DNA of 63,294 nucleotides, the filler included, from Anaerolineae bacterium (GTDB taxonomy: Bacteria > Chloroflexota > Anaerolineae > Epilineales > Epilineaceae), in NCBI GenBank assembly GCA_029262755.1. It is 6 parts of 6 records of this genome, joined end to end, with 100 filler letters (N's around TTAATTAATTAA, not from the genome) between each part and the next. Parts side by side here need not be neighbours in the genome. Positions count along the whole stretch, not along the records: positions 1 to 20,786 come from JAJCYU010000212.1; positions 20,887 to 37,867 come from JAJCYU010000215.1; positions 37,968 to 48,965 come from JAJCYU010000216.1; positions 49,066 to 57,357 come from JAJCYU010000221.1; 2 more parts are not named here. One strand, written 5' to 3'. The number at the start of each line of letters is the position of its first letter. Position 1 is the first letter of the stretch. The translations under genes and the position numbers were made by a program. Below the pieces are notes generated by a model. That model had not been told where the DNA came from and searched no databases. It saw only the letters and a program-made list of their open reading frames with translations. Positions 1 through 63,294 of this stretch are shown here, piece by piece.

Positions 1-848
1 CGCCGAACACGGAGCTTGGCTTCCTCGGTTCGATGAAGGTCAGCTCGCAGGTTCCGGTCGGCGTTCAGAGCTTCGTGGACATCGAGAGCTCGGACAAGGC
101 CGTATACGCCTTCGAGGGCGTTCCGCCGGAGCAGGGCGCGATGACGCTGTACGCGCCCCTGATCCGCAAGCAGTTCTTCGGCTACGACACGGGCATCTCG
201 GTTGTGAACCCGAACGCGGGTGACATCGACGTGACGGTGACGTACATCGGTGGTGACGCCGGTGGCTTGAGCTCGTGCGCGGGCCAGCAGTTCACGCACG
301 GCCCGGTGACGATCGCCGGTGGTTCGAGCTCGGTGTTCTATCAGGGTCCGGGCGGCAACAGTGGTTTGCCGGACGGGTGTGTGGGTTCGGCCGTCATCGA
401 GGGCTCGGGCAACATCCTGGCCATCGTGAACGACTCGCTGAACTTCACCGAGCAGTCGGCGGCGTACAACGCAGTGGGTCCGGACATGGGCGCCACGAAG
501 GTCGCATTGCCGCTGGCGCGTCGCCAGCACGTGGACGCATGGAAGGTCACGACGGGCATCCAGGTGATGAACGTTGGTGACGCGGCTGCGAACGTGACGA
601 TCACGTTTGCGGACGACAAGGGTACCCAGCTGAACGGTTGTGGCGGCGCTTGTACGGCGACGGTCGCTTCGAACGGTTCGCACACGTTCTACCCGGGCGC
701 GAACGGCCTGACGGTTATGCCGTCCGGCACGTACGGCTCGGCGGTTGTGACCTCGGACCAGGACATTGTGGTGATCGTCAATGACGCCAGCGAGACCGGC
801 GCCATCGACGCAGCTACCTACAATGGCATCAAGGCCGACAGCAACTAG
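1..848 (+). CDS. S-layer-like secreted repeat protein, paralog 1 (5' part outside the window)
   Basis: Two internal repeats: (LYAPLIRK/VALPLARR)-TGIxVxN...GSAVI...IVND...YNA/G. Strong similarity to the ORFs at 1105, 2934 and 18133. Followed by a strong terminator. The S-layer role is inferred. Confidence 0.75.
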   Translation, partial: PNTELGFLGSMKVSSQVPVGVQSFVDIESSDKAVYAFEGVPPEQGAMTLYAPLIRKQFFGYDTGISVVNPNAGDIDVTVTYIGGDAGGLSSCAGQQFTHGPVTIAGGSSSVFYQGPGGNSGLPDGCVGSAVIEGSGNILAIVNDSLNFTEQSAAYNAVGPDMGATKVALPLARRQHVDAWKVTTGIQVMNVGDAAANVTITFADDKGTQLNGCGGACTATVASNGSHTFYPGANGLTVMPSGTYGSAVVTSDQDIVVIVNDASETGAIDAATYNGIKADSN

Positions 849-907
849 TAGCGCTCGACACCCATGCCTGAGGTCGGCTTAGGCCGGCCCGACGGGATCG
901 AAATTCG

Positions 908-944
908 ACCGGGCTCCGCGAGAAATCGCGGGGCCCGGTTTTTT
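908..944 (+). terminator. Rho-independent terminator
   Basis: ACCGGGCTCCGCGA-GAAA-TCGCGGGGCCCGGT stem followed by a T run, 60 nt after the stop at 848. Confidence 0.85.
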
Positions 945-1104
945 CGTTCGTTGCGCGAGGGCGGTGGGCTCGGGGAGGGTTGGACTCGCAACGGAAACGG
1001 GCGTTCCCAGTTGTATTCGGGCGTGGCGTCCCCGGGAGAGGCGGGAGCGTGTCAGACCGGGGAAGCGGCGTGAACGATTCCAGTGCGTGCGGTGGAGGAC
1101 GAGC

Positions 1105-2634
1105 ATGAGGCGCAAGGATTGGGGCAGGAGTGCGGGGCTAGGAATCGGTATGGGTCTGGCGTTGATCGGCCTCACCGCTCGCACGGGGACGCACGTATCG
1201 GCCCGTCCCGATGCACAAGAAAGCGGGATCACGATGGGCGGGGTGTCCGGCATCCAAGTGCAGAATCTAGATCCGGATCGTTCGGCCACCATCGCCTCGC
1301 GACTGTTCCCGCAACTCGGCGGTCAGCAAGCGGTCACGCTCACCTCGCCGAACGTGCCGGTGGATAGCGCCGCGAACGTGTACTTGGGCGAGAGACGTAC
1401 GGAGCGCGGCTTGTTCTCCGGCGTCGTGAGCTCCGACCGGCCCATCGCAGCCATCGCGCGCACGGATTGGCACGAGCGGGGTGCCGCTGCGATCTACGCA
1501 AACGTCCGGGATGGAACGCATGTCGTCGTGCCGCTGATCATGATCGACTACGCGGACTCGACCTCCGCCGTCACGATCCAGAACGCCGACGTGACGCAGG
1601 CGGTGGACGTGCGGATCGAGCTCCGATCCGCGACGTCGCCGGACGTGGTGCTGGAGCGAGGGATCAAGATCGCTGGTGGCGCCTCCGTGACGCTGGACAT
1701 GGCGCAGGATCCGGCGTTCGCGAGCGTCGAGTCCAATACGCCCCTAGGTTTCCTTGGATCGCTGCACGTGATGGCGGCCACGGCCGTCGGCGTGCAGAGC
1801 TTTCTCGACATCGGCAGGACGCAGCAGGCCGTGAGCGGCTTCGCGGGCGTGCCGATGGAGCAGGCGGCGAGCCGACTGTATGCGCCGTTGATTCGGCGCC
1901 GAGCCTACGGCTACGACACGGGCATTGCCGTTTCGAATCCGGGCGCGGAGAGCGTGAACGTAACGGTCCGGTACACCGGCAGCGGCGGCACGGGATGGAG
2001 CCAATGCGAGGGGCGCGCCTTTGTTCACGGCCCCGTCGAGATCGCGGGCGGTTCGAGCACGGTGTTCTACCAAGGACCGGGCGGCGGGAGCGGTTTGCCG
2101 GATCGCTGCGTCGGCTCTGCCGTGATCGAGGCGACCGGCGACGTGCTCGCTGTCGTGCATGACTCGCTGAACTTCACCGAATCTGCCGCGGCCTACAACG
2201 CCGTGCCGTTCGCGGAGGGCGGCACGCGCGTCGCCTTGCCGCTGATCCGTCGGCAGCACGGCGCCCGTCATCGGCTGACGACGGGCATCCAGGTGATGAA
2301 CATCGGCGACGAAGTCGCCAACGTGACCCTCCACATGCGCAACGATCAAGGACGCGCGCTCACCGAATGCGGCCGGGCATGCGGAGCGGCAATCGGACCC
2401 AGCGCATCGCATACGTACTATCTTGGTAGTGGGGGGCTCACCGCACTGCCCATCAACACCTTCGGTTCGGCGGTCATCACCGCGGACCAACCGATCATCG
2501 TCCTCGTGGTGGACGCGAGTGCGTCCGGAACGATCGACATGGCCTCGTATCTGGGGATGCCCGCCCATCAAGGAGCGGAGAGCATCGGTCTGCCGATCTT
2601 GTATAGTGCGCCACCGGTGATGCAGGGGCCGTAG
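1105..2634 (+). CDS. S-layer-like secreted repeat protein, paralog 2, with C-terminal LP tag
   Basis: GGAGG RBS before ATG 1105. Signal-peptide-like N-terminus, four GI/AVxVxN repeats, C-terminal SIGLPIL. Confidence 0.8.
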   Translation: MRRKDWGRSAGLGIGMGLALIGLTARTGTHVSARPDAQESGITMGGVSGIQVQNLDPDRSATIASRLFPQLGGQQAVTLTSPNVPVDSAANVYLGERRTERGLFSGVVSSDRPIAAIARTDWHERGAAAIYANVRDGTHVVVPLIMIDYADSTSAVTIQNADVTQAVDVRIELRSATSPDVVLERGIKIAGGASVTLDMAQDPAFASVESNTPLGFLGSLHVMAATAVGVQSFLDIGRTQQAVSGFAGVPMEQAASRLYAPLIRRRAYGYDTGIAVSNPGAESVNVTVRYTGSGGTGWSQCEGRAFVHGPVEIAGGSSTVFYQGPGGGSGLPDRCVGSAVIEATGDVLAVVHDSLNFTESAAAYNAVPFAEGGTRVALPLIRRQHGARHRLTTGIQVMNIGDEVANVTLHMRNDQGRALTECGRACGAAIGPSASHTYYLGSGGLTALPINTFGSAVITADQPIIVLVVDASASGTIDMASYLGMPAHQGAESIGLPILYSAPPVMQGP

Positions 2635-2749
2635 CGTGACACGATGCGCGTGCGCAGTAGGCCGCGCTTCTGGGGATTCCGCAAGGGAGATGCTTCCAAT
2701 GAACTCGCGATCAACCGCTCGTCGTAGTCGACTTTGGCGCGTTTCGGTC

Positions 2750-2826
2750 GGCGCGAACGGCCTCGACGTGATGCCGGCCGGCTCCTATGGCTCGGCCGTG
2801 ATCACCTCGGATGAGCCCATCGCTCT
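2750..2826 (+). pseudogene. Fragment of an S-layer-like paralog
   Basis: Encodes GANGLDVMPAGSYGSAVITSDEPIAL, matching GANGLTVMPSGTYGSAVVTSDQDIVV of paralog 1. No intact gene surrounds it. Confidence 0.7.
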
Positions 2827-2933
2827 CCGTAGCGCACGCGACCGCGTGGGCCCACATTGGCGTTGGGGCGGGTGAACGCGGAGTGCGGTCTACAACGCCT
2901 CCGTAGCCAATGGTGTTCTCCCATGGCAACTAG

Positions 2934-4475
2934 ATGAATTGTCGATCTTGGGGCGCATTGCTGCTCATCGCGGCTGGATTTGGACGCGTGCCGGGGGGGC
3001 CATCCAACCCACTGTCCGCCGACGCGCTTGAGCCCATCCTGACCCAAGAGCCGAGTACTTCGGGAGTGATCACGCATAACGATGGATTCTTGGGAAGTGC
3101 GGTTATCACCTATACCGCCTATTCCCCCGTCATCGGCCAGAGATGGGTTCGTTGGCGAAGGATGCACCCGAGCGCACCGTTGTCATTGTTCTTGCCTGAC
3201 TGGTCTGTGCTTCCGAAGGGGCCAGTTAGCGTTCGACTCGAATCCGATCTTCCTGCCACATCCATCGTCAGAACGGATTGGCCACGGGCCGGCGGCGCTT
3301 CTATGTACGGGAATGCTATTCCTGACCGGGAGCTTCATGTGCCGCTCGTCCTGATCGAGGATGGAGGTGCGCATACCGTGATCTCCGTGCAGAACGCCTC
3401 CCGCGATGTTGCCGCGCACGTTGAGTTGATTCTGCTGGCCGCTGAAGGTGCCATGCCGGCAACCACGCTGCGTATTGAGATTGACGCTGGCGCCTCGGTG
3501 GACGTCGATACACGCAATCGGCCATTCTCGAATAGCCTACCGGACACCGGTGGCCGGTTTGTTGGAGCCATGAAGGTCACGTCTGACACTCCCGTGGCTG
3601 TTGCAGCGCAAATCGTTCTTGACCAAGATGCGAGTGCGGCGTTCGGTTACGCCGGTGTGGGGCGTTCTCAGGCTGCTCGTCGGCTGTTCGCACCTCTTAT
3701 CCGGCGCAGATTCCGCGGATACGACACCGGAATTGCGGTCGTGAACCCACAGAGTCATCCAGTGGAGGTGTCGGTCATCTATCGGGGATCGCACGCCGGC
3801 GGCGTGAGCGAATGCGCCGGAACGATTCTCCGGCATGGCCCGGCGGCCATGCCGGCGCACTCCACCAGGATTTTCTACCAGGGACCTGGAGGCGGCAGTG
3901 GACTCCCTGACGCATGTGTGGGCTCGGCGGAGATTGAAGCGTCGGACGCCATTGTTGCCGTCGTGAACGATACGCTGAACTTCGGGGAACATAGCGCCGC
4001 GTACGAGGCGATCCCGGCGACGGGTGGCGGCACAACCGTGTTGCTGCCGCTGATACGGCGGCGTCATCTTGATTCGTTGCAGCTCACTTCCGGAATTCAG
4101 GTCATGAACTTGGGACCTGAACGCGCTCTAGTGCAATTGCGCTTACTCGGCACTGGCGTAGAGCAATTTCCCGTGTGCGGCCGAGCGTGCATCGCTCACA
4201 TCCCTCCTCTTGAAAGCCGTGTCTTCTACCCTGGCGCGCATGGGGTCGAATCGCTTGCGGAGGGTGCACGAGGCATAGGTATCATCGACTCGAATCAGCC
4301 GGTGGCTGTAATCGTCAACGAGGCAAGCGAGTCGGGAGCTGGGGACATGGCGACTTACGTTGGAGCCACGTCGGGGAGGCTTGGAGCGGATCTAGGACGT
4401 TGTCCCGAAGGCGGTGGCTGGCCGACAGGGATTGGTTGCCAGTTTCTTCCAAGCCTCGGAAATGGTGGCAGGTAG
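2934..4475 (+). CDS. S-layer-like secreted repeat protein, paralog 3 (diverged)
   Basis: Shares LFAPLIRRRFRGYDTGIAVVNP, FYQGPGGGSGLPDACVGSA and TSGIQVMN with the other paralogs. Ends QFLPSLGNGGR. Confidence 0.8.
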   Translation: MNCRSWGALLLIAAGFGRVPGGPSNPLSADALEPILTQEPSTSGVITHNDGFLGSAVITYTAYSPVIGQRWVRWRRMHPSAPLSLFLPDWSVLPKGPVSVRLESDLPATSIVRTDWPRAGGASMYGNAIPDRELHVPLVLIEDGGAHTVISVQNASRDVAAHVELILLAAEGAMPATTLRIEIDAGASVDVDTRNRPFSNSLPDTGGRFVGAMKVTSDTPVAVAAQIVLDQDASAAFGYAGVGRSQAARRLFAPLIRRRFRGYDTGIAVVNPQSHPVEVSVIYRGSHAGGVSECAGTILRHGPAAMPAHSTRIFYQGPGGGSGLPDACVGSAEIEASDAIVAVVNDTLNFGEHSAAYEAIPATGGGTTVLLPLIRRRHLDSLQLTSGIQVMNLGPERALVQLRLLGTGVEQFPVCGRACIAHIPPLESRVFYPGAHGVESLAEGARGIGIIDSNQPVAVIVNEASESGAGDMATYVGATSGRLGADLGRCPEGGGWPTGIGCQFLPSLGNGGR

Positions 4476-4532
4476 GCATTGACATACGCGACCGGTCGTA
4501 GCGATAAAGGTCGGTCCTGTCCATGCCCTACC
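4471..4532. repeat. REP-like imperfect inverted repeat between convergent genes
   Basis: GGTAGGCATTGACA ... TGTCCATGCCCTACC, with GTAG/CTAC ends and an inner GACCG/CGGTC pairing. Confidence 0.4.
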
Positions 4533-4606
4533 GAATCCGCAAACGCGCCCATCGCGCAAACCGTCCGCATCGCCCCGTCGCTCCCCACAGACAACCCCGC
4601 TCACAG

Positions 4607-5515
4607 TTAGCGCGGATAGAGCGCCACAACCGACGGCACCGCGACGAAGCCCGGCGCGCCTTCCGGCGGGGTGGCGACGAGGAGGCCGCTGGATGTGCCG
4701 CCGTCGAGGTTGAGGGCGATGTCGATGGCGAGGTCGCTTTCGACGAGCCAGGTGGCGAGGCCGTGTAGGGTGAAGGTGCCGCCCGGGGCCACGATGAACA
4801 GGAAGCGGCCGTCCGTGTCACGGGCGACGACCGTGCGGCGGGCCGGGAGGCCGCCGTCGTCGGGGAATCCGTGGAGGCCGCCCGGCTGGACGAGGAGCGG
4901 GAAGGACTGGAGGGCGGCGGTGAGCGGCTCGTCGGGGTTGAATGGCTGTTGTTGGAGCCAGCGCAAGTCGGCGTGGCCGGCGGCGTCGATGGCGAGCATG
5001 CCGGCGAAGGCGCCGTAGGTTGCGCCGTATTGGACGCTATCTGCGATGAGTAGCCCCGTTGCGTGGAACTCCGCGGTGAAGTAGCCGCCGTTGACCACGG
5101 CTAGCGCCCCCGTGTCCGCGAGCCAGCGGTCGAGCGAGCGCGCTTCGCCCGGGGCGTAGGCGACGTCGAGGCGGATCTGCGCGGGGTCTACGCGCAGGAC
5201 GTACACGCGTTCGACAGCGCGGCCGGAATCCGCCTCGCGGAGGATGTGGCTGCGCTCTAGGCCTGGAGCGAGCACCGTCCATGTTCCGTCGGACAGTGGC
5301 AGGCTAGACGGTGCTGTGATCGCGCTGTCCGGGGCTGCGGGTGCGTTCGAGGCGGTTGGCGCTGTGGGAATGGGCGGTGGCATCGGAAGCGCGCAGCCGA
5401 CGGCGCACGAAAGCATGGTCAGCAGGAGGACCTGTGATGGGATCCTCAGTACGGTGGCGTGAGCCACGACTGCCCTCGAACTCAGTTTGGGCCGCGCTTG
5501 CGCGAGCTGGACCAT
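4607..5515 (-). CDS. Phosphodiester glycosidase (NAGPA/DUF2233-like) family protein, possible lipoprotein
   Basis: NGGYF, ARRTVVA and ALNLDGGTSS motifs. Lipobox-like AVGC followed by a P/A/T linker. Start uncertain. Confidence 0.8.
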   Translation of the reverse strand: MVQLAQARPKLSSRAVVAHATVLRIPSQVLLLTMLSCAVGCALPMPPPIPTAPTASNAPAAPDSAITAPSSLPLSDGTWTVLAPGLERSHILREADSGRAVERVYVLRVDPAQIRLDVAYAPGEARSLDRWLADTGALAVVNGGYFTAEFHATGLLIADSVQYGATYGAFAGMLAIDAAGHADLRWLQQQPFNPDEPLTAALQSFPLLVQPGGLHGFPDDGGLPARRTVVARDTDGRFLFIVAPGGTFTLHGLATWLVESDLAIDIALNLDGGTSSGLLVATPPEGAPGFVAVPSVVALYPR

Positions 5516-5906
5516 GGCTTGGCGCCGCGTCACGCGCGCGACGGGCGTGCCGAGCGGGGGCCGTCCGGCGAGACCGGGGCGCGACGGCCGCGCGCACTCT
5601 AGCGGTGAGGCGGGAGGTCGTCAACGCGTCGCGGGGAGAGGGGCGAGTTCTCGCATGCCGGCGACCCGGAACTGCGCAAATCCGCAGATCGCGTCGCCAA
5701 CCTATCCGATCCGCCGGACGTGGCCTCCGACAGCGATCCGCCGCCGCGGCGCGGACCTCCATGCGCCGAGGGTTGGCCGATCGGGCGGGCGGCGGCACCA
5801 TGGCGCGAAGAACGGCGGCGACGGCGACCGGGCACGTTCGGCTCGGACCATAGGCCGCGCGCGATGCGCGGAGCTCGTCCGCCATCGGCACGGGAGAGGC
5901 GGCGAC

Positions 5907-7322
5907 GTGAAACTGTGGGGCGGGCGGTTCGACAAGGCCATCGATGGTGCGGCGCATGGGTTCAACGCGAGCTTGCCCTTCGATCGGCGCATGGCCGATG
6001 AAGACGTGAGCGGGTCCGTGGCCTGGGCGCGCGGGCTGGGGCGATGCGGGGTGCTGGCGGAGGACGAGGTTTCGGTCCTGGTCGACGGGATGGAGCAGGT
6101 ACGCGCGGAGCTGGCCGAGGGGCGCTTCGCGTTCTTGGAGGGCGACGAGGATATCCATACGGCGGTCGAGCGGAGGCTGGGCGACATCGTCGGGCCCGTT
6201 GCCGGCAAGCTGCACACGGGGCGGAGCCGGAACGACCAGGTCGCGACGGACTTTCGGCTGTGGGTGATGCGGGCTTGCGGTCGGATGGATGCGGCCGTCG
6301 CCGACCTGCAGACGGCGCTTGCCGACAGCGCGGAGGCCCACCTCCATGCGCCGATGCCCGGATACACGCATTGGCAGCCGGCGCAGGCCGTCACGTGGGG
6401 CCACTGGGCGATGTGGCATGCGTGGGCACTCGAGCGTGACAGGCGTCGCATCGCGACGGCGCGCACGGCGGCATCGGCGCTGCCGCTTGGCTCCGCGGCG
6501 CTCGCGGGATCCGGCTTCGCCGTGGATCGGGCGTGGCTCGCGGCGGAGCTCGGCTTCGAGCGCGTGATCGCCAACAGCATGGACGCGGTGTCGGACCGGG
6601 ACTTCGCGGTGGAGCTGCTCTTCGCGGCCGCGATGACGGGCATGCACCTATCGCGGCTCAGCGAACAGCTCATCTTGTTCGCGAACCCTTCGCTTGGCTT
6701 CGTGGAATTGGACGATGCCTATTCGACCGGCAGCAGCCTGATGCCGCAGAAAAAGAACCCGGACATGCTCGAGCTCGCGCGTGGCAAGGCCGGCCGGCTG
6801 GTGGGCAACCTCGTTGGCCTCATGACCACGCTCAAGGGTTTGCCGTCCACGTACGACAAGGACATGCAGGAGGACAAGGAGCCGGTCTTCGACGCGGTGG
6901 ACACGTTGGCGGCGGCGCTGCCCGTGCTGACCGGCCTCGTGGAGACGCTGCGCGTGCGCGAGGACCGCCTCATCGCGGCGCTGGACCCGGCGATGTTCGC
7001 CACGGACGTCGCGGACCGCTTGGTGCGCGCCGGCGTGCCCTTCCGCGAGGCGCACGGGATCGTGGGCCGCGTGGTGCGCGCGGCGGAGGAGCAAGGCGTC
7101 GGCATCGACGCGCTGGACGCGGAGGCGCTCCGCGCTGTCGACGCCCGGCTGCCCGCGGCGACGGAAGGCGCTTTCGACTGGGCGGCCTCGCTCGCGTCCC
7201 GGGCGGCTGAGGGGGGCACAGCACCGGAGGCGTTGCGTGCGCAGTTGGCGGCGATGCGAGAGGCGATTGGAAGCAGGCAGGTCGGATCGTATTCGAGCAC
7301 CGGATGGGCGGAGAGTCCGTAA
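5907..7322 (+). CDS. argH: Argininosuccinate lyase
   Basis: KLWGGRF N-terminus (GTG start), LHTGRSRNDQV, STGSSLMPQKKNPD signature, YDKDMQEDKE. Confidence 0.96.
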   Translation: MKLWGGRFDKAIDGAAHGFNASLPFDRRMADEDVSGSVAWARGLGRCGVLAEDEVSVLVDGMEQVRAELAEGRFAFLEGDEDIHTAVERRLGDIVGPVAGKLHTGRSRNDQVATDFRLWVMRACGRMDAAVADLQTALADSAEAHLHAPMPGYTHWQPAQAVTWGHWAMWHAWALERDRRRIATARTAASALPLGSAALAGSGFAVDRAWLAAELGFERVIANSMDAVSDRDFAVELLFAAAMTGMHLSRLSEQLILFANPSLGFVELDDAYSTGSSLMPQKKNPDMLELARGKAGRLVGNLVGLMTTLKGLPSTYDKDMQEDKEPVFDAVDTLAAALPVLTGLVETLRVREDRLIAALDPAMFATDVADRLVRAGVPFREAHGIVGRVVRAAEEQGVGIDALDAEALRAVDARLPAATEGAFDWAASLASRAAEGGTAPEALRAQLAAMREAIGSRQVGSYSSTGWAESP

Positions 7323-7333
7323 CTCCGCAGCCC

Positions 7334-8386
7334 TCAGCCCTCGCCGTCCGCCTGCTGCGCGATCGTCGTGCCCGCCTCGCCCGCGAGGGCGGCCTCGAGC
7401 GCGTCGATGCGGGTGATGTGGGCCGGGCGGCCTGTTGCGCGGGCGAACGCGGCGGCGGCCTCGACCTTGGGGCCCATGGAGCCGGGTGGGAACTGGCCTT
7501 CGGCGAGGTAGGCCGCTGCGTCGTCCGGGCTCAGGCGCGAAAGGGCCAGGGCCGAAGGGCCGCCGTAGCCGAGCACGACCTGCGGCACGTCGGTGGCGAT
7601 GACGAAGGCCGCGGCGTGCAGGCCGCGGGCGAGCAGGCTGGAGCTGCGGTCTTTGTCGATCACGGCCGCGACGCCGCGGTATCCGTACGGCGTCGGGACG
7701 ACCGGAACGCCGCCGCCGCCGTTGGCGATCACGATGTGATCCGCCGCGAGCAGCGCGCGGATGGCCGGCAGGCTGAGCACGGCCACGGGGCGGGGCGACG
7801 CGACGACGCGGCGCCAGCCTTCCGGGGGGAAGTGGCGCACGTGCCAGCCGCGCGTACGGGCAAGGCGTTGCGCGCGGACGCGCGACATCCACGCCCCGAT
7901 CGGCTTGCTCGGGGACGCGAAGGCGGGGTCGTCCGGATCGACCTCGACCTGCGTCAGCAGCGCTGCGATGGGACGATCGATGCCCCGTTCGGCCAAGGCG
8001 TTGCCGAGAGCCCGTGCAAGTTGGTAGCCCAGCTCGCCCTGCGTGTGCGCGACCGCATCGTCCATCGGCAGCGGTGGCTGGCCCTCGGCCTCCGCGATCG
8101 CGGCGCGTACGAGCGCGCGCCCGACCTGTGGGCCGTTGCCGTGCGTGATGACCAGCGGGTGACCCGCCGCGGCGAGGCGGGCGAGCTGGTCGGCCGCGTC
8201 GGTGAGTGCGTCGGCGGGTGGGCGCTCGGTGCTCGCGCCCCTACCGGGCACGGGCAGGGACAGGGGCGCGGGTTCGGGCAAGGCGTTGCCGCCCAGCGCG
8301 ATCACGAGGGGGGAGACGGCACGCGGCGCCCCGGAAGTACGGGGCGCCGCGTGCGTTTCCGTAACTGGGCGCCGTGCTACGGGCAT
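7334..8386 (-). CDS. arcC: Carbamate kinase
   Basis: VIALGGNAL, THGNGPQVG, PSKPIG, WRRVVASP, GGGGVPV, AVIDKD and GSMGPKV motifs. Confidence 0.93.
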   Translation of the reverse strand: MPVARRPVTETHAAPRTSGAPRAVSPLVIALGGNALPEPAPLSLPVPGRGASTERPPADALTDAADQLARLAAAGHPLVITHGNGPQVGRALVRAAIAEAEGQPPLPMDDAVAHTQGELGYQLARALGNALAERGIDRPIAALLTQVEVDPDDPAFASPSKPIGAWMSRVRAQRLARTRGWHVRHFPPEGWRRVVASPRPVAVLSLPAIRALLAADHIVIANGGGGVPVVPTPYGYRGVAAVIDKDRSSSLLARGLHAAAFVIATDVPQVVLGYGGPSALALSRLSPDDAAAYLAEGQFPPGSMGPKVEAAAAFARATGRPAHITRIDALEAALAGEAGTTIAQQADGEG

Positions 8387-9021
8387 CCCGCCTTCCAGAT
8401 CGCGGGGTTGCACTCGCTGTACGGCAGGTTGAAGCGCTGCAGCGAGAGGTTGCGGCGGTAGGAATTCCACAACGGGTGGTAGGGCGTGTTCGGGTTGCGC
8501 AGCTTGCCGAAGCCGTAGATAGCCCACGGTTGGGCCAGCGCATGCTGCTTCACATGGTCGGGAATCTCCTCTTCGACCTGCGGGCAGACCCGGTAGGTGG
8601 TGGCCATCGCGCCGCCGGCTGCGCCGCCCGGCGTCGGGCTGGGCAGCGGGGTCGCCGAGGGGCGGGGCGTCGTGCCGGGGGGCACGGGCAGGCCGCCCGG
8701 CGGCGGCGGTGCGACCGGGGTCGCGCAGCCGCTGACGATCGGATAGGGGTAGCGCGGATAGCGCGGGTAGGGATAGCGGTGGTGGTTGATGACCGCCGAG
8801 TCCGGTACGAAGTCCGGACCGAGATCCGGGGCCGGCTGCACTTCGACCTCCGGGACGTCCGGCGCCGGCTCTACGCCCGCCGCCTGCGCCGAGCGATCGG
8901 CGCCGATGCCGAGGCCGAAGCCAACGAGCAGGGCGACAAGCAGTCCGAGGGCCAGACCGCGCGGTCGCCCGAGAGAAACAATCGGGTTGCTGCGATTACT
9001 GGGGGGATGACTGGTACGCAT
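8377..9021 (-). CDS. Small secreted Pro-rich protein with a Cys-bounded C-terminal domain
   Basis: GGAGG RBS, signal peptide ending AQA, Pro-rich linker, then YRVCPQ...WKAGCP domain. The stop overlaps the arcC start. Confidence 0.7.
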   Translation of the reverse strand: MRTSHPPSNRSNPIVSLGRPRGLALGLLVALLVGFGLGIGADRSAQAAGVEPAPDVPEVEVQPAPDLGPDFVPDSAVINHHRYPYPRYPRYPYPIVSGCATPVAPPPPGGLPVPPGTTPRPSATPLPSPTPGGAAGGAMATTYRVCPQVEEEIPDHVKQHALAQPWAIYGFGKLRNPNTPYHPLWNSYRRNLSLQRFNLPYSECNPAIWKAGCP

Positions 9022-9266
9022 GGTGCCTCCTGATCCGGTGTGCGAAACGAGCCGGAACACCGCGCGATCGGCGACCAGGACGCGCGGCCAAACGGCCGGG
9101 TGGGTTCAACCGCACGAACGGGCCCGAATTCCGAACCGAAACGATCCTATGAAGCGACCGTGACCATTCGGAGCCCGGGCGCCGTCCGAGCAGCGTGCCC
9201 GGGCAGGGGCGTGATGGAGCCACTATAGCACGCACCGGCCCGTGTTTTTCGGGTGCCCGGGCTTGC

Positions 9267-10487
9267 TCAAGGCGCGGCGGCCGGCCGCCAGTCGTCGTAG
9301 ACCCAATCGACCTGCGCGGTGCCCGGATGGTCATCGACCAGCCGGGGAAGGTCGAGGCGCGCCGCGATCCGGCAGGGCAGGTCCGTCTCGGAGTCGAGCC
9401 ATATCGTGCCCTCGCCACCGAACTTCCACAGCCCGCCCGCGTTCGCGTTGACCGGCAGGTAGGTCGGGTGCGCCTGCCAGTAGGTTGCGTAGGCGCGGGC
9501 GCCGATGAGCACGTCGATCCGGAGACAGAGACGGTGGGCGAACCGTGTCGGCTCCTCGAGGCTCGAGTCGATGGCTGGATCGAGCGGAAGGGGCACGGCC
9601 TCAAGCTTCCCAACGCGCGGCGCATGGGCAGTGGCCAGCAACAGCAGCGGATCGCCCGCGGGCAGCATGACGCCCAGGGCTCGTGGGGGGAGTGGGCGCA
9701 GCGCATCGAGTGGCCGGGCCGGAACATCGTCGATCAGCGCGGAGGGTTCACGCTCCATGCCAAGCGCCGGCCAGACGAACGACCGGTCTACGTCACGCGC
9801 GAGGATCTCCGGCCATTGGATCTCGACGGCCGTCGCGACACGGGCGAGCGCAGGAGCGATGGGCGCGCGTCCTTCGCCGGCGTCGAGATGGTCGCGGATT
9901 CCGCCATCACCGTCGCCACCACTGTCGCCGCTACCGTCGCCGCTACCGTCGCGATCGCCGTCGCCGCTACCGTCGCCATCACCGTCGCCGCTACCGTCGC
10001 GATCGCGATCGCCGCTACCGTCGCGATCGCGATCGCCATCGACGTCGCCATCGATACTACCGTCGACGTCGCCACCATCGTCGCCATCGTGCTCGATGCT
10101 CTCGACCGTGGAGCCCGGTTCGGTTCCGAGAGCCGGCCCGTAGGGCGCGATCGTCAGCCGGAGCGGGCCCCGCGTGTCGCCGCGCCCCGCGACGGTCCAC
10201 GCGGCGCGGCGCGCGGGAGCGTCGGTCGCAGTGGAACCGCGGACGGTGTACGTGAGCGGGCTGCTGACGGCGTGCCAGCTGCGTTGGAGCGGGTCCCGCC
10301 GGCTGCGCCAACTCAGCAGCGCGGCCGAGAGGAGCACGCCGGCTCCGACTAGCGCTAGGGTGGGCCAGGGAAGGCGGATGGGGACGGCCTCCGGGGCGTG
10401 CAGGCGATCGGCCGGGGCGCGAAGCGGAGCGCGCAGCGCCGGCAGTCGCGCGCGATCGGTGGTGACCATGGGGCGCGGAATCACCAT
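9267..10487 (-). CDS. Hypothetical membrane-anchored protein with a D/G/R low-complexity insert
   Basis: One N-terminal TM segment, DGSGDGDR repeats, globular C-terminus (TIWLDSETDLPCRI). Confidence 0.55.
   Translation of the reverse strand: MVIPRPMVTTDRARLPALRAPLRAPADRLHAPEAVPIRLPWPTLALVGAGVLLSAALLSWRSRRDPLQRSWHAVSSPLTYTVRGSTATDAPARRAAWTVAGRGDTRGPLRLTIAPYGPALGTEPGSTVESIEHDGDDGGDVDGSIDGDVDGDRDRDGSGDRDRDGSGDGDGDGSGDGDRDGSGDGSGDSGGDGDGGIRDHLDAGEGRAPIAPALARVATAVEIQWPEILARDVDRSFVWPALGMEREPSALIDDVPARPLDALRPLPPRALGVMLPAGDPLLLLATAHAPRVGKLEAVPLPLDPAIDSSLEEPTRFAHRLCLRIDVLIGARAYATYWQAHPTYLPVNANAGGLWKFGGEGTIWLDSETDLPCRIAARLDLPRLVDDHPGTAQVDWVYDDWRPAAAP
9903..10090. repeat. In-frame 6-bp-based tandem repeats (DGSG/DRDG)
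   Basis: Runs of CGTCGCCGCTAC and CGCGAT units. Confidence 0.8.
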
Positions 10488-10608
10488 GGAGCGGCGTGTA
10501 TACTACCAGCCGGACGAACGACGAGAGCGGCGATTCTCGAAGCGCTACCTCGATCGTCCCGAGCGTCCGCGCTAAACCCCGACCCATCCCCATCCCGGAG
10601 CACGCCCC

Positions 10609-11988
10609 ATGGTTGGTTCCCCGACGACCCCGACCCGCCGATTCGCGTGGGCCATGGTGGCTACGAGCATGTTGATCGGCGCCGGCCTCATCGGCGGGCG
10701 ATCACTCGTTTCGCGATCGGTCGATGGGAGCTTCGCGGGCTGGGTTTCCGCGGCGCCGTCCGCCCAAGGCGAGGCCTCGTGCCGATGGCGTGTGCTCGAG
10801 CGTGGACCCACGCGCACCCAACACACCTTGGTCGCCCTGCCCGGCGCCGACCTCGTTGCATTCGCCGGTGGAGAGCGCGCTGCGGGACAGGCCACGGTGC
10901 TGGCCGACTTGCAGCGACTACGCGGCAGCGACGGTCAAGGCGCGTGGAGCGCCATGACCGCGACGGGGGCCGGGCCCGCAGCACGGGCGCAGCACGTCTC
11001 GGTCGTGCATGACGAGCCGGGCGGTGATGCGACGATGATCACCTACGGCGGCGTGGACGAGCTCGTGAGCTTCGGCGGCGGTGGCGGCGGAACGTTCACG
11101 TGGCGCTCGCCGCTGGTTGCGGGCGGGGCATCGGCCGCCGGCCGACGTGGCGCATTCGCGCCGCTCGGTCTTGTGGGCGACGCGTTCACGTTGGCGATCA
11201 CCCAGGGCGGAGCGAGCTGGTCGCCGCTTTCGATTCCCGGCCGCCCCCTGGCTGACGCCGCGGCCGTATGGTGGCCGAGTGCGGAATCGATGGTGGTCAT
11301 CGGCGGCCGGCTGAGCGAGGAGGCCACATCGGCCACAGGTGCGCGGCAGCTGATCAGCCTCGGCGGCTCCGAGCCGAGCGTCGAGGTCGTGGAGGACCCG
11401 GGCGGCCCGGCGCCGCGCTACGCGCTTAGCGCCGTGTTCGATAGCGAGCGCGAGCGCCTCTTGATCTTCGGTGGCACGCGCAACTGGCAGAACGGCCGCA
11501 ACGACGTCTGGTCGCTCGACCTCTCCCGCGGTTGGGGCGACGCGACGTGGACCCCGGTGGACGCCTTCGGCCGACCGCCGGCGCGCCGCTTCGATCACGT
11601 GGCGGCCTGGCATCCCGGGCTAAACGCCATGCTGGTCTTCGGCGGGACCCGTAACGGCAGTGATTCTCTAGACGATCTGTGGGCCCTGGACATGTCGGGC
11701 GAACGCCCCACATGGCGTGAGCTCGACCCAGAGGGCCCGACACCCGCGGGCGTCGCAGGCGCAGCCGCGGCGTGGAGCGATGGCGCCGAAGCCATGATCC
11801 TCTACGGCGGCACGACCGGCAGCACGTCGCAGCGCGACGCCTGGGCGCTCGATTGCTCGGTGACGGGCGGTCCATCGCCGACCGTGCCGGTGCCGACGGT
11901 GCCCGTGCCGGCCACGCCGACGCCGGGCGCGACCGCAACGCGGCCTGCGCCGAGCGGCGCGATCCACCTGCCGTGGGGTCAGCGCTAG
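10609..11988 (+). CDS. Secreted Kelch-repeat beta-propeller with PT linker and LP tag
   Basis: Repeated FGG/YGG...W..L..P.R..H Kelch motifs. PT-rich tail ending AIHLPWGQR. Confidence 0.85.
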   Translation: MVGSPTTPTRRFAWAMVATSMLIGAGLIGGRSLVSRSVDGSFAGWVSAAPSAQGEASCRWRVLERGPTRTQHTLVALPGADLVAFAGGERAAGQATVLADLQRLRGSDGQGAWSAMTATGAGPAARAQHVSVVHDEPGGDATMITYGGVDELVSFGGGGGGTFTWRSPLVAGGASAAGRRGAFAPLGLVGDAFTLAITQGGASWSPLSIPGRPLADAAAVWWPSAESMVVIGGRLSEEATSATGARQLISLGGSEPSVEVVEDPGGPAPRYALSAVFDSERERLLIFGGTRNWQNGRNDVWSLDLSRGWGDATWTPVDAFGRPPARRFDHVAAWHPGLNAMLVFGGTRNGSDSLDDLWALDMSGERPTWRELDPEGPTPAGVAGAAAAWSDGAEAMILYGGTTGSTSQRDAWALDCSVTGGPSPTVPVPTVPVPATPTPGATATRPAPSGAIHLPWGQR

Positions 11989-12202
11989 AACGAGCCTGCT
12001 GCCTGGTTTCGAGGCGCCAAGGGTGCGGCCTTCGCCATCGCAACGATTTGTCCGGCGATCGTCTTCCCGCAGCAGCCAATCCATTGCCGTTGCGTCAGAT
12101 AGCGATGCTCTGGGTCCCTTCCGGCGACGTTCGACGACTGTGTGCGACGGCGTTGGGACATCCTCTGAATAGATGATCGCGCCGGAACAGGGAGCCACAC
12201 GC

Positions 12203-12243
12203 TCGCGACCCACTCTTTCGCGACCCACTCTTTCGCGACCCAC
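12203..12243. repeat. 15-bp direct repeat (about 2.7 copies), intergenic
   Basis: TCGCGACCCACTCTT x2 plus TCGCGACCCAC. Confidence 0.7.
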
Positions 12244-12399
12244 GAAGCCGGGTATACTGGCATCGGGCCGTCCCTGCGCCGGTTGCGCCCTCCATCTCTA
12301 ATCCCCGCGAGCCATCCGGCGCCTGTGCGTGCGAGGTCGTCTAGCGGCTGTTCCGCTCTTCCATCGACACCGCACGTGGAACCGCGAAGGATGCACGCC

Positions 12400-13815
12400 A
12401 TGAAACGCACGCGCACGCCGAACGTCCGGTGGCTGTTCGCCATTCCTGTACTGGCCTTGCTCGGCTCGACGGCCTTTGGTGGCGGAGCGGATGCGGCGCC
12501 GGCTGCCCAAGCCGGCGTCAGTTGCGCTTGGGAGCGCTTGGATCGGGGCGAAGATCGCGAGCAGCATTCGTTGGTGCCGTTGCCCGGCGTCGGCGTGCTC
12601 GCCTACGGCGGCGTACAGCGCACCTCGCGCGGCGCGACAATCCAGGACGACGTGCACACGCTGGATCTCGTGGGGAGCCCCGGCGGCGCGTGGTCGGTCC
12701 TCAACGCCGGCGGTTCGTCCGCCGGTAAACGCGCGGAGCACATTGCCGTACTGCGCCCACGAGACGGCGGTGCTTCACAGGTCGTCGTGTACGGCGGCGT
12801 GGACGCGTTGGAGTCGATTGGTGGCGGCGGAGGCGGCACCTTTACCTGGCGCTCGCCGCTGACCGCAGGGGGCGGCGTTGCACTCAGCCGCCTGGGCACA
12901 TTCGCGCCGCTCGGTGTCGTGCGCAAGGGCTTCCGTTTGGATGTCGACGCCCAGGGTGGCGCCTGGACGGCTTTCGATCCGGAAGGGACCAGCGTGGCTC
13001 TGGCCGACGCCGCCGCGATCTACTGGCCTGCCGAGGATGCGCTGCTCGTGCACGGAGGACGCACCAAGGAGGAGGTCACCTCCGTCACGAACGACCTCCA
13101 TCTGGTCACCTTGGGCGATTCGCCGACCTGGAGCAAGCTCGATGTCGCGGGCGGCCCCACGGACCGCTTCGCGCATTCGGCCATCTACGACGCGGCGGGC
13201 GACCGGATGGTGCTGTTCGGTGGAACGCGCGACTGGAAAGCGGGTCTGGACGATGTGTATGCGCTCGATCTGTCCGGTGGCGTGGACGGCCTGGCCTGGA
13301 CGAAGCTCGAGCCGACAGGCCGCGCGCCGTCTCGACGTTTCGACCATGCGGCGGCGTGGCATCCCACCCTGCGCTGGATGGTCGTGTTCGGCGGGACCCG
13401 GGACGGCAACCGCGCGCTTTCCGACGCGTTCGTGCTCGACGTGAGTACGGACACGCCGACGTGGGCCCCCCTCGACGCTTCGGGCGCCTCCCCCGCGGCA
13501 TCGCGAGGCCCGGCCGCCGCCTACAGCGCGGACAGCGACGCCCTCGTGTTCTTCGGCGGTCAGGACCGTGGCACGACGCGCCGCGATAGCTGGGCGCTGC
13601 GCTGCACGATCCCCGCGACACCCACGCCGACCGAGGCGCCGATCACCGCGACGCCGACGCCGGAACCGGCCACGGAAACGCCGACCCCGGAGCCGGCGAC
13701 CGAGACGCCGACCGACGTCCCAGCTACGAACACGCCGCAGCCGCCGACCGAAACGCCGACACCCGAGCCGCCTCCCGCGATCTACCTTCCTTGGGGAGAG
13801 CGCGAAGCGGGCTGA
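12400..13815 (+). CDS. Secreted Kelch-repeat beta-propeller paralog with PT linker and LP tag
   Basis: Signal peptide ending ADA, Kelch repeats, TPTPEPATE repeats, ends AIYLPWGEREAG. Confidence 0.87.
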   Translation: MKRTRTPNVRWLFAIPVLALLGSTAFGGGADAAPAAQAGVSCAWERLDRGEDREQHSLVPLPGVGVLAYGGVQRTSRGATIQDDVHTLDLVGSPGGAWSVLNAGGSSAGKRAEHIAVLRPRDGGASQVVVYGGVDALESIGGGGGGTFTWRSPLTAGGGVALSRLGTFAPLGVVRKGFRLDVDAQGGAWTAFDPEGTSVALADAAAIYWPAEDALLVHGGRTKEEVTSVTNDLHLVTLGDSPTWSKLDVAGGPTDRFAHSAIYDAAGDRMVLFGGTRDWKAGLDDVYALDLSGGVDGLAWTKLEPTGRAPSRRFDHAAAWHPTLRWMVVFGGTRDGNRALSDAFVLDVSTDTPTWAPLDASGASPAASRGPAAAYSADSDALVFFGGQDRGTTRRDSWALRCTIPATPTPTEAPITATPTPEPATETPTPEPATETPTDVPATNTPQPPTETPTPEPPPAIYLPWGEREAG

Positions 13816-13984
13816 TCGAGCAGGGCGGTCCGGTGGCTTAAGACTGGCGGAGTCGTGCGGAATGATGGAACGCGTCGAATGAACGATGCGTGCCGGTCGC
13901 CCGCATACGGTCGACTTCCGGTCGACATCCACGACCTCGCGTATCGTCTCCTGACGTGCCATATGACATCCCGATGCCGTGCCC

Positions 13985-16900
13985 CTACCGTCCCTCCAGC
14001 CCCTTGAGCAGGGCGGCGATCTGCGGGTCCCCCGGCGCGAGCGCGGCCGCGGCGCGCGCGGCTTCCAACGCCCGATCACGGTCGCCGGCCCCGTCGTAGG
14101 CCGTGGCGAGATCGGCGTGGGCGCGAGCGTCGCCCGGTGTGAGCACCACGAGGTCGAGGGCGACCAGGACCGCTTCTTCGTGTGTCCCGACGCGCAGGAG
14201 GGCTCCGAGGCGGGCGCGGATGGCGTCGACGTCGCCCGCGTTGCGGGGGTCGTCGAAGTAGCGCGCCCATGCGTCGACGGTTGCGGCGGCGTCGTCCGCG
14301 CCTCCTCGCTCGGTCAGCGCGAGGGCGAGGGTCTTCCATGGCGCGTTGTAGTAGGGGTCGAGGGCGATCGATTCGCGCGCGGCGTCGATCGCTGCGTTCG
14401 GCTGGTTGGCCAGCAAGACTACGACGGCTGCCTCGTTGCGTACCTCGGGCCAGGTGGGTGCTGCGAACGTCGCGCGTGCGTACGCAGCCGCCGCGGACGC
14501 GAGTCGCATCGATCGCCGCTCGGGCTCGCGCGTCAGGTCGCCCCATAGCCGGTAGGCACGCGCCGAGGCAAGGATAGGCGCCGGCGATCCGGGCGTCCGA
14601 TCGGCGGTGGTGTCGAACAACGTCCCGGAAACAAAGTTTGTCTTACCCGTCTCGCTTTGCTCCAGCGCGATGGACGACAATGTTCTCCAGGAAGAGACGC
14701 CACCCGTTGCAGGGCCACCCGCCCCAACGCCCTGCACCTCGCCGCGCCGGCCCGCGCGCAGGCTCGCCTCTTCGAAGCGCGTGATCGCCGCTGCGAATGC
14801 GGCGTCCCGACGCTCCGCCAACTCGTTCGCATAGCCGTCCAAGAGATCCGGATCGTATTCATCCTCCGCCGCCGAGAGCCCGGCCTGCGCCAAGGCGCGT
14901 GCAAGACGCTCGTCGAGCAGTACGGCGCGCGTGTCCTCCGCGAAGCCGATCCGTATGCGGTAGCGCGGCTCGTTCGGCGCGAACCGGACCGCCGCCTCGT
15001 AGCGTTCGACGGCGCGGTCGAGGAAAGCCTCCGCGCGGCCGGATTCGCCCTCGGCGGACAGGCCCATGACCGGGCTCTCCCACACGAGCAGCCCCTCTTT
15101 GTACAGCGCGTCCGCAGCCGTATGGCCCACGGTCACCGGGAGGGCTAGGACCGCGGCGAGGACGGCGATCGCCGCGGCGCGGGCCGTGCATGCGCGAATG
15201 GTCGCGGTCGAGATTGCATGGGCGATCGACGTCAAATGCGAGGTCACGCTCGAATGCTCGCTCGACAACGAATGTGAGGTCGAGGGCTCTTGCACGGTCG
15301 AATGCACGGCCGGATGCACGAGCGATTGCACGGTCGAATGCTCGGTTGTGGCCGAATGCGCGGTCGAATGCGCGGTCGAATCCCCTAGATACGCCGCGCG
15401 CTGAGACGCCGGAGTCTCGTCGCGCGCTCCCTCTGTTTTCCCGGGCGTGAAGGAATCCGGAGGATCCAAGCGGGTCTGAAGGTCACCTTCGGCGCCGAGG
15501 GCCAGTGCCGCCTCGCGACCGGCATACCAAACGGTCGCACCGAGGACGACGAGAAGGAAGAGTCCGAGTTGCGCGATCGCACCCGCGACCGCGTCGCCGA
15601 CGCGTGTGACCGTCCAACCGGCGATCAGCCCCTGCCCGACGAGCTGCGCACTGAGCACAGCGCTCACGCCGAGCACCGCAACGAGACGATGCCGGCCGAT
15701 CGCCGCGATCGCCCAAGCGCCCGAGACGCTCGCGACGAGCAGTACCGCGACGGTCGCCGCACCGCCGCCGACGAGGCCGGGACGTGCGAACCCGAATATC
15801 AGCGCGGCGCCGACCACGAGCGCCGCGAACGCGGGATCCAGCGACCGCGCGCTGGTCGCTCGGTCTGGTACGGACGTGAAGGCGCCGTCACGGGTAGCGT
15901 CGATCGCGGGAGTCGCGGGAGTCGCGGGAGTCGCGGGAGTCGCGGGAGTCGCGGGAGTCGCGGACGTCGCAGAGGGCGCGGACGTCGCAGAGGGCGCCGA
16001 CGTCGCAGAGGGCGCCGACGTTGCTGGACTCGTGGCAGTCTCCGAAGCTTCCGAATCTGTCGGTGCCGCAGGAACTGCCTGAGGTGCCGCGTCTGCACGA
16101 GCAGACGAACCAGGACCGTCCGGGAGGGTGATCGCTCCATCGACCGTTCCTGTACGGCGGCGCGACTCGACGGCGACCAGGCTGCCGGCGATTAGCCACA
16201 GGAGGAGCCGGGTGCTGGTGACCGCGAAGCCGACCTGTAGCTCGATCCATGCGGTGATCAGCGCGGCCACGGCGGCCAGGGCGAAGCCGACGTCCGCGGG
16301 CTTTGCGCCCGGCACCGCGTCCATGCTCGTCGCGGCACTCGCGGCACTCGCGGCACTCGCGGTCCCCCCGGTCCCCGTAGTCCCCACGGCGCCCGTGTTT
16401 CCCGCGTCCCCGACGTCCCCCGCATCCGGTGGGCGATCCCAGGACGTGTGCGGACTCCGTGCGCGCCGCCAGGCTGCTGCCGCGAGCCAGAGCGCGAGGC
16501 CGGTCGTCGCGCCGAGGCCGGCGGCCGGACCCGCCAGGCGCGGGCCATCCGCGATGAGCGCGAAGGCGGCCGCGGCAAGCCCGCCTCCCAGCCATGCGAC
16601 GAGCCACGTCGCACGATCGTGTCGTCCCTCCCGGTGTCCCCGGTCGCCCCGGTCGCGATGATGGGGGAGTAGGCCGAGCTGGCGTAGCGCTGCGCCCAAC
16701 GCGAGGGTCAGGAACGCGACGAAGGCCAGCAGGCCGAGGAGGCCCTCCGTGAGCAGGGTGTCGAGCATGAGGTTGTGGGCGCGGTCGGGGACGATGCCGC
16801 GCGGTTCGTCGTGCGCCAGGATGGACGGGTAGAAGGGCGCCCACGTAAGCGGCATCGTTTCCGGGCCCGTGCCGACGAGCCATCGCATCGCGCCGCGCGA

Positions 16901-17944
16901 TTCGAGCGCTGCCACGCTGCCCTCCCAGAGGCGGAGGCGAACGCGGGTCGTGCTGTTGGCCGGGTCGAGGGCGAGTGCCATGCGTCCGACGAGCGGCCAG
17001 TCGAGAGCGGGGCCGAGCTGCGCGCGGCCGACGTTCAGGCCGATCACGCCCACGACCAGGCTGCCCGCGACGAGCACGGTCGCGAGCGCGTGGCGCGTGC
17101 GCCCCGCGCGGGCCGCGGCGGCGAGCGCGGCGACGACGGCGCCCGCCGCGAGGCCGAGCACCGGCCCCCGCGAGCCGGCCAGGACGAGGGCCCACGTGGC
17201 TGCGACGAGGGTTGCGCTCCATGCGGCGAGGGCCGCGTCCCAACGCCGATCGGCGCGCCGGGCCGCGGTCCACGCACGCGCGGTGCCCCAGACAACGAAG
17301 GGCAGTGCCATCGCGAGGTGGGCTGCAAAGAGCACGCTGCTACCGGAGGGGCCGGAGACGCGGGTGACGACATCGCCCAACCACGGTAGGGGGTCAAGAC
17401 GGAAGCGTTGGAGGATGCCGTACAGCGCGGCCGGCCACGCGGAAGCAGCGATGGCGGTGGCCAGCGCCAGGCCCGAATGCCTGCGGGCGAAGGCCAACGC
17501 GGCGAACAGGGCGAGGAGCGCCGTGGTGGTCAACAGCCCCTGGCCGCGATCGGCCGTGCCGAGCAGGCTGGTGGCGGGCGCGACGGATAGCGCGGTCGCG
17601 AGGGCCGCGACGAGCCAGACGGCCAGCGCGGCGCGGACCACGGGGTGGGCGGGGAGCGGGGGGAGAGCCCAAAAATGGTGAAGACGTGCGCGAATAGACG
17701 AGTCGATCGGGTTCCGCTCGTCTCGACGGGACGACCGGGTCGCCAGCAAGCCAAGAGCGGCCACCGCGCCGAAGAGTCGTAGCAGCCGGGCCTTCTCGGG
17801 CTCAAAGATGACGTCCGTGAAGACCACGAAGTGCAGCGGAACGGCGAGCACCGCCGCGAGCGCCGTGGCGCGGGCGAGCTCGCGGCCGGCGGGACGGAAG
17901 GTGGGCGCGGGATTCGACGTTGATAGCGGAGAGTAAGCGTTCAC
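13985..17944 (-). CDS. O-antigen ligase / O-oligosaccharyltransferase-like polytopic membrane protein with C-terminal TPR repeats
   Basis: Many TM helices. YGILQ, AGSRG, RLRLW and GTGPET...DRAHNLMLDTLLTEGLLG (Wzy_C-type) motifs. TPR-like helices at the C-terminus. Confidence 0.82.
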   Translation of the reverse strand: MNAYSPLSTSNPAPTFRPAGRELARATALAAVLAVPLHFVVFTDVIFEPEKARLLRLFGAVAALGLLATRSSRRDERNPIDSSIRARLHHFWALPPLPAHPVVRAALAVWLVAALATALSVAPATSLLGTADRGQGLLTTTALLALFAALAFARRHSGLALATAIAASAWPAALYGILQRFRLDPLPWLGDVVTRVSGPSGSSVLFAAHLAMALPFVVWGTARAWTAARRADRRWDAALAAWSATLVAATWALVLAGSRGPVLGLAAGAVVAALAAAARAGRTRHALATVLVAGSLVVGVIGLNVGRAQLGPALDWPLVGRMALALDPANSTTRVRLRLWEGSVAALESRGAMRWLVGTGPETMPLTWAPFYPSILAHDEPRGIVPDRAHNLMLDTLLTEGLLGLLAFVAFLTLALGAALRQLGLLPHHRDRGDRGHREGRHDRATWLVAWLGGGLAAAAFALIADGPRLAGPAAGLGATTGLALWLAAAAWRRARSPHTSWDRPPDAGDVGDAGNTGAVGTTGTGGTASAASAASAATSMDAVPGAKPADVGFALAAVAALITAWIELQVGFAVTSTRLLLWLIAGSLVAVESRRRTGTVDGAITLPDGPGSSARADAAPQAVPAAPTDSEASETATSPATSAPSATSAPSATSAPSATSATPATPATPATPATPATPAIDATRDGAFTSVPDRATSARSLDPAFAALVVGAALIFGFARPGLVGGGAATVAVLLVASVSGAWAIAAIGRHRLVAVLGVSAVLSAQLVGQGLIAGWTVTRVGDAVAGAIAQLGLFLLVVLGATVWYAGREAALALGAEGDLQTRLDPPDSFTPGKTEGARDETPASQRAAYLGDSTAHSTAHSATTEHSTVQSLVHPAVHSTVQEPSTSHSLSSEHSSVTSHLTSIAHAISTATIRACTARAAAIAVLAAVLALPVTVGHTAADALYKEGLLVWESPVMGLSAEGESGRAEAFLDRAVERYEAAVRFAPNEPRYRIRIGFAEDTRAVLLDERLARALAQAGLSAAEDEYDPDLLDGYANELAERRDAAFAAAITRFEEASLRAGRRGEVQGVGAGGPATGGVSSWRTLSSIALEQSETGKTNFVSGTLFDTTADRTPGSPAPILASARAYRLWGDLTREPERRSMRLASAAAAYARATFAAPTWPEVRNEAAVVVLLANQPNAAIDAARESIALDPYYNAPWKTLALALTERGGADDAAATVDAWARYFDDPRNAGDVDAIRARLGALLRVGTHEEAVLVALDLVVLTPGDARAHADLATAYDGAGDRDRALEAARAAAALAPGDPQIAALLKGLEGR
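15904..16016. repeat. In-frame tandem repeats: 9 bp x6 and 18 bp x3
   Basis: TCGCGGGAG x6 (ATP repeats), then GACGTCGCAGAGGGCGC[GC] x3 (SATSAP). Confidence 0.9.
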
Positions 17945-18132
17945 GTGCGCCAGTGTACGTCACGTGTGAAGCGGTCGAGTAGTCCCCTGAACCGCGCGGG
18001 ACGTGTCTGGCTCCTTGAATACTCGCCAACACGGCGATCGCAAGCCGTGGGATGACGGACTGTGGCCGGATCCGGCCTTGGAGGCACACCATGTGGATAT
18101 TGCGATGGAAGACGACGACTCTGGACGGCGAT

Positions 18133-19611
18133 ATGGCATCGGCAACGGGCGCCACTCGATTCCGAGGCCCGGTGCTCGGGCGCGCGGCGTGGATGGCGAT
18201 TGCGCTGGCAGGAGCACTGCTCGTGGTGGGCACGGCGCGTGCTACGGCGCAGGGTGGTATCGCCGGTGGCGCCACGGTCGGCATCGAGTACGCGAACCTG
18301 AGCGGCGCGAAGGCCGACTTGGAAGTGGGTGGGAGGGGCGGTGTCGACTGGAGTATGGCGAACGTGGCAGCGTGCCGATCCGGCGCTCAGTTCCTGCCGT
18401 CCCAACCTGAGATTGTCCCCGAGAACCAAAGCTGGCTGCGGTCTGTGCAAGGTAGCCCCGTCGGCGCCGTGCTGCGTTGGGATTGGCACACGACGGGAGC
18501 AGCCGCCCACGCCAACGCCGCGGCACCCTCTACACGGATCTCCCTACCCTTGGCGCTGATCGACTACGTAACACAGTCGTCGATCTTCATCGTGCGCAAT
18601 CCGAACGACGAGATGGTCTCCGTGACCGCAGAGCTCTTCGCGCAGGGCGAGAGCGCGGCGCTTCGTGTCGTGAATCTCGACATCGAAGCAGGCGGGGTGC
18701 TGAGCCTCGACTTGAACAAGCAACCGGGCTTCCTGGGCGTGGCGCCCAACACGGCCTACGGATTTCTCGGCTCCATGACGCTGAGCGCCGATCGGCCCGT
18801 CGCGGCATGGACGCTTGTGGACATCGCGAGCAGCGACAAGGCCGTGTACGCCTTCGCCGGGGCGCCGCCGGAGTCCGCAGGCGAGACGCTCTTCGCGCCG
18901 TTGGTGCGCAAGCGCTTCTTCGGCTATGACACCGGCATCGCCGTGGTGAACCCCAACGACCGGCCCGTCGAGGTCTCCGTTGACTACGTCGGCGGCGCGG
19001 CGGGTGGGGCAAGCAGTTGCGCCGGCCAGCGCGTAACACACGGGCCGATCACGGTGCCTGCGTCCGGTGGGCACGTCTTCTACCAGGGTCCCGGCGGAGG
19101 CAGCGGGCTGCCGGACGGCTGCGTCGGATCTGCCGTGATCCGGTCCGAGGGCGGCCCCGTGCAGGCGATCGTCAATGACTCGTTCGCGTTCACGCAGACT
19201 GCGGCGGCCTACCCCGCCGTTGCGCTCGAAGATGCGTCCACGATGCTCGCGCTACCGCTCGTGCGACGCGAGCATATGGCGGCGATGAGGATGACGACGG
19301 GCATCCAGGTCATGAACCCGACGGCCGCGACAGCCACGGTCAACATCGAGCTCTTTGGGGATGGCTCATTGCCGGCTTGCGGTCCCGGTTGCCGCGCGGA
19401 GATTCCTCCATTGGGGACCCACACGTTCTACCCCGGAGTCGGAGGGTTCGACGGCTTGCCGCCCGACTCGTTCGCAGCCGGGCGGATCGTCAGCGACGTG
19501 CCGGTCCTGGCGATCGTGAACGACGTCTCGGAAACGGGCCAGATCGACATGTCGACCTACACGGCGTTGCCCTGCGGGGGTAGCGGTCCCCAGCTAGTTG
19601 CGCTGCCGTAG
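18133..19611 (+). CDS. S-layer-like secreted repeat protein, paralog 4
   Basis: DIASSDKAVYAF, LFAPLVRKRFFGYDTGIAVVNP and MTTGIQVMN are nearly identical to paralog 1. Ends QLVALP. Start uncertain. Confidence 0.8.
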   Translation: MASATGATRFRGPVLGRAAWMAIALAGALLVVGTARATAQGGIAGGATVGIEYANLSGAKADLEVGGRGGVDWSMANVAACRSGAQFLPSQPEIVPENQSWLRSVQGSPVGAVLRWDWHTTGAAAHANAAAPSTRISLPLALIDYVTQSSIFIVRNPNDEMVSVTAELFAQGESAALRVVNLDIEAGGVLSLDLNKQPGFLGVAPNTAYGFLGSMTLSADRPVAAWTLVDIASSDKAVYAFAGAPPESAGETLFAPLVRKRFFGYDTGIAVVNPNDRPVEVSVDYVGGAAGGASSCAGQRVTHGPITVPASGGHVFYQGPGGGSGLPDGCVGSAVIRSEGGPVQAIVNDSFAFTQTAAAYPAVALEDASTMLALPLVRREHMAAMRMTTGIQVMNPTAATATVNIELFGDGSLPACGPGCRAEIPPLGTHTFYPGVGGFDGLPPDSFAAGRIVSDVPVLAIVNDVSETGQIDMSTYTALPCGGSGPQLVALP

Positions 19612-19897
19612 GGAACGACGGGCCTCATCGCCCAATCCGATAGACGGACGATGCCCACACCGCCCTCTCGCCGACGACGCGAGAGGGCGGTGCGTCGTTC
19701 GATGGGCTTCGCACGACCGGCGTTGCGCGCGGCGCCTGCGGCTCCGAGGGCGTGGCTCTCGACCTCGCGTTCGGCAACACTCGTCCAGTCGCCCGATTGT
19801 CGGCCTCGCGAACGTCTTCCTATACTACGTTCGGCCCGGCGCGCAGCGGCGAGCCTCGCCATGGCCCGCGCGTTCGCGGCCCGGACGGAGATTCACG

Positions 19898-20786
19898 ATG
19901 CCCAACGAAGCGCAGCGGCCCACCGTGGCCGAATCCAGCGCGACGGAGTCCGGCACGGCCGGCGGAGGTGCCAGGCCATCCGGCGCGCCTCCGACCAGGG
20001 CGGTCGAGAACGATGCGGCTACGCCCAGCGCGGTCCAACCAGAAGCGGCTCAGGCGCCAGCCGCCACGCTTCCTTCGGGCCCAGCGCCGGAAGGTACGGC
20101 GGCCGGCGCAGGCCCCCGCTACGACGCGGCCTACTACGCGCACGGCTGCGGCGATCGGCCCTACCGGCGTGACGATGTGTGGCTCGGTTTCTTCGGCGAC
20201 GTGGCCGAGCGCATCGTGCTCGACATCGCACCGCGGACGGTGCTCGACGCGGGCTGCGCGATGGGCTTTCTCGTGGAGACGCTGCGCGCGCGGGATGTCG
20301 AGGCCTGGGGCGTGGACATCTCGGAGTACGCGATCGGCCAGGTGGACGAAGCCGTGGCGCCGTATTGCAGCGTCGGATCGATCCTGGAGCCCTTCGCCGA
20401 GCGCTACGACCTGATCACGTGCGTCGAGGTGCTCGAGCATCTCGATGCGCGTGCAGGAGCGCGCGCGATCGCGAACCTGTGCGCGCATACCGACGACGTG
20501 CTCTTCTCGTCCACCCCGCACGATCATCGCGAGCCGACGCACGAGAACGTCCAGCCGCCGGCGTATTGGGCGGCGGCGTTCGCGCGCCACGGCTTCGTGC
20601 ACGACGTGGAGTTCGACGGCTCGTTTCTCACCCCTTGGGCAGCACGATTCCGACGGCACGATGGTCCGATCGGCCCAGTGATCGCGGCCTACGAGCGGCG
20701 GCTGACGTGGCTGGAGGAAGAGGGTCGTCAGCGACGGGACGCGGTGGCGGCGCGCGATCGCACGGAAGGGGCTCAGCGGCGCGCGT
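19898..20786 (+). CDS. Class I SAM-dependent methyltransferase (3' truncated by contig end), glycan-locus type
   Basis: VLDAGCAMGF motif I, GVDISEYAI, YDLITCVEVLEH, start of a coiled-coil-like segment. GGAG RBS. Confidence 0.85.
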
Positions 20787-20886
20787 NNNNNNNNNNNNNN
20801 NNNNNNNNNNNNNNNNNNNNNNNNNNNNNNTTAATTAATTAANNNNNNNNNNNNNNNNNNNNNNNNNNNNNNNNNNNNNNNNNNNN
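20787..20886. other. Artificial contig spacer
   Basis: N run with central TTAATTAATTAA, which gives stops in all six frames. Confidence 0.97.
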
Positions 20887-21027
20887 CACTGTTTTCTCGT
20901 GGCCTGGAACTTCAGATTGGTCGGAGTTCAAGGCGGGTCCACTTCGAAGACGACCGATCAAAGGGTGCCGAAGCTCCGGTTCCACGCTCCCACCACTTCA
21001 CCACCCCACGCCTCCAATCCCGTCAAG

Positions 21028-24000
21028 CTACTCGCTTCGGTCGCGCCGCATCACGGTCGCCCGCTCGTTGTCCGACAGCCGCAGCCAGCGTGCGAAGCTG
21101 AGCAGCTCGCGTGCGAGTGCCAGCGGGCCGTAGTGTCGCAGGGTCCGCGCGAGCTTGGTCACCGTCGGCGCGTCAGCCGGCCACGGGCGTTCATCCATCG
21201 GCGGCAGCGGGCGTCCCCAGCGAGCGAGCATTTCGGCCACGCGGAAGGGTAACGTCGCCTCCATGGCCGCGGCGTGCTCGCGGTCCTCGCCCGCGCGCCA
21301 GGTGAGCACGCGCATCTGGTCGACCGCGGCCGACCAGGAGGGCGGCGGACGCCAGCCGTCGTCCGGACGTACGGGAACTTGAGGACGTCCGATCGTGGCG
21401 AAGGAAGGCGTCCAGTTGGTGAGCACCTCGCCGTCCCACCGTGTCCGTCCACCTGCGAAGCGGTCCGTCGCGAGCCCATGCACGGCGGGCGCGGAGTACG
21501 CCGTCTCCAACTGCCCGGGTGGATCCGTCGGTGCCTGCGCTCGCTCCTGATCCGCCGCATCGCTGTTGTTTGGATGCCAGGACAGCTCCGCTTCCAGGCG
21601 TGTACCGGGAGCATGCTCTCGGCCTATGGGCATCCACGTCCATTCGTCCAGCGACCTGGAATCCACATCGACCCAGGCCTCCTCGAATGGCCTCGTATGG
21701 ATCGTGCGCTCGGAGACGGCCGGCGAAGCGCTGCGGCGCAGCCGAAGCCGCAGCCTGCCGCGTGGCCGCTCGCTCCCTGTGCTCTCATTTCTTCCTGGAT
21801 CCTCAGAACTCGCCGATCTCTCCGGTACTTCGAGCCGCCAGCCGACCGTCGGCATGCCGCCTATACCGAGCGTGAACGACTGGGAAAGCGAATGCCCAGG
21901 AGCGAGCCCGACGCCGTTCCCTTCGGATTGGGCTTGAAGGTGGTCCCAAACGCGCAACCCCGCCGTGAGCGAGACGGATCGGCTCCCACGGACCAGCCAC
22001 TCGACCATCGACTCGACGACCCGGTCCGACCACCGTTCGCTCACCGCGAGCCCCGCGCGGGACCGGCCCTCGCGCGCCGCCACGTCACGCGCGAAGGCGG
22101 CGATGCGCGCACCGAGCGCGTCCGCTTGGGGCGGTGCAAGCGTGATCCACGTGCCCAGCCCCTCACGCCACGGTAGGGGGGCGACATCGCAACCGACGAC
22201 CGGGCAGCCGCAGGCGAGCGCCTCCGCGAGTCGCGGCAGAGGGTTGCCGCAGCGCACGTCCAGCAGCAACGCGGCTTCGCGTAACACCGTGGCGCGGCCA
22301 TGCGCGTCCAAGGCGCCCAGCCAGGTGAACGCGTCGAGCTCGGGTAGGTCGGGGGCGGGCAGGGAGGCGGCCGAACGGTAGGGTTCGGCGGACGACTTGG
22401 GTGCCGGCGCAACTTCCGAAGCGGGCATCGATGGGGGCAGGGATGAGCGCATCGATCCATGCCTCGAGACGGGTGTCGACGTGTCGCGACGGCGCCGCTC
22501 GCCCGTCTGCAGCCCTTGGCCTTCGCCCTCGCCCTCGCCTTCGCCCTCGGCCGATTCGAACAGCACGATCTCCAAGGCTGGGTCGGCCGCTCGGGCCGCC
22601 GCGAGAGCGCGCACGGCCAACGCGCGCGTTGACACGTCGATGCCCGCGCCGAGGTCGCACGCGATGCGCAGCGGGCGGTGCGACGCGGGTAGCCCGGGAT
22701 AGAAGATCCGCGTGTCGACCTCCGGCGAGAGCACGCCAACAATCATCGTTCCGTGCGCCAGCAGCCACGCCGCGAGCCAAGGGCCCTGCGCGAGCAGCAA
22801 CTCGTGGCCGGCGGCCGCTCGCTCGGCGAGCACATAGTCGGCACCCATCGGATGGTGGGCCAGCGCGGGCAGGTCGTCGAGCACGAGGGGTCGCGTCTCG
22901 ACCGGTGTTTGGTCGAGCTCGGGCGGTCGTGTAGCGTGGGGATCGCGGGTCCAGTCCCGCACGTCGCCGATGCGCGGCAAGGGCGGATACATCGGTATCG
23001 TGTACGACTTCTCTTCGTCCCCGAGGCGGTCTAAGAACAACGCGTCGAAGGCGGCGGAAAGGCTAGTCCCGCGCTCGTGCAGCAGATACCGCGAGAGCAC
23101 CGTCGCCCGCGCCGCGCGGCCCATGCGGCGACGGGCGGGCGCATCGTCCACGAGCTGTGCGAGCGCGGCGCGCCACGCGGCGTCATCCTCGGCCAAGAGG
23201 CCGTCGTGGCCCGCAGAGATCGCGGCGCGGAACGCGGCCGTTGGCGAAGCGATCGTCGGGACGCCCACGGCACCGGCCTCGAAGAACTTGAGCTCGCTCT
23301 TGGCCGCACTGAAGAGATCGTCCATGACGAGCGGCGCAAGGTTGATGTCGAGCGCGCTGAGATGCGCGGGCAGCTGCCGCCAGGCCATAAAGGGCACGTG
23401 CTCGACTCGGGAGCCGAGCGCGTCCCAGCCGGCACCCAGGGTCAGCGGACCGAAGAGCCGGAGCACGATGCGAGGGTCACGAGCCATCAAGGCCTGCAGC
23501 GCCGGCGCGCAGCGAGCGAGGTCCGCGTCGTGGGTCGCGCTGCCGCTCGCGTAGCCGATGATGATCCGGTCCGGCTCGGTGCCGCTGCGCTTCTGGACCG
23601 CGCGCTGCTGCTCGCGCGCCCACCAGGCTTCGCTGGACAGGCGCAGCAGCTCGTCGTCGATGGCGTTGCGCACCACGTGTGCCGGACGGCCAACCGCCCT
23701 GACGGCGTCCGCCAATGGCTCCGTCGCGACGATTGCGCCCGCGCAGGCCAGCAGCGTCTCGCGATAGGCGTCGGGCTCCGCGAACTCGGCGCGCACGTCC
23801 GCGGCGCCGGCCGCACCGCGCAGCCGCGAGAGGCGTTCTGCCGCTTCGGGCAGGAACACGAGGTCGTCCGTCTCGTAGACCGGCAGCGCGCCTGCCGCGC
23901 GACAGGCGTCGAGCAGAGACGCGACGCGCGCACTCCACGGAACGCGTTGCAATACCAGCACGGAGGCGGAGTCGAAGCCGGCGGGCAAGCGGATCGGCTC

Positions 24001-24141
24001 ATCATCGTCGCGGCCCAGCGCGCGCGTTGTGACCACCCTGCCGGCGAACCGCAAAGCCTCGGTTGCGTGGAGCACGCGATAGCGTCGGGTGTCACCCGGG
24101 CTTCCGGATACGATCAAGACGTGCCGCAAAGTGGGTTCCAT
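21028..24141 (-). CDS. Multidomain GT-B (GT4-like) glycosyltransferase
   Basis: RYRVLH, YETDDLVF, GYASGSATH, DINLAPL...KSELKFFEAGAVGVPTIAS, plus a second degenerate GT domain (EALACGCPVV). The ATG overlaps the upstream TGA. Confidence 0.85.
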   Translation of the reverse strand: MEPTLRHVLIVSGSPGDTRRYRVLHATEALRFAGRVVTTRALGRDDDEPIRLPAGFDSASVLVLQRVPWSARVASLLDACRAAGALPVYETDDLVFLPEAAERLSRLRGAAGAADVRAEFAEPDAYRETLLACAGAIVATEPLADAVRAVGRPAHVVRNAIDDELLRLSSEAWWAREQQRAVQKRSGTEPDRIIIGYASGSATHDADLARCAPALQALMARDPRIVLRLFGPLTLGAGWDALGSRVEHVPFMAWRQLPAHLSALDINLAPLVMDDLFSAAKSELKFFEAGAVGVPTIASPTAAFRAAISAGHDGLLAEDDAAWRAALAQLVDDAPARRRMGRAARATVLSRYLLHERGTSLSAAFDALFLDRLGDEEKSYTIPMYPPLPRIGDVRDWTRDPHATRPPELDQTPVETRPLVLDDLPALAHHPMGADYVLAERAAAGHELLLAQGPWLAAWLLAHGTMIVGVLSPEVDTRIFYPGLPASHRPLRIACDLGAGIDVSTRALAVRALAAARAADPALEIVLFESAEGEGEGEGEGQGLQTGERRRRDTSTPVSRHGSMRSSLPPSMPASEVAPAPKSSAEPYRSAASLPAPDLPELDAFTWLGALDAHGRATVLREAALLLDVRCGNPLPRLAEALACGCPVVGCDVAPLPWREGLGTWITLAPPQADALGARIAAFARDVAAREGRSRAGLAVSERWSDRVVESMVEWLVRGSRSVSLTAGLRVWDHLQAQSEGNGVGLAPGHSLSQSFTLGIGGMPTVGWRLEVPERSASSEDPGRNESTGSERPRGRLRLRLRRSASPAVSERTIHTRPFEEAWVDVDSRSLDEWTWMPIGREHAPGTRLEAELSWHPNNSDAADQERAQAPTDPPGQLETAYSAPAVHGLATDRFAGGRTRWDGEVLTNWTPSFATIGRPQVPVRPDDGWRPPPSWSAAVDQMRVLTWRAGEDREHAAAMEATLPFRVAEMLARWGRPLPPMDERPWPADAPTVTKLARTLRHYGPLALARELLSFARWLRLSDNERATVMRRDRSE

Positions 24142-27100
24142 CAGGACGAGCCCCTCTGCCATCGACGCCAGATTCCCATCTCCCGTGCCACGCGCAGCGG
24201 ACCATAGGCCCGCAGGCCGCGTATCAGCTTCGTGTGCGCGGGTGCCGTGGCCGACCAGGGGCGCAGCGGTACGGGGGGCAAGGGCCGCGTGGCGGCCTGC
24301 CATCCGCGGATCACCCGCGCCAGCACCGGGCGGCGCTCCAGCCGAACGCGGGCGATGCGTGCGGCGGCCGCTGTCCTCCGACGTCGATGCAGCGCCGCAA
24401 AGAGATCCGGGTCGTACGCTTCCGTGTGCAATAGGAGCGCGCCGCCGACCCCGAATACACGCAACCCTGCGCGCACGCGCACGGCGTCGCTCGGCGCGGG
24501 AGGGGTGGGCGGCGCGGAAGGGCCGGCAGCGGTGGATGCAGTCGGATCCGGAGGGCGGTTCACGTCGGACGCCGCTCTATCAAACGCCGCTCCGTCGCGG
24601 ACCGCTTCGTCCTGCGCCGCGACGAGATCCGTGGCGTTGGACGTCGCGGCCGCGTTCGCTGTCGACGTCGACGCCGATTGCGGCGGTGTCGACCCGGATG
24701 ATGGTGTCGACTTGGACGCTGGTGTCGGCTTCGACGTCGTTGTCGACACGGACGTCGGCGGCGAGCCGGACGCCGGTGCCGACTTGGACGTCGGTGTCGA
24801 CTCCAACGGCGGTGTCGACTCGGACGCCGCGGTCGACTCGGACGCCGCGGTCGACTCGGACGCCGCGGTCGACTCGGACGCCGCGGTCGACTCGGACGCC
24901 GCGGTCGACTCTGATGCGGACCCGGATGCTGACGTCGACTCGGGCGTCGTTTCTGATGGTAGCGTTGACCCTGACACCTCCGCCGCCATCCCCGCGTCTG
25001 CGCCGACGTACGTCAGCTCGGCATACATCGGGCGGCCGTCGATGTATTGCAGCGGGCCGAAGAGCCAGTCGGTCCACGTATCCGCGTCATCCGCGTCCGC
25101 GACGGACCGGGCGTTGATGCTCGCTGAGGCGATGATCGTGGGGGCGCTCTCGTGCTCGCGCAGCCGCAGGACGAGCGTTCCGCGCGGTGGGATGGCATCG
25201 GTCGCCGAAAGACGAAGCCCCACGCGGTGCAGGCCATTGAGGGTAGGGGCGAACGTCCAGCCGACTTGCTCGCCCGGACGCAAGGTTCGCGGCGCTGGGC
25301 CACCGAGGGTTGTGGCTTGCTGGGGCGGGGCTGGCTGCTGGGTGGCCGACTCGTCGCCTTCCGGTTCCGGCGCGAGATCTACGTCGAAGGGTACGAAGCT
25401 CACGGGATCGCGCTTCGCTGTGATGGGGAGGGCCTGCGGTGGGCCGGTAGGTATCGATTCACGGGGATCCAGGTCCCTGTCCGCGTAGGCTTCCACGATC
25501 TCTACGAAGCGCGCCACGTTGCGCTCCCAGCTGAGGTCGGAAACCGCGGCCAGTCCGCCCGCGCGAAGTTGGTCGCGCAAGGCCGGCTCGTCGAGCACGC
25601 GCAACACGGTCTGCGCGATGCCGTCCGCCGTAGGCTCGGCGAGCGCGCAGGTCTCTCCGTCCCGCTGGTACCACGCGCAGGGTTCGGTGTCGACGGCCAC
25701 GACCGGCAGACCGCACGCGGCCATCTCAAGCGGCACAAAGGACAGGTTGGTGTAAGAGAGGGCAAGCCCGCACGTGGCGCCGCGGTAGAGATTGGCCAGC
25801 TCTTCCTGCGTGAGCACACCGGCGTTGACATACGGGAAGTCCGCCAAGCCCGGCGAATCGCCGCCGTAGAGCACGATCTCGACGTCCGGCCGTTGGGCCT
25901 TCACCATGGCCAACGCCTCGAGGCCCAAGGCCGTGCCGCGCCGCGGCGTCGACGCGCGTCCGTAAAAGACGACGCGTTGGCGCGAAGACTCCGCAAGGGC
26001 TGAGGTCCTTCGACGCGCGGACGTGCTCGCCCCGGATTGCTCGTCGCGATGGACGTCGTCGCGAAAGTCGCCACGGCCGTCAGCATGGCCGTCGCCACGG
26101 ACGTCGCCACGGCCGTCACCTTGCACGTCGCCGCGGAAGCCGCGTCGCACGTCGCCTTGTACATCGCCGCGGAAGCCGCCTTGCACGTCGCCTCGTACAT
26201 CGCCACGGACGTCGCCGCCCACGCGAACCCCAACGCCAACACCCGCGTCTCCCTCCACACTCCCGGCGTCCGTGCTATCTGCCCCGCTCGTGGCTGGAAA
26301 GTAGATCGTGTGGTCCACCCCAAAGTCCATGTGCTCGGCCATCGCGCCGTAGCGGTCGCGGAGTGTTTCGGCCAGCCACGGGCCGAGGGTGACGTGGCCC
26401 AGGTTGAGCCGATACGTCGCTTCGGCGGCGAGCCAGTCGGCGCCGATGGGCTGGAAGAAGGGCTCGAAGTCCTGCACGAGGTAGAGCTTGGTGCGTGCGT
26501 TCGTCGCGTAGGCCACGGCGCGCGCGGTCGTCCAGCCCGTGGCGATCGCGACGTCGGCCGGCGCCATCCTGCGGCCGAGGCGGAACGCGCACCCGGAGCG
26601 CGGGAAGTGGGCTCGCATGAAGGCCGCGGCCTCGGCTTCGTTCGCGTAGCGCATGTTCGCGCCGGCGTCGATGTGCACGGTGACCGCATGCCCGGCCGCG
26701 TCCAGCGCGGCGACCAGCCGCATGATCGACGTATGCCCGCCCGAGCCGCGCGGTGGTTCCGGCATGAGCACGTTGATGCGCAGGCCGTCAGATGCTTGGG
26801 CCGGGGGCGCGGGCGTCGCGGTCTCGGGCCGCAGAACGTCGCGTGCGCGTAGCAAGGTCGCGACGTATCCGGACGCCTGGGTGGCTGTGGTTCTTTGGCG
26901 TTCGATCGTTTCGTGGGCTGCGGCGCCCATGTGGTACGCACGGTCGGGGTCATCGAGCAGTGCCGTGATGGCCGCGTACCACGCGGCCTTGTCGCGTGCG
27001 AGCATCCCGATCTCACGCCCGCTCCCCCACCCGCGCTCCGGTGGCTCGATCGCGGTGCGGAAGGCGAGGGTGTCGCTCGCCACCGTCGGCACGCCCACGG

Positions 27101-28202
27101 CGGAGGCCTCCAGCCACTTCAGCTCGCTCTTGGCCTGGCAAAAGGGATTGTCGATCTCCAGCGGCGCAAGGCTGATGTCGAAGCCCGCGATCACCGCGGG
27201 GAGTTCGCGCCAGTCGACGGCAGGCACACGCTGGATGCGGTCGGCGAACTCGTCCCACTCTGCGTCCAGTTGCAGCGGCCCGACAAGCCGCAGCACGATG
27301 TCCTCCCGTTCGCGCATCAGCGCGCGCAGCGCCGGCCCCGCCGCTTCCGCGAAGTCCCGATCGTGGGTGCGGCTGCCGCTGGCGTAGCCGACGACGCGCG
27401 GCGAGCGGGGGGTTGCGACGGTGGTGGTGCTCGCGATGTTGGTGGCGCCACCGAGTGCAGCGCTGGTAGCGTCATCCTCGGCACTGTCGACTTCCGCGTC
27501 GCTACGGTCATCGGGGGCGCTGATGCCACCGGCGGCCGGATCGACTTGGGCGTCCGGATCGCCACCGGCGTTCGGATCGACATCCACGGCCGGATCCGCG
27601 CCGAACCATTCCCGTCCGACCCGTTCCAGCCACGTCTCGCGGGCGTTCCGGCTCAGCGCGGCCATCTCCATGTCGACCGCGTTGCGGCTCACCCATGTGG
27701 CTAGGCCGGCGGCGCGCAGGCGCTCCGCCAGGAATTCCGTCGGCGCGATGGCGCCGTCGCAGGCAAGCAGGCACTTGCGGTAGCGGCGCACGCCGTCGTG
27801 ATACAGGCTGCGGTCCGCGTCGCTCAGCAGCGTCAGGCCGTGATGTAGGTGGGTCGATTCCGGTTCGAACACGAGGTCGTCGATGTCGTAGAGCACGACG
27901 CCGCCGGCGTCGCGTGTCTGTTCGATCAGCGACTGGATGCCGGGATCCCACGCCACGCGATGCAGGATCACGTAGCCGCAACCTAGGCCTGCGTCGAGCA
28001 GGTCCGGATGCCATTGCAGGAGCGCGCGAACCGGGATGCCCTGGAGCCGCAGCTGCTCGCGGTGATGAAGCACCCGATAGCGCCACGTCGCGCCGCCAGT
28101 GCCGCCGACGATGAGCACGGGCGGCACGTCGGCGCGCTGGATGACGTTGACCGGCCGTTCGGCCGCGGGGCCCGGGCGCAGGCCGGGGAGGGATGCGTTC
28201 AT
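24141..28202 (-). CDS. Two-domain glycosyltransferase: GT4-like plus WsaF-like (rhamnosyltransferase-type) domain
   Basis: Domain 1: YDIDDLVF, KSELKWLEA. Domain 2: SGGHTSI, ATGWTTA, YLVQDFEPFF, FYGRASTPRR, PLEMAACGLPVV. Confidence 0.87.
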   Translation of the reverse strand: MNASLPGLRPGPAAERPVNVIQRADVPPVLIVGGTGGATWRYRVLHHREQLRLQGIPVRALLQWHPDLLDAGLGCGYVILHRVAWDPGIQSLIEQTRDAGGVVLYDIDDLVFEPESTHLHHGLTLLSDADRSLYHDGVRRYRKCLLACDGAIAPTEFLAERLRAAGLATWVSRNAVDMEMAALSRNARETWLERVGREWFGADPAVDVDPNAGGDPDAQVDPAAGGISAPDDRSDAEVDSAEDDATSAALGGATNIASTTTVATPRSPRVVGYASGSRTHDRDFAEAAGPALRALMREREDIVLRLVGPLQLDAEWDEFADRIQRVPAVDWRELPAVIAGFDISLAPLEIDNPFCQAKSELKWLEASAVGVPTVASDTLAFRTAIEPPERGWGSGREIGMLARDKAAWYAAITALLDDPDRAYHMGAAAHETIERQRTTATQASGYVATLLRARDVLRPETATPAPPAQASDGLRINVLMPEPPRGSGGHTSIMRLVAALDAAGHAVTVHIDAGANMRYANEAEAAAFMRAHFPRSGCAFRLGRRMAPADVAIATGWTTARAVAYATNARTKLYLVQDFEPFFQPIGADWLAAEATYRLNLGHVTLGPWLAETLRDRYGAMAEHMDFGVDHTIYFPATSGADSTDAGSVEGDAGVGVGVRVGGDVRGDVRGDVQGGFRGDVQGDVRRGFRGDVQGDGRGDVRGDGHADGRGDFRDDVHRDEQSGASTSARRRTSALAESSRQRVVFYGRASTPRRGTALGLEALAMVKAQRPDVEIVLYGGDSPGLADFPYVNAGVLTQEELANLYRGATCGLALSYTNLSFVPLEMAACGLPVVAVDTEPCAWYQRDGETCALAEPTADGIAQTVLRVLDEPALRDQLRAGGLAAVSDLSWERNVARFVEIVEAYADRDLDPRESIPTGPPQALPITAKRDPVSFVPFDVDLAPEPEGDESATQQPAPPQQATTLGGPAPRTLRPGEQVGWTFAPTLNGLHRVGLRLSATDAIPPRGTLVLRLREHESAPTIIASASINARSVADADDADTWTDWLFGPLQYIDGRPMYAELTYVGADAGMAAEVSGSTLPSETTPESTSASGSASESTAASESTAASESTAASESTAASESTAASESTPPLESTPTSKSAPASGSPPTSVSTTTSKPTPASKSTPSSGSTPPQSASTSTANAAATSNATDLVAAQDEAVRDGAAFDRAASDVNRPPDPTASTAAGPSAPPTPPAPSDAVRVRAGLRVFGVGGALLLHTEAYDPDLFAALHRRRRTAAAARIARVRLERRPVLARVIRGWQAATRPLPPVPLRPWSATAPAHTKLIRGLRAYGPLRVAREMGIWRRWQRGSS
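24814..24911. repeat. 18-bp tandem repeat x5 (ESTAAS) inside the glycosyltransferase
   Basis: GTCGACTCGGACGCCGCG x5 plus a partial copy. Confidence 0.92.
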
Positions 28203-28468
28203 GCCGGCCGAGGTGGGGCGGCTCGTCGGGTCGGGGTGGTCGCGAGGCGAGGGCGACCGTGCCTGACATGTCGGGCTGCGGTGTTCGCGAGGCGTCGGCG
28301 ACCGTGCCAGACACGTCCGGTCGGGGTGTTCGCGAGGCGAGGGCGACCGTGCCTGACACGTCGGGCTGCGGTGTTCGCGATGCGACGGCGACCGTGCCAG
28401 ACACGTCCGGTCGGGGTGTTCGTGAGGCCAGGTCGACCGTGCCTGATACGTCGGGTCATGGTGGTCAC
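28199..28468 (-). CDS. Putative 89-aa Arg/His-rich repeat peptide bridging two operon genes
   Basis: Its GTG overlaps the upstream stop (GTGA) and its TGA overlaps the downstream ATG (ATGA). Built from 45-bp repeats. Confidence 0.35.
   Translation of the reverse strand: MTTMTRRIRHGRPGLTNTPTGRVWHGRRRIANTAARRVRHGRPRLANTPTGRVWHGRRRLANTAARHVRHGRPRLATTPTRRAAPPRPA
28226..28456. repeat. 45-bp tandem repeat x5 with A-B-A-B-A alternation
   Basis: Units of the form TCGGG(TCGG/CTGC)GGTGTTCGCGAGGCG...GCGACCGTGCC(T/A)GACACG. Confidence 0.9.
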
Positions 28469-31344
28469 GGTGAATTGTCGCTCGTGCCGTCGGCGTCGAT
28501 CGCGCTCTCGTTGTCGCCCGCGATTGGCGCGTCGACCGCGCCCGATTCGGGGACCGTGCCCGCTACGTCGCCCGCGCCTCCTGCGTCACCATCGTCCGAC
28601 TCGTCACCTGCCGTTCCCGCTTCCGGCGACCGGTCCGGCTCCGCCATCGACGTTCCGGCGCCCTCCGCGCCGCTGCCCATCTCGTGACCTTCGTGCGCAG
28701 CAGGCAGCCGCCACGACGGGCGTGCCCACGCCTCGGCTTCGCCCGTGCCTTCGCGCAGGTGGTAGGCGCCGTCGAGCGCGAGTCCTGCGAAGCGCTCCGT
28801 GGCTCCGCCCGGCCAGCGCACCGTCGCGTCGCGCACCGCGGTGGCGTCGCCGAGTCCCATCTCGGCGCGCAGGCTGTTTGCGCCGAAGGTGCCGCCGGAG
28901 CCGACGAGGTGGTGGATGATGCGCTCGCCGGAAGGCGTCGCGACCGTCACGCGGATGCGTGCCCCGATCGCGTCGCGGTTGGAACGTGTGCCGATCAGGT
29001 CGAGGCTCAGCCAGCGGCGGCCTGCTTCGGGTCCCGGGTTGGCGAAGAAGGCGTTGGGATACCAGTCGCCCGCGAGTGCGCCGCCGAGCACGGCGTACAC
29101 GTCCTCGTCGCCGTCGTGATCGACGTCGCCGAAGGCCACGCCGTGGCCCTTCTGCAGGTGGCCGAGGCCGGCGGAAGTGGTCACGTCCTGGAAGAGTCCC
29201 GCGCCGGCATTGCGGTAGGCGCGGTTGGGAACGAGGGCGCGGTAATCCGGCTCGCCCGTGCCCACGTAGAGATCCGGCCGACCGTCCGTGTCCAGATCCC
29301 CATAATTGGCGCCCATCGCAAGCAGCACGTCGTCCACGCCGGCTGCTGCCGCCACGTCCTCGAAGCGCCCGTCGCCGCGGTTGCGGTACATCCGCGGCCG
29401 CTCCGCCGCGGCGGGCAGACCGAGTACGTCCGCCGCGACGTCGCCGACGCTTTCGTGCAGGAAGTCCGCGGGATCGCCGTAGCCGGCCACGAACAGGTCC
29501 AAGCGCCCGTCGCCGTCCTCGTCCCAAAACCACGCGGGGAAGCTCGCGATCGGTTCTGCGACGCCTGCTTCCGCGGTGATGTCGGTGAAGCGCCACGGGA
29601 CGGCGGCGCGGGTCTCGGTCGGGGGGTTGGGATCCGCCGCAGCACCAGTATCGCCCTCGCCCTCGCCCTCGCCTCCACCGTCGCCGCCCTCCTCCTGCTC
29701 GCCGGCGGCGATGGGACCATCGTTGCGGAAGAGTTGGTTGGGCTGGAGCATGCGGGACAGGAACAGATCGGGGTCGCCGTCGTCGTCGATATCGCCCCAG
29801 GTCACGCCCTTCGTGAAGCCGACGCTGGCCAGGCCGACGGCCTCCGCCACGTCGGTGAACGTGCCGTCGCCGTTGTTGCGGTACAGCGCGTTAGGGCGCG
29901 CCTCGCCACCCGTGCCGAAGCCGTAGCGCCGGGCTTCTTCGCCGCTGACGTTGGCGGGTGGGCTCTCGTGGCCGATGTACAGGTCCAAGAACCCGTCGCC
30001 GTCGTAGTCGGCCCAAGCGGCCGTCTGGGTGGGCCACTCGTCGTCCAGCCCGGCTTGCAGCGTGACATCCTCGAATCGGCCGCCGCCCAGATTGCGCAGC
30101 AGCGAGTTGGGCTGGCGGCCTTGGTCGAAACGCCATGCGCCGCGTAGCAGCAGCACGTCGCGCAGCCCGTCGTTGTCGTAGTCGGCTTGGATGAGGTTGA
30201 GACCGCCCGTGATCCCGATCAGGCCGGCTTCGGCCGTCCGCTCCACGAAGGACAGGAGGGGCGCAGCGGCAGGGTCGGCTTCATTGGCCTCGTTTGTGTC
30301 GAATGCGCCTTCGCCTTCGCTGTCGCCGACCAGGGCCTCGCTCTGGTTCTCGAAGTAGCGGAGTTGATCGCGCTCGCCCCAAGACGAGACCATGAGATCG
30401 AGGTCGCCGTCGGCATCCAGATCGTCCAGCACGACGCCGCCGGCGAGCTCGGGTACGTCGACGCCGAGCGCGGGCGCGATGTCGAGGAAGCGCGGGAACG
30501 CGGTATCCGATTCGAAGGCGGCTTCTGCGATGCGCCAGCGCTCCGGAACGCTGTCCGGCCACGTGCCGAGGGTCATGGCGGCGATGTTGAGCAACCAACG
30601 ATGTACGAGATCGTCGGGCTCGGCCGCGAGCAGTGCCTCCAATTCGGCCGTCGCGGCGCTCGAGCCGCGGCCGTCGACGTGGATGCCGCCGCCCTGGATC
30701 GGCAGCAGGCAGCTGTCGGCGTTGTGGTTGCCGACGCAGTTGGCTTGCTCGCCCAATCGCAGATAGGTGATCGCGAGCAACGAGGCGAGGTCGCGCAGGG
30801 TGTCGCGCGGTGGGTTTGGTTGGTCGAGCAGCGCCGTTCGGACGCCGCGTAGTAGCCCGGCCGCTTCCTCGAACTCGCCAAGGCCGATCAGCTCAAGCGC
30901 GAGCAGGCTGTCGTAGTTGAGCCGTGCGCGTTGGTCGAGCTGATCCGGCGTCGAGCGGCGGAGCATCGCCACCCGTTCTTGCGCGAGGTAGACGCTGCGC
31001 CGCGGGTCGAGGCCGCCGCGCAGCGCCTCGAGGCGCGCGACCATCGCGTTCGTGCCGGGAGCGCGCAGCGCGTCGGCGCCCGGTGGCGGCGTGGCGCTAG
31101 GCAGCCGTCCGCGCCCGACAGGCAGGTCCTCCGGTGCAATCGTCGAGCGCGGTACGACGGGGCCGCCGGCGCCCACGGGCCCACCTCCGGGCGCGGGCAC
31201 CAGGGCGGCCGTCGGCGGCGCGCCCGGCGGCTCACGATCGGCGCCGCGGCAGGCCGTGGTGGCGACGAGCGATAGGAAGAGGGCGAGGATGAGGGCGAGG
31301 AATCGGACGGGGTTGCGTGGGCCTACGACTCGGATGATCCTCAT
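28465..31344 (-). CDS. CRTAC1/ASPIC-UnbV family FG-GAP repeat lipoprotein
   Basis: Lipobox-like TAC, TPR-like helices, many DxDxDGxxD FG-GAP repeats, C-terminal SNRDAIGARI...GLG...VRWP ASPIC domain. ATGA overlap with the upstream gene. Confidence 0.88.
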   Translation of the reverse strand: MRIIRVVGPRNPVRFLALILALFLSLVATTACRGADREPPGAPPTAALVPAPGGGPVGAGGPVVPRSTIAPEDLPVGRGRLPSATPPPGADALRAPGTNAMVARLEALRGGLDPRRSVYLAQERVAMLRRSTPDQLDQRARLNYDSLLALELIGLGEFEEAAGLLRGVRTALLDQPNPPRDTLRDLASLLAITYLRLGEQANCVGNHNADSCLLPIQGGGIHVDGRGSSAATAELEALLAAEPDDLVHRWLLNIAAMTLGTWPDSVPERWRIAEAAFESDTAFPRFLDIAPALGVDVPELAGGVVLDDLDADGDLDLMVSSWGERDQLRYFENQSEALVGDSEGEGAFDTNEANEADPAAAPLLSFVERTAEAGLIGITGGLNLIQADYDNDGLRDVLLLRGAWRFDQGRQPNSLLRNLGGGRFEDVTLQAGLDDEWPTQTAAWADYDGDGFLDLYIGHESPPANVSGEEARRYGFGTGGEARPNALYRNNGDGTFTDVAEAVGLASVGFTKGVTWGDIDDDGDPDLFLSRMLQPNQLFRNDGPIAAGEQEEGGDGGGEGEGEGDTGAAADPNPPTETRAAVPWRFTDITAEAGVAEPIASFPAWFWDEDGDGRLDLFVAGYGDPADFLHESVGDVAADVLGLPAAAERPRMYRNRGDGRFEDVAAAAGVDDVLLAMGANYGDLDTDGRPDLYVGTGEPDYRALVPNRAYRNAGAGLFQDVTTSAGLGHLQKGHGVAFGDVDHDGDEDVYAVLGGALAGDWYPNAFFANPGPEAGRRWLSLDLIGTRSNRDAIGARIRVTVATPSGERIIHHLVGSGGTFGANSLRAEMGLGDATAVRDATVRWPGGATERFAGLALDGAYHLREGTGEAEAWARPSWRLPAAHEGHEMGSGAEGAGTSMAEPDRSPEAGTAGDESDDGDAGGAGDVAGTVPESGAVDAPIAGDNESAIDADGTSDNSP

Positions 31345-33434
31345 TCGCTTGGCCGCCATGCGCCGGGCGTGAAGCGCTCCGGCGGCGTTCCTTCGACCCA
31401 GCGCAGCCAGACGCCGGGCGTGAGCGCTTCCGCGGGGGCCGTCTCCGTCGCACCGCCCGGCCAGCGGACCACGAGCGAGTCCAGATCTCTCGCGTCGCCG
31501 AGGCCGATGTGGATCCGTGGGTCGCTCGCCGAAAGGTAACTCCCCGCGCCGACGACCTGGCGCACGATGGTGCGGGCGCCGATTGTGGCGGTGACGACCG
31601 CGCCGACAGCGGAGCGGTTGGCGCGCGTGCCCTCCAGCCACAGGCCGAGGAAGCTGCCCGCCGGTGTCCCAACGTTGCGCAGGACGCGCGGCGCTGCGTT
31701 GTTCGCGGCGACGACGACGTCCAAGCGCCCGTCGCCGTCCAGGTCGCCTGTCGCGACGCCGCGGTGCACGCCCGGCTCGGCGATCCCGGGGCCGGCCGCC
31801 GCCGTCACGTCGACGAAGCGTCCGCCTTGGTTCTCGTAGAGGGTGTCGGGCTGCGCGAAGGTCAGCCCGGAGCCGAGATCGCCCGCGTTGTCGTTCAGGT
31901 GGCCGTTGGCGACGTAGATGTCCTCGTCGCCGTCGTTGTCCGCGTCGAAGGCGTCTACGCCGAAGCCCAGGCGCGCCCGCGCCGTCATCCCGATGCCGAG
32001 CGCGTCGCTGTCCTCGCGAAAGAACAGCGGCGCGGTCTGGAGGTACAGGCTGACGGATTCGCCCTGGAAGTTGGGCACGATCAGATCCTGGCGCCCGTCA
32101 CCGTCCAGATCGGACAGGTCGGCGCCCATGCCGGCTTCTTCCGCGCCGATGTTGCTGTAGGCCACGGCGGCCAAGCGCCCGGTCTCTTCGAAGTGGCCGG
32201 CTCCATCGCCCAGCCAGAGATGGTTGCGGGTCTGGTCGTTCGCGACGTACACGTCGATATCGCCGTCCAAGTCCACGTCGCCCGCCACCAGGGCTAGGCC
32301 CTTGCCCGGCGGCTCGGAGCTCAGCCCTGCCGCCTCGCTCACGTCGCTGAACCGGCCTGTGCCGTCGTTGGCCCACAGGCGGTCCGGCACCGCGTACGAG
32401 ATGTCGGGCCCGCAGTGAACGTGGACGCCCGTGTGGTAGCAGCGCACGGCCGTCGCGACGTCGTAGTCCGTGTAGCGCACCTGCCACAGGTCGAGGTCCC
32501 CGTCCTGGTCGATGTCGAGAAAGGCGGCGCTGGACGTCCACGCGCCGTCATCCTCGATGCCGGAAGCCGCCGTCACGTCCTCGAAGCCCGAGCCCGTGTT
32601 GCGCAGGACGCGCTCGCCCTCGCCGTAGGTGGCCAGGTACAAGTCGGGAAAGCCGTCGCCGTCGATGTCGCCCGCCGCCGCGCCCATGCCGTAGCCGAGG
32701 CCGTCCGCGACGAGCCCTCCAAGGCCCCACGCAGCCGTCACGTCCTCGAACTTTCCGCCGTCGTTGAGGAAGAGGCGTGGACCGCTGCCGGCCGGCACGT
32801 CGTCCTCGCCTACGCCGCCGCGCAGGACGCCGCTGTCGAGGAGCAGCAGGTCGGGATCACCGTCGCGGTCGACGTCGGACAACACCACGCCGCCGCCCAT
32901 ATTCTCGGGGGCGTAGCGCTCCGCGGTGTAGCCCGCGTGATGCTGGAAGGACACGCCGACCTCGTCGGTCACGTCGGCGAAGCGCAGCGCGGTCGCGGGC
33001 GTGGGCCGGGAGCTGGACTCCGATTGTTCACCGGTCCCGTCCGCGGCACCGGGCGACGATTGGGCGTCGTCCGCGGCACCGTCGTCTGCTCCACCGTCCT
33101 CTGCTCCACCGTCGCGCGCGGTCCCACGGTCGGCGTCGCTCTCTTCGACGCTGCCGTCCGGTCCACCGGGAGTTGCGTTGGCCCGCGCGGCGCTGTCGTT
33201 AGGGAGGCCATCGTCGGGGACGCCATCGGCTCCGCCCCCATCCGAGCACGCGCCCAGCGTCAACGCCACGAGGACGGTCTGTACGGCGGTCGCGAGCACG
33301 GCGCGGCGTGAAGCAGGGCGAAGCGGGACGTGGACGCAGCGGCGGTAGACCGGCGCGAGGATGCGGACGGGGCGCGAGAGGATGGCGACGGGGCGCGTGA
33401 CGGCACCGGACAACGTGGGGTGCGGATGGTTCAT
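31341..33434 (-). CDS. CRTAC1/ASPIC-UnbV family FG-GAP repeat lipoprotein
   Basis: LGAC lipobox, FADVT...G, FG-GAP repeats, NRSAVGA...YLSASDPRIHIGLG...VRWPGG. Confidence 0.9.
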   Translation of the reverse strand: MNHPHPTLSGAVTRPVAILSRPVRILAPVYRRCVHVPLRPASRRAVLATAVQTVLVALTLGACSDGGGADGVPDDGLPNDSAARANATPGGPDGSVEESDADRGTARDGGAEDGGADDGAADDAQSSPGAADGTGEQSESSSRPTPATALRFADVTDEVGVSFQHHAGYTAERYAPENMGGGVVLSDVDRDGDPDLLLLDSGVLRGGVGEDDVPAGSGPRLFLNDGGKFEDVTAAWGLGGLVADGLGYGMGAAAGDIDGDGFPDLYLATYGEGERVLRNTGSGFEDVTAASGIEDDGAWTSSAAFLDIDQDGDLDLWQVRYTDYDVATAVRCYHTGVHVHCGPDISYAVPDRLWANDGTGRFSDVSEAAGLSSEPPGKGLALVAGDVDLDGDIDVYVANDQTRNHLWLGDGAGHFEETGRLAAVAYSNIGAEEAGMGADLSDLDGDGRQDLIVPNFQGESVSLYLQTAPLFFREDSDALGIGMTARARLGFGVDAFDADNDGDEDIYVANGHLNDNAGDLGSGLTFAQPDTLYENQGGRFVDVTAAAGPGIAEPGVHRGVATGDLDGDGRLDVVVAANNAAPRVLRNVGTPAGSFLGLWLEGTRANRSAVGAVVTATIGARTIVRQVVGAGSYLSASDPRIHIGLGDARDLDSLVVRWPGGATETAPAEALTPGVWLRWVEGTPPERFTPGAWRPSE

Positions 33435-34681
33435 GGCGCAGCTCCGGTGCTCGTGTCGTCGTTCGCGCTGCCGTTCGCGCCGCCACCTGTCGCCGCACCG
33501 ATAGCCGCAGCGGTCGCGCGGGCGTCGGCGGCCGCGGGGGCGCGGTTCGTGGCGGCATAGATCTCGGCCGCGTACTCATGCAGCGTCTGGCGCAGGCTGG
33601 GGTCCTCCGCTTCGGCAAGCATCGTGTCGACCAAGCGCTCCGCCGCTGGTAGGTCGCGCGCTTGGAAGGCGGCCTTCAGCGCCTCGGCGCCGGCGGATAA
33701 GCGCATCTGACGGCCCTTGTCCTCGGCGGACCGGAGGTGGACCGCGTCCAACGTGGCGAAGGCGGCGGCGGCTTGTGCGCGTTGGCCGAGCGCGACGAAC
33801 GCACGGCCAAGGCCATCGAGCGCAGCCTGGGAATCGGGGTCGATGGCCAACACGTCTTCGAACAGGCCGCGCGCTGCATCGGCCTCGCCGGTCTCGAGAT
33901 CGACCATGCCGCGGATGATCAGCGCGTCGACGTGGTCAGTCGCGCGCAACGTTTCCATCACGCGATCGAGCCGGGCGCCGGCCGCCGCGCGTTGACCGAG
34001 GTGTCGTTCGACCCGCGCGGCGTAGTAGGCGAGATCCGCTTCGTCCGGCTGGGCGTCGGCCAGGGGCAGCAGGACGGCTTCCGCACGGTCCCAATCGCCG
34101 AGGCGCACGTAGACCTTGCCCAACGTGACGCGTTGCGCGGGTGTCAGATCGTCTCGGCCGGCGTATAGATCGCGCAGGCCCTCCCAGTCTTCGCGCGCCA
34201 CAAGCGCGTTGTTGAGCGCCGCGAAGAGGATGCTCTCTTCCGGATGCGCGTCGTAGAGACCGCGAAGGGTGTCGAGCTCCGCCGGTGCAAGGCGGTTGGC
34301 GGAGCCTTGCATGCGTTGCTGCAGCGCGGTCCAGGTGGCGAGCGCGTCGGGATCATCGGCCAGCCGCGATCCGGAGGATGGCGCGGCGGCCTGCGGATCC
34401 GCGTCGCTTGCTGCGCGGTCGATCGCGGACTCGCCGTCGCCGAGCGCCGCGTCGGTCACCGCGTCCGGGCCGCAGCCGAGCAGGCCGAAGGCCAGGACGA
34501 CGGGTACGAGGACGGCGGCTGCGAAGACGGACGGCACGGATAGGGTCGGCAGGGAGACGCTCGGCAGGGAGACGCTCGGTAGGGATACGGGCGGCACGCG
34601 TTCGGCGGGTACCGGGAAGCCGGGCGCGATCGTGCTTCCCCGCCCGCGGATCCCGTCGAGCCCGAACGTGGCGCGATTCAT
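33431..34681 (-). CDS. TPR-repeat lipoprotein
   Basis: LLGC lipobox, multiple TPR-like helical repeats, ATGA overlap with the next gene. Confidence 0.78.
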   Translation of the reverse strand: MNRATFGLDGIRGRGSTIAPGFPVPAERVPPVSLPSVSLPSVSLPTLSVPSVFAAAVLVPVVLAFGLLGCGPDAVTDAALGDGESAIDRAASDADPQAAAPSSGSRLADDPDALATWTALQQRMQGSANRLAPAELDTLRGLYDAHPEESILFAALNNALVAREDWEGLRDLYAGRDDLTPAQRVTLGKVYVRLGDWDRAEAVLLPLADAQPDEADLAYYAARVERHLGQRAAAGARLDRVMETLRATDHVDALIIRGMVDLETGEADAARGLFEDVLAIDPDSQAALDGLGRAFVALGQRAQAAAAFATLDAVHLRSAEDKGRQMRLSAGAEALKAAFQARDLPAAERLVDTMLAEAEDPSLRQTLHEYAAEIYAATNRAPAAADARATAAAIGAATGGGANGSANDDTSTGAAP

Positions 34682-34685
34682 CCCG

Positions 34686-36893
34686 TCACCCCACCGCCTC
34701 GGCGTCCAGCCAGCGGGCGAGCCAGCCCAAGACCTCGCCGTACCAATGGAGGCTGTTGGCGCGCTTGAGGATCCAGTGATTTTCGTCCGGGTAGATCACC
34801 AGGCGGGCAGGAAGGCCGCGCGCCTTGTACGTGGCGTAGATCTGCAATCCCTGCGCGTAGGGCACCCGGTAGTCTTTCTGGCCGTGGAGGACGAGCATGG
34901 GCGTGCGCAGGTCCTCGGCGTGGCGCAGCGGGTTCCAACGATCGAGGCCGTCGAGGTTGTCCCACAGCTCGCCGCCGAAGCTGCGCGGCCGACCCTGGGT
35001 GAGGTCGGACGCGAACTGGGTCTGGAAGTCGCAGACGCCGGCGTGGTTGACCGCGCAGGTGTAGCGCGAGGTCTGGGTGCACAACCAGCTGACGAGGTAG
35101 CCGCCGTAGGAGCCGCCGGTGATCGCCATCCGGCTTGGATCCACCCAGCCGCGCGCGAGCAGCGCGTCCGTCGCGGCCTCGACGTCGGCCGTCGGTTGAT
35201 CGCCCCAGCGGCCCAGGATCGAGCGCGTGAAGGCGTCGCCGAAGCCCGTGGAGCCGTGGAAGTTCACCAGCGCGCACAGGCGGCCCGGTGCGGCGAAGAC
35301 CTGGCTGCTCCAGCGCCAATGCCAGCCGTCGCCGAAGGCGCCGTGCGGCCCGCCGTGAATCATGTGCACCAGCGGCAAAGGCTCGACGGTGGCGGTGGGG
35401 GCGAGTTCGGCATGGTCCGGGTCGATCGTCGCTGCGCTCTGGTGATCGGCCGGCGGCTGGACGCCAGGTGGCCAGACCAAGAACGCCTGTACCTCGTCGC
35501 CGCCGTGGCCTGCGAAGCGCATCTCGCGCACGGCGCCAAGCGCGATGCCCTCGAGGGCGTCGGCGGTGAAGTGGGTGAGGCGGGTGGCTTCCGCGCCTCG
35601 CGGCCCCCGAACGTTCGCGGTTGCGACGTAGATCTCCGGCGGTGCATCGAGGGCATGGCGGGTGAAGAAGGCGCGACCGCCGGCGATCTGCAAGCCCGCG
35701 AATGATGCGCCCCGTTCCTGCTCGGCGGGCGGGTGCGCGTCGGGATCGCGGCGTGCCGCGTCGAGGTCGAGCGTGAAGCGAGCCGTGCGACCGTCCGATT
35801 CGGCCAACAGATGCAGGGTGCGGGCGTCGGCGGGATCGAAGGTCCAGCCGGCGGCCGATGAATCCCAGGATTCGGTGAGCACCGTATCGGCGCCCGTCGC
35901 GCGGTCGTGGCTGACCAAGCGGGTCCGATCCGCGTAGAAATCGTGCTCGCGGCGCAGGCCGTAGATCAGCGACCGCCCGTAGGGAGCGTAGATGGGCCGC
36001 GCGCCCGTGCTCGCGTCGTCGTCGGCGGAGATCAGCACGGCCGGGTCATCGTCTTCGCCCGGCGCCGGCGCACCGCGGGGCGGGATGGGCAGCGTGAACA
36101 CGCCCCACAAGAGCTGTGTGTGCGGTGATTCGGAGCGGCAGGCCGCGAACGCGACCTCTTCGCCGTCCGGCGCCACGTCGAAGGCGTTGCCTGGGTCCAT
36201 CCAAGGCAGCCAGCGCGTGGAGCCCGGCATGAGGTCGTGCAGATCGCCCGTGGCGGGGTCGAGCACGAAGAGGTGGTGGACGCTGCCTTCGGTCAGCCAG
36301 TGGTCCCAGAAGCGCACGACGCGATCCTCGCTGACCAGGGCTGTCACGGGATCGTCGGCGAGGGCCGCTTTGCGTGCCGCGGCGGCGGTGGGCGTGCGCG
36401 CGTCACGGTACACGGCCGCGGCGAGCACGAGCCGTCCGTCGGGTAGCCAACGTGCGCCGGCGACGCCGAGCGGAAGGTCGGTCACGCGCTCCGCTTCGCC
36501 GCCTTCGAGGGGCAGCACGTAGAGCTGGCGCTCATCGGGGTGGAGCGGCCCGGCCGCGCCTTCTTTGGCCGGATCGCCGCCCGGCTTGCGCAGGAAGGCA
36601 AGGTGTTGGCCGTCTCGGGAGAGGGAGGGCGCCGTGCTCGACGCGTCCTCGGCGGTCAGCGGTCGAGGCGTCGCGCTGCCGAGCAGGGCACGCGGCCGGT
36701 CGTCGCCTTCGACGACCGCGCTCGTTGCGACGTCGCCGGCAGGCACGTACCACAGCCGGGTCGTGCCCTTGTCGGCGACCGCGTCATGGGTCGTGACGGG
36801 TACGATGCACGCGGCGCCGTCCGGCAAGGGCAGGGGCGCCCCGACGCGTGGGATTTGCCACAGGCTTTCCGCGGTGAGGGGGGCAGACGTCAC
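34686..36893 (-). CDS. S9 family (prolyl oligopeptidase/acylaminoacyl) peptidase
   Basis: IHGGPH, GGSYGG nucleophile motif, HGQKDYRV, YPDENHW, N-terminal propeller. Confidence 0.93.
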   Translation of the reverse strand: MTSAPLTAESLWQIPRVGAPLPLPDGAACIVPVTTHDAVADKGTTRLWYVPAGDVATSAVVEGDDRPRALLGSATPRPLTAEDASSTAPSLSRDGQHLAFLRKPGGDPAKEGAAGPLHPDERQLYVLPLEGGEAERVTDLPLGVAGARWLPDGRLVLAAAVYRDARTPTAAAARKAALADDPVTALVSEDRVVRFWDHWLTEGSVHHLFVLDPATGDLHDLMPGSTRWLPWMDPGNAFDVAPDGEEVAFAACRSESPHTQLLWGVFTLPIPPRGAPAPGEDDDPAVLISADDDASTGARPIYAPYGRSLIYGLRREHDFYADRTRLVSHDRATGADTVLTESWDSSAAGWTFDPADARTLHLLAESDGRTARFTLDLDAARRDPDAHPPAEQERGASFAGLQIAGGRAFFTRHALDAPPEIYVATANVRGPRGAEATRLTHFTADALEGIALGAVREMRFAGHGGDEVQAFLVWPPGVQPPADHQSAATIDPDHAELAPTATVEPLPLVHMIHGGPHGAFGDGWHWRWSSQVFAAPGRLCALVNFHGSTGFGDAFTRSILGRWGDQPTADVEAATDALLARGWVDPSRMAITGGSYGGYLVSWLCTQTSRYTCAVNHAGVCDFQTQFASDLTQGRPRSFGGELWDNLDGLDRWNPLRHAEDLRTPMLVLHGQKDYRVPYAQGLQIYATYKARGLPARLVIYPDENHWILKRANSLHWYGEVLGWLARWLDAEAVG

Positions 36894-37102
36894 GGTGCGC
36901 TCCTGGGGCTATCGTCGGCGCCGGGCGGGGTTCGTACGATGGGGTCGACGCCTGCCGATCAGCACGGCCGCACGGCGATTCATACGAAGGATGTGCTGCG
37001 CCAGGCGAACCATCCGGAGGGGCACGGTGCGAGGCGCGTATAATCCCGGTGGGCGGCCGATTCTATCACAGCCGTCGAGCCCGAATTCACCGGAGAAGCG
37101 CC

Positions 37103-37570
37103 ATGCGTCGTGACGAGCTCGTAACCTATCTCGATGACCTGCTGGACATCCATGGCATGGCCGACTACGGGCCGCAGGGCTTGCAGGTGGAGGGGCGCGG
37201 CACCGTCGAGCGCATCATCGGCCTCGTCGACGCGGCGCCGGCTTGTGTCGCGGCCGCCGTGGAGCACCAGGCCGACCTGATGCTCGTGCACCACGGCATA
37301 TTTTGGGGGCCGACCCAGCGGCTGGCCGGTCCCTTCGGGCGACACGTGCGCTCGATCGTCGAGAGCGGGATCAACCTCTACGCGGCCCACCTCGCGCTCG
37401 ATGGCCACCGCGTGTACGGCAACAACGCCGTGCTCGCCGAGCGGCTCGGTCTCACGGTCGTCGATTGGTGGGGCGTAACGGGAGGGCGGGAAAATGCCTT
37501 GGTGCTTGGAGACGTGGATGCCGATGGTTTCTTTGATCTGCTGGTCGAACGCCTAGCCAATTTGAACTGA
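37103..37570 (+). CDS. Nif3-like dinuclear metal protein N-terminus joined to a nucleoside hydrolase C-terminal tail (chimeric)
   Basis: DYGPQGLQVEG, LVHHGIFW and LYAAHLALDGH are Nif3 motifs. VVDWWGVTG...DVDADGFFDLLVERL is typical of IU-nucleoside hydrolase ends. Confidence 0.75.
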   Translation: MRRDELVTYLDDLLDIHGMADYGPQGLQVEGRGTVERIIGLVDAAPACVAAAVEHQADLMLVHHGIFWGPTQRLAGPFGRHVRSIVESGINLYAAHLALDGHRVYGNNAVLAERLGLTVVDWWGVTGGRENALVLGDVDADGFFDLLVERLANLN

Positions 37571-37599
37571 ACGACACCCGACAGAACGAGGTTTCAAAT

Positions 37600-37867
37600 A
37601 TGACGGCACGGCGCGAGCTTTATCTTATCTCTGGTTCTCCTCCCTGTTGGACGGTCATGTTGGCGTTGGAGATGATGGGGTTGGAGTATCAACAGCGGCG
37701 GCTGGATAACGCCAAACGCGAACAGAAAAGTCCTGACTACTTGGCGATAAACCCGCGCGGTCAAGTCCCCACTTTGGTTGATGGCGACGTCACGGTTTCC
37801 GAGACTCTGGCCATTCTCGCTTATTTGGACACGGGCCATCCCGATGCGCCCCTTTTCGGCGGCGATG
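37600..37867 (+). CDS. Glutathione S-transferase family protein (N-terminal part, truncated)
   Basis: GSPPCW, YLAINPRGQVPTLVDG and SETLAILAYL motifs. Confidence 0.9.
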
Positions 37868-37967
37868 NNNNNNNNNNNNNNNNNNNNNNNNNNNNNNNNN
37901 NNNNNNNNNNNTTAATTAATTAANNNNNNNNNNNNNNNNNNNNNNNNNNNNNNNNNNNNNNNNNNNN
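37868..37967. other. Artificial contig spacer
   Basis: N run with TTAATTAATTAA. Confidence 0.97.
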
Positions 37968-38276
37968 TGGATCGAGGGCCGGATCGAGCGCAAAGACCCG
38001 CGAGTGCAACGCGACGTAGGCGCGCCGCTCGTCGGCGACGATCGGGCCGTAGCGTCCACCGTGCTCGAGGACCGGGGTTATCGGGGCAAGGGCGGGTTGC
38101 GCGGCGAGGGCGGCGGGCGCGGCGGCCGGGCGAGCGTGGGCGGTCTCGGCCGGGCGCGCGCGGGCGGGGACGGGTAGGTCGGTCCGGGTCGTTACGGCAG
38201 CAACCATGACGATGGATAGTGCGAGGAGCACCGGCATTCGAGTGAGTAGGCGATTCAGGATTGGAGTGATGCGCAT
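37968..38276 (-). CDS. Secreted beta-propeller paralog (3' truncated)
   Basis: GAGG RBS, signal peptide, LEHGGRYGPI...YVALHSRVFALDP family motif. Confidence 0.75.
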
Positions 38277-38402
38277 GTTCGTATCCTCGCAAACGGCGCG
38301 TTCTACGACTCGTTCCGGGGCGCGCGCCTCGTGTAGCTAGTGACGCAACCGCGTGCCCATTCCGATCGACGACTTCGGTTCCCGAGACGACCGACCCCAC
38401 GG

Positions 38403-40622
38403 CTATGGGATGGCACGTTTGATGTAGGTTCGTGGCAGAAAGAGGAGCGTGTGTGGTGGATCATCGGTCGGGGTGCGCGTGGGACTTGGAGGCTTGGTCG
38501 GCCACGGGGTGGCCGGCGTGGTCGCGGCAGGTGGCGCCGACGTATGCGTCGGCGAAGGGCGCACGGTGGGCGTGGTGGACGGCGGCGGCAACGGCGTAGG
38601 CGCCGCCGCGTCGTAAGCTTGGATCGCCTGCGAACGGAGCCATACGTAGCCGGCGGATGACGTGAGGCGTCCGGTAGAACCGTCGAGGCGCACGACGGCC
38701 TCGTCCACGGGGGTGCGCGGATCGGAGATGTCGACCCGCCGGATACCGCCGTCGCCCGGCGCGCCGATCCAATGGACCCACATGTAGTCGCCGAGCGCCG
38801 TGACGTTGGTGATCGTCCCCGGCATGTCGAGCTCACTCAGTGGGCGAGGACTCGTGGGGTCGCGGCCGTCGATGATGAGCAGGTTTGTCACGTTGTGGAG
38901 AACAACCAGACCCCGATGGATCACGTCCGGCCCGCTTGCGCGAGGTGGCATCCGGATAGGCGGGCTACGTTCCTGTAGCGTATCGGAGTCGGTCACGATG
39001 TCGACGTGGAGCGCTCTAGAGGTAGCCGACGCCTCCATCCACCACAATCGCGCATCGTCTAGAAGGGCGTTGGCTAGCAGCCCCCCTGGCACCTGACGGG
39101 TGGCGGTGTGTATCTGCCCGCCGGCCGCATCGAGCGTCTGGACCATGAGCATGCCACCTCTATTGGTGAAGCCGGCGACGCGTGACCCGGCTGCCGAGAG
39201 CACGGCAGGGTCCGTGTCATCGGGAGTCGACCACCGGGAAGACTCTCGGAGAGCGTCGTCCCCGTCCAGTTCCAGATGCAAGACCTCGCCGCGCCGACCC
39301 AGGTGGACGCGGTTGCCGGACGATGCCAGGCAGCCGTAGCCACCGCAGGGGAAGTTCGCGCTCCACTTCGACGTCGTTTCGCGCACACGAAGATCATCAG
39401 GGGCACCGACGAGCTCGATGCGCCGCAGCTCGGCCAACCCGGATAGGGCCCACAAACCGCCGGGAGCGGGCGAGATCTGTTGATAGCGTTCGGCACCGAG
39501 ATCCGGGCCGAGGGTGGAACAAGCGCCCTCGGCTGCCCAGAACAAGCCCACGTCGCCGGCGACAAGCGCGTGCTCACCCGCCATCGCGATGCGCCAATCC
39601 GCGACAACTGCGGCGCCTGGATATTCCAGCGTGCTTGTACCCAGGTCGTCCAAGCTGACGCGAACCACCGAACCGTCGTTGGCGGCCAGGTGTACCGTCC
39701 GGCCATGCAGCGCCAAGTCCGTGTACATCGTAGCGTTCGGAGCAAGCAGCGTGGACCCTGCACCAAGAACACCTGCGGCGTCGACCGGAATCTGACTGAC
39801 CTCATTCCAGCCATCTTGCACGAATACGCGGTCCGAACCCGCGCCGAGCAATTCGGAAGTCCGGCCGAGGTTCCCCGTGGAGCGAACGACCGGCTCCTCG
39901 CCGAGCGGCAGGTCAACGATGACCACGTGTCGGAAACCACGGCTCGAGGTTGACTCTTGCAGCAACAACGCCGCGCGCCGTTCGCTCATCCGCTCTACGC
40001 GAAGGACCCGGTCGTAGGCGCTGCCGGGCGCGGCACCCGGAGGCCGCCAATGCCCAAGCGATCGCAGCGCCCCGTCGTCCGTGACGGCCACGCGCAACAG
40101 TCCGCCCGGGTTCTGCGCCGCCCAAAGTTCAGGCCCGATCCACGCCACCGAGTCCGATGGCTGACGCAGCGACATGCGGTCCAACAAGGCGATGTCCGGA
40201 CCCGTGCTCGCGTCCAGCAAAGCGATTTCTGGGCCGGCGGCCACCAACCGCCCCTCTTGCAAGGCCATCCCTTGGATCGGCCAGCCGAGGGGTCTCGATT
40301 GCGCGATCGGAGCGGCATCGAATCCCCGTTTGATGTCGAGCGCGAAGACGCGCGAGTGCAGGGCGACGAGTGGGACTTTGCCGTCGGAGACTACGGGGCC
40401 GAAGAGCCCGCCGTGCTCCAGCACCGGCAGTTGGCCCGGCGCGGCGGGCTGCGCGTTGGGCGCGGCCGATGGGTGCGCGATGCTCGTTGCGGGTCGCGCC
40501 GCGGGGATGCCGGTCGCGACCAGCGCTAAGCAGAGGCACACCAGTGTGAAACGCAGTCTCGCGTTGGATCGACGTGGAGGCGCATGCGAAACTTGAGCGC
40601 GGTCCATTGTTGTGAGGTACAT
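38403..40622 (-). CDS. Secreted LVIVD-like beta-propeller protein with PT linker and LP tag
   Basis: LEHGGLFGPV...VALHSRVF, VDISDP-type blades, PT tail, LLFLPR. Confidence 0.75.
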   Translation of the reverse strand: MYLTTMDRAQVSHAPPRRSNARLRFTLVCLCLALVATGIPAARPATSIAHPSAAPNAQPAAPGQLPVLEHGGLFGPVVSDGKVPLVALHSRVFALDIKRGFDAAPIAQSRPLGWPIQGMALQEGRLVAAGPEIALLDASTGPDIALLDRMSLRQPSDSVAWIGPELWAAQNPGGLLRVAVTDDGALRSLGHWRPPGAAPGSAYDRVLRVERMSERRAALLLQESTSSRGFRHVVIVDLPLGEEPVVRSTGNLGRTSELLGAGSDRVFVQDGWNEVSQIPVDAAGVLGAGSTLLAPNATMYTDLALHGRTVHLAANDGSVVRVSLDDLGTSTLEYPGAAVVADWRIAMAGEHALVAGDVGLFWAAEGACSTLGPDLGAERYQQISPAPGGLWALSGLAELRRIELVGAPDDLRVRETTSKWSANFPCGGYGCLASSGNRVHLGRRGEVLHLELDGDDALRESSRWSTPDDTDPAVLSAAGSRVAGFTNRGGMLMVQTLDAAGGQIHTATRQVPGGLLANALLDDARLWWMEASATSRALHVDIVTDSDTLQERSPPIRMPPRASGPDVIHRGLVVLHNVTNLLIIDGRDPTSPRPLSELDMPGTITNVTALGDYMWVHWIGAPGDGGIRRVDISDPRTPVDEAVVRLDGSTGRLTSSAGYVWLRSQAIQAYDAAAPTPLPPPSTTPTVRPSPTHTSAPPAATTPATPWPTKPPSPTRTPTDDPPHTLLFLPRTYIKRAIP

Positions 40623-40691
40623 CGGCGTCGCCTTTCGGGCGCTTCCCTGATTCGTGTTCGAACTACGGGTGTGGGGAGGATGTCGAGCCCG

Positions 40692-42848
40692 CTAACGCCG
40701 CCGCCCCGCCCACGGTAGCCAGATGCGCCCTGGCGGGTCGAGCCACCATTTGGAACTGCTGGACGGTATCGGTCCAAGATCAAGAGCCTGGAGCACGCCG
40801 TCGCTGAGATTCCATCCGAGGCCGAACGCGGCTTGGAGGTTGCATCTGGTTGTCGGGTCGCCGGTCGAGAAGAACCCGACGTCACGTGGACTGTTCCCGC
40901 GAGCGATGTCCAGGACCGAAATTTCCGCTCCACGGCGCAGTTGCATCCAGCATGCCCATGCTCGATCACCGTCCAACCCGACATCGAGGATTCGTGACGG
41001 GAAGTCGAGGGTCGCGATATGGCGGACCGATCCGTCGGGCAGGACATGATGGAAGTTGAGAAGGCTCCCTTGTCCCAGGGCCATCGTGGCACCGTCCACA
41101 TCCCACGCATCGAAGACCGCGACGGGCATGGTCAAGGTGCTCACGGCCCGCAGTGGGTCGGCCTCATTCAGCGCGAAGGCGTCGAACCGGTCCGGAGCCG
41201 TGAATGTCGAGGATTGCGTCCAGAGGTGTGTGGACGACAGGACGAGACGGGTGTACACGAGTGGGTGCGGGGGCGGCGGCACCGCGCGAAATACGTCGCC
41301 GTTGGCGTTGTCGTCTACACGCTGCACGTGCGGCTGCCCATCGATGGACCACAGGGTCCAGTCTTCCGTTGCATCGAGTGGTGTAAGAACGCCGTTTTCT
41401 CCCGCGGAACGTACCCGGCGCTGGCCGATCCTGCCCCCGCCGAGATGGCGAGCCTCCCAGACCTCCCCGGAGGAATGGCGGGGTGCGATGGTGAGGCGAT
41501 CGCCGGCGGCCGTAAAGGCGCGTACCGGCCCGACGGCCTCCCCCGCCGCGTCGTTTCCATCGCCGACGAAACGCGCCTGGAATCGGCCGGAGGCTGGATC
41601 GAAGTAGTGCACGTTGTGTCCCGAATCGATACCCCAGACCCCGTTGGAGGCGGTGAGGAAGTCTTCCACTCTTCCGGTACCCACCTCTTCTGGGCCCGCC
41701 ATTCGGACCGCCTCGGGTGAGTTGTCGCGGCTACCCCATTTGATGCCCCCGACGTGAAGATCGTCGGTCACGAGGACGTGATCCCCGATATGCAGCAATT
41801 GTGTTCGATCGTTGATCCCATTCTCCAGGACGCGCCGACTGGTGAATTCAAGCCCGGACGAGTTCAGGTCTTGGCGACGCACCGTGCCCTCGCTGTCCAG
41901 GCGCCAAAGGTACCGGCCGTCCAGGCTCAGATCGCCGAGGTAGCGCTCGCCGTCTGGGGTAGCGATCGGCCATTGCTTGGAAGCAGAGTTCGCTTCGTAG
42001 TCCAACACGTAGGCGCGAGCGGTTGCGAACTCCGGAGACGGCCCGATGATTGCCCGGTCCCCGCGGGCGGTCAGGATCGAATACATCGCCTCAACGTCCA
42101 CGCGCAGCGTTGAAACCGGTGACGCGGACCTGCGATTGTCGATCCACAAAAAGGAGGAGAGGGGACTGTCCGGCGAACCATTCCCCTGAACCAGCACGGC
42201 GGCACCGGGTCCACCCTCTGCAACGGCAACCACCTTGACGGGTCCTTGGAACTCGGCCTCCGCGAGCGAGATCGCGCGTGGCCTGCTCTGGCGCGCCGGG
42301 TCCGAGACATCGACGCGGGCTAGGCCCTGGGAGCCCATCGCCAGCCATGCCTCATTGCCTACCCAGGCAACCGTGAAGTTCGCCCCAACCGAGACCGTGG
42401 AGCGCAGGACGATGTCGTTTGGGTCGAACATATCCAGCACGTACAGGCGCATGCCTGCGGAGGCCAGCACGCGGCCGCGGCGGGCAGCCATGGAGACGAT
42501 CTTCGCGCCGAGGGGCATCGAGGTACCCAAGGGACGGCCGTCGTTGGGCAGCGCCGGGTCGAAGACGTGGATACGCGAGTGTACCGCCACGTAGGCGCGT
42601 GAGCCGTCGGTCGCGACAGCGCCGATCTCGCCGCCGTACTCTGCGGCTGCGTGCAGCGTGTCGGCCGGCAGTCGCTGCAGTGCCATGGCGGCGGAAACCG
42701 GGTCCGACGCGAACGTCCATGACAAGACCACTGCCAGCAGAGCAGCGACCGGAATCGTCCCGTTCCGTCGATCCACGATGGATCGCGCGCTACGCGTCTG
42801 TCGGGCGGTCATGACCTGGCGGGAGGAGCGCGTAGTCGAACCGAACAT
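40692..42848 (-). CDS. Secreted LVIVD-like beta-propeller protein with LP tag
   Basis: EYGGEIGAVATDG..AYVAVHSRIHVFDP, RVDVSDP, ends GRIWLPWAGRRR. Close paralog of the 43029 gene. Confidence 0.78.
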   Translation of the reverse strand: MFGSTTRSSRQVMTARQTRSARSIVDRRNGTIPVAALLAVVLSWTFASDPVSAAMALQRLPADTLHAAAEYGGEIGAVATDGSRAYVAVHSRIHVFDPALPNDGRPLGTSMPLGAKIVSMAARRGRVLASAGMRLYVLDMFDPNDIVLRSTVSVGANFTVAWVGNEAWLAMGSQGLARVDVSDPARQSRPRAISLAEAEFQGPVKVVAVAEGGPGAAVLVQGNGSPDSPLSSFLWIDNRRSASPVSTLRVDVEAMYSILTARGDRAIIGPSPEFATARAYVLDYEANSASKQWPIATPDGERYLGDLSLDGRYLWRLDSEGTVRRQDLNSSGLEFTSRRVLENGINDRTQLLHIGDHVLVTDDLHVGGIKWGSRDNSPEAVRMAGPEEVGTGRVEDFLTASNGVWGIDSGHNVHYFDPASGRFQARFVGDGNDAAGEAVGPVRAFTAAGDRLTIAPRHSSGEVWEARHLGGGRIGQRRVRSAGENGVLTPLDATEDWTLWSIDGQPHVQRVDDNANGDVFRAVPPPPHPLVYTRLVLSSTHLWTQSSTFTAPDRFDAFALNEADPLRAVSTLTMPVAVFDAWDVDGATMALGQGSLLNFHHVLPDGSVRHIATLDFPSRILDVGLDGDRAWACWMQLRRGAEISVLDIARGNSPRDVGFFSTGDPTTRCNLQAAFGLGWNLSDGVLQALDLGPIPSSSSKWWLDPPGRIWLPWAGRRR

Positions 42849-42945
42849 CGTGGGCGTTCCCCCCTTGTTTGGGCGTTGTGGGATCCGTTGCTGCGAGCGA
42901 TGCCATCGGTCCATGTCGAGCACGCCCTGAATCCGAGGACACGCT

Positions 42946-42989
42946 GCGACCGTTCGAAGGGACGCGAGCGACCGTTCGAAGGGACGCGA
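42946..42989. repeat. 22-bp perfect direct repeat x2, intergenic
   Basis: GCGACCGTTCGAAGGGACGCGA twice, followed by a degenerate third start. Confidence 0.8.
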
Positions 42990-43028
42990 TCGACCGGGCT
43001 CCAAGGAAATCGCTTCGACGCCGCGCAG

Positions 43029-45188
43029 CTACGGCCCCCGCTTTGCCCACGGCAGCCACACGCGCCCGGGCGGATCGAGCCACCAGCCGGCGTTCGGTGG
43101 CCGGATCGTGCCGAGATCGAAGGCCTGGAGTGCGCCCTGGCTCAGGTTCCAGCCCAGACCGCCGGCGGCCTGGAGGCTGCATCCGGATCGGGCGTCGCCG
43201 ATCGAGAATTGGCCGGCGTCGCGCGGATGGTCCAGGCGTGAAATGTCCAGCAGCGAGACACTCGCGCCGAGGCGGGGGTGAATCCAGCAGGCCCATGCAC
43301 GATCGCCGTCCAAAGCGACGTCGGCGATGGTCGAGGGCAGATCGAGGATCGCGCGCTGCCGCACCGTATGCGGAGCCGGGGCGCTGATGAAGGTCAGCAC
43401 TGTGGCCTGACCGAGGGCGAGCGTTGTGCCATCCACATCCCACACGTTGCCGATGGCGGTCGGCACGGTGAAGACGTTTGTGGCGCGCAGGGTGTTCGCG
43501 CCATCTAAGACGTAGCCGGTGAACTGCTCGGGCCCGACGAACGACGCCCTCTGTACCCAAACATGGTTGTCTGTGAGCTCGATGTTGGCTAGCCGAAAGT
43601 TGGGGGAAGGGGGCGGAATCTTGTGGGGGATGGCCGATTGGCTGCCGTCTGTGTTCGGTTGCACGTAGGGGATGCCTTCGATCGACCACAGCATCCAGTT
43701 TTCCGTAAGGCTCCATGGCGTGACGATGGCCTGATCCTGCGTGGATCGCCCGATTCGGTCACCGACTACGCCTTCCCCAAGATGGCGCGTCTGCCAGACT
43801 TTCGTTAGCGACGTGCGCGGGGCAATCGCGACCAAGTCGGCCCCGGCCGCCATGGCGCGCACCTCCCCGACAGGCTCCGCCGTCTCTTCCTGGCTCGCAC
43901 CCGCGAAACGAGCTTCGAATTGAGAGCCCACCTTGTCGAGGAAGTGCAGCTTGAGCCCCGTGTCGATGGCCCAAGCGCCTTCGGATGTAGCTTGGAATCG
44001 GTCGAACTTCCCCGTGCCCAGGTCATCGGCGTCCGCCATGAGCACGGACTGCGGAGGATCGTCGGGACCATGCCACACGATGCCGCCCATCTGCATCTCG
44101 TCGGCCATCAGCACGCGATCGCCGATGCGCAGAAGGCGCACCTGGTCATAAACGTCGTTGGGCAGGATCCGGCGCGTGACGGATTCCTCGCGGCGTGAGT
44201 CCAGGTCCTGTCGCCGCAGCTGTCCTTCCCGGTCCATTCGCCACAGGTAGCGTCCGTCCCAATGCAGATCGCCGAGATAGCGTTCTCCTTCGGGCGTGCG
44301 AACCTCGACCATTTGCGAGGGGACTTCCGGTTCGGGTTCGTAGTCGACGACAATCACAGGCGCACCGGGCGACGTGCGCGGGGGGCCTATGACCGCACGA
44401 TCGCCGACGACACTCAGAAGGTCGTAGGTCCCTGCAAGGTTGACCCTTTCCAGAAACGAAGGGTCCTTAGACGTGCCAGCTGTCATCCACACCAAGGCCG
44501 AAGGTCCATTCAAACCGGGTGTGTGCGGTAGCAAAATGGCGGCGCCGGGTCCGCCTTCCGCCACCGCACCGATGAAGTGGGGCTCCACCAGACCCGACCC
44601 CTCGAGCGATACCCGACGCGGTCGACTCGGACGCTCCGGATCCGACACATCGACCCGGAACAGACCTCGAATGCCCATGGCAAGCCACGCTTCATTCCCC
44701 ACCCAGGTAACCCCGAAACTCGACCCCACGGACATGATGGACCGCAGCTCGATGTCGCGCGGATCCTGCATATCCAGCACGTAGAGACGGGAGCCCGCGG
44801 ACGCCAGCACCCGACCGTCGCGCGCTGCTATCGAGACGATCGGCGCGCCGAGGGGTATCGAGGTGCCCAACGGACGTCCGTCGTCCGGGAGGGCCGGATC
44901 GAAGACGTGGATGCGCGAGTGGACCGCGACGTAGGCGCGTGCGCCGTCGGTCGCGACGGCGCCGATCTCGCCGCCGTACTCCACGACGGGACGCAATGTG
45001 TCGGCCGGCATGGGCTGGGTCGGCGCGGCGGCGGTCAAGGGGTCGGCGGGTCTACTCGAGCCAACAAGCGCCGCGACGAAAACGGCCGCGGCAACCGAGC
45101 GAAGGTTGCGAGCAGTGCCGTGCCCAAGGCGACCTTGACCCGGCAGTCTCGGAGTCGCGGAAAAGGTACGCGCCTGCGATTCGATCAT
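43029..45188 (-). CDS. Secreted LVIVD-like beta-propeller protein with LP tag
   Basis: Colinear paralog of the 40692 gene. Ends GRVWLPWAKRGP. Start uncertain (45188 or 45269). Confidence 0.78.
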   Translation of the reverse strand: MIESQARTFSATPRLPGQGRLGHGTARNLRSVAAAVFVAALVGSSRPADPLTAAAPTQPMPADTLRPVVEYGGEIGAVATDGARAYVAVHSRIHVFDPALPDDGRPLGTSIPLGAPIVSIAARDGRVLASAGSRLYVLDMQDPRDIELRSIMSVGSSFGVTWVGNEAWLAMGIRGLFRVDVSDPERPSRPRRVSLEGSGLVEPHFIGAVAEGGPGAAILLPHTPGLNGPSALVWMTAGTSKDPSFLERVNLAGTYDLLSVVGDRAVIGPPRTSPGAPVIVVDYEPEPEVPSQMVEVRTPEGERYLGDLHWDGRYLWRMDREGQLRRQDLDSRREESVTRRILPNDVYDQVRLLRIGDRVLMADEMQMGGIVWHGPDDPPQSVLMADADDLGTGKFDRFQATSEGAWAIDTGLKLHFLDKVGSQFEARFAGASQEETAEPVGEVRAMAAGADLVAIAPRTSLTKVWQTRHLGEGVVGDRIGRSTQDQAIVTPWSLTENWMLWSIEGIPYVQPNTDGSQSAIPHKIPPPSPNFRLANIELTDNHVWVQRASFVGPEQFTGYVLDGANTLRATNVFTVPTAIGNVWDVDGTTLALGQATVLTFISAPAPHTVRQRAILDLPSTIADVALDGDRAWACWIHPRLGASVSLLDISRLDHPRDAGQFSIGDARSGCSLQAAGGLGWNLSQGALQAFDLGTIRPPNAGWWLDPPGRVWLPWAKRGP

Positions 45189-45751
45189 CGTTGGTGTGGG
45201 TTCCCTGGGGGCGTCTTGCACGCCAATGAAGCGCGTCGACGTTCGATCCGTCCAGCGGCCTTGATGCACTCAGCCGCGCATTGATCGATGCAATCGATGC
45301 ATCGATTCGCCACGGTAGCGCGCTGAAGACGAAGACGCGATGTGGCCCGGCGAGGGGACGCGGACGATGCAGGGCTCGCGAGCGATCCGTCGGGCACTGC
45401 GCAAGGAACGCGACGTGTTGTCGGCGACGGTGGCTTGGGGCACGGCTCGATCTAGGGATCGCACGCCATCAGGCGCACGGGCACGCCGAAAAGGCGGCTG
45501 CTCGATATCTGACCGGCCGTCAGGCTGCGACCGGACGGAATGTTCGCGTACGCTCGCGGCAGGGCTCAGTGAAGCCAGACGTTACAAGCCTTGCCGCTAC
45601 CGGTCGCCACAGGAGACGCCGCGACTGCGGCCGCACGCCCACGCACGATCGGGCACGGCCCGACGGAAGACGAGATGGGCGTTGGTCCAATTCGGCGGTC
45701 AGCAGCGCGGGCGATAAGGCTGTGCACCGAGCAGCGGAGTTGCGCGGCGAA

Positions 45752-46171
45752 CTACTGGGCGCTGGCCGGCAAGGTGCCCGCCTGACCTTGGCGGCCCCGC
45801 GCCGCGGGCAGTCGAATCTGCGGCGCGGCCTCAACGCTTTCAGAAGAGGGCTGCGCCTGCTCCTTGGGCGCTGCAGGCGCCCTCGCCGGCCGGTCCTTGA
45901 GCACGTTCATCCCGGTCGGGGTGATTCGCCAGCCGGGCGCCTGGCCGTAGCGGTAGAAGACGAGGCCCAGACGTCGCAGGCCCTCCAAGTCTTCCAGCAG
46001 CTGCGCCCGATCGACTCCCGGCTCGCGGCGCAACAGGTGCATGCAACCGTTGGACACGTGCACACCGCGTAGCACCGCTAGGCGGCGGAGTTTGGCTTCC
46101 TCGGCCTCCTCCATGTGCTCCAGGATCGTGGCTCGTCGAATGTCGAACAGCTCGCATAGGGTGGCTGGCAT
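45752..46171 (-). CDS. Small hypothetical protein, possible winged-helix domain
   Basis: LLEDLEGLRRLGLV...WRITPTG helix-wing pattern. GAGGGG RBS. Confidence 0.45.
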   Translation of the reverse strand: MPATLCELFDIRRATILEHMEEAEEAKLRRLAVLRGVHVSNGCMHLLRREPGVDRAQLLEDLEGLRRLGLVFYRYGQAPGWRITPTGMNVLKDRPARAPAAPKEQAQPSSESVEAAPQIRLPAARGRQGQAGTLPASAQ

Positions 46172-46279
46172 CTTGTCCCCTCGGCGGTCGTCGGTAGTCC
46201 TCGGACTGGTTGACGCACTCGGAGGCGTTTGGTAACAGACAAGTTTCAGGATACGTGGGCTCGGCCCGCTGTCGACCGC

Positions 46280-48691
46280 TCATGGAGCGGTCGCCGCCTC
46301 CAATAACGGCAGGAAGATCCGCAATAGGCGCCCTTCACCGGGGGGCCGGCCGCCGACGCGCGGTGCGTACACCTGAACAGCGCCATCGGAGACGATCCAG
46401 GCAAGGCCGTCGTTTGCGTGAAGGCCCGCGGCGTCGGCGGCGAGCGTTCCGCGCGCGGCTTCCACGGGGTGCGCCGGGTCGCTCAGATCGATCCAGGCCA
46501 GCGAACGGTCGCCCATGCTGCGCGCGGTCGGCGCGGTCACCACCCACGCGGCCGCGCCGGCTCCGGCCTCGCCATCGGCGAGCGCGATCTCCAGCACCGG
46601 GTCGAGTAGGTCCAAGGTGCCAAGCACCCGAGCCTCCGCCCCAGCGCCCACGGGGACGTCGGCGACGACGAGATCGCGGCCGATACCAAGCGCCACGCGG
46701 TCGCCGGCGTGACCGATGCTTGCGGCGGGCATAACGCCGGCTGCGACCGATAGCAACGTGGTCAGACGATCGGCGCTCTCCCTGCGCAGGTCACTCGTGG
46801 CCAGGCCGCAGCCGAACGGCAGGAAGCACAGCAGATGGAGCCGATGGTCTTCCAGGGCAAGGGCGGACGGGCCCGAGCCGTGGAGCGAGACGAGCACCTC
46901 TGCGACTCCCCCTTTGCCGTCCATCTGCAGGATCAGGTCCTGGTCGTCGGACACGTTGACGGCGAGCAGGCCGTCGTCGGCGTCCCACAGCCGTGGCCGC
47001 GTGACGTTGGGGTCGCCCGTGATCGGAGGCGCGATCGTAGCTACGAAGGTGAGGCCGCGGCCCGCGTCGGCGTCACCGTTGGGCGGCGGCTGTGCAACAT
47101 CCGTGTACTGTCGGATTGCTCCTTCCGAGACAACGTACACGTGCTCATCGTCCGCCACGACATCGATGACCTCGTTCGGCCCTTCTCCCGCGAGTTCGTG
47201 GGGCTCGTCCGGCGCGGTGCGCGGCGTCCAACGCAGCAGACCATCCGTGCCGCGCAGCCACGCCGTCTGATCGCCGAGGGCGATTTCTATCGCCGACCAT
47301 GCGCCGACATCGGGACCGTGGACGAGCCGCGTCCGTGCACCGAGCCACCACGTCCGTGTGGCGGATGCGATGAGCAACCGGTCGTCTACGGCCAATAGAG
47401 CGAGTAATTGCTGTGGATTCGCGCCGGCATCGGCATCGGCGGGCACGACGATCCGCGGACCGGAGCGGCTCGGGTCATCGGGATCGAGCACGCGAACGTA
47501 CTTGCCTGCGGACCAGCCGATGCCCGTTGCGCCCCAGGCGACCGCGGCGGCAGACTCCAGGTCCTCCGGAGGCGCGAATGGCTTGACCCGCGGCGACGCC
47601 AAGTCGCGGAAGTCTAGGATCCATCCCTCACGGTTGCCGGCGACGACCACGCGCGACCCGTAGGCGGCCGCATGGTTCGCGCAGCATCGCTCGAAGGTGC
47701 CGCGACTGCGCAGCTCGATCTCACCGTTTGCCTGCGGTCGCAACAACATCCACTCGCCGAGCATCGCGATGTTCGGGTCCGCCCCGTTCCACGATACGAG
47801 TACGAGCGCGCCGTCCGCAACCGGCACAACGTCGCGCAGCGTGGCACCGACCTGTTGCGCCGACGGGGCGTCGGGACGCCACGTCGGCAGGGGCACCGGC
47901 AGACGCGGTTTGCGCATGTCGAAGCGCTGGATCAGATCGCCGGCCGGCAGCCACGCTTCATCACCGACCCAGAGGACGCTCCGAGATAGCCGCCGAAGCG
48001 GGACGTCGGCGACAAGCAGAGGCATGCGGGTGATACTCGGACGGGCATTGTCCGTCCGAAGCTCGTACACGCGCAGGTGATAGCCACCGGCAAGCAGCCA
48101 CCGGCCGCGAACGGCGAGTCCCGTGATGGGAGCGCCGACGGCGGGCGTGACGCTCCCGAGATCGCCGAGAGTCGTCAGCGCGGGATCGAGCGTGACGATC
48201 CGCGAGTGGATGGCCGCGTAGACAGCCCCGTCGTCCGCGGCGAGACCGCGGATGCGGCCGCCGAGCTCCGCGATCACGGCGGGCTGCGAGGCCACGGGGA
48301 GCTGGGCGGCGTACGCCGAGGGGCGATCCGCGAGCGCGATGGTGGATTGGAATCCCGCGGGCGCCGGCGCGTCGAGCGGACGGTCGACCGTAGTGGCGAG
48401 CGTGATGGCGATCGTGAGGACGGTTGCGATCGAGAAGGCGGTGGCGATCGTAAAGGCGGTGGCGACCGCGGGGACGGTGACGACCGCGCGGACGGCGATC
48501 ACTGCGGCGCGACGCACGCGCGCGCTATGAGCGCTCGCTCTCGGTTTACCGTGCAGCAACACGACCGGCGGTCCCGCGCCGGCGTCAAGGTCGGATAGGC
48601 ATGCCTTGGGCGCACATACGTACCGATGCTCGTACGGAAGTCCCGAGGACTTCGAGTGGGGCGTGCGGGAAGCGGCCGTAGGCGAGGGCAT
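46280..48691 (-). CDS. Secreted beta-propeller paralog with LP tag (start uncertain, possibly near 48520)
   Basis: ELGGRIRGLAADDGAVYAAIHSRI family motif, IDLSDP blade, ends RIFLPLLEAATAP. Confidence 0.72.
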   Translation of the reverse strand: MPSPTAASRTPHSKSSGLPYEHRYVCAPKACLSDLDAGAGPPVVLLHGKPRASAHSARVRRAAVIAVRAVVTVPAVATAFTIATAFSIATVLTIAITLATTVDRPLDAPAPAGFQSTIALADRPSAYAAQLPVASQPAVIAELGGRIRGLAADDGAVYAAIHSRIVTLDPALTTLGDLGSVTPAVGAPITGLAVRGRWLLAGGYHLRVYELRTDNARPSITRMPLLVADVPLRRLSRSVLWVGDEAWLPAGDLIQRFDMRKPRLPVPLPTWRPDAPSAQQVGATLRDVVPVADGALVLVSWNGADPNIAMLGEWMLLRPQANGEIELRSRGTFERCCANHAAAYGSRVVVAGNREGWILDFRDLASPRVKPFAPPEDLESAAAVAWGATGIGWSAGKYVRVLDPDDPSRSGPRIVVPADADAGANPQQLLALLAVDDRLLIASATRTWWLGARTRLVHGPDVGAWSAIEIALGDQTAWLRGTDGLLRWTPRTAPDEPHELAGEGPNEVIDVVADDEHVYVVSEGAIRQYTDVAQPPPNGDADAGRGLTFVATIAPPITGDPNVTRPRLWDADDGLLAVNVSDDQDLILQMDGKGGVAEVLVSLHGSGPSALALEDHRLHLLCFLPFGCGLATSDLRRESADRLTTLLSVAAGVMPAASIGHAGDRVALGIGRDLVVADVPVGAGAEARVLGTLDLLDPVLEIALADGEAGAGAAAWVVTAPTARSMGDRSLAWIDLSDPAHPVEAARGTLAADAAGLHANDGLAWIVSDGAVQVYAPRVGGRPPGEGRLLRIFLPLLEAATAP

Positions 48692-48965
48692 GGGCGGCTC
48701 CGTGGTCGGGACGGGACGCGAGGCTCGGGCGAATTGGCTCGGGCGGCGAGCGAGGAGTCGCATAGAGATCGCAGCCCACATCGCGCCTGCGCTTCGCTGC
48801 GCCGATGGTATCGGAACGCACGCGCCTTCGTGTCGCGTAGCCCGGTTGATGACAATGGCCGCGATCGCCCGGGTTCTAGATTACCGCTCTCCATGCCGGA
48901 CGCGCCGCAACACTTCCCCGGCCGCGATGAGCGCCACAGACACCATCAGCAGGTTCGCGACCAGA

Positions 48966-49065
48966 NNNNNNNNNNNNNNNNNNNNNNNNNNNNNNNNNNN
49001 NNNNNNNNNTTAATTAATTAANNNNNNNNNNNNNNNNNNNNNNNNNNNNNNNNNNNNNNNNNNNN
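48966..49065. other. Artificial contig spacer
   Basis: N run with TTAATTAATTAA. Confidence 0.97.
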
Positions 49066-49750
49066 CAGCGTCGTGCTCTTCGACGAGGTCGAGAAGGCGC
49101 ACCCCGACGTGTTCAATACCTTGCTGCAGGTGCTCGACGACGGGCGCCTGACCGATAGCCAGGGGCGTGTGGTCAACTTCAAGAACACGATCTTGATCAT
49201 GACAAGCAACATCGGCTCGCATCGGATCCAGGAGCTCGGCGCCGAGGCAGCCAAGGAGCCGGTGCTCGAAGCGCTCCGTCAGCACTTTCGGCCCGAGTTC
49301 CTCAACCGCGTCGACGAGATCGTGGTCTTTCACGCGCTCGGGCGTGAGCACCTGGCGAAGATCGTGGGCTTGCAACTGCTGCGCCTCGCCCAGCGCCTCG
49401 CCGACCGAGGATTCGTCCTCGACGTCGAGGAGGCGGCACGCTTGGCCTTGGCCGAGGAAGGCTACGATCCGGCCTACGGGGCGCGGCCGCTCAAGCGCGT
49501 CATCCAGCGCCGGATCGGCAACCCGCTCGCGCTGGCCCTGCTGGAACGCGAGCTGGAGCCGGGGACGACGGTGCACGTATCCGCGCCTGCGACCGCGGAC
49601 GGCGCGTACGGCTTTCGCTTCGAGGCGCCGCCCGCCGGGCAGGCCGCGCCCAACGGGAGCGCAAACAACGGCGCGGATCAGGATAGTGCCGGAGGCGCGG
49701 AGCGCGTCGATCGAGCACCCGTGATCGAGGGCGAGATCGTCGACCCCTAG
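49066..49750 (+). CDS. clpB: ClpB-type AAA+ chaperone, C-terminal part
   Basis: [44 protein letters not shown]. Confidence 0.88.
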
Positions 49751-49789
49751 GGAGCCACGACCGGCCTGGAAGGCGTCGAAGAAACCGTT

Positions 49790-49831
49790 GCCCCGCCGCG
49801 CAGATTCGTCTCCGCGCGGCGGGGCGTCTTT
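49790..49831 (+). terminator. Probable terminator hairpin after clpB
   Basis: GCCCCGCCGCGC ... GCGCGGCGGGGC stem followed by GTCTTT. Confidence 0.55.
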
Positions 49832-49958
49832 GTGTATACTGATCGTGACGTCTTTTCATCGGCGGCGCGCGGTTCTTGTTGCGTCCTCGGCGTCAAGCGT
49901 ACTCGATCATCCATGGTTGTTGGGGGCCCGGGTCCACCGGGGACGCGAGGAGAAACGC

Positions 49959-51917
49959 ATGAGTCGAATCAAGATCGGGCTGCTCGTCGGCCTGGGCGTA
50001 ATGGCAACGATCGGCGCCGGCATCTTCAGTCAAGGTGGCACGACGCCGCCCGACGTGGCGTTGGTTGAAGAGGTTGCCGAGATACCTGCGGAGCCGGAGG
50101 TCGTCGAGCCGGTCGTCGTGGAAGCCGAGCCGGAGCCGGTCGTCGCAGAGACCATGCCGTGGGTTGTCCATGCACCGCTCGCCGAGCCGGAGCTTTCGGT
50201 CGTGCGCGCCGGCGTTGGTCTCTATGAGGCGGATGCGGACGACGAGTCCGAGCCACGTGAGATCGTCGAAGCCGAGCAAGCACCGGTGCCAACCGGTGGC
50301 CGGGTGATCGTCCCGACGCGCGGCATGGCCGTGCTCGATTGGGGCGGCGCCCTGCGCAGCGAGCTGCTGCGCGCGGCCTCGATTACGGTCGGCGAGAGCG
50401 ATCTTGCGCAGCGCCGCGTCGTGGTGGATCAGGACGCGGGCACCGTGCGCTACCTGATGTCGATGCCGGGTGAAGACGGCCCCGTCGGCATGCGCGTCGC
50501 CGCGGGCCCCATCACGGTCGATAGCGATACCTCGGCCGGTGACATGGCCGACATCATGATCACGCACGTGCCCGATCCCGTGGCCGAAGACGGCGCAGAG
50601 AGCGATGACGGGCGCACCTGGGTCGTCGTGATCGCCGGCGCGGCCGATATCGACTTCGGCGGGCCCGTAGCGGCCGCCGGCGAAGCGGCCGGCGAGCGCT
50701 CGGTGCGGCTGGAGGCCGGCCAAGGCGCGGCCTTCGATCGCGGCGGCGCCGCCCCAACCGTTATGCCCATGGACGTCGTGGCCGTCGAGACCTGGTACGG
50801 CCAGATGCTCTCCGGCTACCGCGATTCCATCGCCGCCTTTGCCTTCCGCTGCGTGATCACGGCCGACGAGGTCGCCCTGCGCGACACGCCGCCCACAAGC
50901 GGGCGCATCCAGACCTCCGCAAACCCCGCAGCGCCGCGGGCCGCGACGCTGCTCTCCGGCGCGCTGATCAACATCACCCATCGCACCGAGGACGCGCGCT
51001 GGTTGGAGGTCGATTCACCGGATTCCGAGGAGCCGGGCTGGATCGAGGCGACCAACGTGCAGTGCATCGCGCCGCTCTCTGCGGTGCCCATCATCGACCA
51101 GGCCTACCTGGCGCCGGCAACGCCGACGCCCATCGCCGTCTCCGCGAGCTTCGGGCTTGCGGAAGGCGAGATCGATTCCGGCAAATGCACCATGCTGCGC
51201 TGGGACGTGCCGGTCGGCAGCCAGATCTCGGTGGACGGCAAGCTCATGCCCGGCAAGGGCTTCCAGTCCGTCTGCCCCGACGTCACGACGAGCTACACCC
51301 TGCGCTGGATCGACGCGTCGGGCGCCGCGAAGGAGCGACGCGTAACCGTGGTGGTCAACGAGGTCGTCGCCCAGGTAGCGCAAGCCGAGGCGGACGCGGC
51401 GGGCGATAGCGGTTCGAGCGGCGGCTTGGGCGGCCTACTCGACCCCGACTCACCCGAGCCGGAACCCACGATCTGTGTCGGCGACGAATGCGAGGTCGTG
51501 CTGCCCACCGCGCAGCCGACCCGAACGCGCCGCCCGCGCCCAACCAAGGAACCGACCGACCCGCCCGCCGCGCCGGAGCCCACGGATCCGCCCGCCGGCC
51601 CCGCGCCGACGGAACCGCCTGCCGGCCCGCAGCCGACATCGCCACCAGCAACGAACCCGCCGGCAACGGCCACGCTCGGCGCCACCGCGACGATCACCGT
51701 CACGGCACCGGTCACGTCGACCGCGACGGCGACTTCAACGGCCACGTTGACGCCGGAAGGCCCGCCCGCACCGACGGAGACACCGCTGCCGACGGAGCCG
51801 CCCGCTACGGCCACGCTCGAGGCGCCGACGGCAACGCCGGAGCCCGAGCCGACGGCCATCCCCGAGCCCGTTCCGACCGCGACACCGCTGAGCGGCGCGG
51901 AGGCCGGGGTTCGCTAG
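49959..51917 (+). CDS. Membrane-anchored or secreted protein with FecR-like and SH3-like regions and a long PT-rich tail
   Basis: GAGGAG RBS and N-terminal TM. WVVVIAG...VRLEAGQ (FecR-like), RWLEV...GWI (SH3b-like), GKCTMLRW module, PT repeats. Confidence 0.7.
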   Translation: MSRIKIGLLVGLGVMATIGAGIFSQGGTTPPDVALVEEVAEIPAEPEVVEPVVVEAEPEPVVAETMPWVVHAPLAEPELSVVRAGVGLYEADADDESEPREIVEAEQAPVPTGGRVIVPTRGMAVLDWGGALRSELLRAASITVGESDLAQRRVVVDQDAGTVRYLMSMPGEDGPVGMRVAAGPITVDSDTSAGDMADIMITHVPDPVAEDGAESDDGRTWVVVIAGAADIDFGGPVAAAGEAAGERSVRLEAGQGAAFDRGGAAPTVMPMDVVAVETWYGQMLSGYRDSIAAFAFRCVITADEVALRDTPPTSGRIQTSANPAAPRAATLLSGALINITHRTEDARWLEVDSPDSEEPGWIEATNVQCIAPLSAVPIIDQAYLAPATPTPIAVSASFGLAEGEIDSGKCTMLRWDVPVGSQISVDGKLMPGKGFQSVCPDVTTSYTLRWIDASGAAKERRVTVVVNEVVAQVAQAEADAAGDSGSSGGLGGLLDPDSPEPEPTICVGDECEVVLPTAQPTRTRRPRPTKEPTDPPAAPEPTDPPAGPAPTEPPAGPQPTSPPATNPPATATLGATATITVTAPVTSTATATSTATLTPEGPPAPTETPLPTEPPATATLEAPTATPEPEPTAIPEPVPTATPLSGAEAGVR

Positions 51918-51959
51918 CACGAACGCAGTACAGCGTGACCGCAAGAGCGATAGCAATCA

Positions 51960-51989
51960 CGAGGCGCCCCTCCGAAGAGGGGCGCCTCG
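51960..51989 (+). terminator. Terminator-like hairpin
   Basis: 13-bp perfect stem CGAGGCGCCCCTC-CGAA-GAGGGGCGCCTCG, 43 nt after the stop. Confidence 0.7.
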
Positions 51990-52115
51990 CTCGTTCCTGC
52001 GCGGACTCAGGGCCGTCGTGGAGGGTCGCGTGGTGGGTCGTTCGCGTTTTCAGAGGGGGCGGACAACGATCGTGATCGCGCGGCCGGTGCACGTTCACCT
52101 GGAGAAGGACGCGCT

Positions 52116-52172
52116 ACGCCTTCACGCGGGCGCGACGGCTTCACACGGGTGAGACGGCTTCACACGGGTGCT
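52116..52172. repeat. 19-bp direct repeat x3, intergenic
   Basis: ACG(C/G)CTTCAC(G/A)CGGG(C/T)G.. units. Confidence 0.65.
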
Positions 52173-52386
52173 GCCGAGGATGGGGCGTTCCTTGCCCCGG
52201 CCACGGCTGACTGCGCAGGGCAGCCGGGGCCGTGAAGCGTCGAGCACCGGCCAGCACACGTCCCGGCGAGCGCGAATCCCAACGATCTACGCGCAGCCCT
52301 GGCATGGCGACGACCGCCCTTCCGACGCGGGCCCCGACCCCGATGTGACGGGGCGGCAACCTGGGGCCGATCCTGTGCAAACGAGA

Positions 52387-52412
52387 ACGCGCCCCCTTCG
52401 CAGGGGGCGCGT
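52387..52412 (-). terminator. Terminator-like hairpin downstream of the selenoprotein candidate
   Basis: 11-bp stem ACGCGCCCCCT-TCGC-AGGGGGCGCGT. Confidence 0.65.
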
Positions 52413-52493
52413 CTCCTGATTCTTGCTTCGTCCTACGTGCTCGCGTCGACCTTGGCGGTATGTGAAGCCACCGCACCCAGCCGGGTTGCGAGC

Positions 52494-53741
52494 CTAGAGC
52501 TCGTGGTTAGCCAACACGAGCGGCATGTAGTTGTAGAACTTCGCGGCGGGCGTCGGCGGATCCGGATCCGGATTGGACGGACGCTCGGTCCACTCGATGG
52601 TGCTGCTGCCGCAGTCGAAGGTCAGGGCGTCGGGGAATCCCTCAGCCAAGTAGTCGCCTTCGGCCTTGATCATGTCGGAACCTTCCGTTGCGCCGGTGAA
52701 GGTCAGCTTGACCTCACCCGTCGCGTCGGACGTGCCCGTGATCGTCTCGCCCGCGTGCGGGCCGCTATCCACCACGATGGTGACTTCCGCGTCCGGTGCA
52801 GCCTTGCCGTCGGCACGGACCAACGTCGTGAGCGTCACGCTGTCGCCGATGTACAACGCGGTCGAGGCGGGCGTCATCCCGCAGGACATGACCGGCGCAA
52901 CTGGTTCCGGCGTTTCGACTATGGGCGGATCGCCCATGATGGCCTTGACTGCGCCGGCGTAGTCGCGGCCCTCATCGGTCTCAAACTCGACCATCGCGAC
53001 CATCTGCAGCTTGCCGAAGTCCGTTGCAACCTCGGTGGTGAACTCGGACTCAAGGCGAACCTTCTGGCCGGGCTCGACGACGTCCTCGAAGTCCATCCAG
53101 TCGATGATGCGCATCAGCTTGTGGAGGTGGATCGCCTCTGGATCGTTATGCTCGTAGCCGATGATCCCAAGCGAACCGCCGTTCTCCCACGGGTCGAACA
53201 CGTCCTTGCCTGTGTTCTCTACATCGACCGTGACGGTGACCTTGTTGAGAGCCGAGCGCTTGAACCATGCGTCGACCTTCATCGTCGGGGCCATGGCTTC
53301 GCCCTCGCTGATCCAATCGTTGAACAAACCGCGCCATGCGTCTGGCGACGTACCGCCGGGGGCGCCGGCCTGGTTTGCGAACTTGCCGCCCTGGGCGATC
53401 ATGAACGGCAATGTGCTCGCGCTGGGGATGACCTCACGCAGGCGGTTCATACGCGTTCGCGTATTGGGCGCCTGCTGCGTGCCGTTGGGGTCCGTGGGGT
53501 CCACGTTCGATTCAATGAAGAACACGTTGTCGACACCATCTCGCTCGAATTCCTGCTCCATCTGCCTGATGACCGGACCGGCCGTCGCGCAGATGCCTCA
53601 GGTGGAGCGTCCGTACATCTCGATAATGACCAGCGACTTCTCGCTCTGCGTAGCCGGCGACGCGGCGGTCGGGGAGGTCAAAACCATCCCCCCGATCATC
53701 GCAACAGCCAAGCCGGCAGCGAGTGCCCGCATATGGCGCAT
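52494..53741 (-). CDS. Secreted thioredoxin-fold (Omp28-like) selenoprotein candidate with UxxC, Ig-like (Big_1-like) domain and LP-type tag
   Basis: AGGAGG RBS and signal peptide. EMYGRST-TGA-GIC reads through in frame into ORF 52494..53561. The neighbouring paralog has EMFGRTD-C-IVC. A hairpin follows the TGA. Confidence 0.85.
53559..53595 (-). promoter_or_regulatory. Candidate bacterial SECIS hairpin
   Basis: Starts 2 nt 3' of the TGA (53598-53600). Outer stem CATCTGC/GCAGATG, inner GAC-GG/CC-G-GTC pairing, G-containing apical loop. Confidence 0.6.
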
Positions 53742-53895
53742 GAACCATCCTCCTTGCATAGTGCTACCCGTCGACGCGTCAATGATCCTCCGCAAATCTT
53801 TTGGGGAGGCCATTGGGCAGTGTACGGCAGCAGATTCGGACTGTCAACGGGGTAGAACGGCCTAACCGCAGGGAACGTGACCCTATCGCGTAGTC

Positions 53896-54061
53896 CTAGT
53901 ACTCGGGCGCATTGAATGTTCAGGGCAGGAGGGCGCCGATGCGCCGTCGATGTGGTTCGCAGAGCTGAGGGAATAGCAGCGCTATTGCCGAAGAATTGCG
54001 GGCCGCAGCGGCGGATGCAGCGGTGGCCGAACCCTGAAGATTCAGTGCGCCCGAGTACTAG
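53896..54061. mobile_element. MITE-like element, 166 bp, with 30-bp terminal inverted repeats
   Basis: CTAGTACTCGGGCGCATTGAATGTTCAGGG (53896-53925) versus CCCTGAAGATTCAGTGCGCCCGAGTACTAG (54032-54061), 28/30 match. CTAG at both ends and no transposase. Confidence 0.72.
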
Positions 54062-54106
54062 CTCTAGCTGGGGCCACGTCAAGAGCGGCCACGCCAGGAG
54101 CCGACG

Positions 54107-54994
54107 CTACCTTCTGACCAAGGGCAGATGGATTTCGGCGACCGGCGTTTCACCCGGCTCCCGTGTAGGCACGGGGGTCGGCGCGGGCGTGGGTGCGTCG
54201 CGATCAAGAACGGCTACCGCACCTTGGGCTACGTCCCATCGTCCATCGGGCAACACGCGCTCCACGACGGCAAGAATCTGCAGCGTAGAAAGATCCGTTC
54301 CTTCGTCCACCGTGACATCGCCAACCGTGCTCACCGACGCACCGGGTGCGATTCGCTCGGCAAGCGGCAATCGACCAACGCCCGCGGCGTAGCGGCCGGC
54401 GTGGAGGACGCGTTCCGCGCGAATCGCGAACATCCAAATGCCACCGCCGGCTCTGGGGTCGATATCGCTCTCGCCGGTGTTCTCCACATTGACGGACGCC
54501 TGGAAGGTGCTCGCACCCGTCGGAGCCCACGAAGCGGTCACGCGCGCAGTGGGTTCTCCCTGCGCGGCACGGTCAATCATGGCCCGGTAGGCAGCCTGAT
54601 AGTCACCGTCGTCCACCGTTCCAAACGCCGTCTCGAGCCCGCCGTTGAGCAGGACCAAGGGCAATGGCGCGCGAGAGACGCCCATGAGGCGGAACCAGCG
54701 CCGGCGCCGCTCGGCCATGCCAAGATTCCCACTGTTGTCGGAATCGTGCTCGAAGATGACGACGCGACGGCCCTCCGCTTCGTATTGCGCTACCAGCGCG
54801 TCCATGGCAGGACCAGCATGCTCCTCGCACACGATGCAGTCCGTTCGCCCGAACATCTCGAGCACCACCAGTCGTTCTTGACGTTGGCTCGTCGGAGCGG
54901 CGATCGCAGGTCGACCGAGTTGCATAGCCGCCATGACCAGCAGCACGGCTCCCAATACGGTTCGTGCGAGTGGTCGGGCAAAGAATTCAGTCAT
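54107..54994 (-). CDS. Secreted thioredoxin-fold (Omp28-like) CxxC protein with LP tag
   Basis: Signal peptide, LVVLEMFGRTDCIVC, PLPLVLLNGG cis-Pro-type motif, PT linker, ends EIHLPLVRR. Confidence 0.82.
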   Translation of the reverse strand: MTEFFARPLARTVLGAVLLVMAAMQLGRPAIAAPTSQRQERLVVLEMFGRTDCIVCEEHAGPAMDALVAQYEAEGRRVVIFEHDSDNSGNLGMAERRRRWFRLMGVSRAPLPLVLLNGGLETAFGTVDDGDYQAAYRAMIDRAAQGEPTARVTASWAPTGASTFQASVNVENTGESDIDPRAGGGIWMFAIRAERVLHAGRYAAGVGRLPLAERIAPGASVSTVGDVTVDEGTDLSTLQILAVVERVLPDGRWDVAQGAVAVLDRDAPTPAPTPVPTREPGETPVAEIHLPLVRR

Positions 54995-55342
54995 GAGCTC
55001 TGATCCTTGAAGTTCCATCCGAGTATGATTGCTTTCCGCAAGGAGGCCGCTCTGGCGGCATTGGGCCAACGCAGTATCACGCTTGGCCCGGGCACCATGT
55101 CACCCGAGACGATGTCACCCAAGTCGGCAGGGCGCAACGAAGGACCGAAAGCACACGCCCAAACGTGGTTCGTTCGGTCTTGGTTTGATGTCGACAGCTC
55201 TGTGATGCCGACACGATGGCCGGCCGCGGAGACGGAGCTTCCACGGGCGTAGCGACTGCGTGCGTGTCTGTTTCCGAAAACGGGCGAATCCGAGAGTGCG
55301 TACGGCGAAGACGTTGCCGACTAGCGGCACCTCTCAGGCCTA

Positions 55343-56896
55343 TCAACGACGTGTGCCCGATTCGTCCTTGGCTGCTAGGAGCATCAAGACCAATCCCTGG
55401 CCGTAGGCTTGCGGCCGGCTGCGGTCGATGCGCCCGTATATCTCGACCCCTACGTCGCGGCTCGGCACCCCGGTGCCGGCGGAAACCTCCGTCACCGTCC
55501 CGTCCGAAGCGATCCGGCGCAGTACCCCGCCGTAGGCCTGGTCGGCAAAGACGAGATACTCGCGTTCGAGATGGCCGTCGACAACGGCGCGGTACAGCGC
55601 AGCTGCAATGGCGGCGCTGCCCGAGGTCTCGAGGTAGAAGTCCGGACGATCCAACACCGTTCGCCACATGCCGCTGTTGCGGTCTTGCACGCGCACGAGG
55701 GCGCGCAGATGGCGTTGGTGCAGCGCGACCAAGGTGGCGCGATCCGGATGATCGAACGGCAGGTGTCGCAGCACCTCGGACGTGGCGAGCGCTGCCCAAC
55801 CGTTGCCTCGCGCCCAGTACGCGCCGCTGATCGGATCCCCGGCCGCGATGTCCCATCCGTGGAACCACAGGCCGGTGATCGGATCCTGCAGCACGGCTGC
55901 GTGCAACAGGATTTCGCGCGCCGCGGCATCCAGCGCATCGCGTCGATCGAAACGCGCTCCGTATTCGGCGAGCAGCGGTACGCTCATGAACAACGTGTCG
56001 TCCCAGAGTTGTCCCGGACGATGGGCCAGCGCCCCACCGGCACGTGGCGCATCCGACAGCAGCCAACGCACGCCGCGTTCCGCCAGATTCACGTGGCGAT
56101 CCGCGGGCCGTCGTCCCGCCGCAGCGTCGTCCGCCGCGAGGCGTAGCGCGACCCACGCAGGTGCCGTGTGATTCGGATGGCTGAAGACTCCGGCGGCGCC
56201 CGCGGCCAGGCCCTCGTCGAGCCACGCGCCCACGGCGCCGCGCAGATCGTCGGCATCGCCGGCGCCTGCGTCGACCGCGGCCAACACGCCGATCATGCCC
56301 ACCCCGCCCTTCCAGGCCCACTCCCCAACATGCGTCTCCGCGCCCGTCGACAGATCCATGGCCAACAGACGTCGCGCGACTCGGTCGAGCAAGGGGTCGG
56401 AGCGCAGGACCATCGGCAGGAACAAGCGCGGATCGTGCGCCGCTGCCGTCGGCGTTCGGCTGGGCGCCGGCATCGCGGTGACCGACACCGGTGCGGTCGC
56501 CGTGACCGTGGAGGTGAGCGACGTCGTGCGCGTTGCCGTCGACGCAGGTGCGGTGCCGGGCCCAGGCTCCACGCTCGGTGTCACGGCGGGGGTCGCCGAG
56601 GTGGACACGGTGGCGGTGGGGCCCTCCGTCGCGGACCCGGTCGCTGTCGGCGATGTCGTCGCGGAAGCGGTCACGGTAACGGTACCCGTGGCGGTGACCG
56701 TCGACGTGGCGGTCGACGTGGCGGTGACCGTGGCCGTCGCCGCCGCGGTCGCCGTGCTCGTTGCGGTCGCTGTGACGGTTCCGACCGAAATCGGGGTCCG
56801 CGTTGACGTCGGGGTAGCCGTCGGCGACTGGCCACGCGCCGGGTGGGTCAGCCCGCGCGCGGCGAGCGGAACGAGTAGCAGCGCAAGCAACGCCAT
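55343..56896 (-). CDS. GH88/GH105 unsaturated (rhamno)galacturonyl/glucuronyl hydrolase with an N-terminal Thr-rich linker
   Basis: QLWDDTLFM, TGLWFHGW, YWARGNGW, ETSGSA and YGQG motifs. Signal peptide and T/A-rich region. Start uncertain. Confidence 0.87.
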   Translation of the reverse strand: MALLALLLVPLAARGLTHPARGQSPTATPTSTRTPISVGTVTATATSTATAAATATVTATSTATSTVTATGTVTVTASATTSPTATGSATEGPTATVSTSATPAVTPSVEPGPGTAPASTATRTTSLTSTVTATAPVSVTAMPAPSRTPTAAAHDPRLFLPMVLRSDPLLDRVARRLLAMDLSTGAETHVGEWAWKGGVGMIGVLAAVDAGAGDADDLRGAVGAWLDEGLAAGAAGVFSHPNHTAPAWVALRLAADDAAAGRRPADRHVNLAERGVRWLLSDAPRAGGALAHRPGQLWDDTLFMSVPLLAEYGARFDRRDALDAAAREILLHAAVLQDPITGLWFHGWDIAAGDPISGAYWARGNGWAALATSEVLRHLPFDHPDRATLVALHQRHLRALVRVQDRNSGMWRTVLDRPDFYLETSGSAAIAAALYRAVVDGHLEREYLVFADQAYGGVLRRIASDGTVTEVSAGTGVPSRDVGVEIYGRIDRSRPQAYGQGLVLMLLAAKDESGTRR

Positions 56897-57079
56897 GGCG
56901 AGCCGGCCTGCTTGAAGGCGGCGGATCTCAGCCACGGAGGAGCCGAGGTCGCGCACGTCGCAGCTCAAGGACGTCGTCGCGATCACGTCGCGTGGCACCC
57001 AACCCAGCGGCTGTCGATGAAGCGCTATCGGCGCCTAAAAAGCAACCAGCCCACATCCAAAGGATGCGGGCGGGCGCGG

Positions 57080-57155
<76 letters not shown>

Positions 57156-57357
57156 ACGCGGGCGCGTAGGATAGGCAGGGGCCCGCGGGGGGTCAAGTGT
57201 CCGACCGGTCCCAGCGCACCGCGCGGGGCCGATAGGATGGAAGAGGATCGGGGCACGGGCGAGCCTTCCGAGCGCGGGGCCCTGCGTCGCCTGCCATCGG
57301 CTCCCGAAGATAACGGTCATGCGCATGACGCACCTTTCGTGACGGGGCGCACGGACG

Positions 57358-57457
57358 NNNNNNNNNNNNNNNNNNNNNNNNNNNNNNNNNNNNNNNNNNN
57401 NTTAATTAATTAANNNNNNNNNNNNNNNNNNNNNNNNNNNNNNNNNNNNNNNNNNNN
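57358..57457. other. Artificial contig spacer; composition switches from GC-rich to AT-rich
   Basis: N run with TTAATTAATTAA. Confidence 0.97.
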
Positions 57458-57458
57458 A

Positions 57459-58004
57459 GACGATACGGTAGACGTTGACATTCAAATTAAGAAATTTATT
57501 GCGTCAAGAGCTATAGCGCTAGCCATTCAAGGTGTTCCGGGAATATATCTCCATGGTTTTTTTGGTACAAAAAATGATCTGAGTCTGATGATTAATGCTG
57601 ACGTAAAACGCAATATTAATCGTACTGTTGTAAACTATACTTCTCTTGTTGATGAGTTAGATAATCCAGACACTTTAATAGCAAAAATCAGCGACAACAT
57701 GAAAGATATTATTTCAATAAGAACAGTACAGAAAGCTTTTCACCCTACTGGAGCACAGAGCATTTTCAGAATTAAACCGGAAGTATTTACTCTCTTAAGA
57801 ACGTCCCCTCAAAAAGACCAGCAAATACTATCTCTGATCAATGTAACGGTTGATCAATGTCACATATCTATTCCCATGGAAACAATTAATATATTCAAGC
57901 AGGAGTGGTACAATTTAATTGATCAAAAAAAGTATACATTTATAGAAGGAATTATAAGTCTTACATTAGAACCCTACGAAGTAATGTGGCTTGAGCCGCA
58001 ATAA
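57459..58004 (+). CDS. GH13 sucrose/glucosylglycerate phosphorylase-like protein, C-terminal part
   Basis: Frame open from the contig start. FIASRAIALAIQGVPGIYLH, RNINR, AFHP and LEPYEVMWL motifs. Confidence 0.82.
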   Translation, partial: DDTVDVDIQIKKFIASRAIALAIQGVPGIYLHGFFGTKNDLSLMINADVKRNINRTVVNYTSLVDELDNPDTLIAKISDNMKDIISIRTVQKAFHPTGAQSIFRIKPEVFTLLRTSPQKDQQILSLINVTVDQCHISIPMETINIFKQEWYNLIDQKKYTFIEGIISLTLEPYEVMWLEPQ

Positions 58005-58547
58005 CAGATACTTCCAACCGCAAATCCTGATTACACTATTTTTTGTCAGTTCTGCACTCTCATTATAAAGCCTATAGAGTATCGAGTCTTTGGGTCGAAA
58101 GGTTGCATTAGGGCCTTCTTTACGTGTTGGTTTATTATACCAGGAGAGTTACCTACTCAGTCATCATATGCAATAGATTTGCAATATAGTTTCTACTCTG
58201 AACGACCGTATTTTTAAGTGGTGGGAAATAGTACCACGCTATTAAGAACACAACTACTATCACAATATAAATAAAAGTTTTTCTGTTCATCAGCGTTTAC
58301 CACCTTTGGGAACTACAGAGTTGCTAGAATCACATCTTGATTTGGAATCTAACAGAATACCCGTAAACAGTCAAGTCAAAAGCCTTTATCTGTCGACATT
58401 AACGGCCTGGCAAAAAGTCCCTTAAGTCTTTCTGCAGACAAGTGTTGAAAATTAATTGACAAAAGAGTGACAAAGTATAAGATTGCGTTAATCAATATAA
58501 TGGTGGCGTTATACAGTACCTAGTTAATAACTTATTATCTGAATAAT

Positions 58548-59324
58548 ATGAAACTTGAAGATGTAACTAAATTATTAATCGAATTTTTAAGAAATCCTGA
58601 TTACGGTTCATTTGGAAGCTTTGGTTACGAAATTTACCTTCCCCCTTTAATTAGAACTTACTTTAAAAAACAAGGAATACAAAATACCGAAGGAAAAGTG
58701 AAGGAACTATCTCCTGCTTTTTATGATGCCTGTTGGGAGCTTTGTAGAAGAGGAATATTACGCCCTGGTATCAAACATTCTGAAGCGCAAGCCACTCCCG
58801 ACGGTGCATCCGGAAACGGTTATACCATCACATCATTTGGCCGCAGTTGGCTTAATGAAGGAGGACAAGATGACTTTGTTCCAACTGAACCGGAAAGATT
58901 CGCAGAAATATTAGAAAAATATAAATCAAAATTTGGTCCAGGATTCCATGAACGTGCACAACAAGCTATTCGTTGTTATGGCGCCCATGCTTATTTAGCA
59001 TGCTGCGTTATGTGTGGCGCTTCTGCAGAATCTATAATCCTTGCGGTAGCGATTGCAAAAGCAAAGGATGAAGAAAAAATATTGAAAATATATTCTTCTG
59101 CAAATGGTCGGAGCAAGATTGAAAATATTCTTATTGGCAAGATCCGCAAACAACTACACGATGATTACAAAGCTAACTCAACGTTGTTAAAATATTGGAG
59201 AGACGAAGCTGCACATGGAAGAGTATCAAAAATTGTTGATAACGAAGCATATACATCATTAATTCTTTTGTTAAGACTGTCTATGTTTATTAATGATAAT
59301 TGGAAGGAATTAATAACCACGTAA
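58548..59324 (+). CDS. Hypothetical protein with a HEPN-like (DUF4145-type) C-terminal domain
   Basis: A..CY...AYLACCVMCGASAE helix and WRDEAAHG (Rx4H) motif. Winged-helix-like N-terminus (WELCRRGIL...YTITSFGR). Confidence 0.65.
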   Translation: MKLEDVTKLLIEFLRNPDYGSFGSFGYEIYLPPLIRTYFKKQGIQNTEGKVKELSPAFYDACWELCRRGILRPGIKHSEAQATPDGASGNGYTITSFGRSWLNEGGQDDFVPTEPERFAEILEKYKSKFGPGFHERAQQAIRCYGAHAYLACCVMCGASAESIILAVAIAKAKDEEKILKIYSSANGRSKIENILIGKIRKQLHDDYKANSTLLKYWRDEAAHGRVSKIVDNEAYTSLILLLRLSMFINDNWKELITT

Positions 59325-59396
59325 CAATCGAATTCAGCAGATCCGCAAATCACAATACTTGCCTCTGGCTTCAATCTACAATCATCAATAATCATC

Positions 59397-60255
59397 CTAC
59401 ACCCTAACCATCTTATATGCAGTCCTGAAGATCACCAACAGCATTCCAGACCCAAAACAGCCGATTGCAATCAGTGTGAGTGGTATGCTCGGGTTCTTTT
59501 TTGTAGTTACGACTACAGCCGGTGTGGATTTTATGTCTTCGAAAACGACATCTACTCCATTAATATTTTGAACATTCTGACTGCCGATGCGAACGTAGGT
59601 TTGATTGTATTTATTATCGTTACCCTTTGAGACTAGCTGAATAACAGGGAGAGGGAACTGTGGCGGCATGTAAAGGTTAGCCAGTAGCACTCTCAATCCA
59701 TTCAGCTCTATAACATCCTTTATATTTAAAGATCTTGTTTCTCCGTCAATATTCAGTACTACAGAGTTTGGCATGTTCCCATAATTTCGTAAAAGAAACT
59801 GTTTGGTCCCACTGTCCACAAGCACAGGGTTGTTGTAACCGAGTGTATCATCATACTCTTTCCCGTCCTTCCTTATCTTCATCTGAGCAGTTATCTTCCT
59901 GGGCATACCATTGGGATATGAAGTAGAGTCAAGACCTGTCACCTTTAACTCATATTCACCGGATTGGACCCACGTATCGGCAATCGTTATTGGTCTGCCT
60001 GACTCCGACCAAATACCGCCAACAAGATGTGCTACCAACGTAACCAGGAAACCAATATGCACAATTGATGCACCGTACAAAGCAACCTTTTTGGAACGCG
60101 CCTTTACTTTTCTGAGGATAGAGTCCAGCGTACAGATGAAAATACATATCCCATACATGGCAAAGGCAATAAACATCAGGTAGAACCAGGTGTGTATCAG
60201 TTTAGGTTCATTAAAGAAAAAGGTAATATCTTCACCCGAAAGACCTTCATAAGAT
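59397..60255 (-). CDS. ResB/Ccs1-like cytochrome c biogenesis protein (5' truncated)
   Basis: CTL motif after a TM helix, GASIVHIGF, LGYNNP, and a C-terminal NP plus TM helix. Confidence 0.7.
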
Positions 60256-60355
60256 NNNNNNNNNNNNNNNNNNNNNNNNNNNNNNNNNNNNNNNNNNNNT
60301 TAATTAATTAANNNNNNNNNNNNNNNNNNNNNNNNNNNNNNNNNNNNNNNNNNNN
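60256..60355. other. Artificial contig spacer
   Basis: N run with TTAATTAATTAA. Confidence 0.97.
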
Positions 60356-60874
60356 ATTTTACTCCAGGTATTTGATGATGGAAGATTGACTGATGGACAT
60401 GGAAGAACCGTTGACTTCAGAAACACCATTATCGTGATGACTTCGAATATTGGAAGTCAATATATCCAGGATTTTATTAGTCATGGAAACAAGGAAGAGC
60501 TGGATAACAATATCAGTAAAACTTTGAAGGATGTATTCAGGCCTGAATTCTTAAACCGCATTGATGAAACAATAATTTTCAGCAGCCTGACAAAAGAGCA
60601 GATTGGAGATATTGTTGTGATTCAGCTTGCTGAACTTAAGAAGAGATTGAGTCAGCATAACCTGAAGTTGTCGGTGACAGAAGCTGCTAAAAAGTGTCTG
60701 GTGGAGAAGGGGTATGATGTCTTCTATGGCGCGAGACCTTTAAAACGTACAATTCAGCAACTTATTGAAAATCCCCTTTCATTAGATATACTTCAGGGAA
60801 AATTTCAGGAAGCCAATGAGATAATCGTGGATGCAGAGGGAGATTCTTTAACCTTTCATACAAAGCATCATTGA
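60356..60874 (+). CDS. clpB: ClpB-type AAA+ chaperone, C-terminal part
   Basis: [40 protein letters not shown]. Confidence 0.88.
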   Translation: MLLQVFDDGRLTDGHGRTVDFRNTIIVMTSNIGSQYIQDFISHGNKEELDNNISKTLKDVFRPEFLNRIDETIIFSSLTKEQIGDIVVIQLAELKKRLSQHNLKLSVTEAAKKCLVEKGYDVFYGARPLKRTIQQLIENPLSLDILQGKFQEANEIIVDAEGDSLTFHTKHH

Positions 60875-61044
60875 TATAGATTGGCAAAATGCAATCGTAT
60901 TATGTATGATTATGCCTTTTAACCTGAGTTGCCGTGCTCAGGATCTCCTGCGGTCTCCTGATACTCTGTGACACAGACTGACCGGATAAGCTTAAAGACG
61001 GATTATTGTACGACTAAAGTGCTTTTAGAAAGGATTCAAGTCTG

Positions 61045-62199
61045 TTGAATTTAAATAAAAAGAAAATATTGTTTGCAGCGGGGATTTTGATAAGTATTAT
61101 TTGTTCGTGGCTTTTTGTGAGAAAGATTGAATGGTCGAGCTTGAGCGTGGCTTTCAAAGAGGCTAAATATATTTACATTTTTCCTGCTATAGCACTCATG
61201 TTTATAAGCCACTATTTCAGGGCGATTAGATGGTCGGTATTAATATCACCGATAAAGAAAGTATCTGTATTAAACCTGTTTTCTGCAATCACCATTGGCT
61301 TTATGGCTAATAATGTATTGCCTGCAAGGCTTGGTGAAGTTATAAGACCGGTTATGATAGCCAGGAAAGAAAAAATTAAAATATCAACATCATTCGCCAC
61401 AGTTGTGATGGAGAGGGTCTTTGATATACTAGGTATCATTGTCATTACATCTCTGCTTTTCTTTTTCCTGCCCACAGAGTCATCTCAGGACAGGAATGTC
61501 AGTATAACGGGTACGACTCATCATGCTGAGGCCTCAACCGTTGATGCAAAAACAAAGGAACAGGGCGGAAAGGCTGAAGCACATTCATCTGCCATGAACG
61601 GGAAGAGAGAAACAGATTCACCAAACATATTAAAACAATTAAAGAAATGGTCGATTATCACGGCTTTCCTCGGGTTAATTGCAATTATTTTCCTTTTCTT
61701 GTTGTCTTTATACCCCCAGAAGGCGGGTGCATTCCTTGAGAAACTGCTCTTTCTCTTTCCTCACCATATGAAGGACAGACTGGTTAACCTCCTTCATTCA
61801 TTCGTCTCCGGTCTTCAGGTCTTTGACCATAAAACAAAGTTGATATGGATAGGGGTACTGTCTCTTATGATATGGCTCCTCAATGCAGCAACTGTATATG
61901 TATTGTGTTATTCTTTTGACATAGATTTATCTTTTGCTGGAGCTTGTTTCGTTATCGTTTGCGTAGCACTTGCTGTAGCATTACCACAGGCGCCTGGTTT
62001 CATAGGGGTTTTTCATATCGCTACACAGAAATCTTTAGATGTATTTGGTATCGGTTTATCATCTGCTCAGAGTTTTGCAATATTACTGTGGGCGATAACT
62101 GTCGTTCCCATTACTATAACAGGGCTACTGTTTCTCTGGAGAGAAGGGATAAGTTTCGGAGAAATATCTCATTATGATGAGGAAAAGATACCGGAGTAA
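61045..62199 (+). CDS. Lysylphosphatidylglycerol synthase TM-domain / flippase-like membrane protein (UPF0104)
   Basis: RAIRW, GFMANNVLPARLGEVIR, ERVFD and PQAPGFIGVF motifs, with many TM helices. Confidence 0.87.
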   Translation: MNLNKKKILFAAGILISIICSWLFVRKIEWSSLSVAFKEAKYIYIFPAIALMFISHYFRAIRWSVLISPIKKVSVLNLFSAITIGFMANNVLPARLGEVIRPVMIARKEKIKISTSFATVVMERVFDILGIIVITSLLFFFLPTESSQDRNVSITGTTHHAEASTVDAKTKEQGGKAEAHSSAMNGKRETDSPNILKQLKKWSIITAFLGLIAIIFLFLLSLYPQKAGAFLEKLLFLFPHHMKDRLVNLLHSFVSGLQVFDHKTKLIWIGVLSLMIWLLNAATVYVLCYSFDIDLSFAGACFVIVCVALAVALPQAPGFIGVFHIATQKSLDVFGIGLSSAQSFAILLWAITVVPITITGLLFLWREGISFGEISHYDEEKIPE

Positions 62200-62279
62200 T
62201 GCAATGACAGAAGCACAAAATTAAAAACAGGAATTTTGAACATTTGATATTAAGATTTGGTTCGGATTTTGTGCTTTAA

Positions 62280-62981
62280 TTAACGGTATCTCCGTCTCAC
62301 GGGTTTTCTCACAAAGAGTGTGCGTATGATATAAAATAGTATTATTCCTGACACAAATCCTCCTGCATGTGCCCACCATGCCACACCACTACCGGAAGTC
62401 GATGCCGTTATAGATACCGCACCGCTAAAGAATTGAATAAAAAACCAGAACCCGAGAACTACCACGGCCGGGAGTTCTATAATCTGCAGGAAAAAGAATA
62501 TAGGTACAATCGTGATAACCCTTGCGCGGGGAAATGTTACCATATATGCTCCTAGCACTGCCGCAATTGCTCCGCTTGCACCGATGCATGGAATTTCTGC
62601 CCGGCTGTTGAAAAAGACGTGAACAGATGAGGCGATGATTCCGCAGAGAATATAAAAGCCAAGGTATTTAAAGTGTCCCAGTTTGTCTTCAATATTATCA
62701 CCAAATATCCAGAGAAACCACATGTTGCCAATAAGGTGAATAAATCCTCCATGTAAGAATGTTGATGATATGAAAGGGAAAAACGTTTTTATGAATGTTA
62801 AATCGGAAGTCTGGTAATAGTGTTTTACATTATAAGGTATTACTCCATACTGCTTTAAAAACACTTCTAAATTAGAGCCTAAGGAAAGCTCATACAGAAA
62901 GATGAAAATGTTTACGATTATAATTCCTATCGTAACATAAGGAAAAGTGCCAGAAGGATTCCTGTCTCTTATAGGTATCAT
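62280..62981 (-). CDS. Rhomboid family intramembrane serine protease
   Basis: FLHGGFIHLIGNM, GASGAIA (catalytic Ser) and AHAGGF (catalytic His). Confidence 0.93.
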   Translation of the reverse strand: MIPIRDRNPSGTFPYVTIGIIIVNIFIFLYELSLGSNLEVFLKQYGVIPYNVKHYYQTSDLTFIKTFFPFISSTFLHGGFIHLIGNMWFLWIFGDNIEDKLGHFKYLGFYILCGIIASSVHVFFNSRAEIPCIGASGAIAAVLGAYMVTFPRARVITIVPIFFFLQIIELPAVVVLGFWFFIQFFSGAVSITASTSGSGVAWWAHAGGFVSGIILFYIIRTLFVRKPVRRRYR

Positions 62982-63294
62982 TGCCGCTTTTTTCTTCTAT
63001 AAGTGAAACCTTTTATAAAAATCCTATTTCAAACGAGCCAGCAATGTATCATAAGGGAAATGCTTGCCGGGACAAACCGTTTTTCGAAAGGTTTTATGCA
63101 TTATGACATTGTCTTTATGGATGTTACAACGTTTCTGCAAATAATTTATTAAATACAAAAGAGATGAAATCTGTTGATTTGTCGGATGATCAGTGTCAAA
63201 ATTACCAACTAAACATATTCCTATACCATGTTTATTGTACTCAGGATTGCCGGCATGAGCGCCATCTATCTGCTTGTTCCATCTGTTCCCGACC

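What the first reader, a model, noticed from the sequence alone, without database searches (positions are those of the whole stretch)
1..4475. The LP tag mimics a strand repeated inside the S-layer-like proteins: donor-strand docking hypothesis
Seen in the sequence: each roughly 120-aa repeat of the S-layer-like family is preceded by VVVPLIMI, LYAPLIRK or VALPLARR, the same pattern as the terminal tag (IHLPLVRR). The first repeat of paralog 2 (GGVSGIQVQN) has no such strand before it. Paralogs 2, 3 and 4 carry a spare one after their last repeat, in about the same register (SYLG...SIGLPIL; TYTA...LVALP). Paralog 1 ends without it. Inference: one domain has an empty groove that a tag from another protein completes in trans, as in pilus donor-strand exchange. 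This would let cargo enzymes clip onto the surface lattice without a sortase.
Basis: inference. Interest (0 to 1): 0.78.

Follow-up and report, generated by a model that had tools for sequence, protein, structure and literature searches.

The report
Self-completing four-domain surface protein family
Neighbouring genes encode secreted four-domain proteins whose first domain lacks one strand that a short tail appears to supply, and a very similar strand ends about a hundred other secreted proteins of this bacterium, so it may be a docking tag, but that docking is not shown.

Summary
The P-L is invariant across a 49-sequence family alignment. The repeats are ASRAH domains (TM1070/ASRT fold, Z 14) arranged as a tetrad. 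They are distantly DUF5719-like, and nothing shows an S-layer. The P-L strand is strand 1 of each domain, and repeat 1 lacks it. In the AlphaFold model of paralog 2, the "spare" C-terminal strand is ordered (pLDDT about 94) and completes repeat 1 in cis. A natural tail-less relative models well with a 7-stranded repeat 1.

The terminal tag is genome-wide: 102 ORFs end in it after a P/T-rich linker, and it resembles the family strands beyond chance. The same element also sits before a C-terminal vWA domain in 37 ORFs. Its P+1 residue and basic-residue register differ from the family strands. Four sampled genomes that hold the family showed almost no tags.

Trans docking of cargo tags therefore stays a coherent but untested idea (about 0.2). 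The single co-fold gave no verdict. I rate this a new variant of known kinds, with moderate to high interest.

The parts
3..848 (+). Paralog 1, cut at its 5' end by the contig end. It holds part of repeat 2, repeats 3-4 and no tail. Strand-1 motifs are LYAPLIRK (147-170) and VALPLARR (501-524). It ends YNGIKADSN* (819-845).
1105..2634 (+). Paralog 2 (509 aa from MRRKDWG, = P0001): signal peptide followed by four ASRAH repeats. Repeat 1 starts at GGVSGIQVQN (1237-1266) without a strand 1. Strand-1 motifs are at 1522-1545, 1876-1899 and 2230-2253.
2575..2607 (+). C-terminal closing strand of paralog 2 (AESIGLPILYS, residues 491-501). It is modelled as an ordered strand that completes repeat 1.
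   Evidence: (E491-501; pLDDT 94 for the blocks 481-490 and 491-500)
2934..4475 (+). Paralog 3 (513 aa, = P0052). Strand-1 motifs are at 3333-3356, 3684-3707 and 4038-4061. The tail CQFLPSLGNGGR* (4437-4472) lies behind a two-Cys loop.
18052..19611 (+). Paralog 4 (= P0048), the only paralog over the Pfam DUF5719 cut-off. Strand-1 motifs are at 18538-18561, 18889-18912 and 19246-19269. It ends exactly in QLVALP* (19591-19608).
10609..11988 (+). Secreted Kelch beta-propeller protein with a P/T linker and the terminal tag IHLPWGQR* (11962-11985). It lies on the same contig as the paralogs.
12283..13815 (+). Second secreted Kelch protein with a P/T linker and the terminal tag IYLPWGEREAG* (13780-13812).
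54107..55069 (-). Secreted protein of no known family that ends in the tag IHLPLVRR* (54110-54133). It lies on another contig of the same draft genome.
52494..53561 (-). Protein with a weak Ig-like (Big_1) match that ends in YMPLVLANHEL* (52497-52529).
46280..48781 (-). 833-aa protein that ends in IFLPLLEAATAP* (46283-46318).
55343..56998 (-). GH88 glycoside hydrolase with an internal LP element, LFLPMVLRS (56399-56425), between a T/S-rich linker and the catalytic domain.

Best explanation
The region encodes secreted paralogs of a four-repeat (tetrad) ASRAH-domain family. The fold is that of TM1070 and the Anabaena sensory rhodopsin transducer, and the family is distantly DUF5719-like. The conserved hydrophobic-x-x-P-L-hydrophobic-(R) segment is beta-strand 1 of each ASRAH domain. 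Repeat 1, which starts right after the signal peptide, has only seven strands because strand 1 is missing.

In paralogs 2, 3 and 4, and in about half of the wider family, a short LP strand 10-30 residues after repeat 4 folds back and takes the place of that missing strand. This closes the tetrad, so the strand is a self-complementing (cis) strand and not a spare one.

Shown here:
- the motifs and their conservation;
- the fold assignment;
- the missing strand;
- an ordered tail in the model.

Inferred:
- That the tail sits in repeat 1. This comes from the aligned ranges of structural matches on an AlphaFold model, because I had no coordinates.
- That the complementation is in cis and not swapped between subunits.

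The genome-wide terminal LP tag is a real, lineage-restricted element that looks like these strands. Whether it docks on tail-less family members is open.
For: Motifs: 10 of the 11 regex matches in the window fall at homologous sites in the paralogs. The P-L is invariant in 49 sequences.

Fold: repeat 3 matches TM1070 (1nc7_A) with Z 14.0, rmsd 2.4 and 106 aligned residues over model 253..370, and ASRT (2ii7_A) with Z 9.8. For P0011 the values are Z 14.6 and 10.4. ASRT is also the best sequence hit of the family profile in the PDB, though weak (E 0.18). The invariant N54, N160, N278 and N399 fit the ASRAH Asn at the end of strand 2. Tetrads are a described arrangement of the domain (PMC2739507, section 4).

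Strand 1: the matches for repeats 2 and 3 begin at the P-L strand (134..236, 253..370).

Tail: in the P0001 model (pLDDT 89.8, pTM 0.88) residues 491-501 form a strand with pLDDT about 94. In 21 of 50 VIA rows, FN3-like domains of about 90 aa align 61-84 residues over model range ~44..~504. No such row appears for tail-less P0011, 0 of 50.

Family-wide: 245 module ends were examined in 232 proteins. Of these, 114 are tail-less and 131 have a tail. At least 70 tails, plus 6 that end in ..LP, carry an LP motif within 40 aa, against 22.4 expected from shuffles. The P lies a median of 16 aa after the module end. In all 5 multi-module proteins read that hold two or three tandem modules without an intervening domain, each module is followed by its own LP strand and then a P/T linker.

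Some members carry the strand on the N-terminal side instead: LLYLPDLHS and TYGLPDLHS after the signal peptide, and HTLDLPGRRD before repeat 1.
Against: - I never saw coordinates or contacts. The placement of the tail rests on first and last aligned residues of structural matches to a predicted model.
- AlphaFold on a monomer cannot tell cis complementation from a swap between subunits.
- Only a few of the 49 alignment rows have tails, so the tail's position in the model has little co-evolutionary support.
- Tail-less P0011 models with pLDDT above 90 throughout repeat 1, so the strand is dispensable for the fold in silico.
- The ASRAH hallmark Trp at the start of strand 1 is not present in this family.
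- Pfam ASRT (PF07100) does not match anywhere in the genome.
- Only paralog 4 passes the DUF5719 cut-off, and narrowly (27.5 against 26.2 bits).
Confidence: 0.6

Rival explanations
1. Tail-less family members, such as paralog 1, keep an open strand-1 slot on repeat 1. LP tags of unrelated secreted proteins fill it in trans. This clips cargo non-covalently onto a surface-bound tetrad without a sortase.
For: - The slot accepts an LP strand in the model.
- Tags match the closing tails and strands better than LP sites in likely-real ORFs do. A PSSM built from tags scores repeat 3 and 4 strands with AUC 0.90 and cis tails with AUC 0.79. Only 3-6% of control sites score as well as the median repeat 3 or 4 strand.
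- Many single-module proteins carry two LP strands, a proximal one and a terminal one. The terminal one has no slot left in cis.
- Tail-less and tailed members coexist in tag-using genomes: G000, and loci L144 and L151 of one record set.
- Two tag-bearing Kelch proteins lie between paralogs 3 and 4.
- Both tag-rich genomes sampled (G000 and G290) have at least 5 family matches each.
Against: - No docking has been shown.
- Four sampled genomes with the family had 0 to 1 strict tags in 369-400 kb each: G076, G231, G140 and G182. The family's basic role therefore does not need tags.
- A tail-less relative models as a confident fold.
- Tags have a variable P+1 (W 22%, L 18%, R 15%) and a basic residue at +4. 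The family strands have L at +1 in 95-100% of sequences, and in repeats 3 and 4 R at +3.
- The same element precedes vWA domains with fixed spacing in 37 ORFs.
- The test that could refute the idea, tag-rich genomes without the family, was hardly run. Only 2 tag-rich genomes were seen, and they are kin.
Confidence: 0.2
2. Head-to-tail assembly. The C-terminal LP strand of one family member fills repeat 1 of the next. This would be donor-strand exchange among the paralogs themselves, and it would build fibres or a lattice.
For: - The geometry is the same as in the cis model, and a monomer prediction cannot separate the two.
- The paralogs are tandem, and tandem pairs occur in other genomes.
- Chaperone-free donor-strand polymers are known. 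A self-complemented form with the strand moved to the C-terminus behaves as a monomer (passages of bioRxiv 10.64898/2026.01.04.697558).
Against: - The spacer between repeat 4 and the strand is short and regular (median 16 aa).
- In tandem-module proteins the strand sits before the long P/T linker and not after it. Both points fit a cis fold-back better.
- About half of the family has no tail at all (114 of 245 module ends).
- No multimer prediction was run.
Confidence: 0.12
3. The LP element is an independent signal or boundary element of this lineage. It could be a sorting, processing, glycosylation-stop or anchoring motif read by other machinery or by another acceptor such as the vWA domain. 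On this reading its likeness to ASRAH strand 1 is convergent: both are a short amphipathic strand with a Pro kink and a basic end.
For: - 102 ORFs carry it at the end.
- 37 carry it after a P/T linker directly before a vWA domain, and 36 of these have a Cys at fixed distance. VWA was confirmed in 3 of 3 proteins checked.
- It also occurs before a GH88 domain.
- P+1 and the basic-residue register differ from the family strands.
- 3-6% of ordinary LP sites are as tag-like as the median repeat 3 or 4 strand.
- Family and tags are uncoupled in 4 sampled genomes.
Against: - No candidate reader enzyme was found.
- The tags lack the TG, the transmembrane stretch and the tail of sortase signals, which exist separately here.
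- An element that works both at the very end and in front of domains fits strand addition better than recognition of a free C-terminus.
- LP strands also sit right after and right before ASRAH tetrads.
Confidence: 0.4

Closest known systems
ASRAH domain superfamily (TM1070, Anabaena sensory rhodopsin transducer; de Souza, Iyer and Aravind 2009, PMC2739507, abstract and section 4 read)
   Same: The fold is the same eight-stranded beta-sandwich (Z 14.0-14.6 to 1nc7_A). An invariant Asn ends strand 2. The domains are arranged as tetrads. Secreted versions occur in Chloroflexi. The paper predicts sugar or cell-wall binding for the extracellular versions.
   Different: There is no amidase domain. 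The strand-1 Trp is replaced by a P-L signature. The first domain lacks strand 1, and an LP strand from the C-terminal or N-terminal side appears to supply it. Pfam ASRT does not match.
DUF5719 (PF18986)
   Same: Paralog 4 and some relatives pass the Pfam cut-off.
   Different: Paralogs 1-3 do not reach it. No paper mentions the family name. That DUF5719 is the actinobacterial lipoprotein family of PMC2739507 is my inference and was not tested.
Donor-strand complementation (chaperone-usher pili; archaeal and bacterial bundling pili, cannulae, AbpX)
   Same: A beta-sandwich lacks one strand, and a short amphipathic strand with an aromatic residue completes it. Engineered self-complemented forms carry the strand at the C-terminus, as paralog 2 seems to do naturally (passages of bioRxiv 10.64898/2026.01.04.697558).
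   Different: There is no evidence of a polymer. No chaperone or usher is involved. The acceptor fold models well without the strand.
Sortase LPXTG cell-wall sorting signals
   Same: Both have an L-P core followed by basic residues at the C-terminus of Sec-secreted proteins.
   Different: The tags have no T-G and no membrane-spanning stretch, and they can lie in front of a domain. The genome has 2 sortase genes over the Pfam cut-off and 3 proteins with classical LP.TG + hydrophobic + R-rich tails, so the tags are a separate class.

Membership tests
ASRAH superfamily | Eight-stranded beta-sandwich of the TM1070/ASRT type | tested here: met
   1nc7_A: Z 14.0, rmsd 2.4, 106 aa aligned, model 253..370. 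2ii7_A: Z 9.8. For P0011: Z 14.6 and 10.4. These rest on AlphaFold models with pLDDT about 90.
ASRAH superfamily | Nearly absolutely conserved Asn at the end of strand 2 | tested here: met
   N54, N160, N278 and N399 are invariant in 49 sequences, each ending the T-G-I-x-V-x-N strand. The feature is as described in PMC2739507, section 4.
ASRAH superfamily | Well-conserved Trp after a polar residue at the start of strand 1 | tested here: not met
   The strand-1 profiles of repeats 2-4 show V/L at -3, A/Y/F at -2, then P-L, and no Trp. The paper calls the Trp well conserved, not absolute.
ASRAH superfamily | Domains occur as dyads or tetrads | tested here: met
   There are four repeats per module. 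A pTM of 0.87-0.88 indicates a compact four-domain body.
Pfam ASRT (PF07100) | Match over the curated cut-off | tested here: not met
   No match in paralogs 1-4 at E up to 0.1 and none in the whole genome at E up to 0.01. The best PDB sequence hit of the family profile is ASRT at E 0.18.
DUF5719 (PF18986) | Match over the curated cut-off of 26.2 bits | tested here: inconclusive
   Paralog 4 scores 27.5 bits and paralogs 1-3 have no match. The precomputed PF18986 label is on 11 of the 93 hits.
Donor-strand complementation systems | Acceptor domain with an incomplete sandwich that lacks one strand | tested here: met
   Repeat 1 has 7 strands against 8 in repeats 2-4 in both models. The missing one is the P-L strand.
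Donor-strand complementation systems | The missing strand is given by another polypeptide (in trans) | not tested
   No completed test bears on this feature. The models are of single chains, and binding assays are needed.
Donor-strand complementation systems | Stable polymer or complex formed through the donated strand | not testable with these tools
   This needs biochemistry or cryo-EM.
Sortase substrates (LPXTG signal) | Pentapeptide with T-G, then a hydrophobic span, then a basic tail | tested here: not met
   The tags end 0-6 residues after the basic residue and have no T-G. Classical signals occur on 3 other proteins.
S-layer proteins | Known S-layer or anchoring domains, or evidence of a lattice | tested here: inconclusive
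   No Pfam or NCBIfam S-layer or SLH family matched paralogs 1-4. Abundance and lattice formation cannot be tested here.

The most novel reading that the evidence does not exclude
A lineage of Anaerolineae-class Chloroflexota uses a portable donor strand. This is a short element, hydrophobic-aromatic-L-P-hydrophobic-hydrophobic-x-R, placed behind P/T linkers on more than 100 secreted proteins. It completes the strand-1-less first ASRAH domain of tail-less tetrad proteins, which in turn bind wall glycans. The result would be a non-covalent, sortase-independent surface-display system. The self-complemented paralogs 2-4 would be its closed, inert form.
Probability: 0.2. Interest if true: 0.87.

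Novelty: new variant of a known kind. Interest (0 to 1): 0.62.

Why it matters
If the cis reading holds, this is a natural example of a tandem ASRAH tetrad closed by a strand from the far end of the chain. That gives a simple handle for opening or closing a surface module: delete the tail.

If the trans reading holds, it would explain how a poorly known group of filamentous Chloroflexota fixes about a hundred enzymes and binding proteins to its surface. It would do so with a tag of eight residues, and the tag would be a very small, genetically portable display tag.

Either way, the LP element (102 terminal copies and 37 before vWA domains in one 5-Mb draft genome) is a large, undescribed feature of this lineage's secretome. 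I found it in none of three literature searches and in no NCBIfam model for the nine tag- or LP-bearing proteins scanned. The supplementary files of PMC2739507, which list all ASRAH architectures, were not opened and may already show tetrads without an amidase.

Tried and rejected
1. Co-fold of tail-deleted paralog 2 (residues 41-488, with alignment A1) with the last 40 residues of the IHLPLVRR protein (collected). The tool's verdict was 'no answer': runs of 0.54, 0.16 and 0.31, median 0.31 against a mark of 0.32, and the controls were not folded. It counts neither for nor against binding. Only one job was allowed, so own tail versus tag versus scrambled peptide could not be compared.
2. Foldseek against the PDB with the whole model gave only generic Ig-like or macroglobulin arrays at TM about 0.1, which was not informative.
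3. Co-occurrence by sampling whole genomes. Strict tags (P/T linker plus LP motif in the last 14 residues) numbered:
   - G000: 102 in 5.06 Mb
   - G290 (same family, has the tetrad family): 5 in 295 kb
   - G076: 0 in 400 kb (has the family)
   - G231: 0 in 400 kb (has the family), though it has two plausible tags without a linker
   - G140: 0 in 400 kb (has the family)
   - G182: 1 doubtful in 369 kb (has the family)
   - G043: 0 in 400 kb (no match)
   - G094: 1 false-looking in 400 kb (no match)

   That is seven genomes besides G000. They are kin, and the samples cover under a fifth of each genome. The refuting test is essentially not done.
4. Loci around family genes in species genomes. 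One search failed, and with alignment A3 gave 12 loci. Three of the 12 have a strict tag protein within 10 kb, and 5 of the 12 family genes carry a C-terminal tail. These loci were chosen by the family, so they say nothing on co-occurrence.
5. An N-terminal LP strand before repeat 1 is not enriched family-wide: 59 of 224 against 53 expected from shuffles. Clear single cases do exist.
7. Literature. DUF5719 gave 0 papers. Searches on tag strings and sorting signals gave nothing relevant. Only search listings were seen for all papers except PMC2739507 (outline and section 4) and bioRxiv 10.64898/2026.01.04.697558 (passages).
8. I considered that the tags are sortase signals and rejected it.
9. 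I considered that the tags are leftovers of lost vWA domains and rejected it, because the stop follows the basic residue within 0-6 residues in most of the 102.
Full report
**What is there.** The first 20,786 bases of the window are one contig (C212) of a 5.06-Mb draft genome in 428 contigs, about 84% complete. The rest of the window is other contigs of the same draft joined by N runs. GC is about 70%. Named relatives of the proteins are Ardenticatenales, Anaerolineae and Chloroflexi MAGs.

The finding's region holds three genes of one family on the plus strand:
- paralog 1: 3-848, cut by the contig end;
- paralog 2: 1105-2634, counted from the Met that opens a signal peptide; the longest ORF starts at 964;
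- paralog 3: 2934-4475.

A fourth paralog lies at 18052-19611.

A regex for the quoted pattern over all six frames of the window gave 11 matches. Ten are at homologous sites in the four paralogs, one is the terminal IHLPLVRR* at 54110-54133, and none lie elsewhere.

In an alignment of 49 family members, each of repeats 2, 3 and 4 starts with a P-L. P143, P261, P379 and L380 are invariant, and L144 and L262 are at least 90% conserved. About 12 residues later comes T-G-I-x-V-x-N with an invariant Asn (N160, N278, N399). Repeat 1 has that Asn strand (N54) right after the signal peptide and no P-L before it.

Paralogs 2, 3 and 4 have an LP segment after repeat 4 (2575-2607, 4437-4472, 19591-19608), and paralog 1 ends without one. 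The P lies 15 and 16 residues after the conserved Tyr in paralogs 2 and 4. In paralog 3 it lies 31 residues after, behind a two-Cys loop.

**What the family is.** Pfam gives only a marginal DUF5719 match for paralog 4 (27.5 bits, cut-off 26.2) and nothing for the others. NCBIfam gives nothing.

The family is large: 903 clusters at E up to 0.001 in the representative library. Many are 1000-1700-aa proteins with two or three modules. It was found in 70 of 301 sampled Chloroflexota genomes.

AlphaFold models of paralog 2 (pLDDT 89.8, pTM 0.88) and of a natural tail-less relative, P0011 (89.7, 0.87), are compact four-domain bodies. A search over 48,161 PDB representatives puts Thermotoga TM1070 (1nc7_A) first in both models. 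The scores are Z 14.0 (rmsd 2.4, 106 aa, model 253..370) and Z 14.6. The Anabaena sensory rhodopsin transducer is second, with Z 9.8 and 10.4. ASRT is also the top, weak, sequence hit of the family profile in the PDB (E 0.18).

These two proteins define the ASRAH superfamily of de Souza, Iyer and Aravind (PMC2739507; I read the outline and section 4). The paper describes:
- an eight-stranded sandwich;
- a near-invariant Asn that ends strand 2;
- a Trp at the start of strand 1;
- domains that always come as dyads or tetrads mimicking the TM1070 tetramer;
- secreted tetrads in Chloroflexi fused to amidases;
- a predicted sugar-binding role.

The present family meets the fold, the Asn and the tetrad. 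It lacks the Trp and the amidase. I found nothing that makes it an S-layer protein.

**Where the P-L strand belongs.** The structural matches for repeats 2 and 3 start at the P-L strand (model 134..236 and 253..370). Repeat 1 has seven strands in both models.

**What the 'spare' strand does.** In the paralog 2 model, residues 491-501 form a strand with pLDDT about 94. In 21 of the 50 listed structural matches, FN3-like domains of about 90 residues align 61-84 residues over a model range from about 44 to about 504. That is repeat 1 plus the tail as one sandwich. As a control, the tail-less P0011 model gives no such row, 0 of 50. Repeat 1 alone does not reach the list. I had no coordinates, so this is an inference from ranges.

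The wider family agrees with it:
- Of 245 module ends in 232 proteins, 114 stop within 8 residues and 131 go on. At least 70 of these, plus 6 that end in ..LP, carry an LP motif within 40 residues, against 22.4 expected from shuffles. The P is a median of 16 residues after the module end.
- In tandem-module proteins, each module is followed by its own LP strand and only then by a long P/T linker.
- Some members have the strand on the N-terminal side instead, just after the signal peptide or just before repeat 1. Family-wide this is not enriched (59 of 224 against 53 expected).

The simplest reading is a closing strand that the chain supplies to its own first domain. A swap between subunits cannot be excluded from monomer models.

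**The tag.** In the whole draft genome, 102 of 14,183 ORFs of 150 aa or more end in an LP motif within their last 14 residues behind a P/T-rich stretch (the list is). A stricter core motif lies within 10 residues of the stop 69 times against about 18 expected. A looser motif does so 107 times against 11.6 expected.

The tag profile, by position relative to the P, is:

| Position | Residues |
|---|---|
| -3 | I/L/V, 76% |
| -2 | Y/F/W, 66% |
| -1 | L, 73% |
| 0 | P |
| +1 | W, L, R, I or F |
| +2 | A/L/V |
| +4 | R, 58% |
| after +4 | 0-6 more residues |

The carriers I looked at have signal peptides. They include two Kelch propellers on the paralogs' own contig.

A weight matrix built from the tags scores the family's repeat 3 and 4 strands with AUC 0.90, and the closing tails with AUC 0.79, against LP sites in likely-real ORFs. 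Between 3 and 6% of such control sites score as well as the median repeat 3 or 4 strand. The likeness is therefore real but not unique. The family rows are related to one another, so I give no p-values.

**Results against the docking idea.**
- A natural tail-less member folds confidently in silico without any filler.
- The family is common where tags are not. Strict tags numbered 0, 0, 0 and 1 (doubtful) in 369-400 kb samples of four genomes that have the family (G076, G231, G140, G182). G231 has two plausible tags without a linker. The count was 5 in 295 kb of G290, the one sampled genome of G000's own family. Two genomes without the family had 0 and 1 (false-looking).
- The tags differ from the family strands at P+1 (variable against invariant Leu) and in the place of the basic residue (+4 against +3). 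In the second respect they are closer to the closing tails.
- The same linker-plus-LP element sits directly in front of a vWA domain in 37 ORFs. In 36 of them a Cys lies at a fixed distance, and in 31 the vWA is the last domain (VWA confirmed in 3 of 3). It also sits in front of a GH88 domain. This shows the element needs no free C-terminus, which suits strand addition. But it also shows a context that has nothing to do with ASRAH domains.

**Results for the docking idea.**
- The slot takes an LP strand in the model.
- Tail-less and tailed members coexist in tag-using genomes (L144 and L151).
- Many single-module proteins have a proximal LP strand and a second, terminal one for which no slot is left in cis.
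- Both tag-rich genomes sampled have five or more family matches.

**Sortases.** The genome has two sortase genes over the Pfam cut-off and one fragment. It has three proteins with classical LP.TG, hydrophobic span and Arg-rich tail, out of six regex hits. The LP tags are thus a separate class. 'Without a sortase' is a fair description of them, though not of the organism.

**Verdict.** But in paralogs 2-4 the strand is best read as the protein's own closing strand. The functional half, that cargo tags clip on in trans, remains a coherent hypothesis without a positive test. I put it at about 0.2. I put an independent role for the LP element at about 0.4, and head-to-tail exchange among the paralogs at about 0.12. 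These readings are not all exclusive of the cis model.

The tetrad with a transposed closing strand is a new variant of the ASRAH kind. The LP element itself is, as far as three searches and two family libraries show, undescribed.

Noticed in passing
G000 genome-wide (e.g. loci L141 339-2936, L142 53-1918 minus strand, L143 108-3188): 37 ORFs carry a P/T linker, then an I/V-Y-L-P element, then a Cys at P+7/8, then a vWA domain about 17 residues after the P. In 31 of them the vWA is the C-terminal domain. The C-terminal end of the vWA has a second Cys (..IPCP..), which suggests a disulfide staple.
   Followed up: partly
window 10609-11988 and 12283-13815: Two paralogous secreted Kelch beta-propeller proteins with P/T linkers and terminal LP tags lie between paralogs 3 and 4.
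   Followed up: partly
window 13985-17944 (minus strand): A 1319-aa multi-pass membrane protein with a Wzy_C/O-antigen-ligase domain lies next to the tag proteins. It is a possible O-glycosylation enzyme for the P/T linkers, but this is only a guess.
   Followed up: no
window 57458-63294 and 23 contigs of G000: The last part of the window has 37-38% GC against about 70% elsewhere. 23 contigs (148 kb) of the draft genome are below 55% GC. These are probably foreign contigs in the bin.
   Followed up: no
window 55343-56998 (minus strand), element at 56399-56425: A GH88 hydrolase has an LP element between a long T/S-rich linker and the catalytic domain. Here the tag-like strand is on the N-terminal side.
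   Followed up: no
window 19591-19608; P0043, P0167, P0169, P0185, P0188: A subfamily of the tetrad proteins ends exactly at ..(V/L)(G/A)-L-P-COOH a few residues after a conserved Cys. It therefore carries only the half of the strand that lies before the Pro.
   Followed up: no
window 4607-5533 (minus strand): A secreted phosphodiester glycosidase (NAGPA family) lies directly downstream of paralog 3 on the other strand.
   Followed up: no
G000 C376:735-4036 and C393:1487-2422; C9:3366-3797, C281:3793-4221: The same genome has classical sortase substrates (LP.TG, hydrophobic span, Arg-rich tail) and two sortase genes.
   Followed up: partly
locus L065 175-1821 and 1764-3563 (G290): Two tandem family genes in the sister genome each end with a proximal LP-like strand and a second terminal ..YFPWGDATRP*.
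   Followed up: partly

Follow-up and report, generated by a model that had tools for sequence, protein, structure and literature searches.

In chaperone-usher pili, type V pili and archaeal filaments, donor-strand complementation brings in a strand of the next subunit, which completes a β-sandwich and builds the filament. In the cellulosome, docking is by cohesin and dockerin, the latter a calcium-binding domain, folded and some 70 residues long. The LPXTG/sortase and PEP-CTERM/exosortase systems rely on a short near-C-terminal motif that is shared by many unrelated exported proteins. The YLP-box, already catalogued in NCBIfam as a putative sorting motif (NF050076, sort_motif_YLP; NF053834, ultrashort_CTERM), is a short h-[YFWH]-L-P-h-h-x-R/K motif of exported Chloroflexota proteins, and the names and one-line description of these entries mention no receptor. 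Literature searches with YLP-box, its accessions, YLPLV and ultrashort CTERM returned unrelated peptide strings only; nothing was found on the tag in secreted Chloroflexota proteins or on its pairing with the four-domain protein described below (subscription journals being thinly covered).

The ASRAH superfamily (TM1070, 1NC7; ASRT, 2II7; Pfam DUF5719) comprises predicted sugar-binding domains, which occur in Chloroflexi as tetrads fused to amidases (De Souza, Iyer and Aravind 2009, PMC2739507). Cryo-tomography of Chloroflexota reveals uncharacterised outer and lattice-like protein layers (PMC7332563, PMC13319060), and a crystalline S-layer is absent from Chloroflexus aggregans and Roseiflexus castenholzii, according to PMC7332563. 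The YLP-box is catalogued without a mechanism; naming one protein and one slot makes both this mechanism and the make-up of the envelope testable.

The window considered here is a 63,294-nucleotide stretch of DNA from an Anaerolineae bacterium, made of six unjoined contigs with N spacers between them. A sequence-only reading of it had described a C-terminal tag on 11 secreted proteins and knew no characterised receptor for it. The tag is the YLP-box. What is new is that the analysis suggests a candidate receptor, encoded in the same window as the tagged proteins; three of the listed tails belong to paralogues of this candidate. The relevant features are as follows (scores are for the tag, from a position-specific scoring matrix, PSSM).

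3..848, + strand: candidate dock, the main four-domain ASRAH protein, 3' half (domain 2 end plus domains 3-4)
147..170, + strand: tag-like strand LYAPLIRK that opens domain 3 of the main protein (modelled in P0003 as strand E254-266)
501..524, + strand: tag-like strand VALPLARR that opens domain 4 of the main protein (modelled in P0003 as strand E372-382)
1105..2634, + strand: four-domain paralogue 1 (P0015), tail IGLPILYS at 2584-2607; codon-bias rank 2390/2841
2934..4475, + strand: four-domain paralogue 2, degenerate domain 1, weak tail QFLPSLGN at 4440-4463; score -4.9
10609..11988, + strand: secreted Kelch β-propeller (Pfam), Pro/Thr linker, YLP-box IHLPWGQR at 11962-11985; score 21.9
12391..13815, + strand: secreted Kelch β-propeller (Pfam), Pro/Thr linker, YLP-box IYLPWGER at 13780-13803; score 24.9
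13985..17944, - strand: O-antigen-ligase-like membrane protein with TPR repeats (Pfam Wzy_C, 39.2 bits, cut-off 31.7)
18091..19611, + strand: four-domain paralogue 3 (P0001), truncated tail VALP at 19597-19608; codon-bias rank 2394/2841
19898..20786, + strand: class I methyltransferase (Pfam), cut at the contig end
38403..40622, - strand: secreted protein, no Pfam family, Pro/Thr linker, divergent tail LFLPRTYI at 38421-38444; score -9.9
40692..43004, - strand: secreted protein, no Pfam family, YLP-box IWLPWAGR at 40701-40724; score 27.2
43029..45269, - strand: paralogue of the 40692..43004 protein, YLP-box VWLPWAKR at 43038-43061; score 24.4
46280..48781, - strand: secreted protein, no Pfam family, tail IFLPLLEA at 46295-46318; score 7.3
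52494..53759, - strand: secreted protein, Ig-like domain, in-frame TGA at 53598-53600, tail NYMPLVLA at 52509-52532
54107..55069, - strand: secreted CxxC protein, Pro/Thr linker, YLP-box IHLPLVRR at 54110-54133; score 15.6
55343..56998, - strand: secreted GH88-family hydrolase (Pfam), internal YLP-box LFLPMVLR at 56402-56425; score 20.1

Since the window consists of six separate contigs, its 11 tagged genes are not one locus, and a single gene cluster is ruled out. All 11 tail strings are found at their stop coordinates, with 4-12 further residues in most of the proteins. That the motif is similar on all 11 holds for five of them (stops 11988, 13815, 40692, 43029 and 54107, scoring above 15 on a PSSM rebuilt without window seeds), but the remaining six lie between -9.9 and 7.3 (3-7 at stops 46280, 2634 and 52494; 0.4 at 19611, -4.9 at 4475 and -9.9 at 38403). 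Nor are the families all unrelated, the tails at 2634, 4475 and 19611 belonging to one family; and among the N-termini described as signal-peptide-like, that of the 52494 protein sits 5' of the in-frame TGA. The lack of a membrane helix behind the motif is borne out (4-18 residues follow the proline, none of them a helix), as is its absence from the C-termini of the ASPIC, TPR and membrane-anchored 49788-51917 proteins.

Genome-wide, about 268 of the 3477 proteins predicted with a custom ORF caller contain the motif by PSSM, and these are mostly secreted non-lipoproteins. A strict form of the motif lies within the last 22 residues of 129 of the 3175 proteins that have a complete 3' end; removal of seven look-alikes in membrane or cytoplasmic proteins left 122 as PSSM seeds. 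The density of the motif at C-termini is 25-35 times the internal density. When proteins are classed by a hydropathy rule (in place of SignalP), signal-peptide-like proteins have C-terminal tags in 99 of 499 cases, polytopic ones in 4 of 319 and lipobox-like ones in 0 of 59; the predicted enrichment on exported non-lipoproteins is thus seen, and the equal frequency at cytoplasmic C-termini that would have told against it is not (19 of 1179, most of these resembling mis-called or truncated starts). A chance origin of the motif is ruled out by this enrichment together with the C-terminal excess. The L/M-P dipeptide is invariant, a basic residue stands at +4, and Trp is frequent (at -2 in 29 of 122 tags, at +1 in 37). 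The motif is mostly C-terminal, as claimed, but 88 strong copies are internal, one of them in the window; 21 directly follow signal peptides and 34 precede VWA domains. Named relatives belong to the Anaerolineae/Ardenticatenales. No plasmid match was found.

The NCBIfam models describe the same motif but capture only part of it. NF053834 has 10 matches over its curated cut-off in this genome (G000), as against the PSSM count above, and also matches in 10 of 14 control genomes. None of the 11 window tails matches either model (HMMER filters lose weak matches on models as short as these), and the internal copy at 56402 reaches 13.3 bits with NF050076, for which the cut-off is 15. Copies in this genome differ from the models in being often Trp-rich.

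The main four-domain protein is split between contigs: the signal peptide and the strand-lacking domain 1 belong to its 5' half, which lies on C190, a contig whose reverse end overlaps the start of C212 over 32 nt. It has no tail beyond domain 4. Its codon bias is of the high-expression type (judged against six reference genes, one of them a false pick), with the 3' half at rank 10 of 2841 and the 5' half at rank 173. Three paralogues are nearby in the window, one of which (P0001) matches Pfam DUF5719 with 27.5 bits (cut-off 26.2); NCBIfam has no family for the four-domain protein. With the ASRAH superfamily it shares the β-sandwich (Z 13-15), four domains per chain, like the Chloroflexi amidase fusions of ASRAH family 2, and an invariant Asn that closes strand 2, present per domain in 113-119 of 119 sequences. 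In contrast, it stands alone: the 430-520 residues of orthologues are taken up by signal peptide and four bodies, with neither amidase nor lipobox. Its first strands are centred on Pro and lack the conserved Trp at the start of strand 1, and its domain 1 has no first strand at all; the available part of PMC2739507 describes neither a stand-alone form, nor a Pro-centred strand, nor a strandless domain 1.

Across 190 four-domain units, a loose first-strand pattern stands ahead of domain 1 in 26 (most of these lying in signal peptides or linkers), compared with 161 for domain 2, 173 for domain 3 and 146 for domain 4; throughout the phylum, domain 1 is without this strand. Because domain 1 starts right behind the signal peptide without a first strand, it should present an open slot; it is a β-sandwich one strand short, as in donor-strand pilins, and is also the most conserved body (entropy 1.81 versus 2.01-2.17). 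Four bodies with a short end recur in 119 of 120 further orthologues, and main orthologues stop at most about 10 residues past the last strand, leaving no spare donor strand. In domains 2-4 the opening strand reads T-T/K-V/L/F-Y-L-P-L-V-M-K/R, and Trp is not one of its common residues. The genome-tag PSSM scores at least 5 on 73 of 357 such strands, on 0 of 119 segments preceding domain 1 and on 0 of 119 control windows. (The likeness is modest: scores of at least 10 are reached by 12 of 357, and domain 4 strands almost never match.) Residue couplings join the first strand to the body that follows it (7-101, 12-71 and 6-74 are in the top five), and a weaker coupling, 101-111, joins it to the preceding body; its assignment to the preceding domain is rejected on the couplings, the P0003 model and fold comparison.

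P0003, a close orthologue used for folding, gives an AlphaFold model (pLDDT 93, pTM 0.89) in which only domains 2-4 have long first strands. It matches 1NC7 (Z 13.4, rmsd 3.1, 113 aligned) and ASRT (Z 8.8); cohesin is absent among the fold matches listed. Foldseek with the whole model was informative only for 1NC7, and the ESM Atlas gave unnamed clusters and one DUF5719/ASRT cluster. P0094, a natural relative from another organism, has four domains followed by two tag-like tails. Its first tail is modelled as a 9-residue strand (495-503; block pLDDT 83, preceding linker 63) and its second as disordered (pLDDT <50). Structural comparison of this model gives 1NC7 at Z 15.1 (rmsd 3.4, 112 aligned). 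In 26 of 50 structural matches a single β-sandwich spans domain 1 and the first tail, whereas no match of the tail-less model does so, and target 8oxy then covers domain 1 alone (61 versus 74 residues); completion is judged here from secondary structure and alignment ranges, with tail and slot on the same chain. A tag-like strand after domain 4 arose repeatedly in paralogues. The P0015 tail, IGLPILYS, is probably the missing first strand of that protein's own domain 1 (its Tyr-to-Pro spacing of 15 is the commonest between internal domains, 148 of 342), and VALP of P0001 is probably a self-completing strand, as probably are all three of the 11 listed tails that belong to four-domain paralogues.

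Phylogenetic profiling, proposed as a means of finding a partner, covered 301 genomes, of which 63 have a stand-alone four-domain protein (sorted by hand) and 238 do not. At least nine NF053834 matches occur in 25 of the 63 and in none of the 238, so that all 25 tag-richest genomes, from six families, have the protein (the cut of nine was set after viewing the data, and related genomes are not independent). The converse does not hold: 38 of the 63 have fewer than nine matches, and one (G265, 4 Mb) shows no clear tag in the roughly 313 kb inspected. G141 is a dropout, lacking the protein in a family in which 17 of 18 genomes have it. The top-scoring genomes without the protein owe their matches mostly to noise in short frames, except G232 (99% complete, 260 contigs), which has four real-looking C-terminal tags and no four-domain match even at E 1. 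At 100 four-domain loci the neighbours include a methyltransferase cluster (72), GT4 (55) and GT2 (40), counts that single-linkage clustering may inflate; the window's methyltransferase is of the kind that adjoins the gene in many loci. Linkage to glycosylation genes is a trait that the four-domain gene shares with S-layer protein genes. The O-antigen-ligase-like product of 13985..17944, set among four-domain genes, is a possible protein O-glycosylation enzyme. A small conserved lipoprotein adjoins the four-domain gene in 67 of the 100 loci.

These observations make it rather probable that cargo docks on a surface scaffold by donor-strand complementation. The YLP-box would be a free donor β-strand and its receptor the secreted stand-alone protein of four ASRAH domains, of which domains 2-4 begin with an h-x-h-P-h-h-x-K/R strand. 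Cargo, exported first (by Sec or Tat), would insert its YLP-box into the domain 1 slot and complete the sandwich; the joining would be non-covalent and involve no cleavage, and each four-domain unit would take one cargo. The receptor probably serves as a structural protein at the cell surface, abundant and glycosylated; lipoproteins and membrane proteins, having anchors of their own, would need no tag, and the paralogues at 1105-2634 and 18091-19611 would fill their own slots from their own tails. What computation yields directly is the motif's enrichment and its independence of position, a protein of four bodies of which three have a first strand, tag-strand likeness, a modelled completion within one chain and one-way co-occurrence; we infer binding between separate proteins, surface location, abundance and lattice formation. 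Counting against the scheme are the tags of G232, the tag-poor genomes among those with the protein, and the lack of a crystalline S-layer in Chloroflexus aggregans and Roseiflexus castenholzii (PMC7332563). Of the modular cell-surface attachment signal originally proposed, modularity and export fit the enrichment and the YLP-box label, while attachment itself is inferred. The scheme resembles donor-strand pili, by analogy, in that an incomplete sandwich would be finished by another polypeptide, but here the acceptor carries no strand to donate, and unrelated cargo proteins in their hundreds would act as donors. Like cohesin-dockerin, it would dock many enzymes non-covalently on a surface scaffold through a position-independent module on a Pro/Thr linker, but with a tag of about 8 residues. 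There is a slightly less than even chance that many Chloroflexota outer protein layers consist of a glycosylated four-domain ASRAH protein, its strand-short slot an enzyme-free universal socket for any YLP-box protein. A YLP-box at either end or between domains would then suffice for display, and ~8% of this genome's proteins would be anchored so. If the scheme is right, it amounts to surface display without an enzyme, and to a natural split-fold tag/catcher pair.

A different receptor (a chaperone, an outer-layer translocon or a wall polymer) might read the YLP-box, the ASRAH likeness then reflecting origin or convergence and the slot being filled by a neighbouring copy as the layer assembles. 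The tags of G232 speak for this, as does the lipoprotein beside the gene, another possible partner; and because many four-domain genomes are tag-poor, domain 1 is strandless even where perhaps nothing fills it. However, the main protein lacks any extra strand that a neighbour could receive, its paralogues repeatedly acquired a tag-like strand that the model puts in domain 1, and every tag-rich genome has the protein; we regard a different receptor as unlikely. It is more doubtful still that the tag attaches directly to a surface glycan or lipid, or forms β-aggregates with itself, the four-domain protein being an unrelated sugar-binding lectin: ASRAH domains are predicted sugar binders (PMC2739507) and the tag combines a hydrophobic strand with a basic end, but the conserved missing strand, the sequence match and the co-occurrence are left unexplained, and 26 genomes with only other ASRAH-like matches have just 0-3 tag matches.

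Least probable, and quite improbable, is a cleaved or transpeptidated signal of the LPXTG or PEP-CTERM kind, served by an unknown enzyme. The invariant L/M-P, the basic +4 residue, the mainly C-terminal position and NCBI's label of putative sorting motif would suit it, but the tag is followed by neither a membrane helix nor a basic cluster, the length beyond Pro varies, and there is no sign of cleavage. C-terminal processing is unlikely because the motif also stands directly after signal peptides and before VWA domains, where cutting would split the protein.

The YLP-box of the GH88-family hydrolase, absent from the earlier list, stands between a Thr-rich linker and the enzyme. The TGA at 53598-53600 is a probable selenocysteine codon (UxxC): it aligns with the first Cys of the 54107 paralogue, a hairpin follows it, and the genome has tRNA-Sec.

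The short hydrophobic-x-LP tag on secreted proteins of this genome is an already known motif, the YLP-box, on which the literature searched yielded no paper. All 11 tails of the sequence-only reading are present in the window, in genes spread over three unjoined contigs (C212, C216, C221), which rules out a single locus for them. The window consists of six draft-genome contigs with N spacers between them, and its proteins have named relatives in Anaerolineae and Ardenticatenales, which points to a Chloroflexota bacterium. Searched with the two NCBIfam YLP-box models, NF050076 and NF053834, these tails give no match (an internal copy at 56402 scores 13.3 on NF050076; cut-off 15). NF053834 passes its cut-off 10 times in the genome; it is thus by consensus and not by score that the window tags count as YLP-boxes, of a divergent, Trp-rich kind. 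Scored with a matrix built from the genome's tags outside the window, five of the 11 tails match strongly, three weakly and three poorly.

Among 3477 proteins predicted with a codon-model ORF caller, 129 of the 3175 with a complete 3' end have the strict motif within their last 22 residues; removal of 7 look-alikes leaves 122 tags with the consensus [IVLA]-[YWFH]-[LM]-P-[WLIYFVM]-[AVGLTS]-x-R. Enrichment on secreted non-lipoproteins, as had been proposed, is borne out, and frequency in cytoplasmic proteins is far from equal: C-terminal tags occur on 99/499 signal-peptide-like, 19/1179 cytoplasmic-like, 0/59 lipobox-like and 4/319 polytopic proteins (classes assigned by a hydropathy rule, not SignalP). 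The description of the tag as C-terminal stands in part. Its density at C-termini is 25-35 times that in protein interiors, but 88 strong copies are internal (34 lie ahead of VWA domains, 21 close to the N-terminus, 17 behind other Pro/Thr linkers and 16 elsewhere), bringing the carriers to 268 of the 3477 proteins. In the 34 proteins with a tag directly before a VWA-like domain (e.g. C185:952-2778, C262:1960-4335), one Cys often lies a few residues past the tag and a second where the domain ends; tag and VWA behave as a single mobile module.

The tag pattern also occurs inside the products of four window genes, each made of four repeats:
1-848, main four-domain gene, split in two parts, on contig C190 and at the start of the window, that overlap by 32 nt
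1105-2634, paralogue
2934-4475, paralogue
18091-19611, paralogue

The fold is that of TM1070 and ASRT, in the ASRAH superfamily; ASRAH tetrads fused to amidases are reported in Chloroflexi (PMC2739507). Across 190 four-repeat units, the pattern stands ahead of repeats 2, 3 and 4 in 161, 173 and 146 cases and of repeat 1 in 26, these last being mostly signal peptides or linkers and a few real. Couplings assign each first strand to the body that comes after it. Four bodies are found in 119/120 more distant orthologues, where the signal peptide is followed directly by repeat 1 and first strands read T-T/K-V/L/F-Y-L-P-L-V-M-K/R-N. Of the four bodies, that of domain 1 is conserved best. A tag matrix score of at least 5 is reached by 73/357 first strands, versus 0/119 segments ahead of domain 1 and 0/119 controls. 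In the AlphaFold model of one orthologue (P0003; pLDDT 93, pTM 0.89), each of domains 2-4 opens with a long first strand, which domain 1 lacks. The main protein stops right behind repeat 4, and its gene ranks near the top for high-expression codon bias (of 2841 genes, 3' half 10, 5' half 173; two paralogues about 2390).

On balance we favor the reading that a cargo tag docks as donor strand in the vacant slot of domain 1. This would work much like donor-strand complementation in pili and cohesin-dockerin display, without being a member of either; searches did not find the pairing of tag with strand-lacking ASRAH tetrad. P0094, a naturally occurring relative that ends in two tag-like tails, was folded with AlphaFold. 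Its first tail (ERYVPWLAA), behind a looser linker, forms a nine-residue strand (block pLDDT 83); the second is disordered. In 26/50 structural matches to this model a single target beta-sandwich spans about 46 to 500 of the model with only 69-81 aligned residues, so that the matched sandwich is domain 1 plus tail. No match to the tail-less model has this pattern; target 8oxy then covers 47-112, with 61 aligned residues versus 74 with the tail. Read indirectly from these alignment ranges, the first tail would complete domain 1 of its own chain. The tail of the paralogue at 1105 has the commonest inter-domain spacing, and the tails that end at 2634 and 19611, perhaps also the one at 4475, are therefore probably self-completing strands rather than cargo tags. 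Some paralogues (P0107, P0165) combine a self-completing strand with a further tag at the terminus.

Phylogenetic profiling, suggested earlier as a way to a partner, points to the same protein. A diverse four-domain profile matches 89/301 phylum genomes, 63 of them sorted by hand as having stand-alone forms (four split or partial). At least 9 NF053834 matches occur in 25/63 genomes with the stand-alone protein, from six families, versus 0/238 others (one of these the unpublished genome G263), at a cut picked after the data were seen and among related genomes that are not independent. The relation is one-way: 38/63 genomes with the protein have few NF053834 matches, and about 313 kb examined of G265 held no clear tag. 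Against docking counts G232, with four real-looking tags and no four-domain match; a four-domain gene can, as in G141, be missing from an assembly. That another receptor reads the tag is rather unlikely; direct binding of the tag to glycan or lipid is improbable, and a role as cleavage signal is the least probable reading.

The candidate docking protein may belong to a surface layer. In many of 100 loci its gene lies amid glycosyltransferase and methyltransferase genes, and 67/100 have nearby a small lipoprotein gene (e.g. L103:6645-7286; no Pfam family), directly downstream and within 500 bp in 63/66 loci counted. This lipoprotein, which may anchor the scaffold in the membrane or act as its chaperone, has no clear orthologue in the present genome. 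For Litorilinea aerophila, an unidentified protein layer resembling a lattice is described (PMC13319060), a lead only to a four-domain candidate; one four-domain orthologue also scores as CARDB. Outer and amorphous external layers and no crystalline S-layer are described for Chloroflexus aggregans and Roseiflexus castenholzii (PMC7332563). 'Surface scaffold' is the safer term than 'S-layer'. On another contig than the four-domain genes, window 21028-28202 (-) encodes a pair of large glycosyltransferases, of which one has WsaF domains; enzymes of this kind are familiar from S-layer glycosylation.

Whole four-domain units also stand at the C-terminus of unrelated secreted domains (C375:416-3634, C18:2337-6296), an alternative route into the layer. 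A conserved C-terminal domain ending like YHPLFN.LVF.A.C, behind Pro/Thr linkers on paralogues P0073, P0077, P0108 and P0142 and also on an unrelated protein (C114:2433-4100), is possibly a second anchoring module. C59:15-269 repeats the 3' end of the main gene (window 580-847) at 95.5% identity and is followed by a methyltransferase-like gene; the two near-identical copies may account for the assembly break. Four-domain genes in records titled Nitrospiria (L069), Acidobacteriota (L094), Gracilibacteria (L099) and Cellvibrionaceae (L100) may reflect either transfer or mis-binning. Window 52494-53759 (-) probably encodes a secreted selenoprotein: a TGA at 53598-53600 aligns with the first Cys of the neighbouring paralogue's CxxC motif, the sequence 3' of this TGA forms a hairpin, and the genome has tRNA-Sec. 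The proteins encoded by window 57458-63294 (contigs C233, C240) have a low-GC-like make-up that differs strongly from that of the remaining window, and these contigs are probably bin contaminants.
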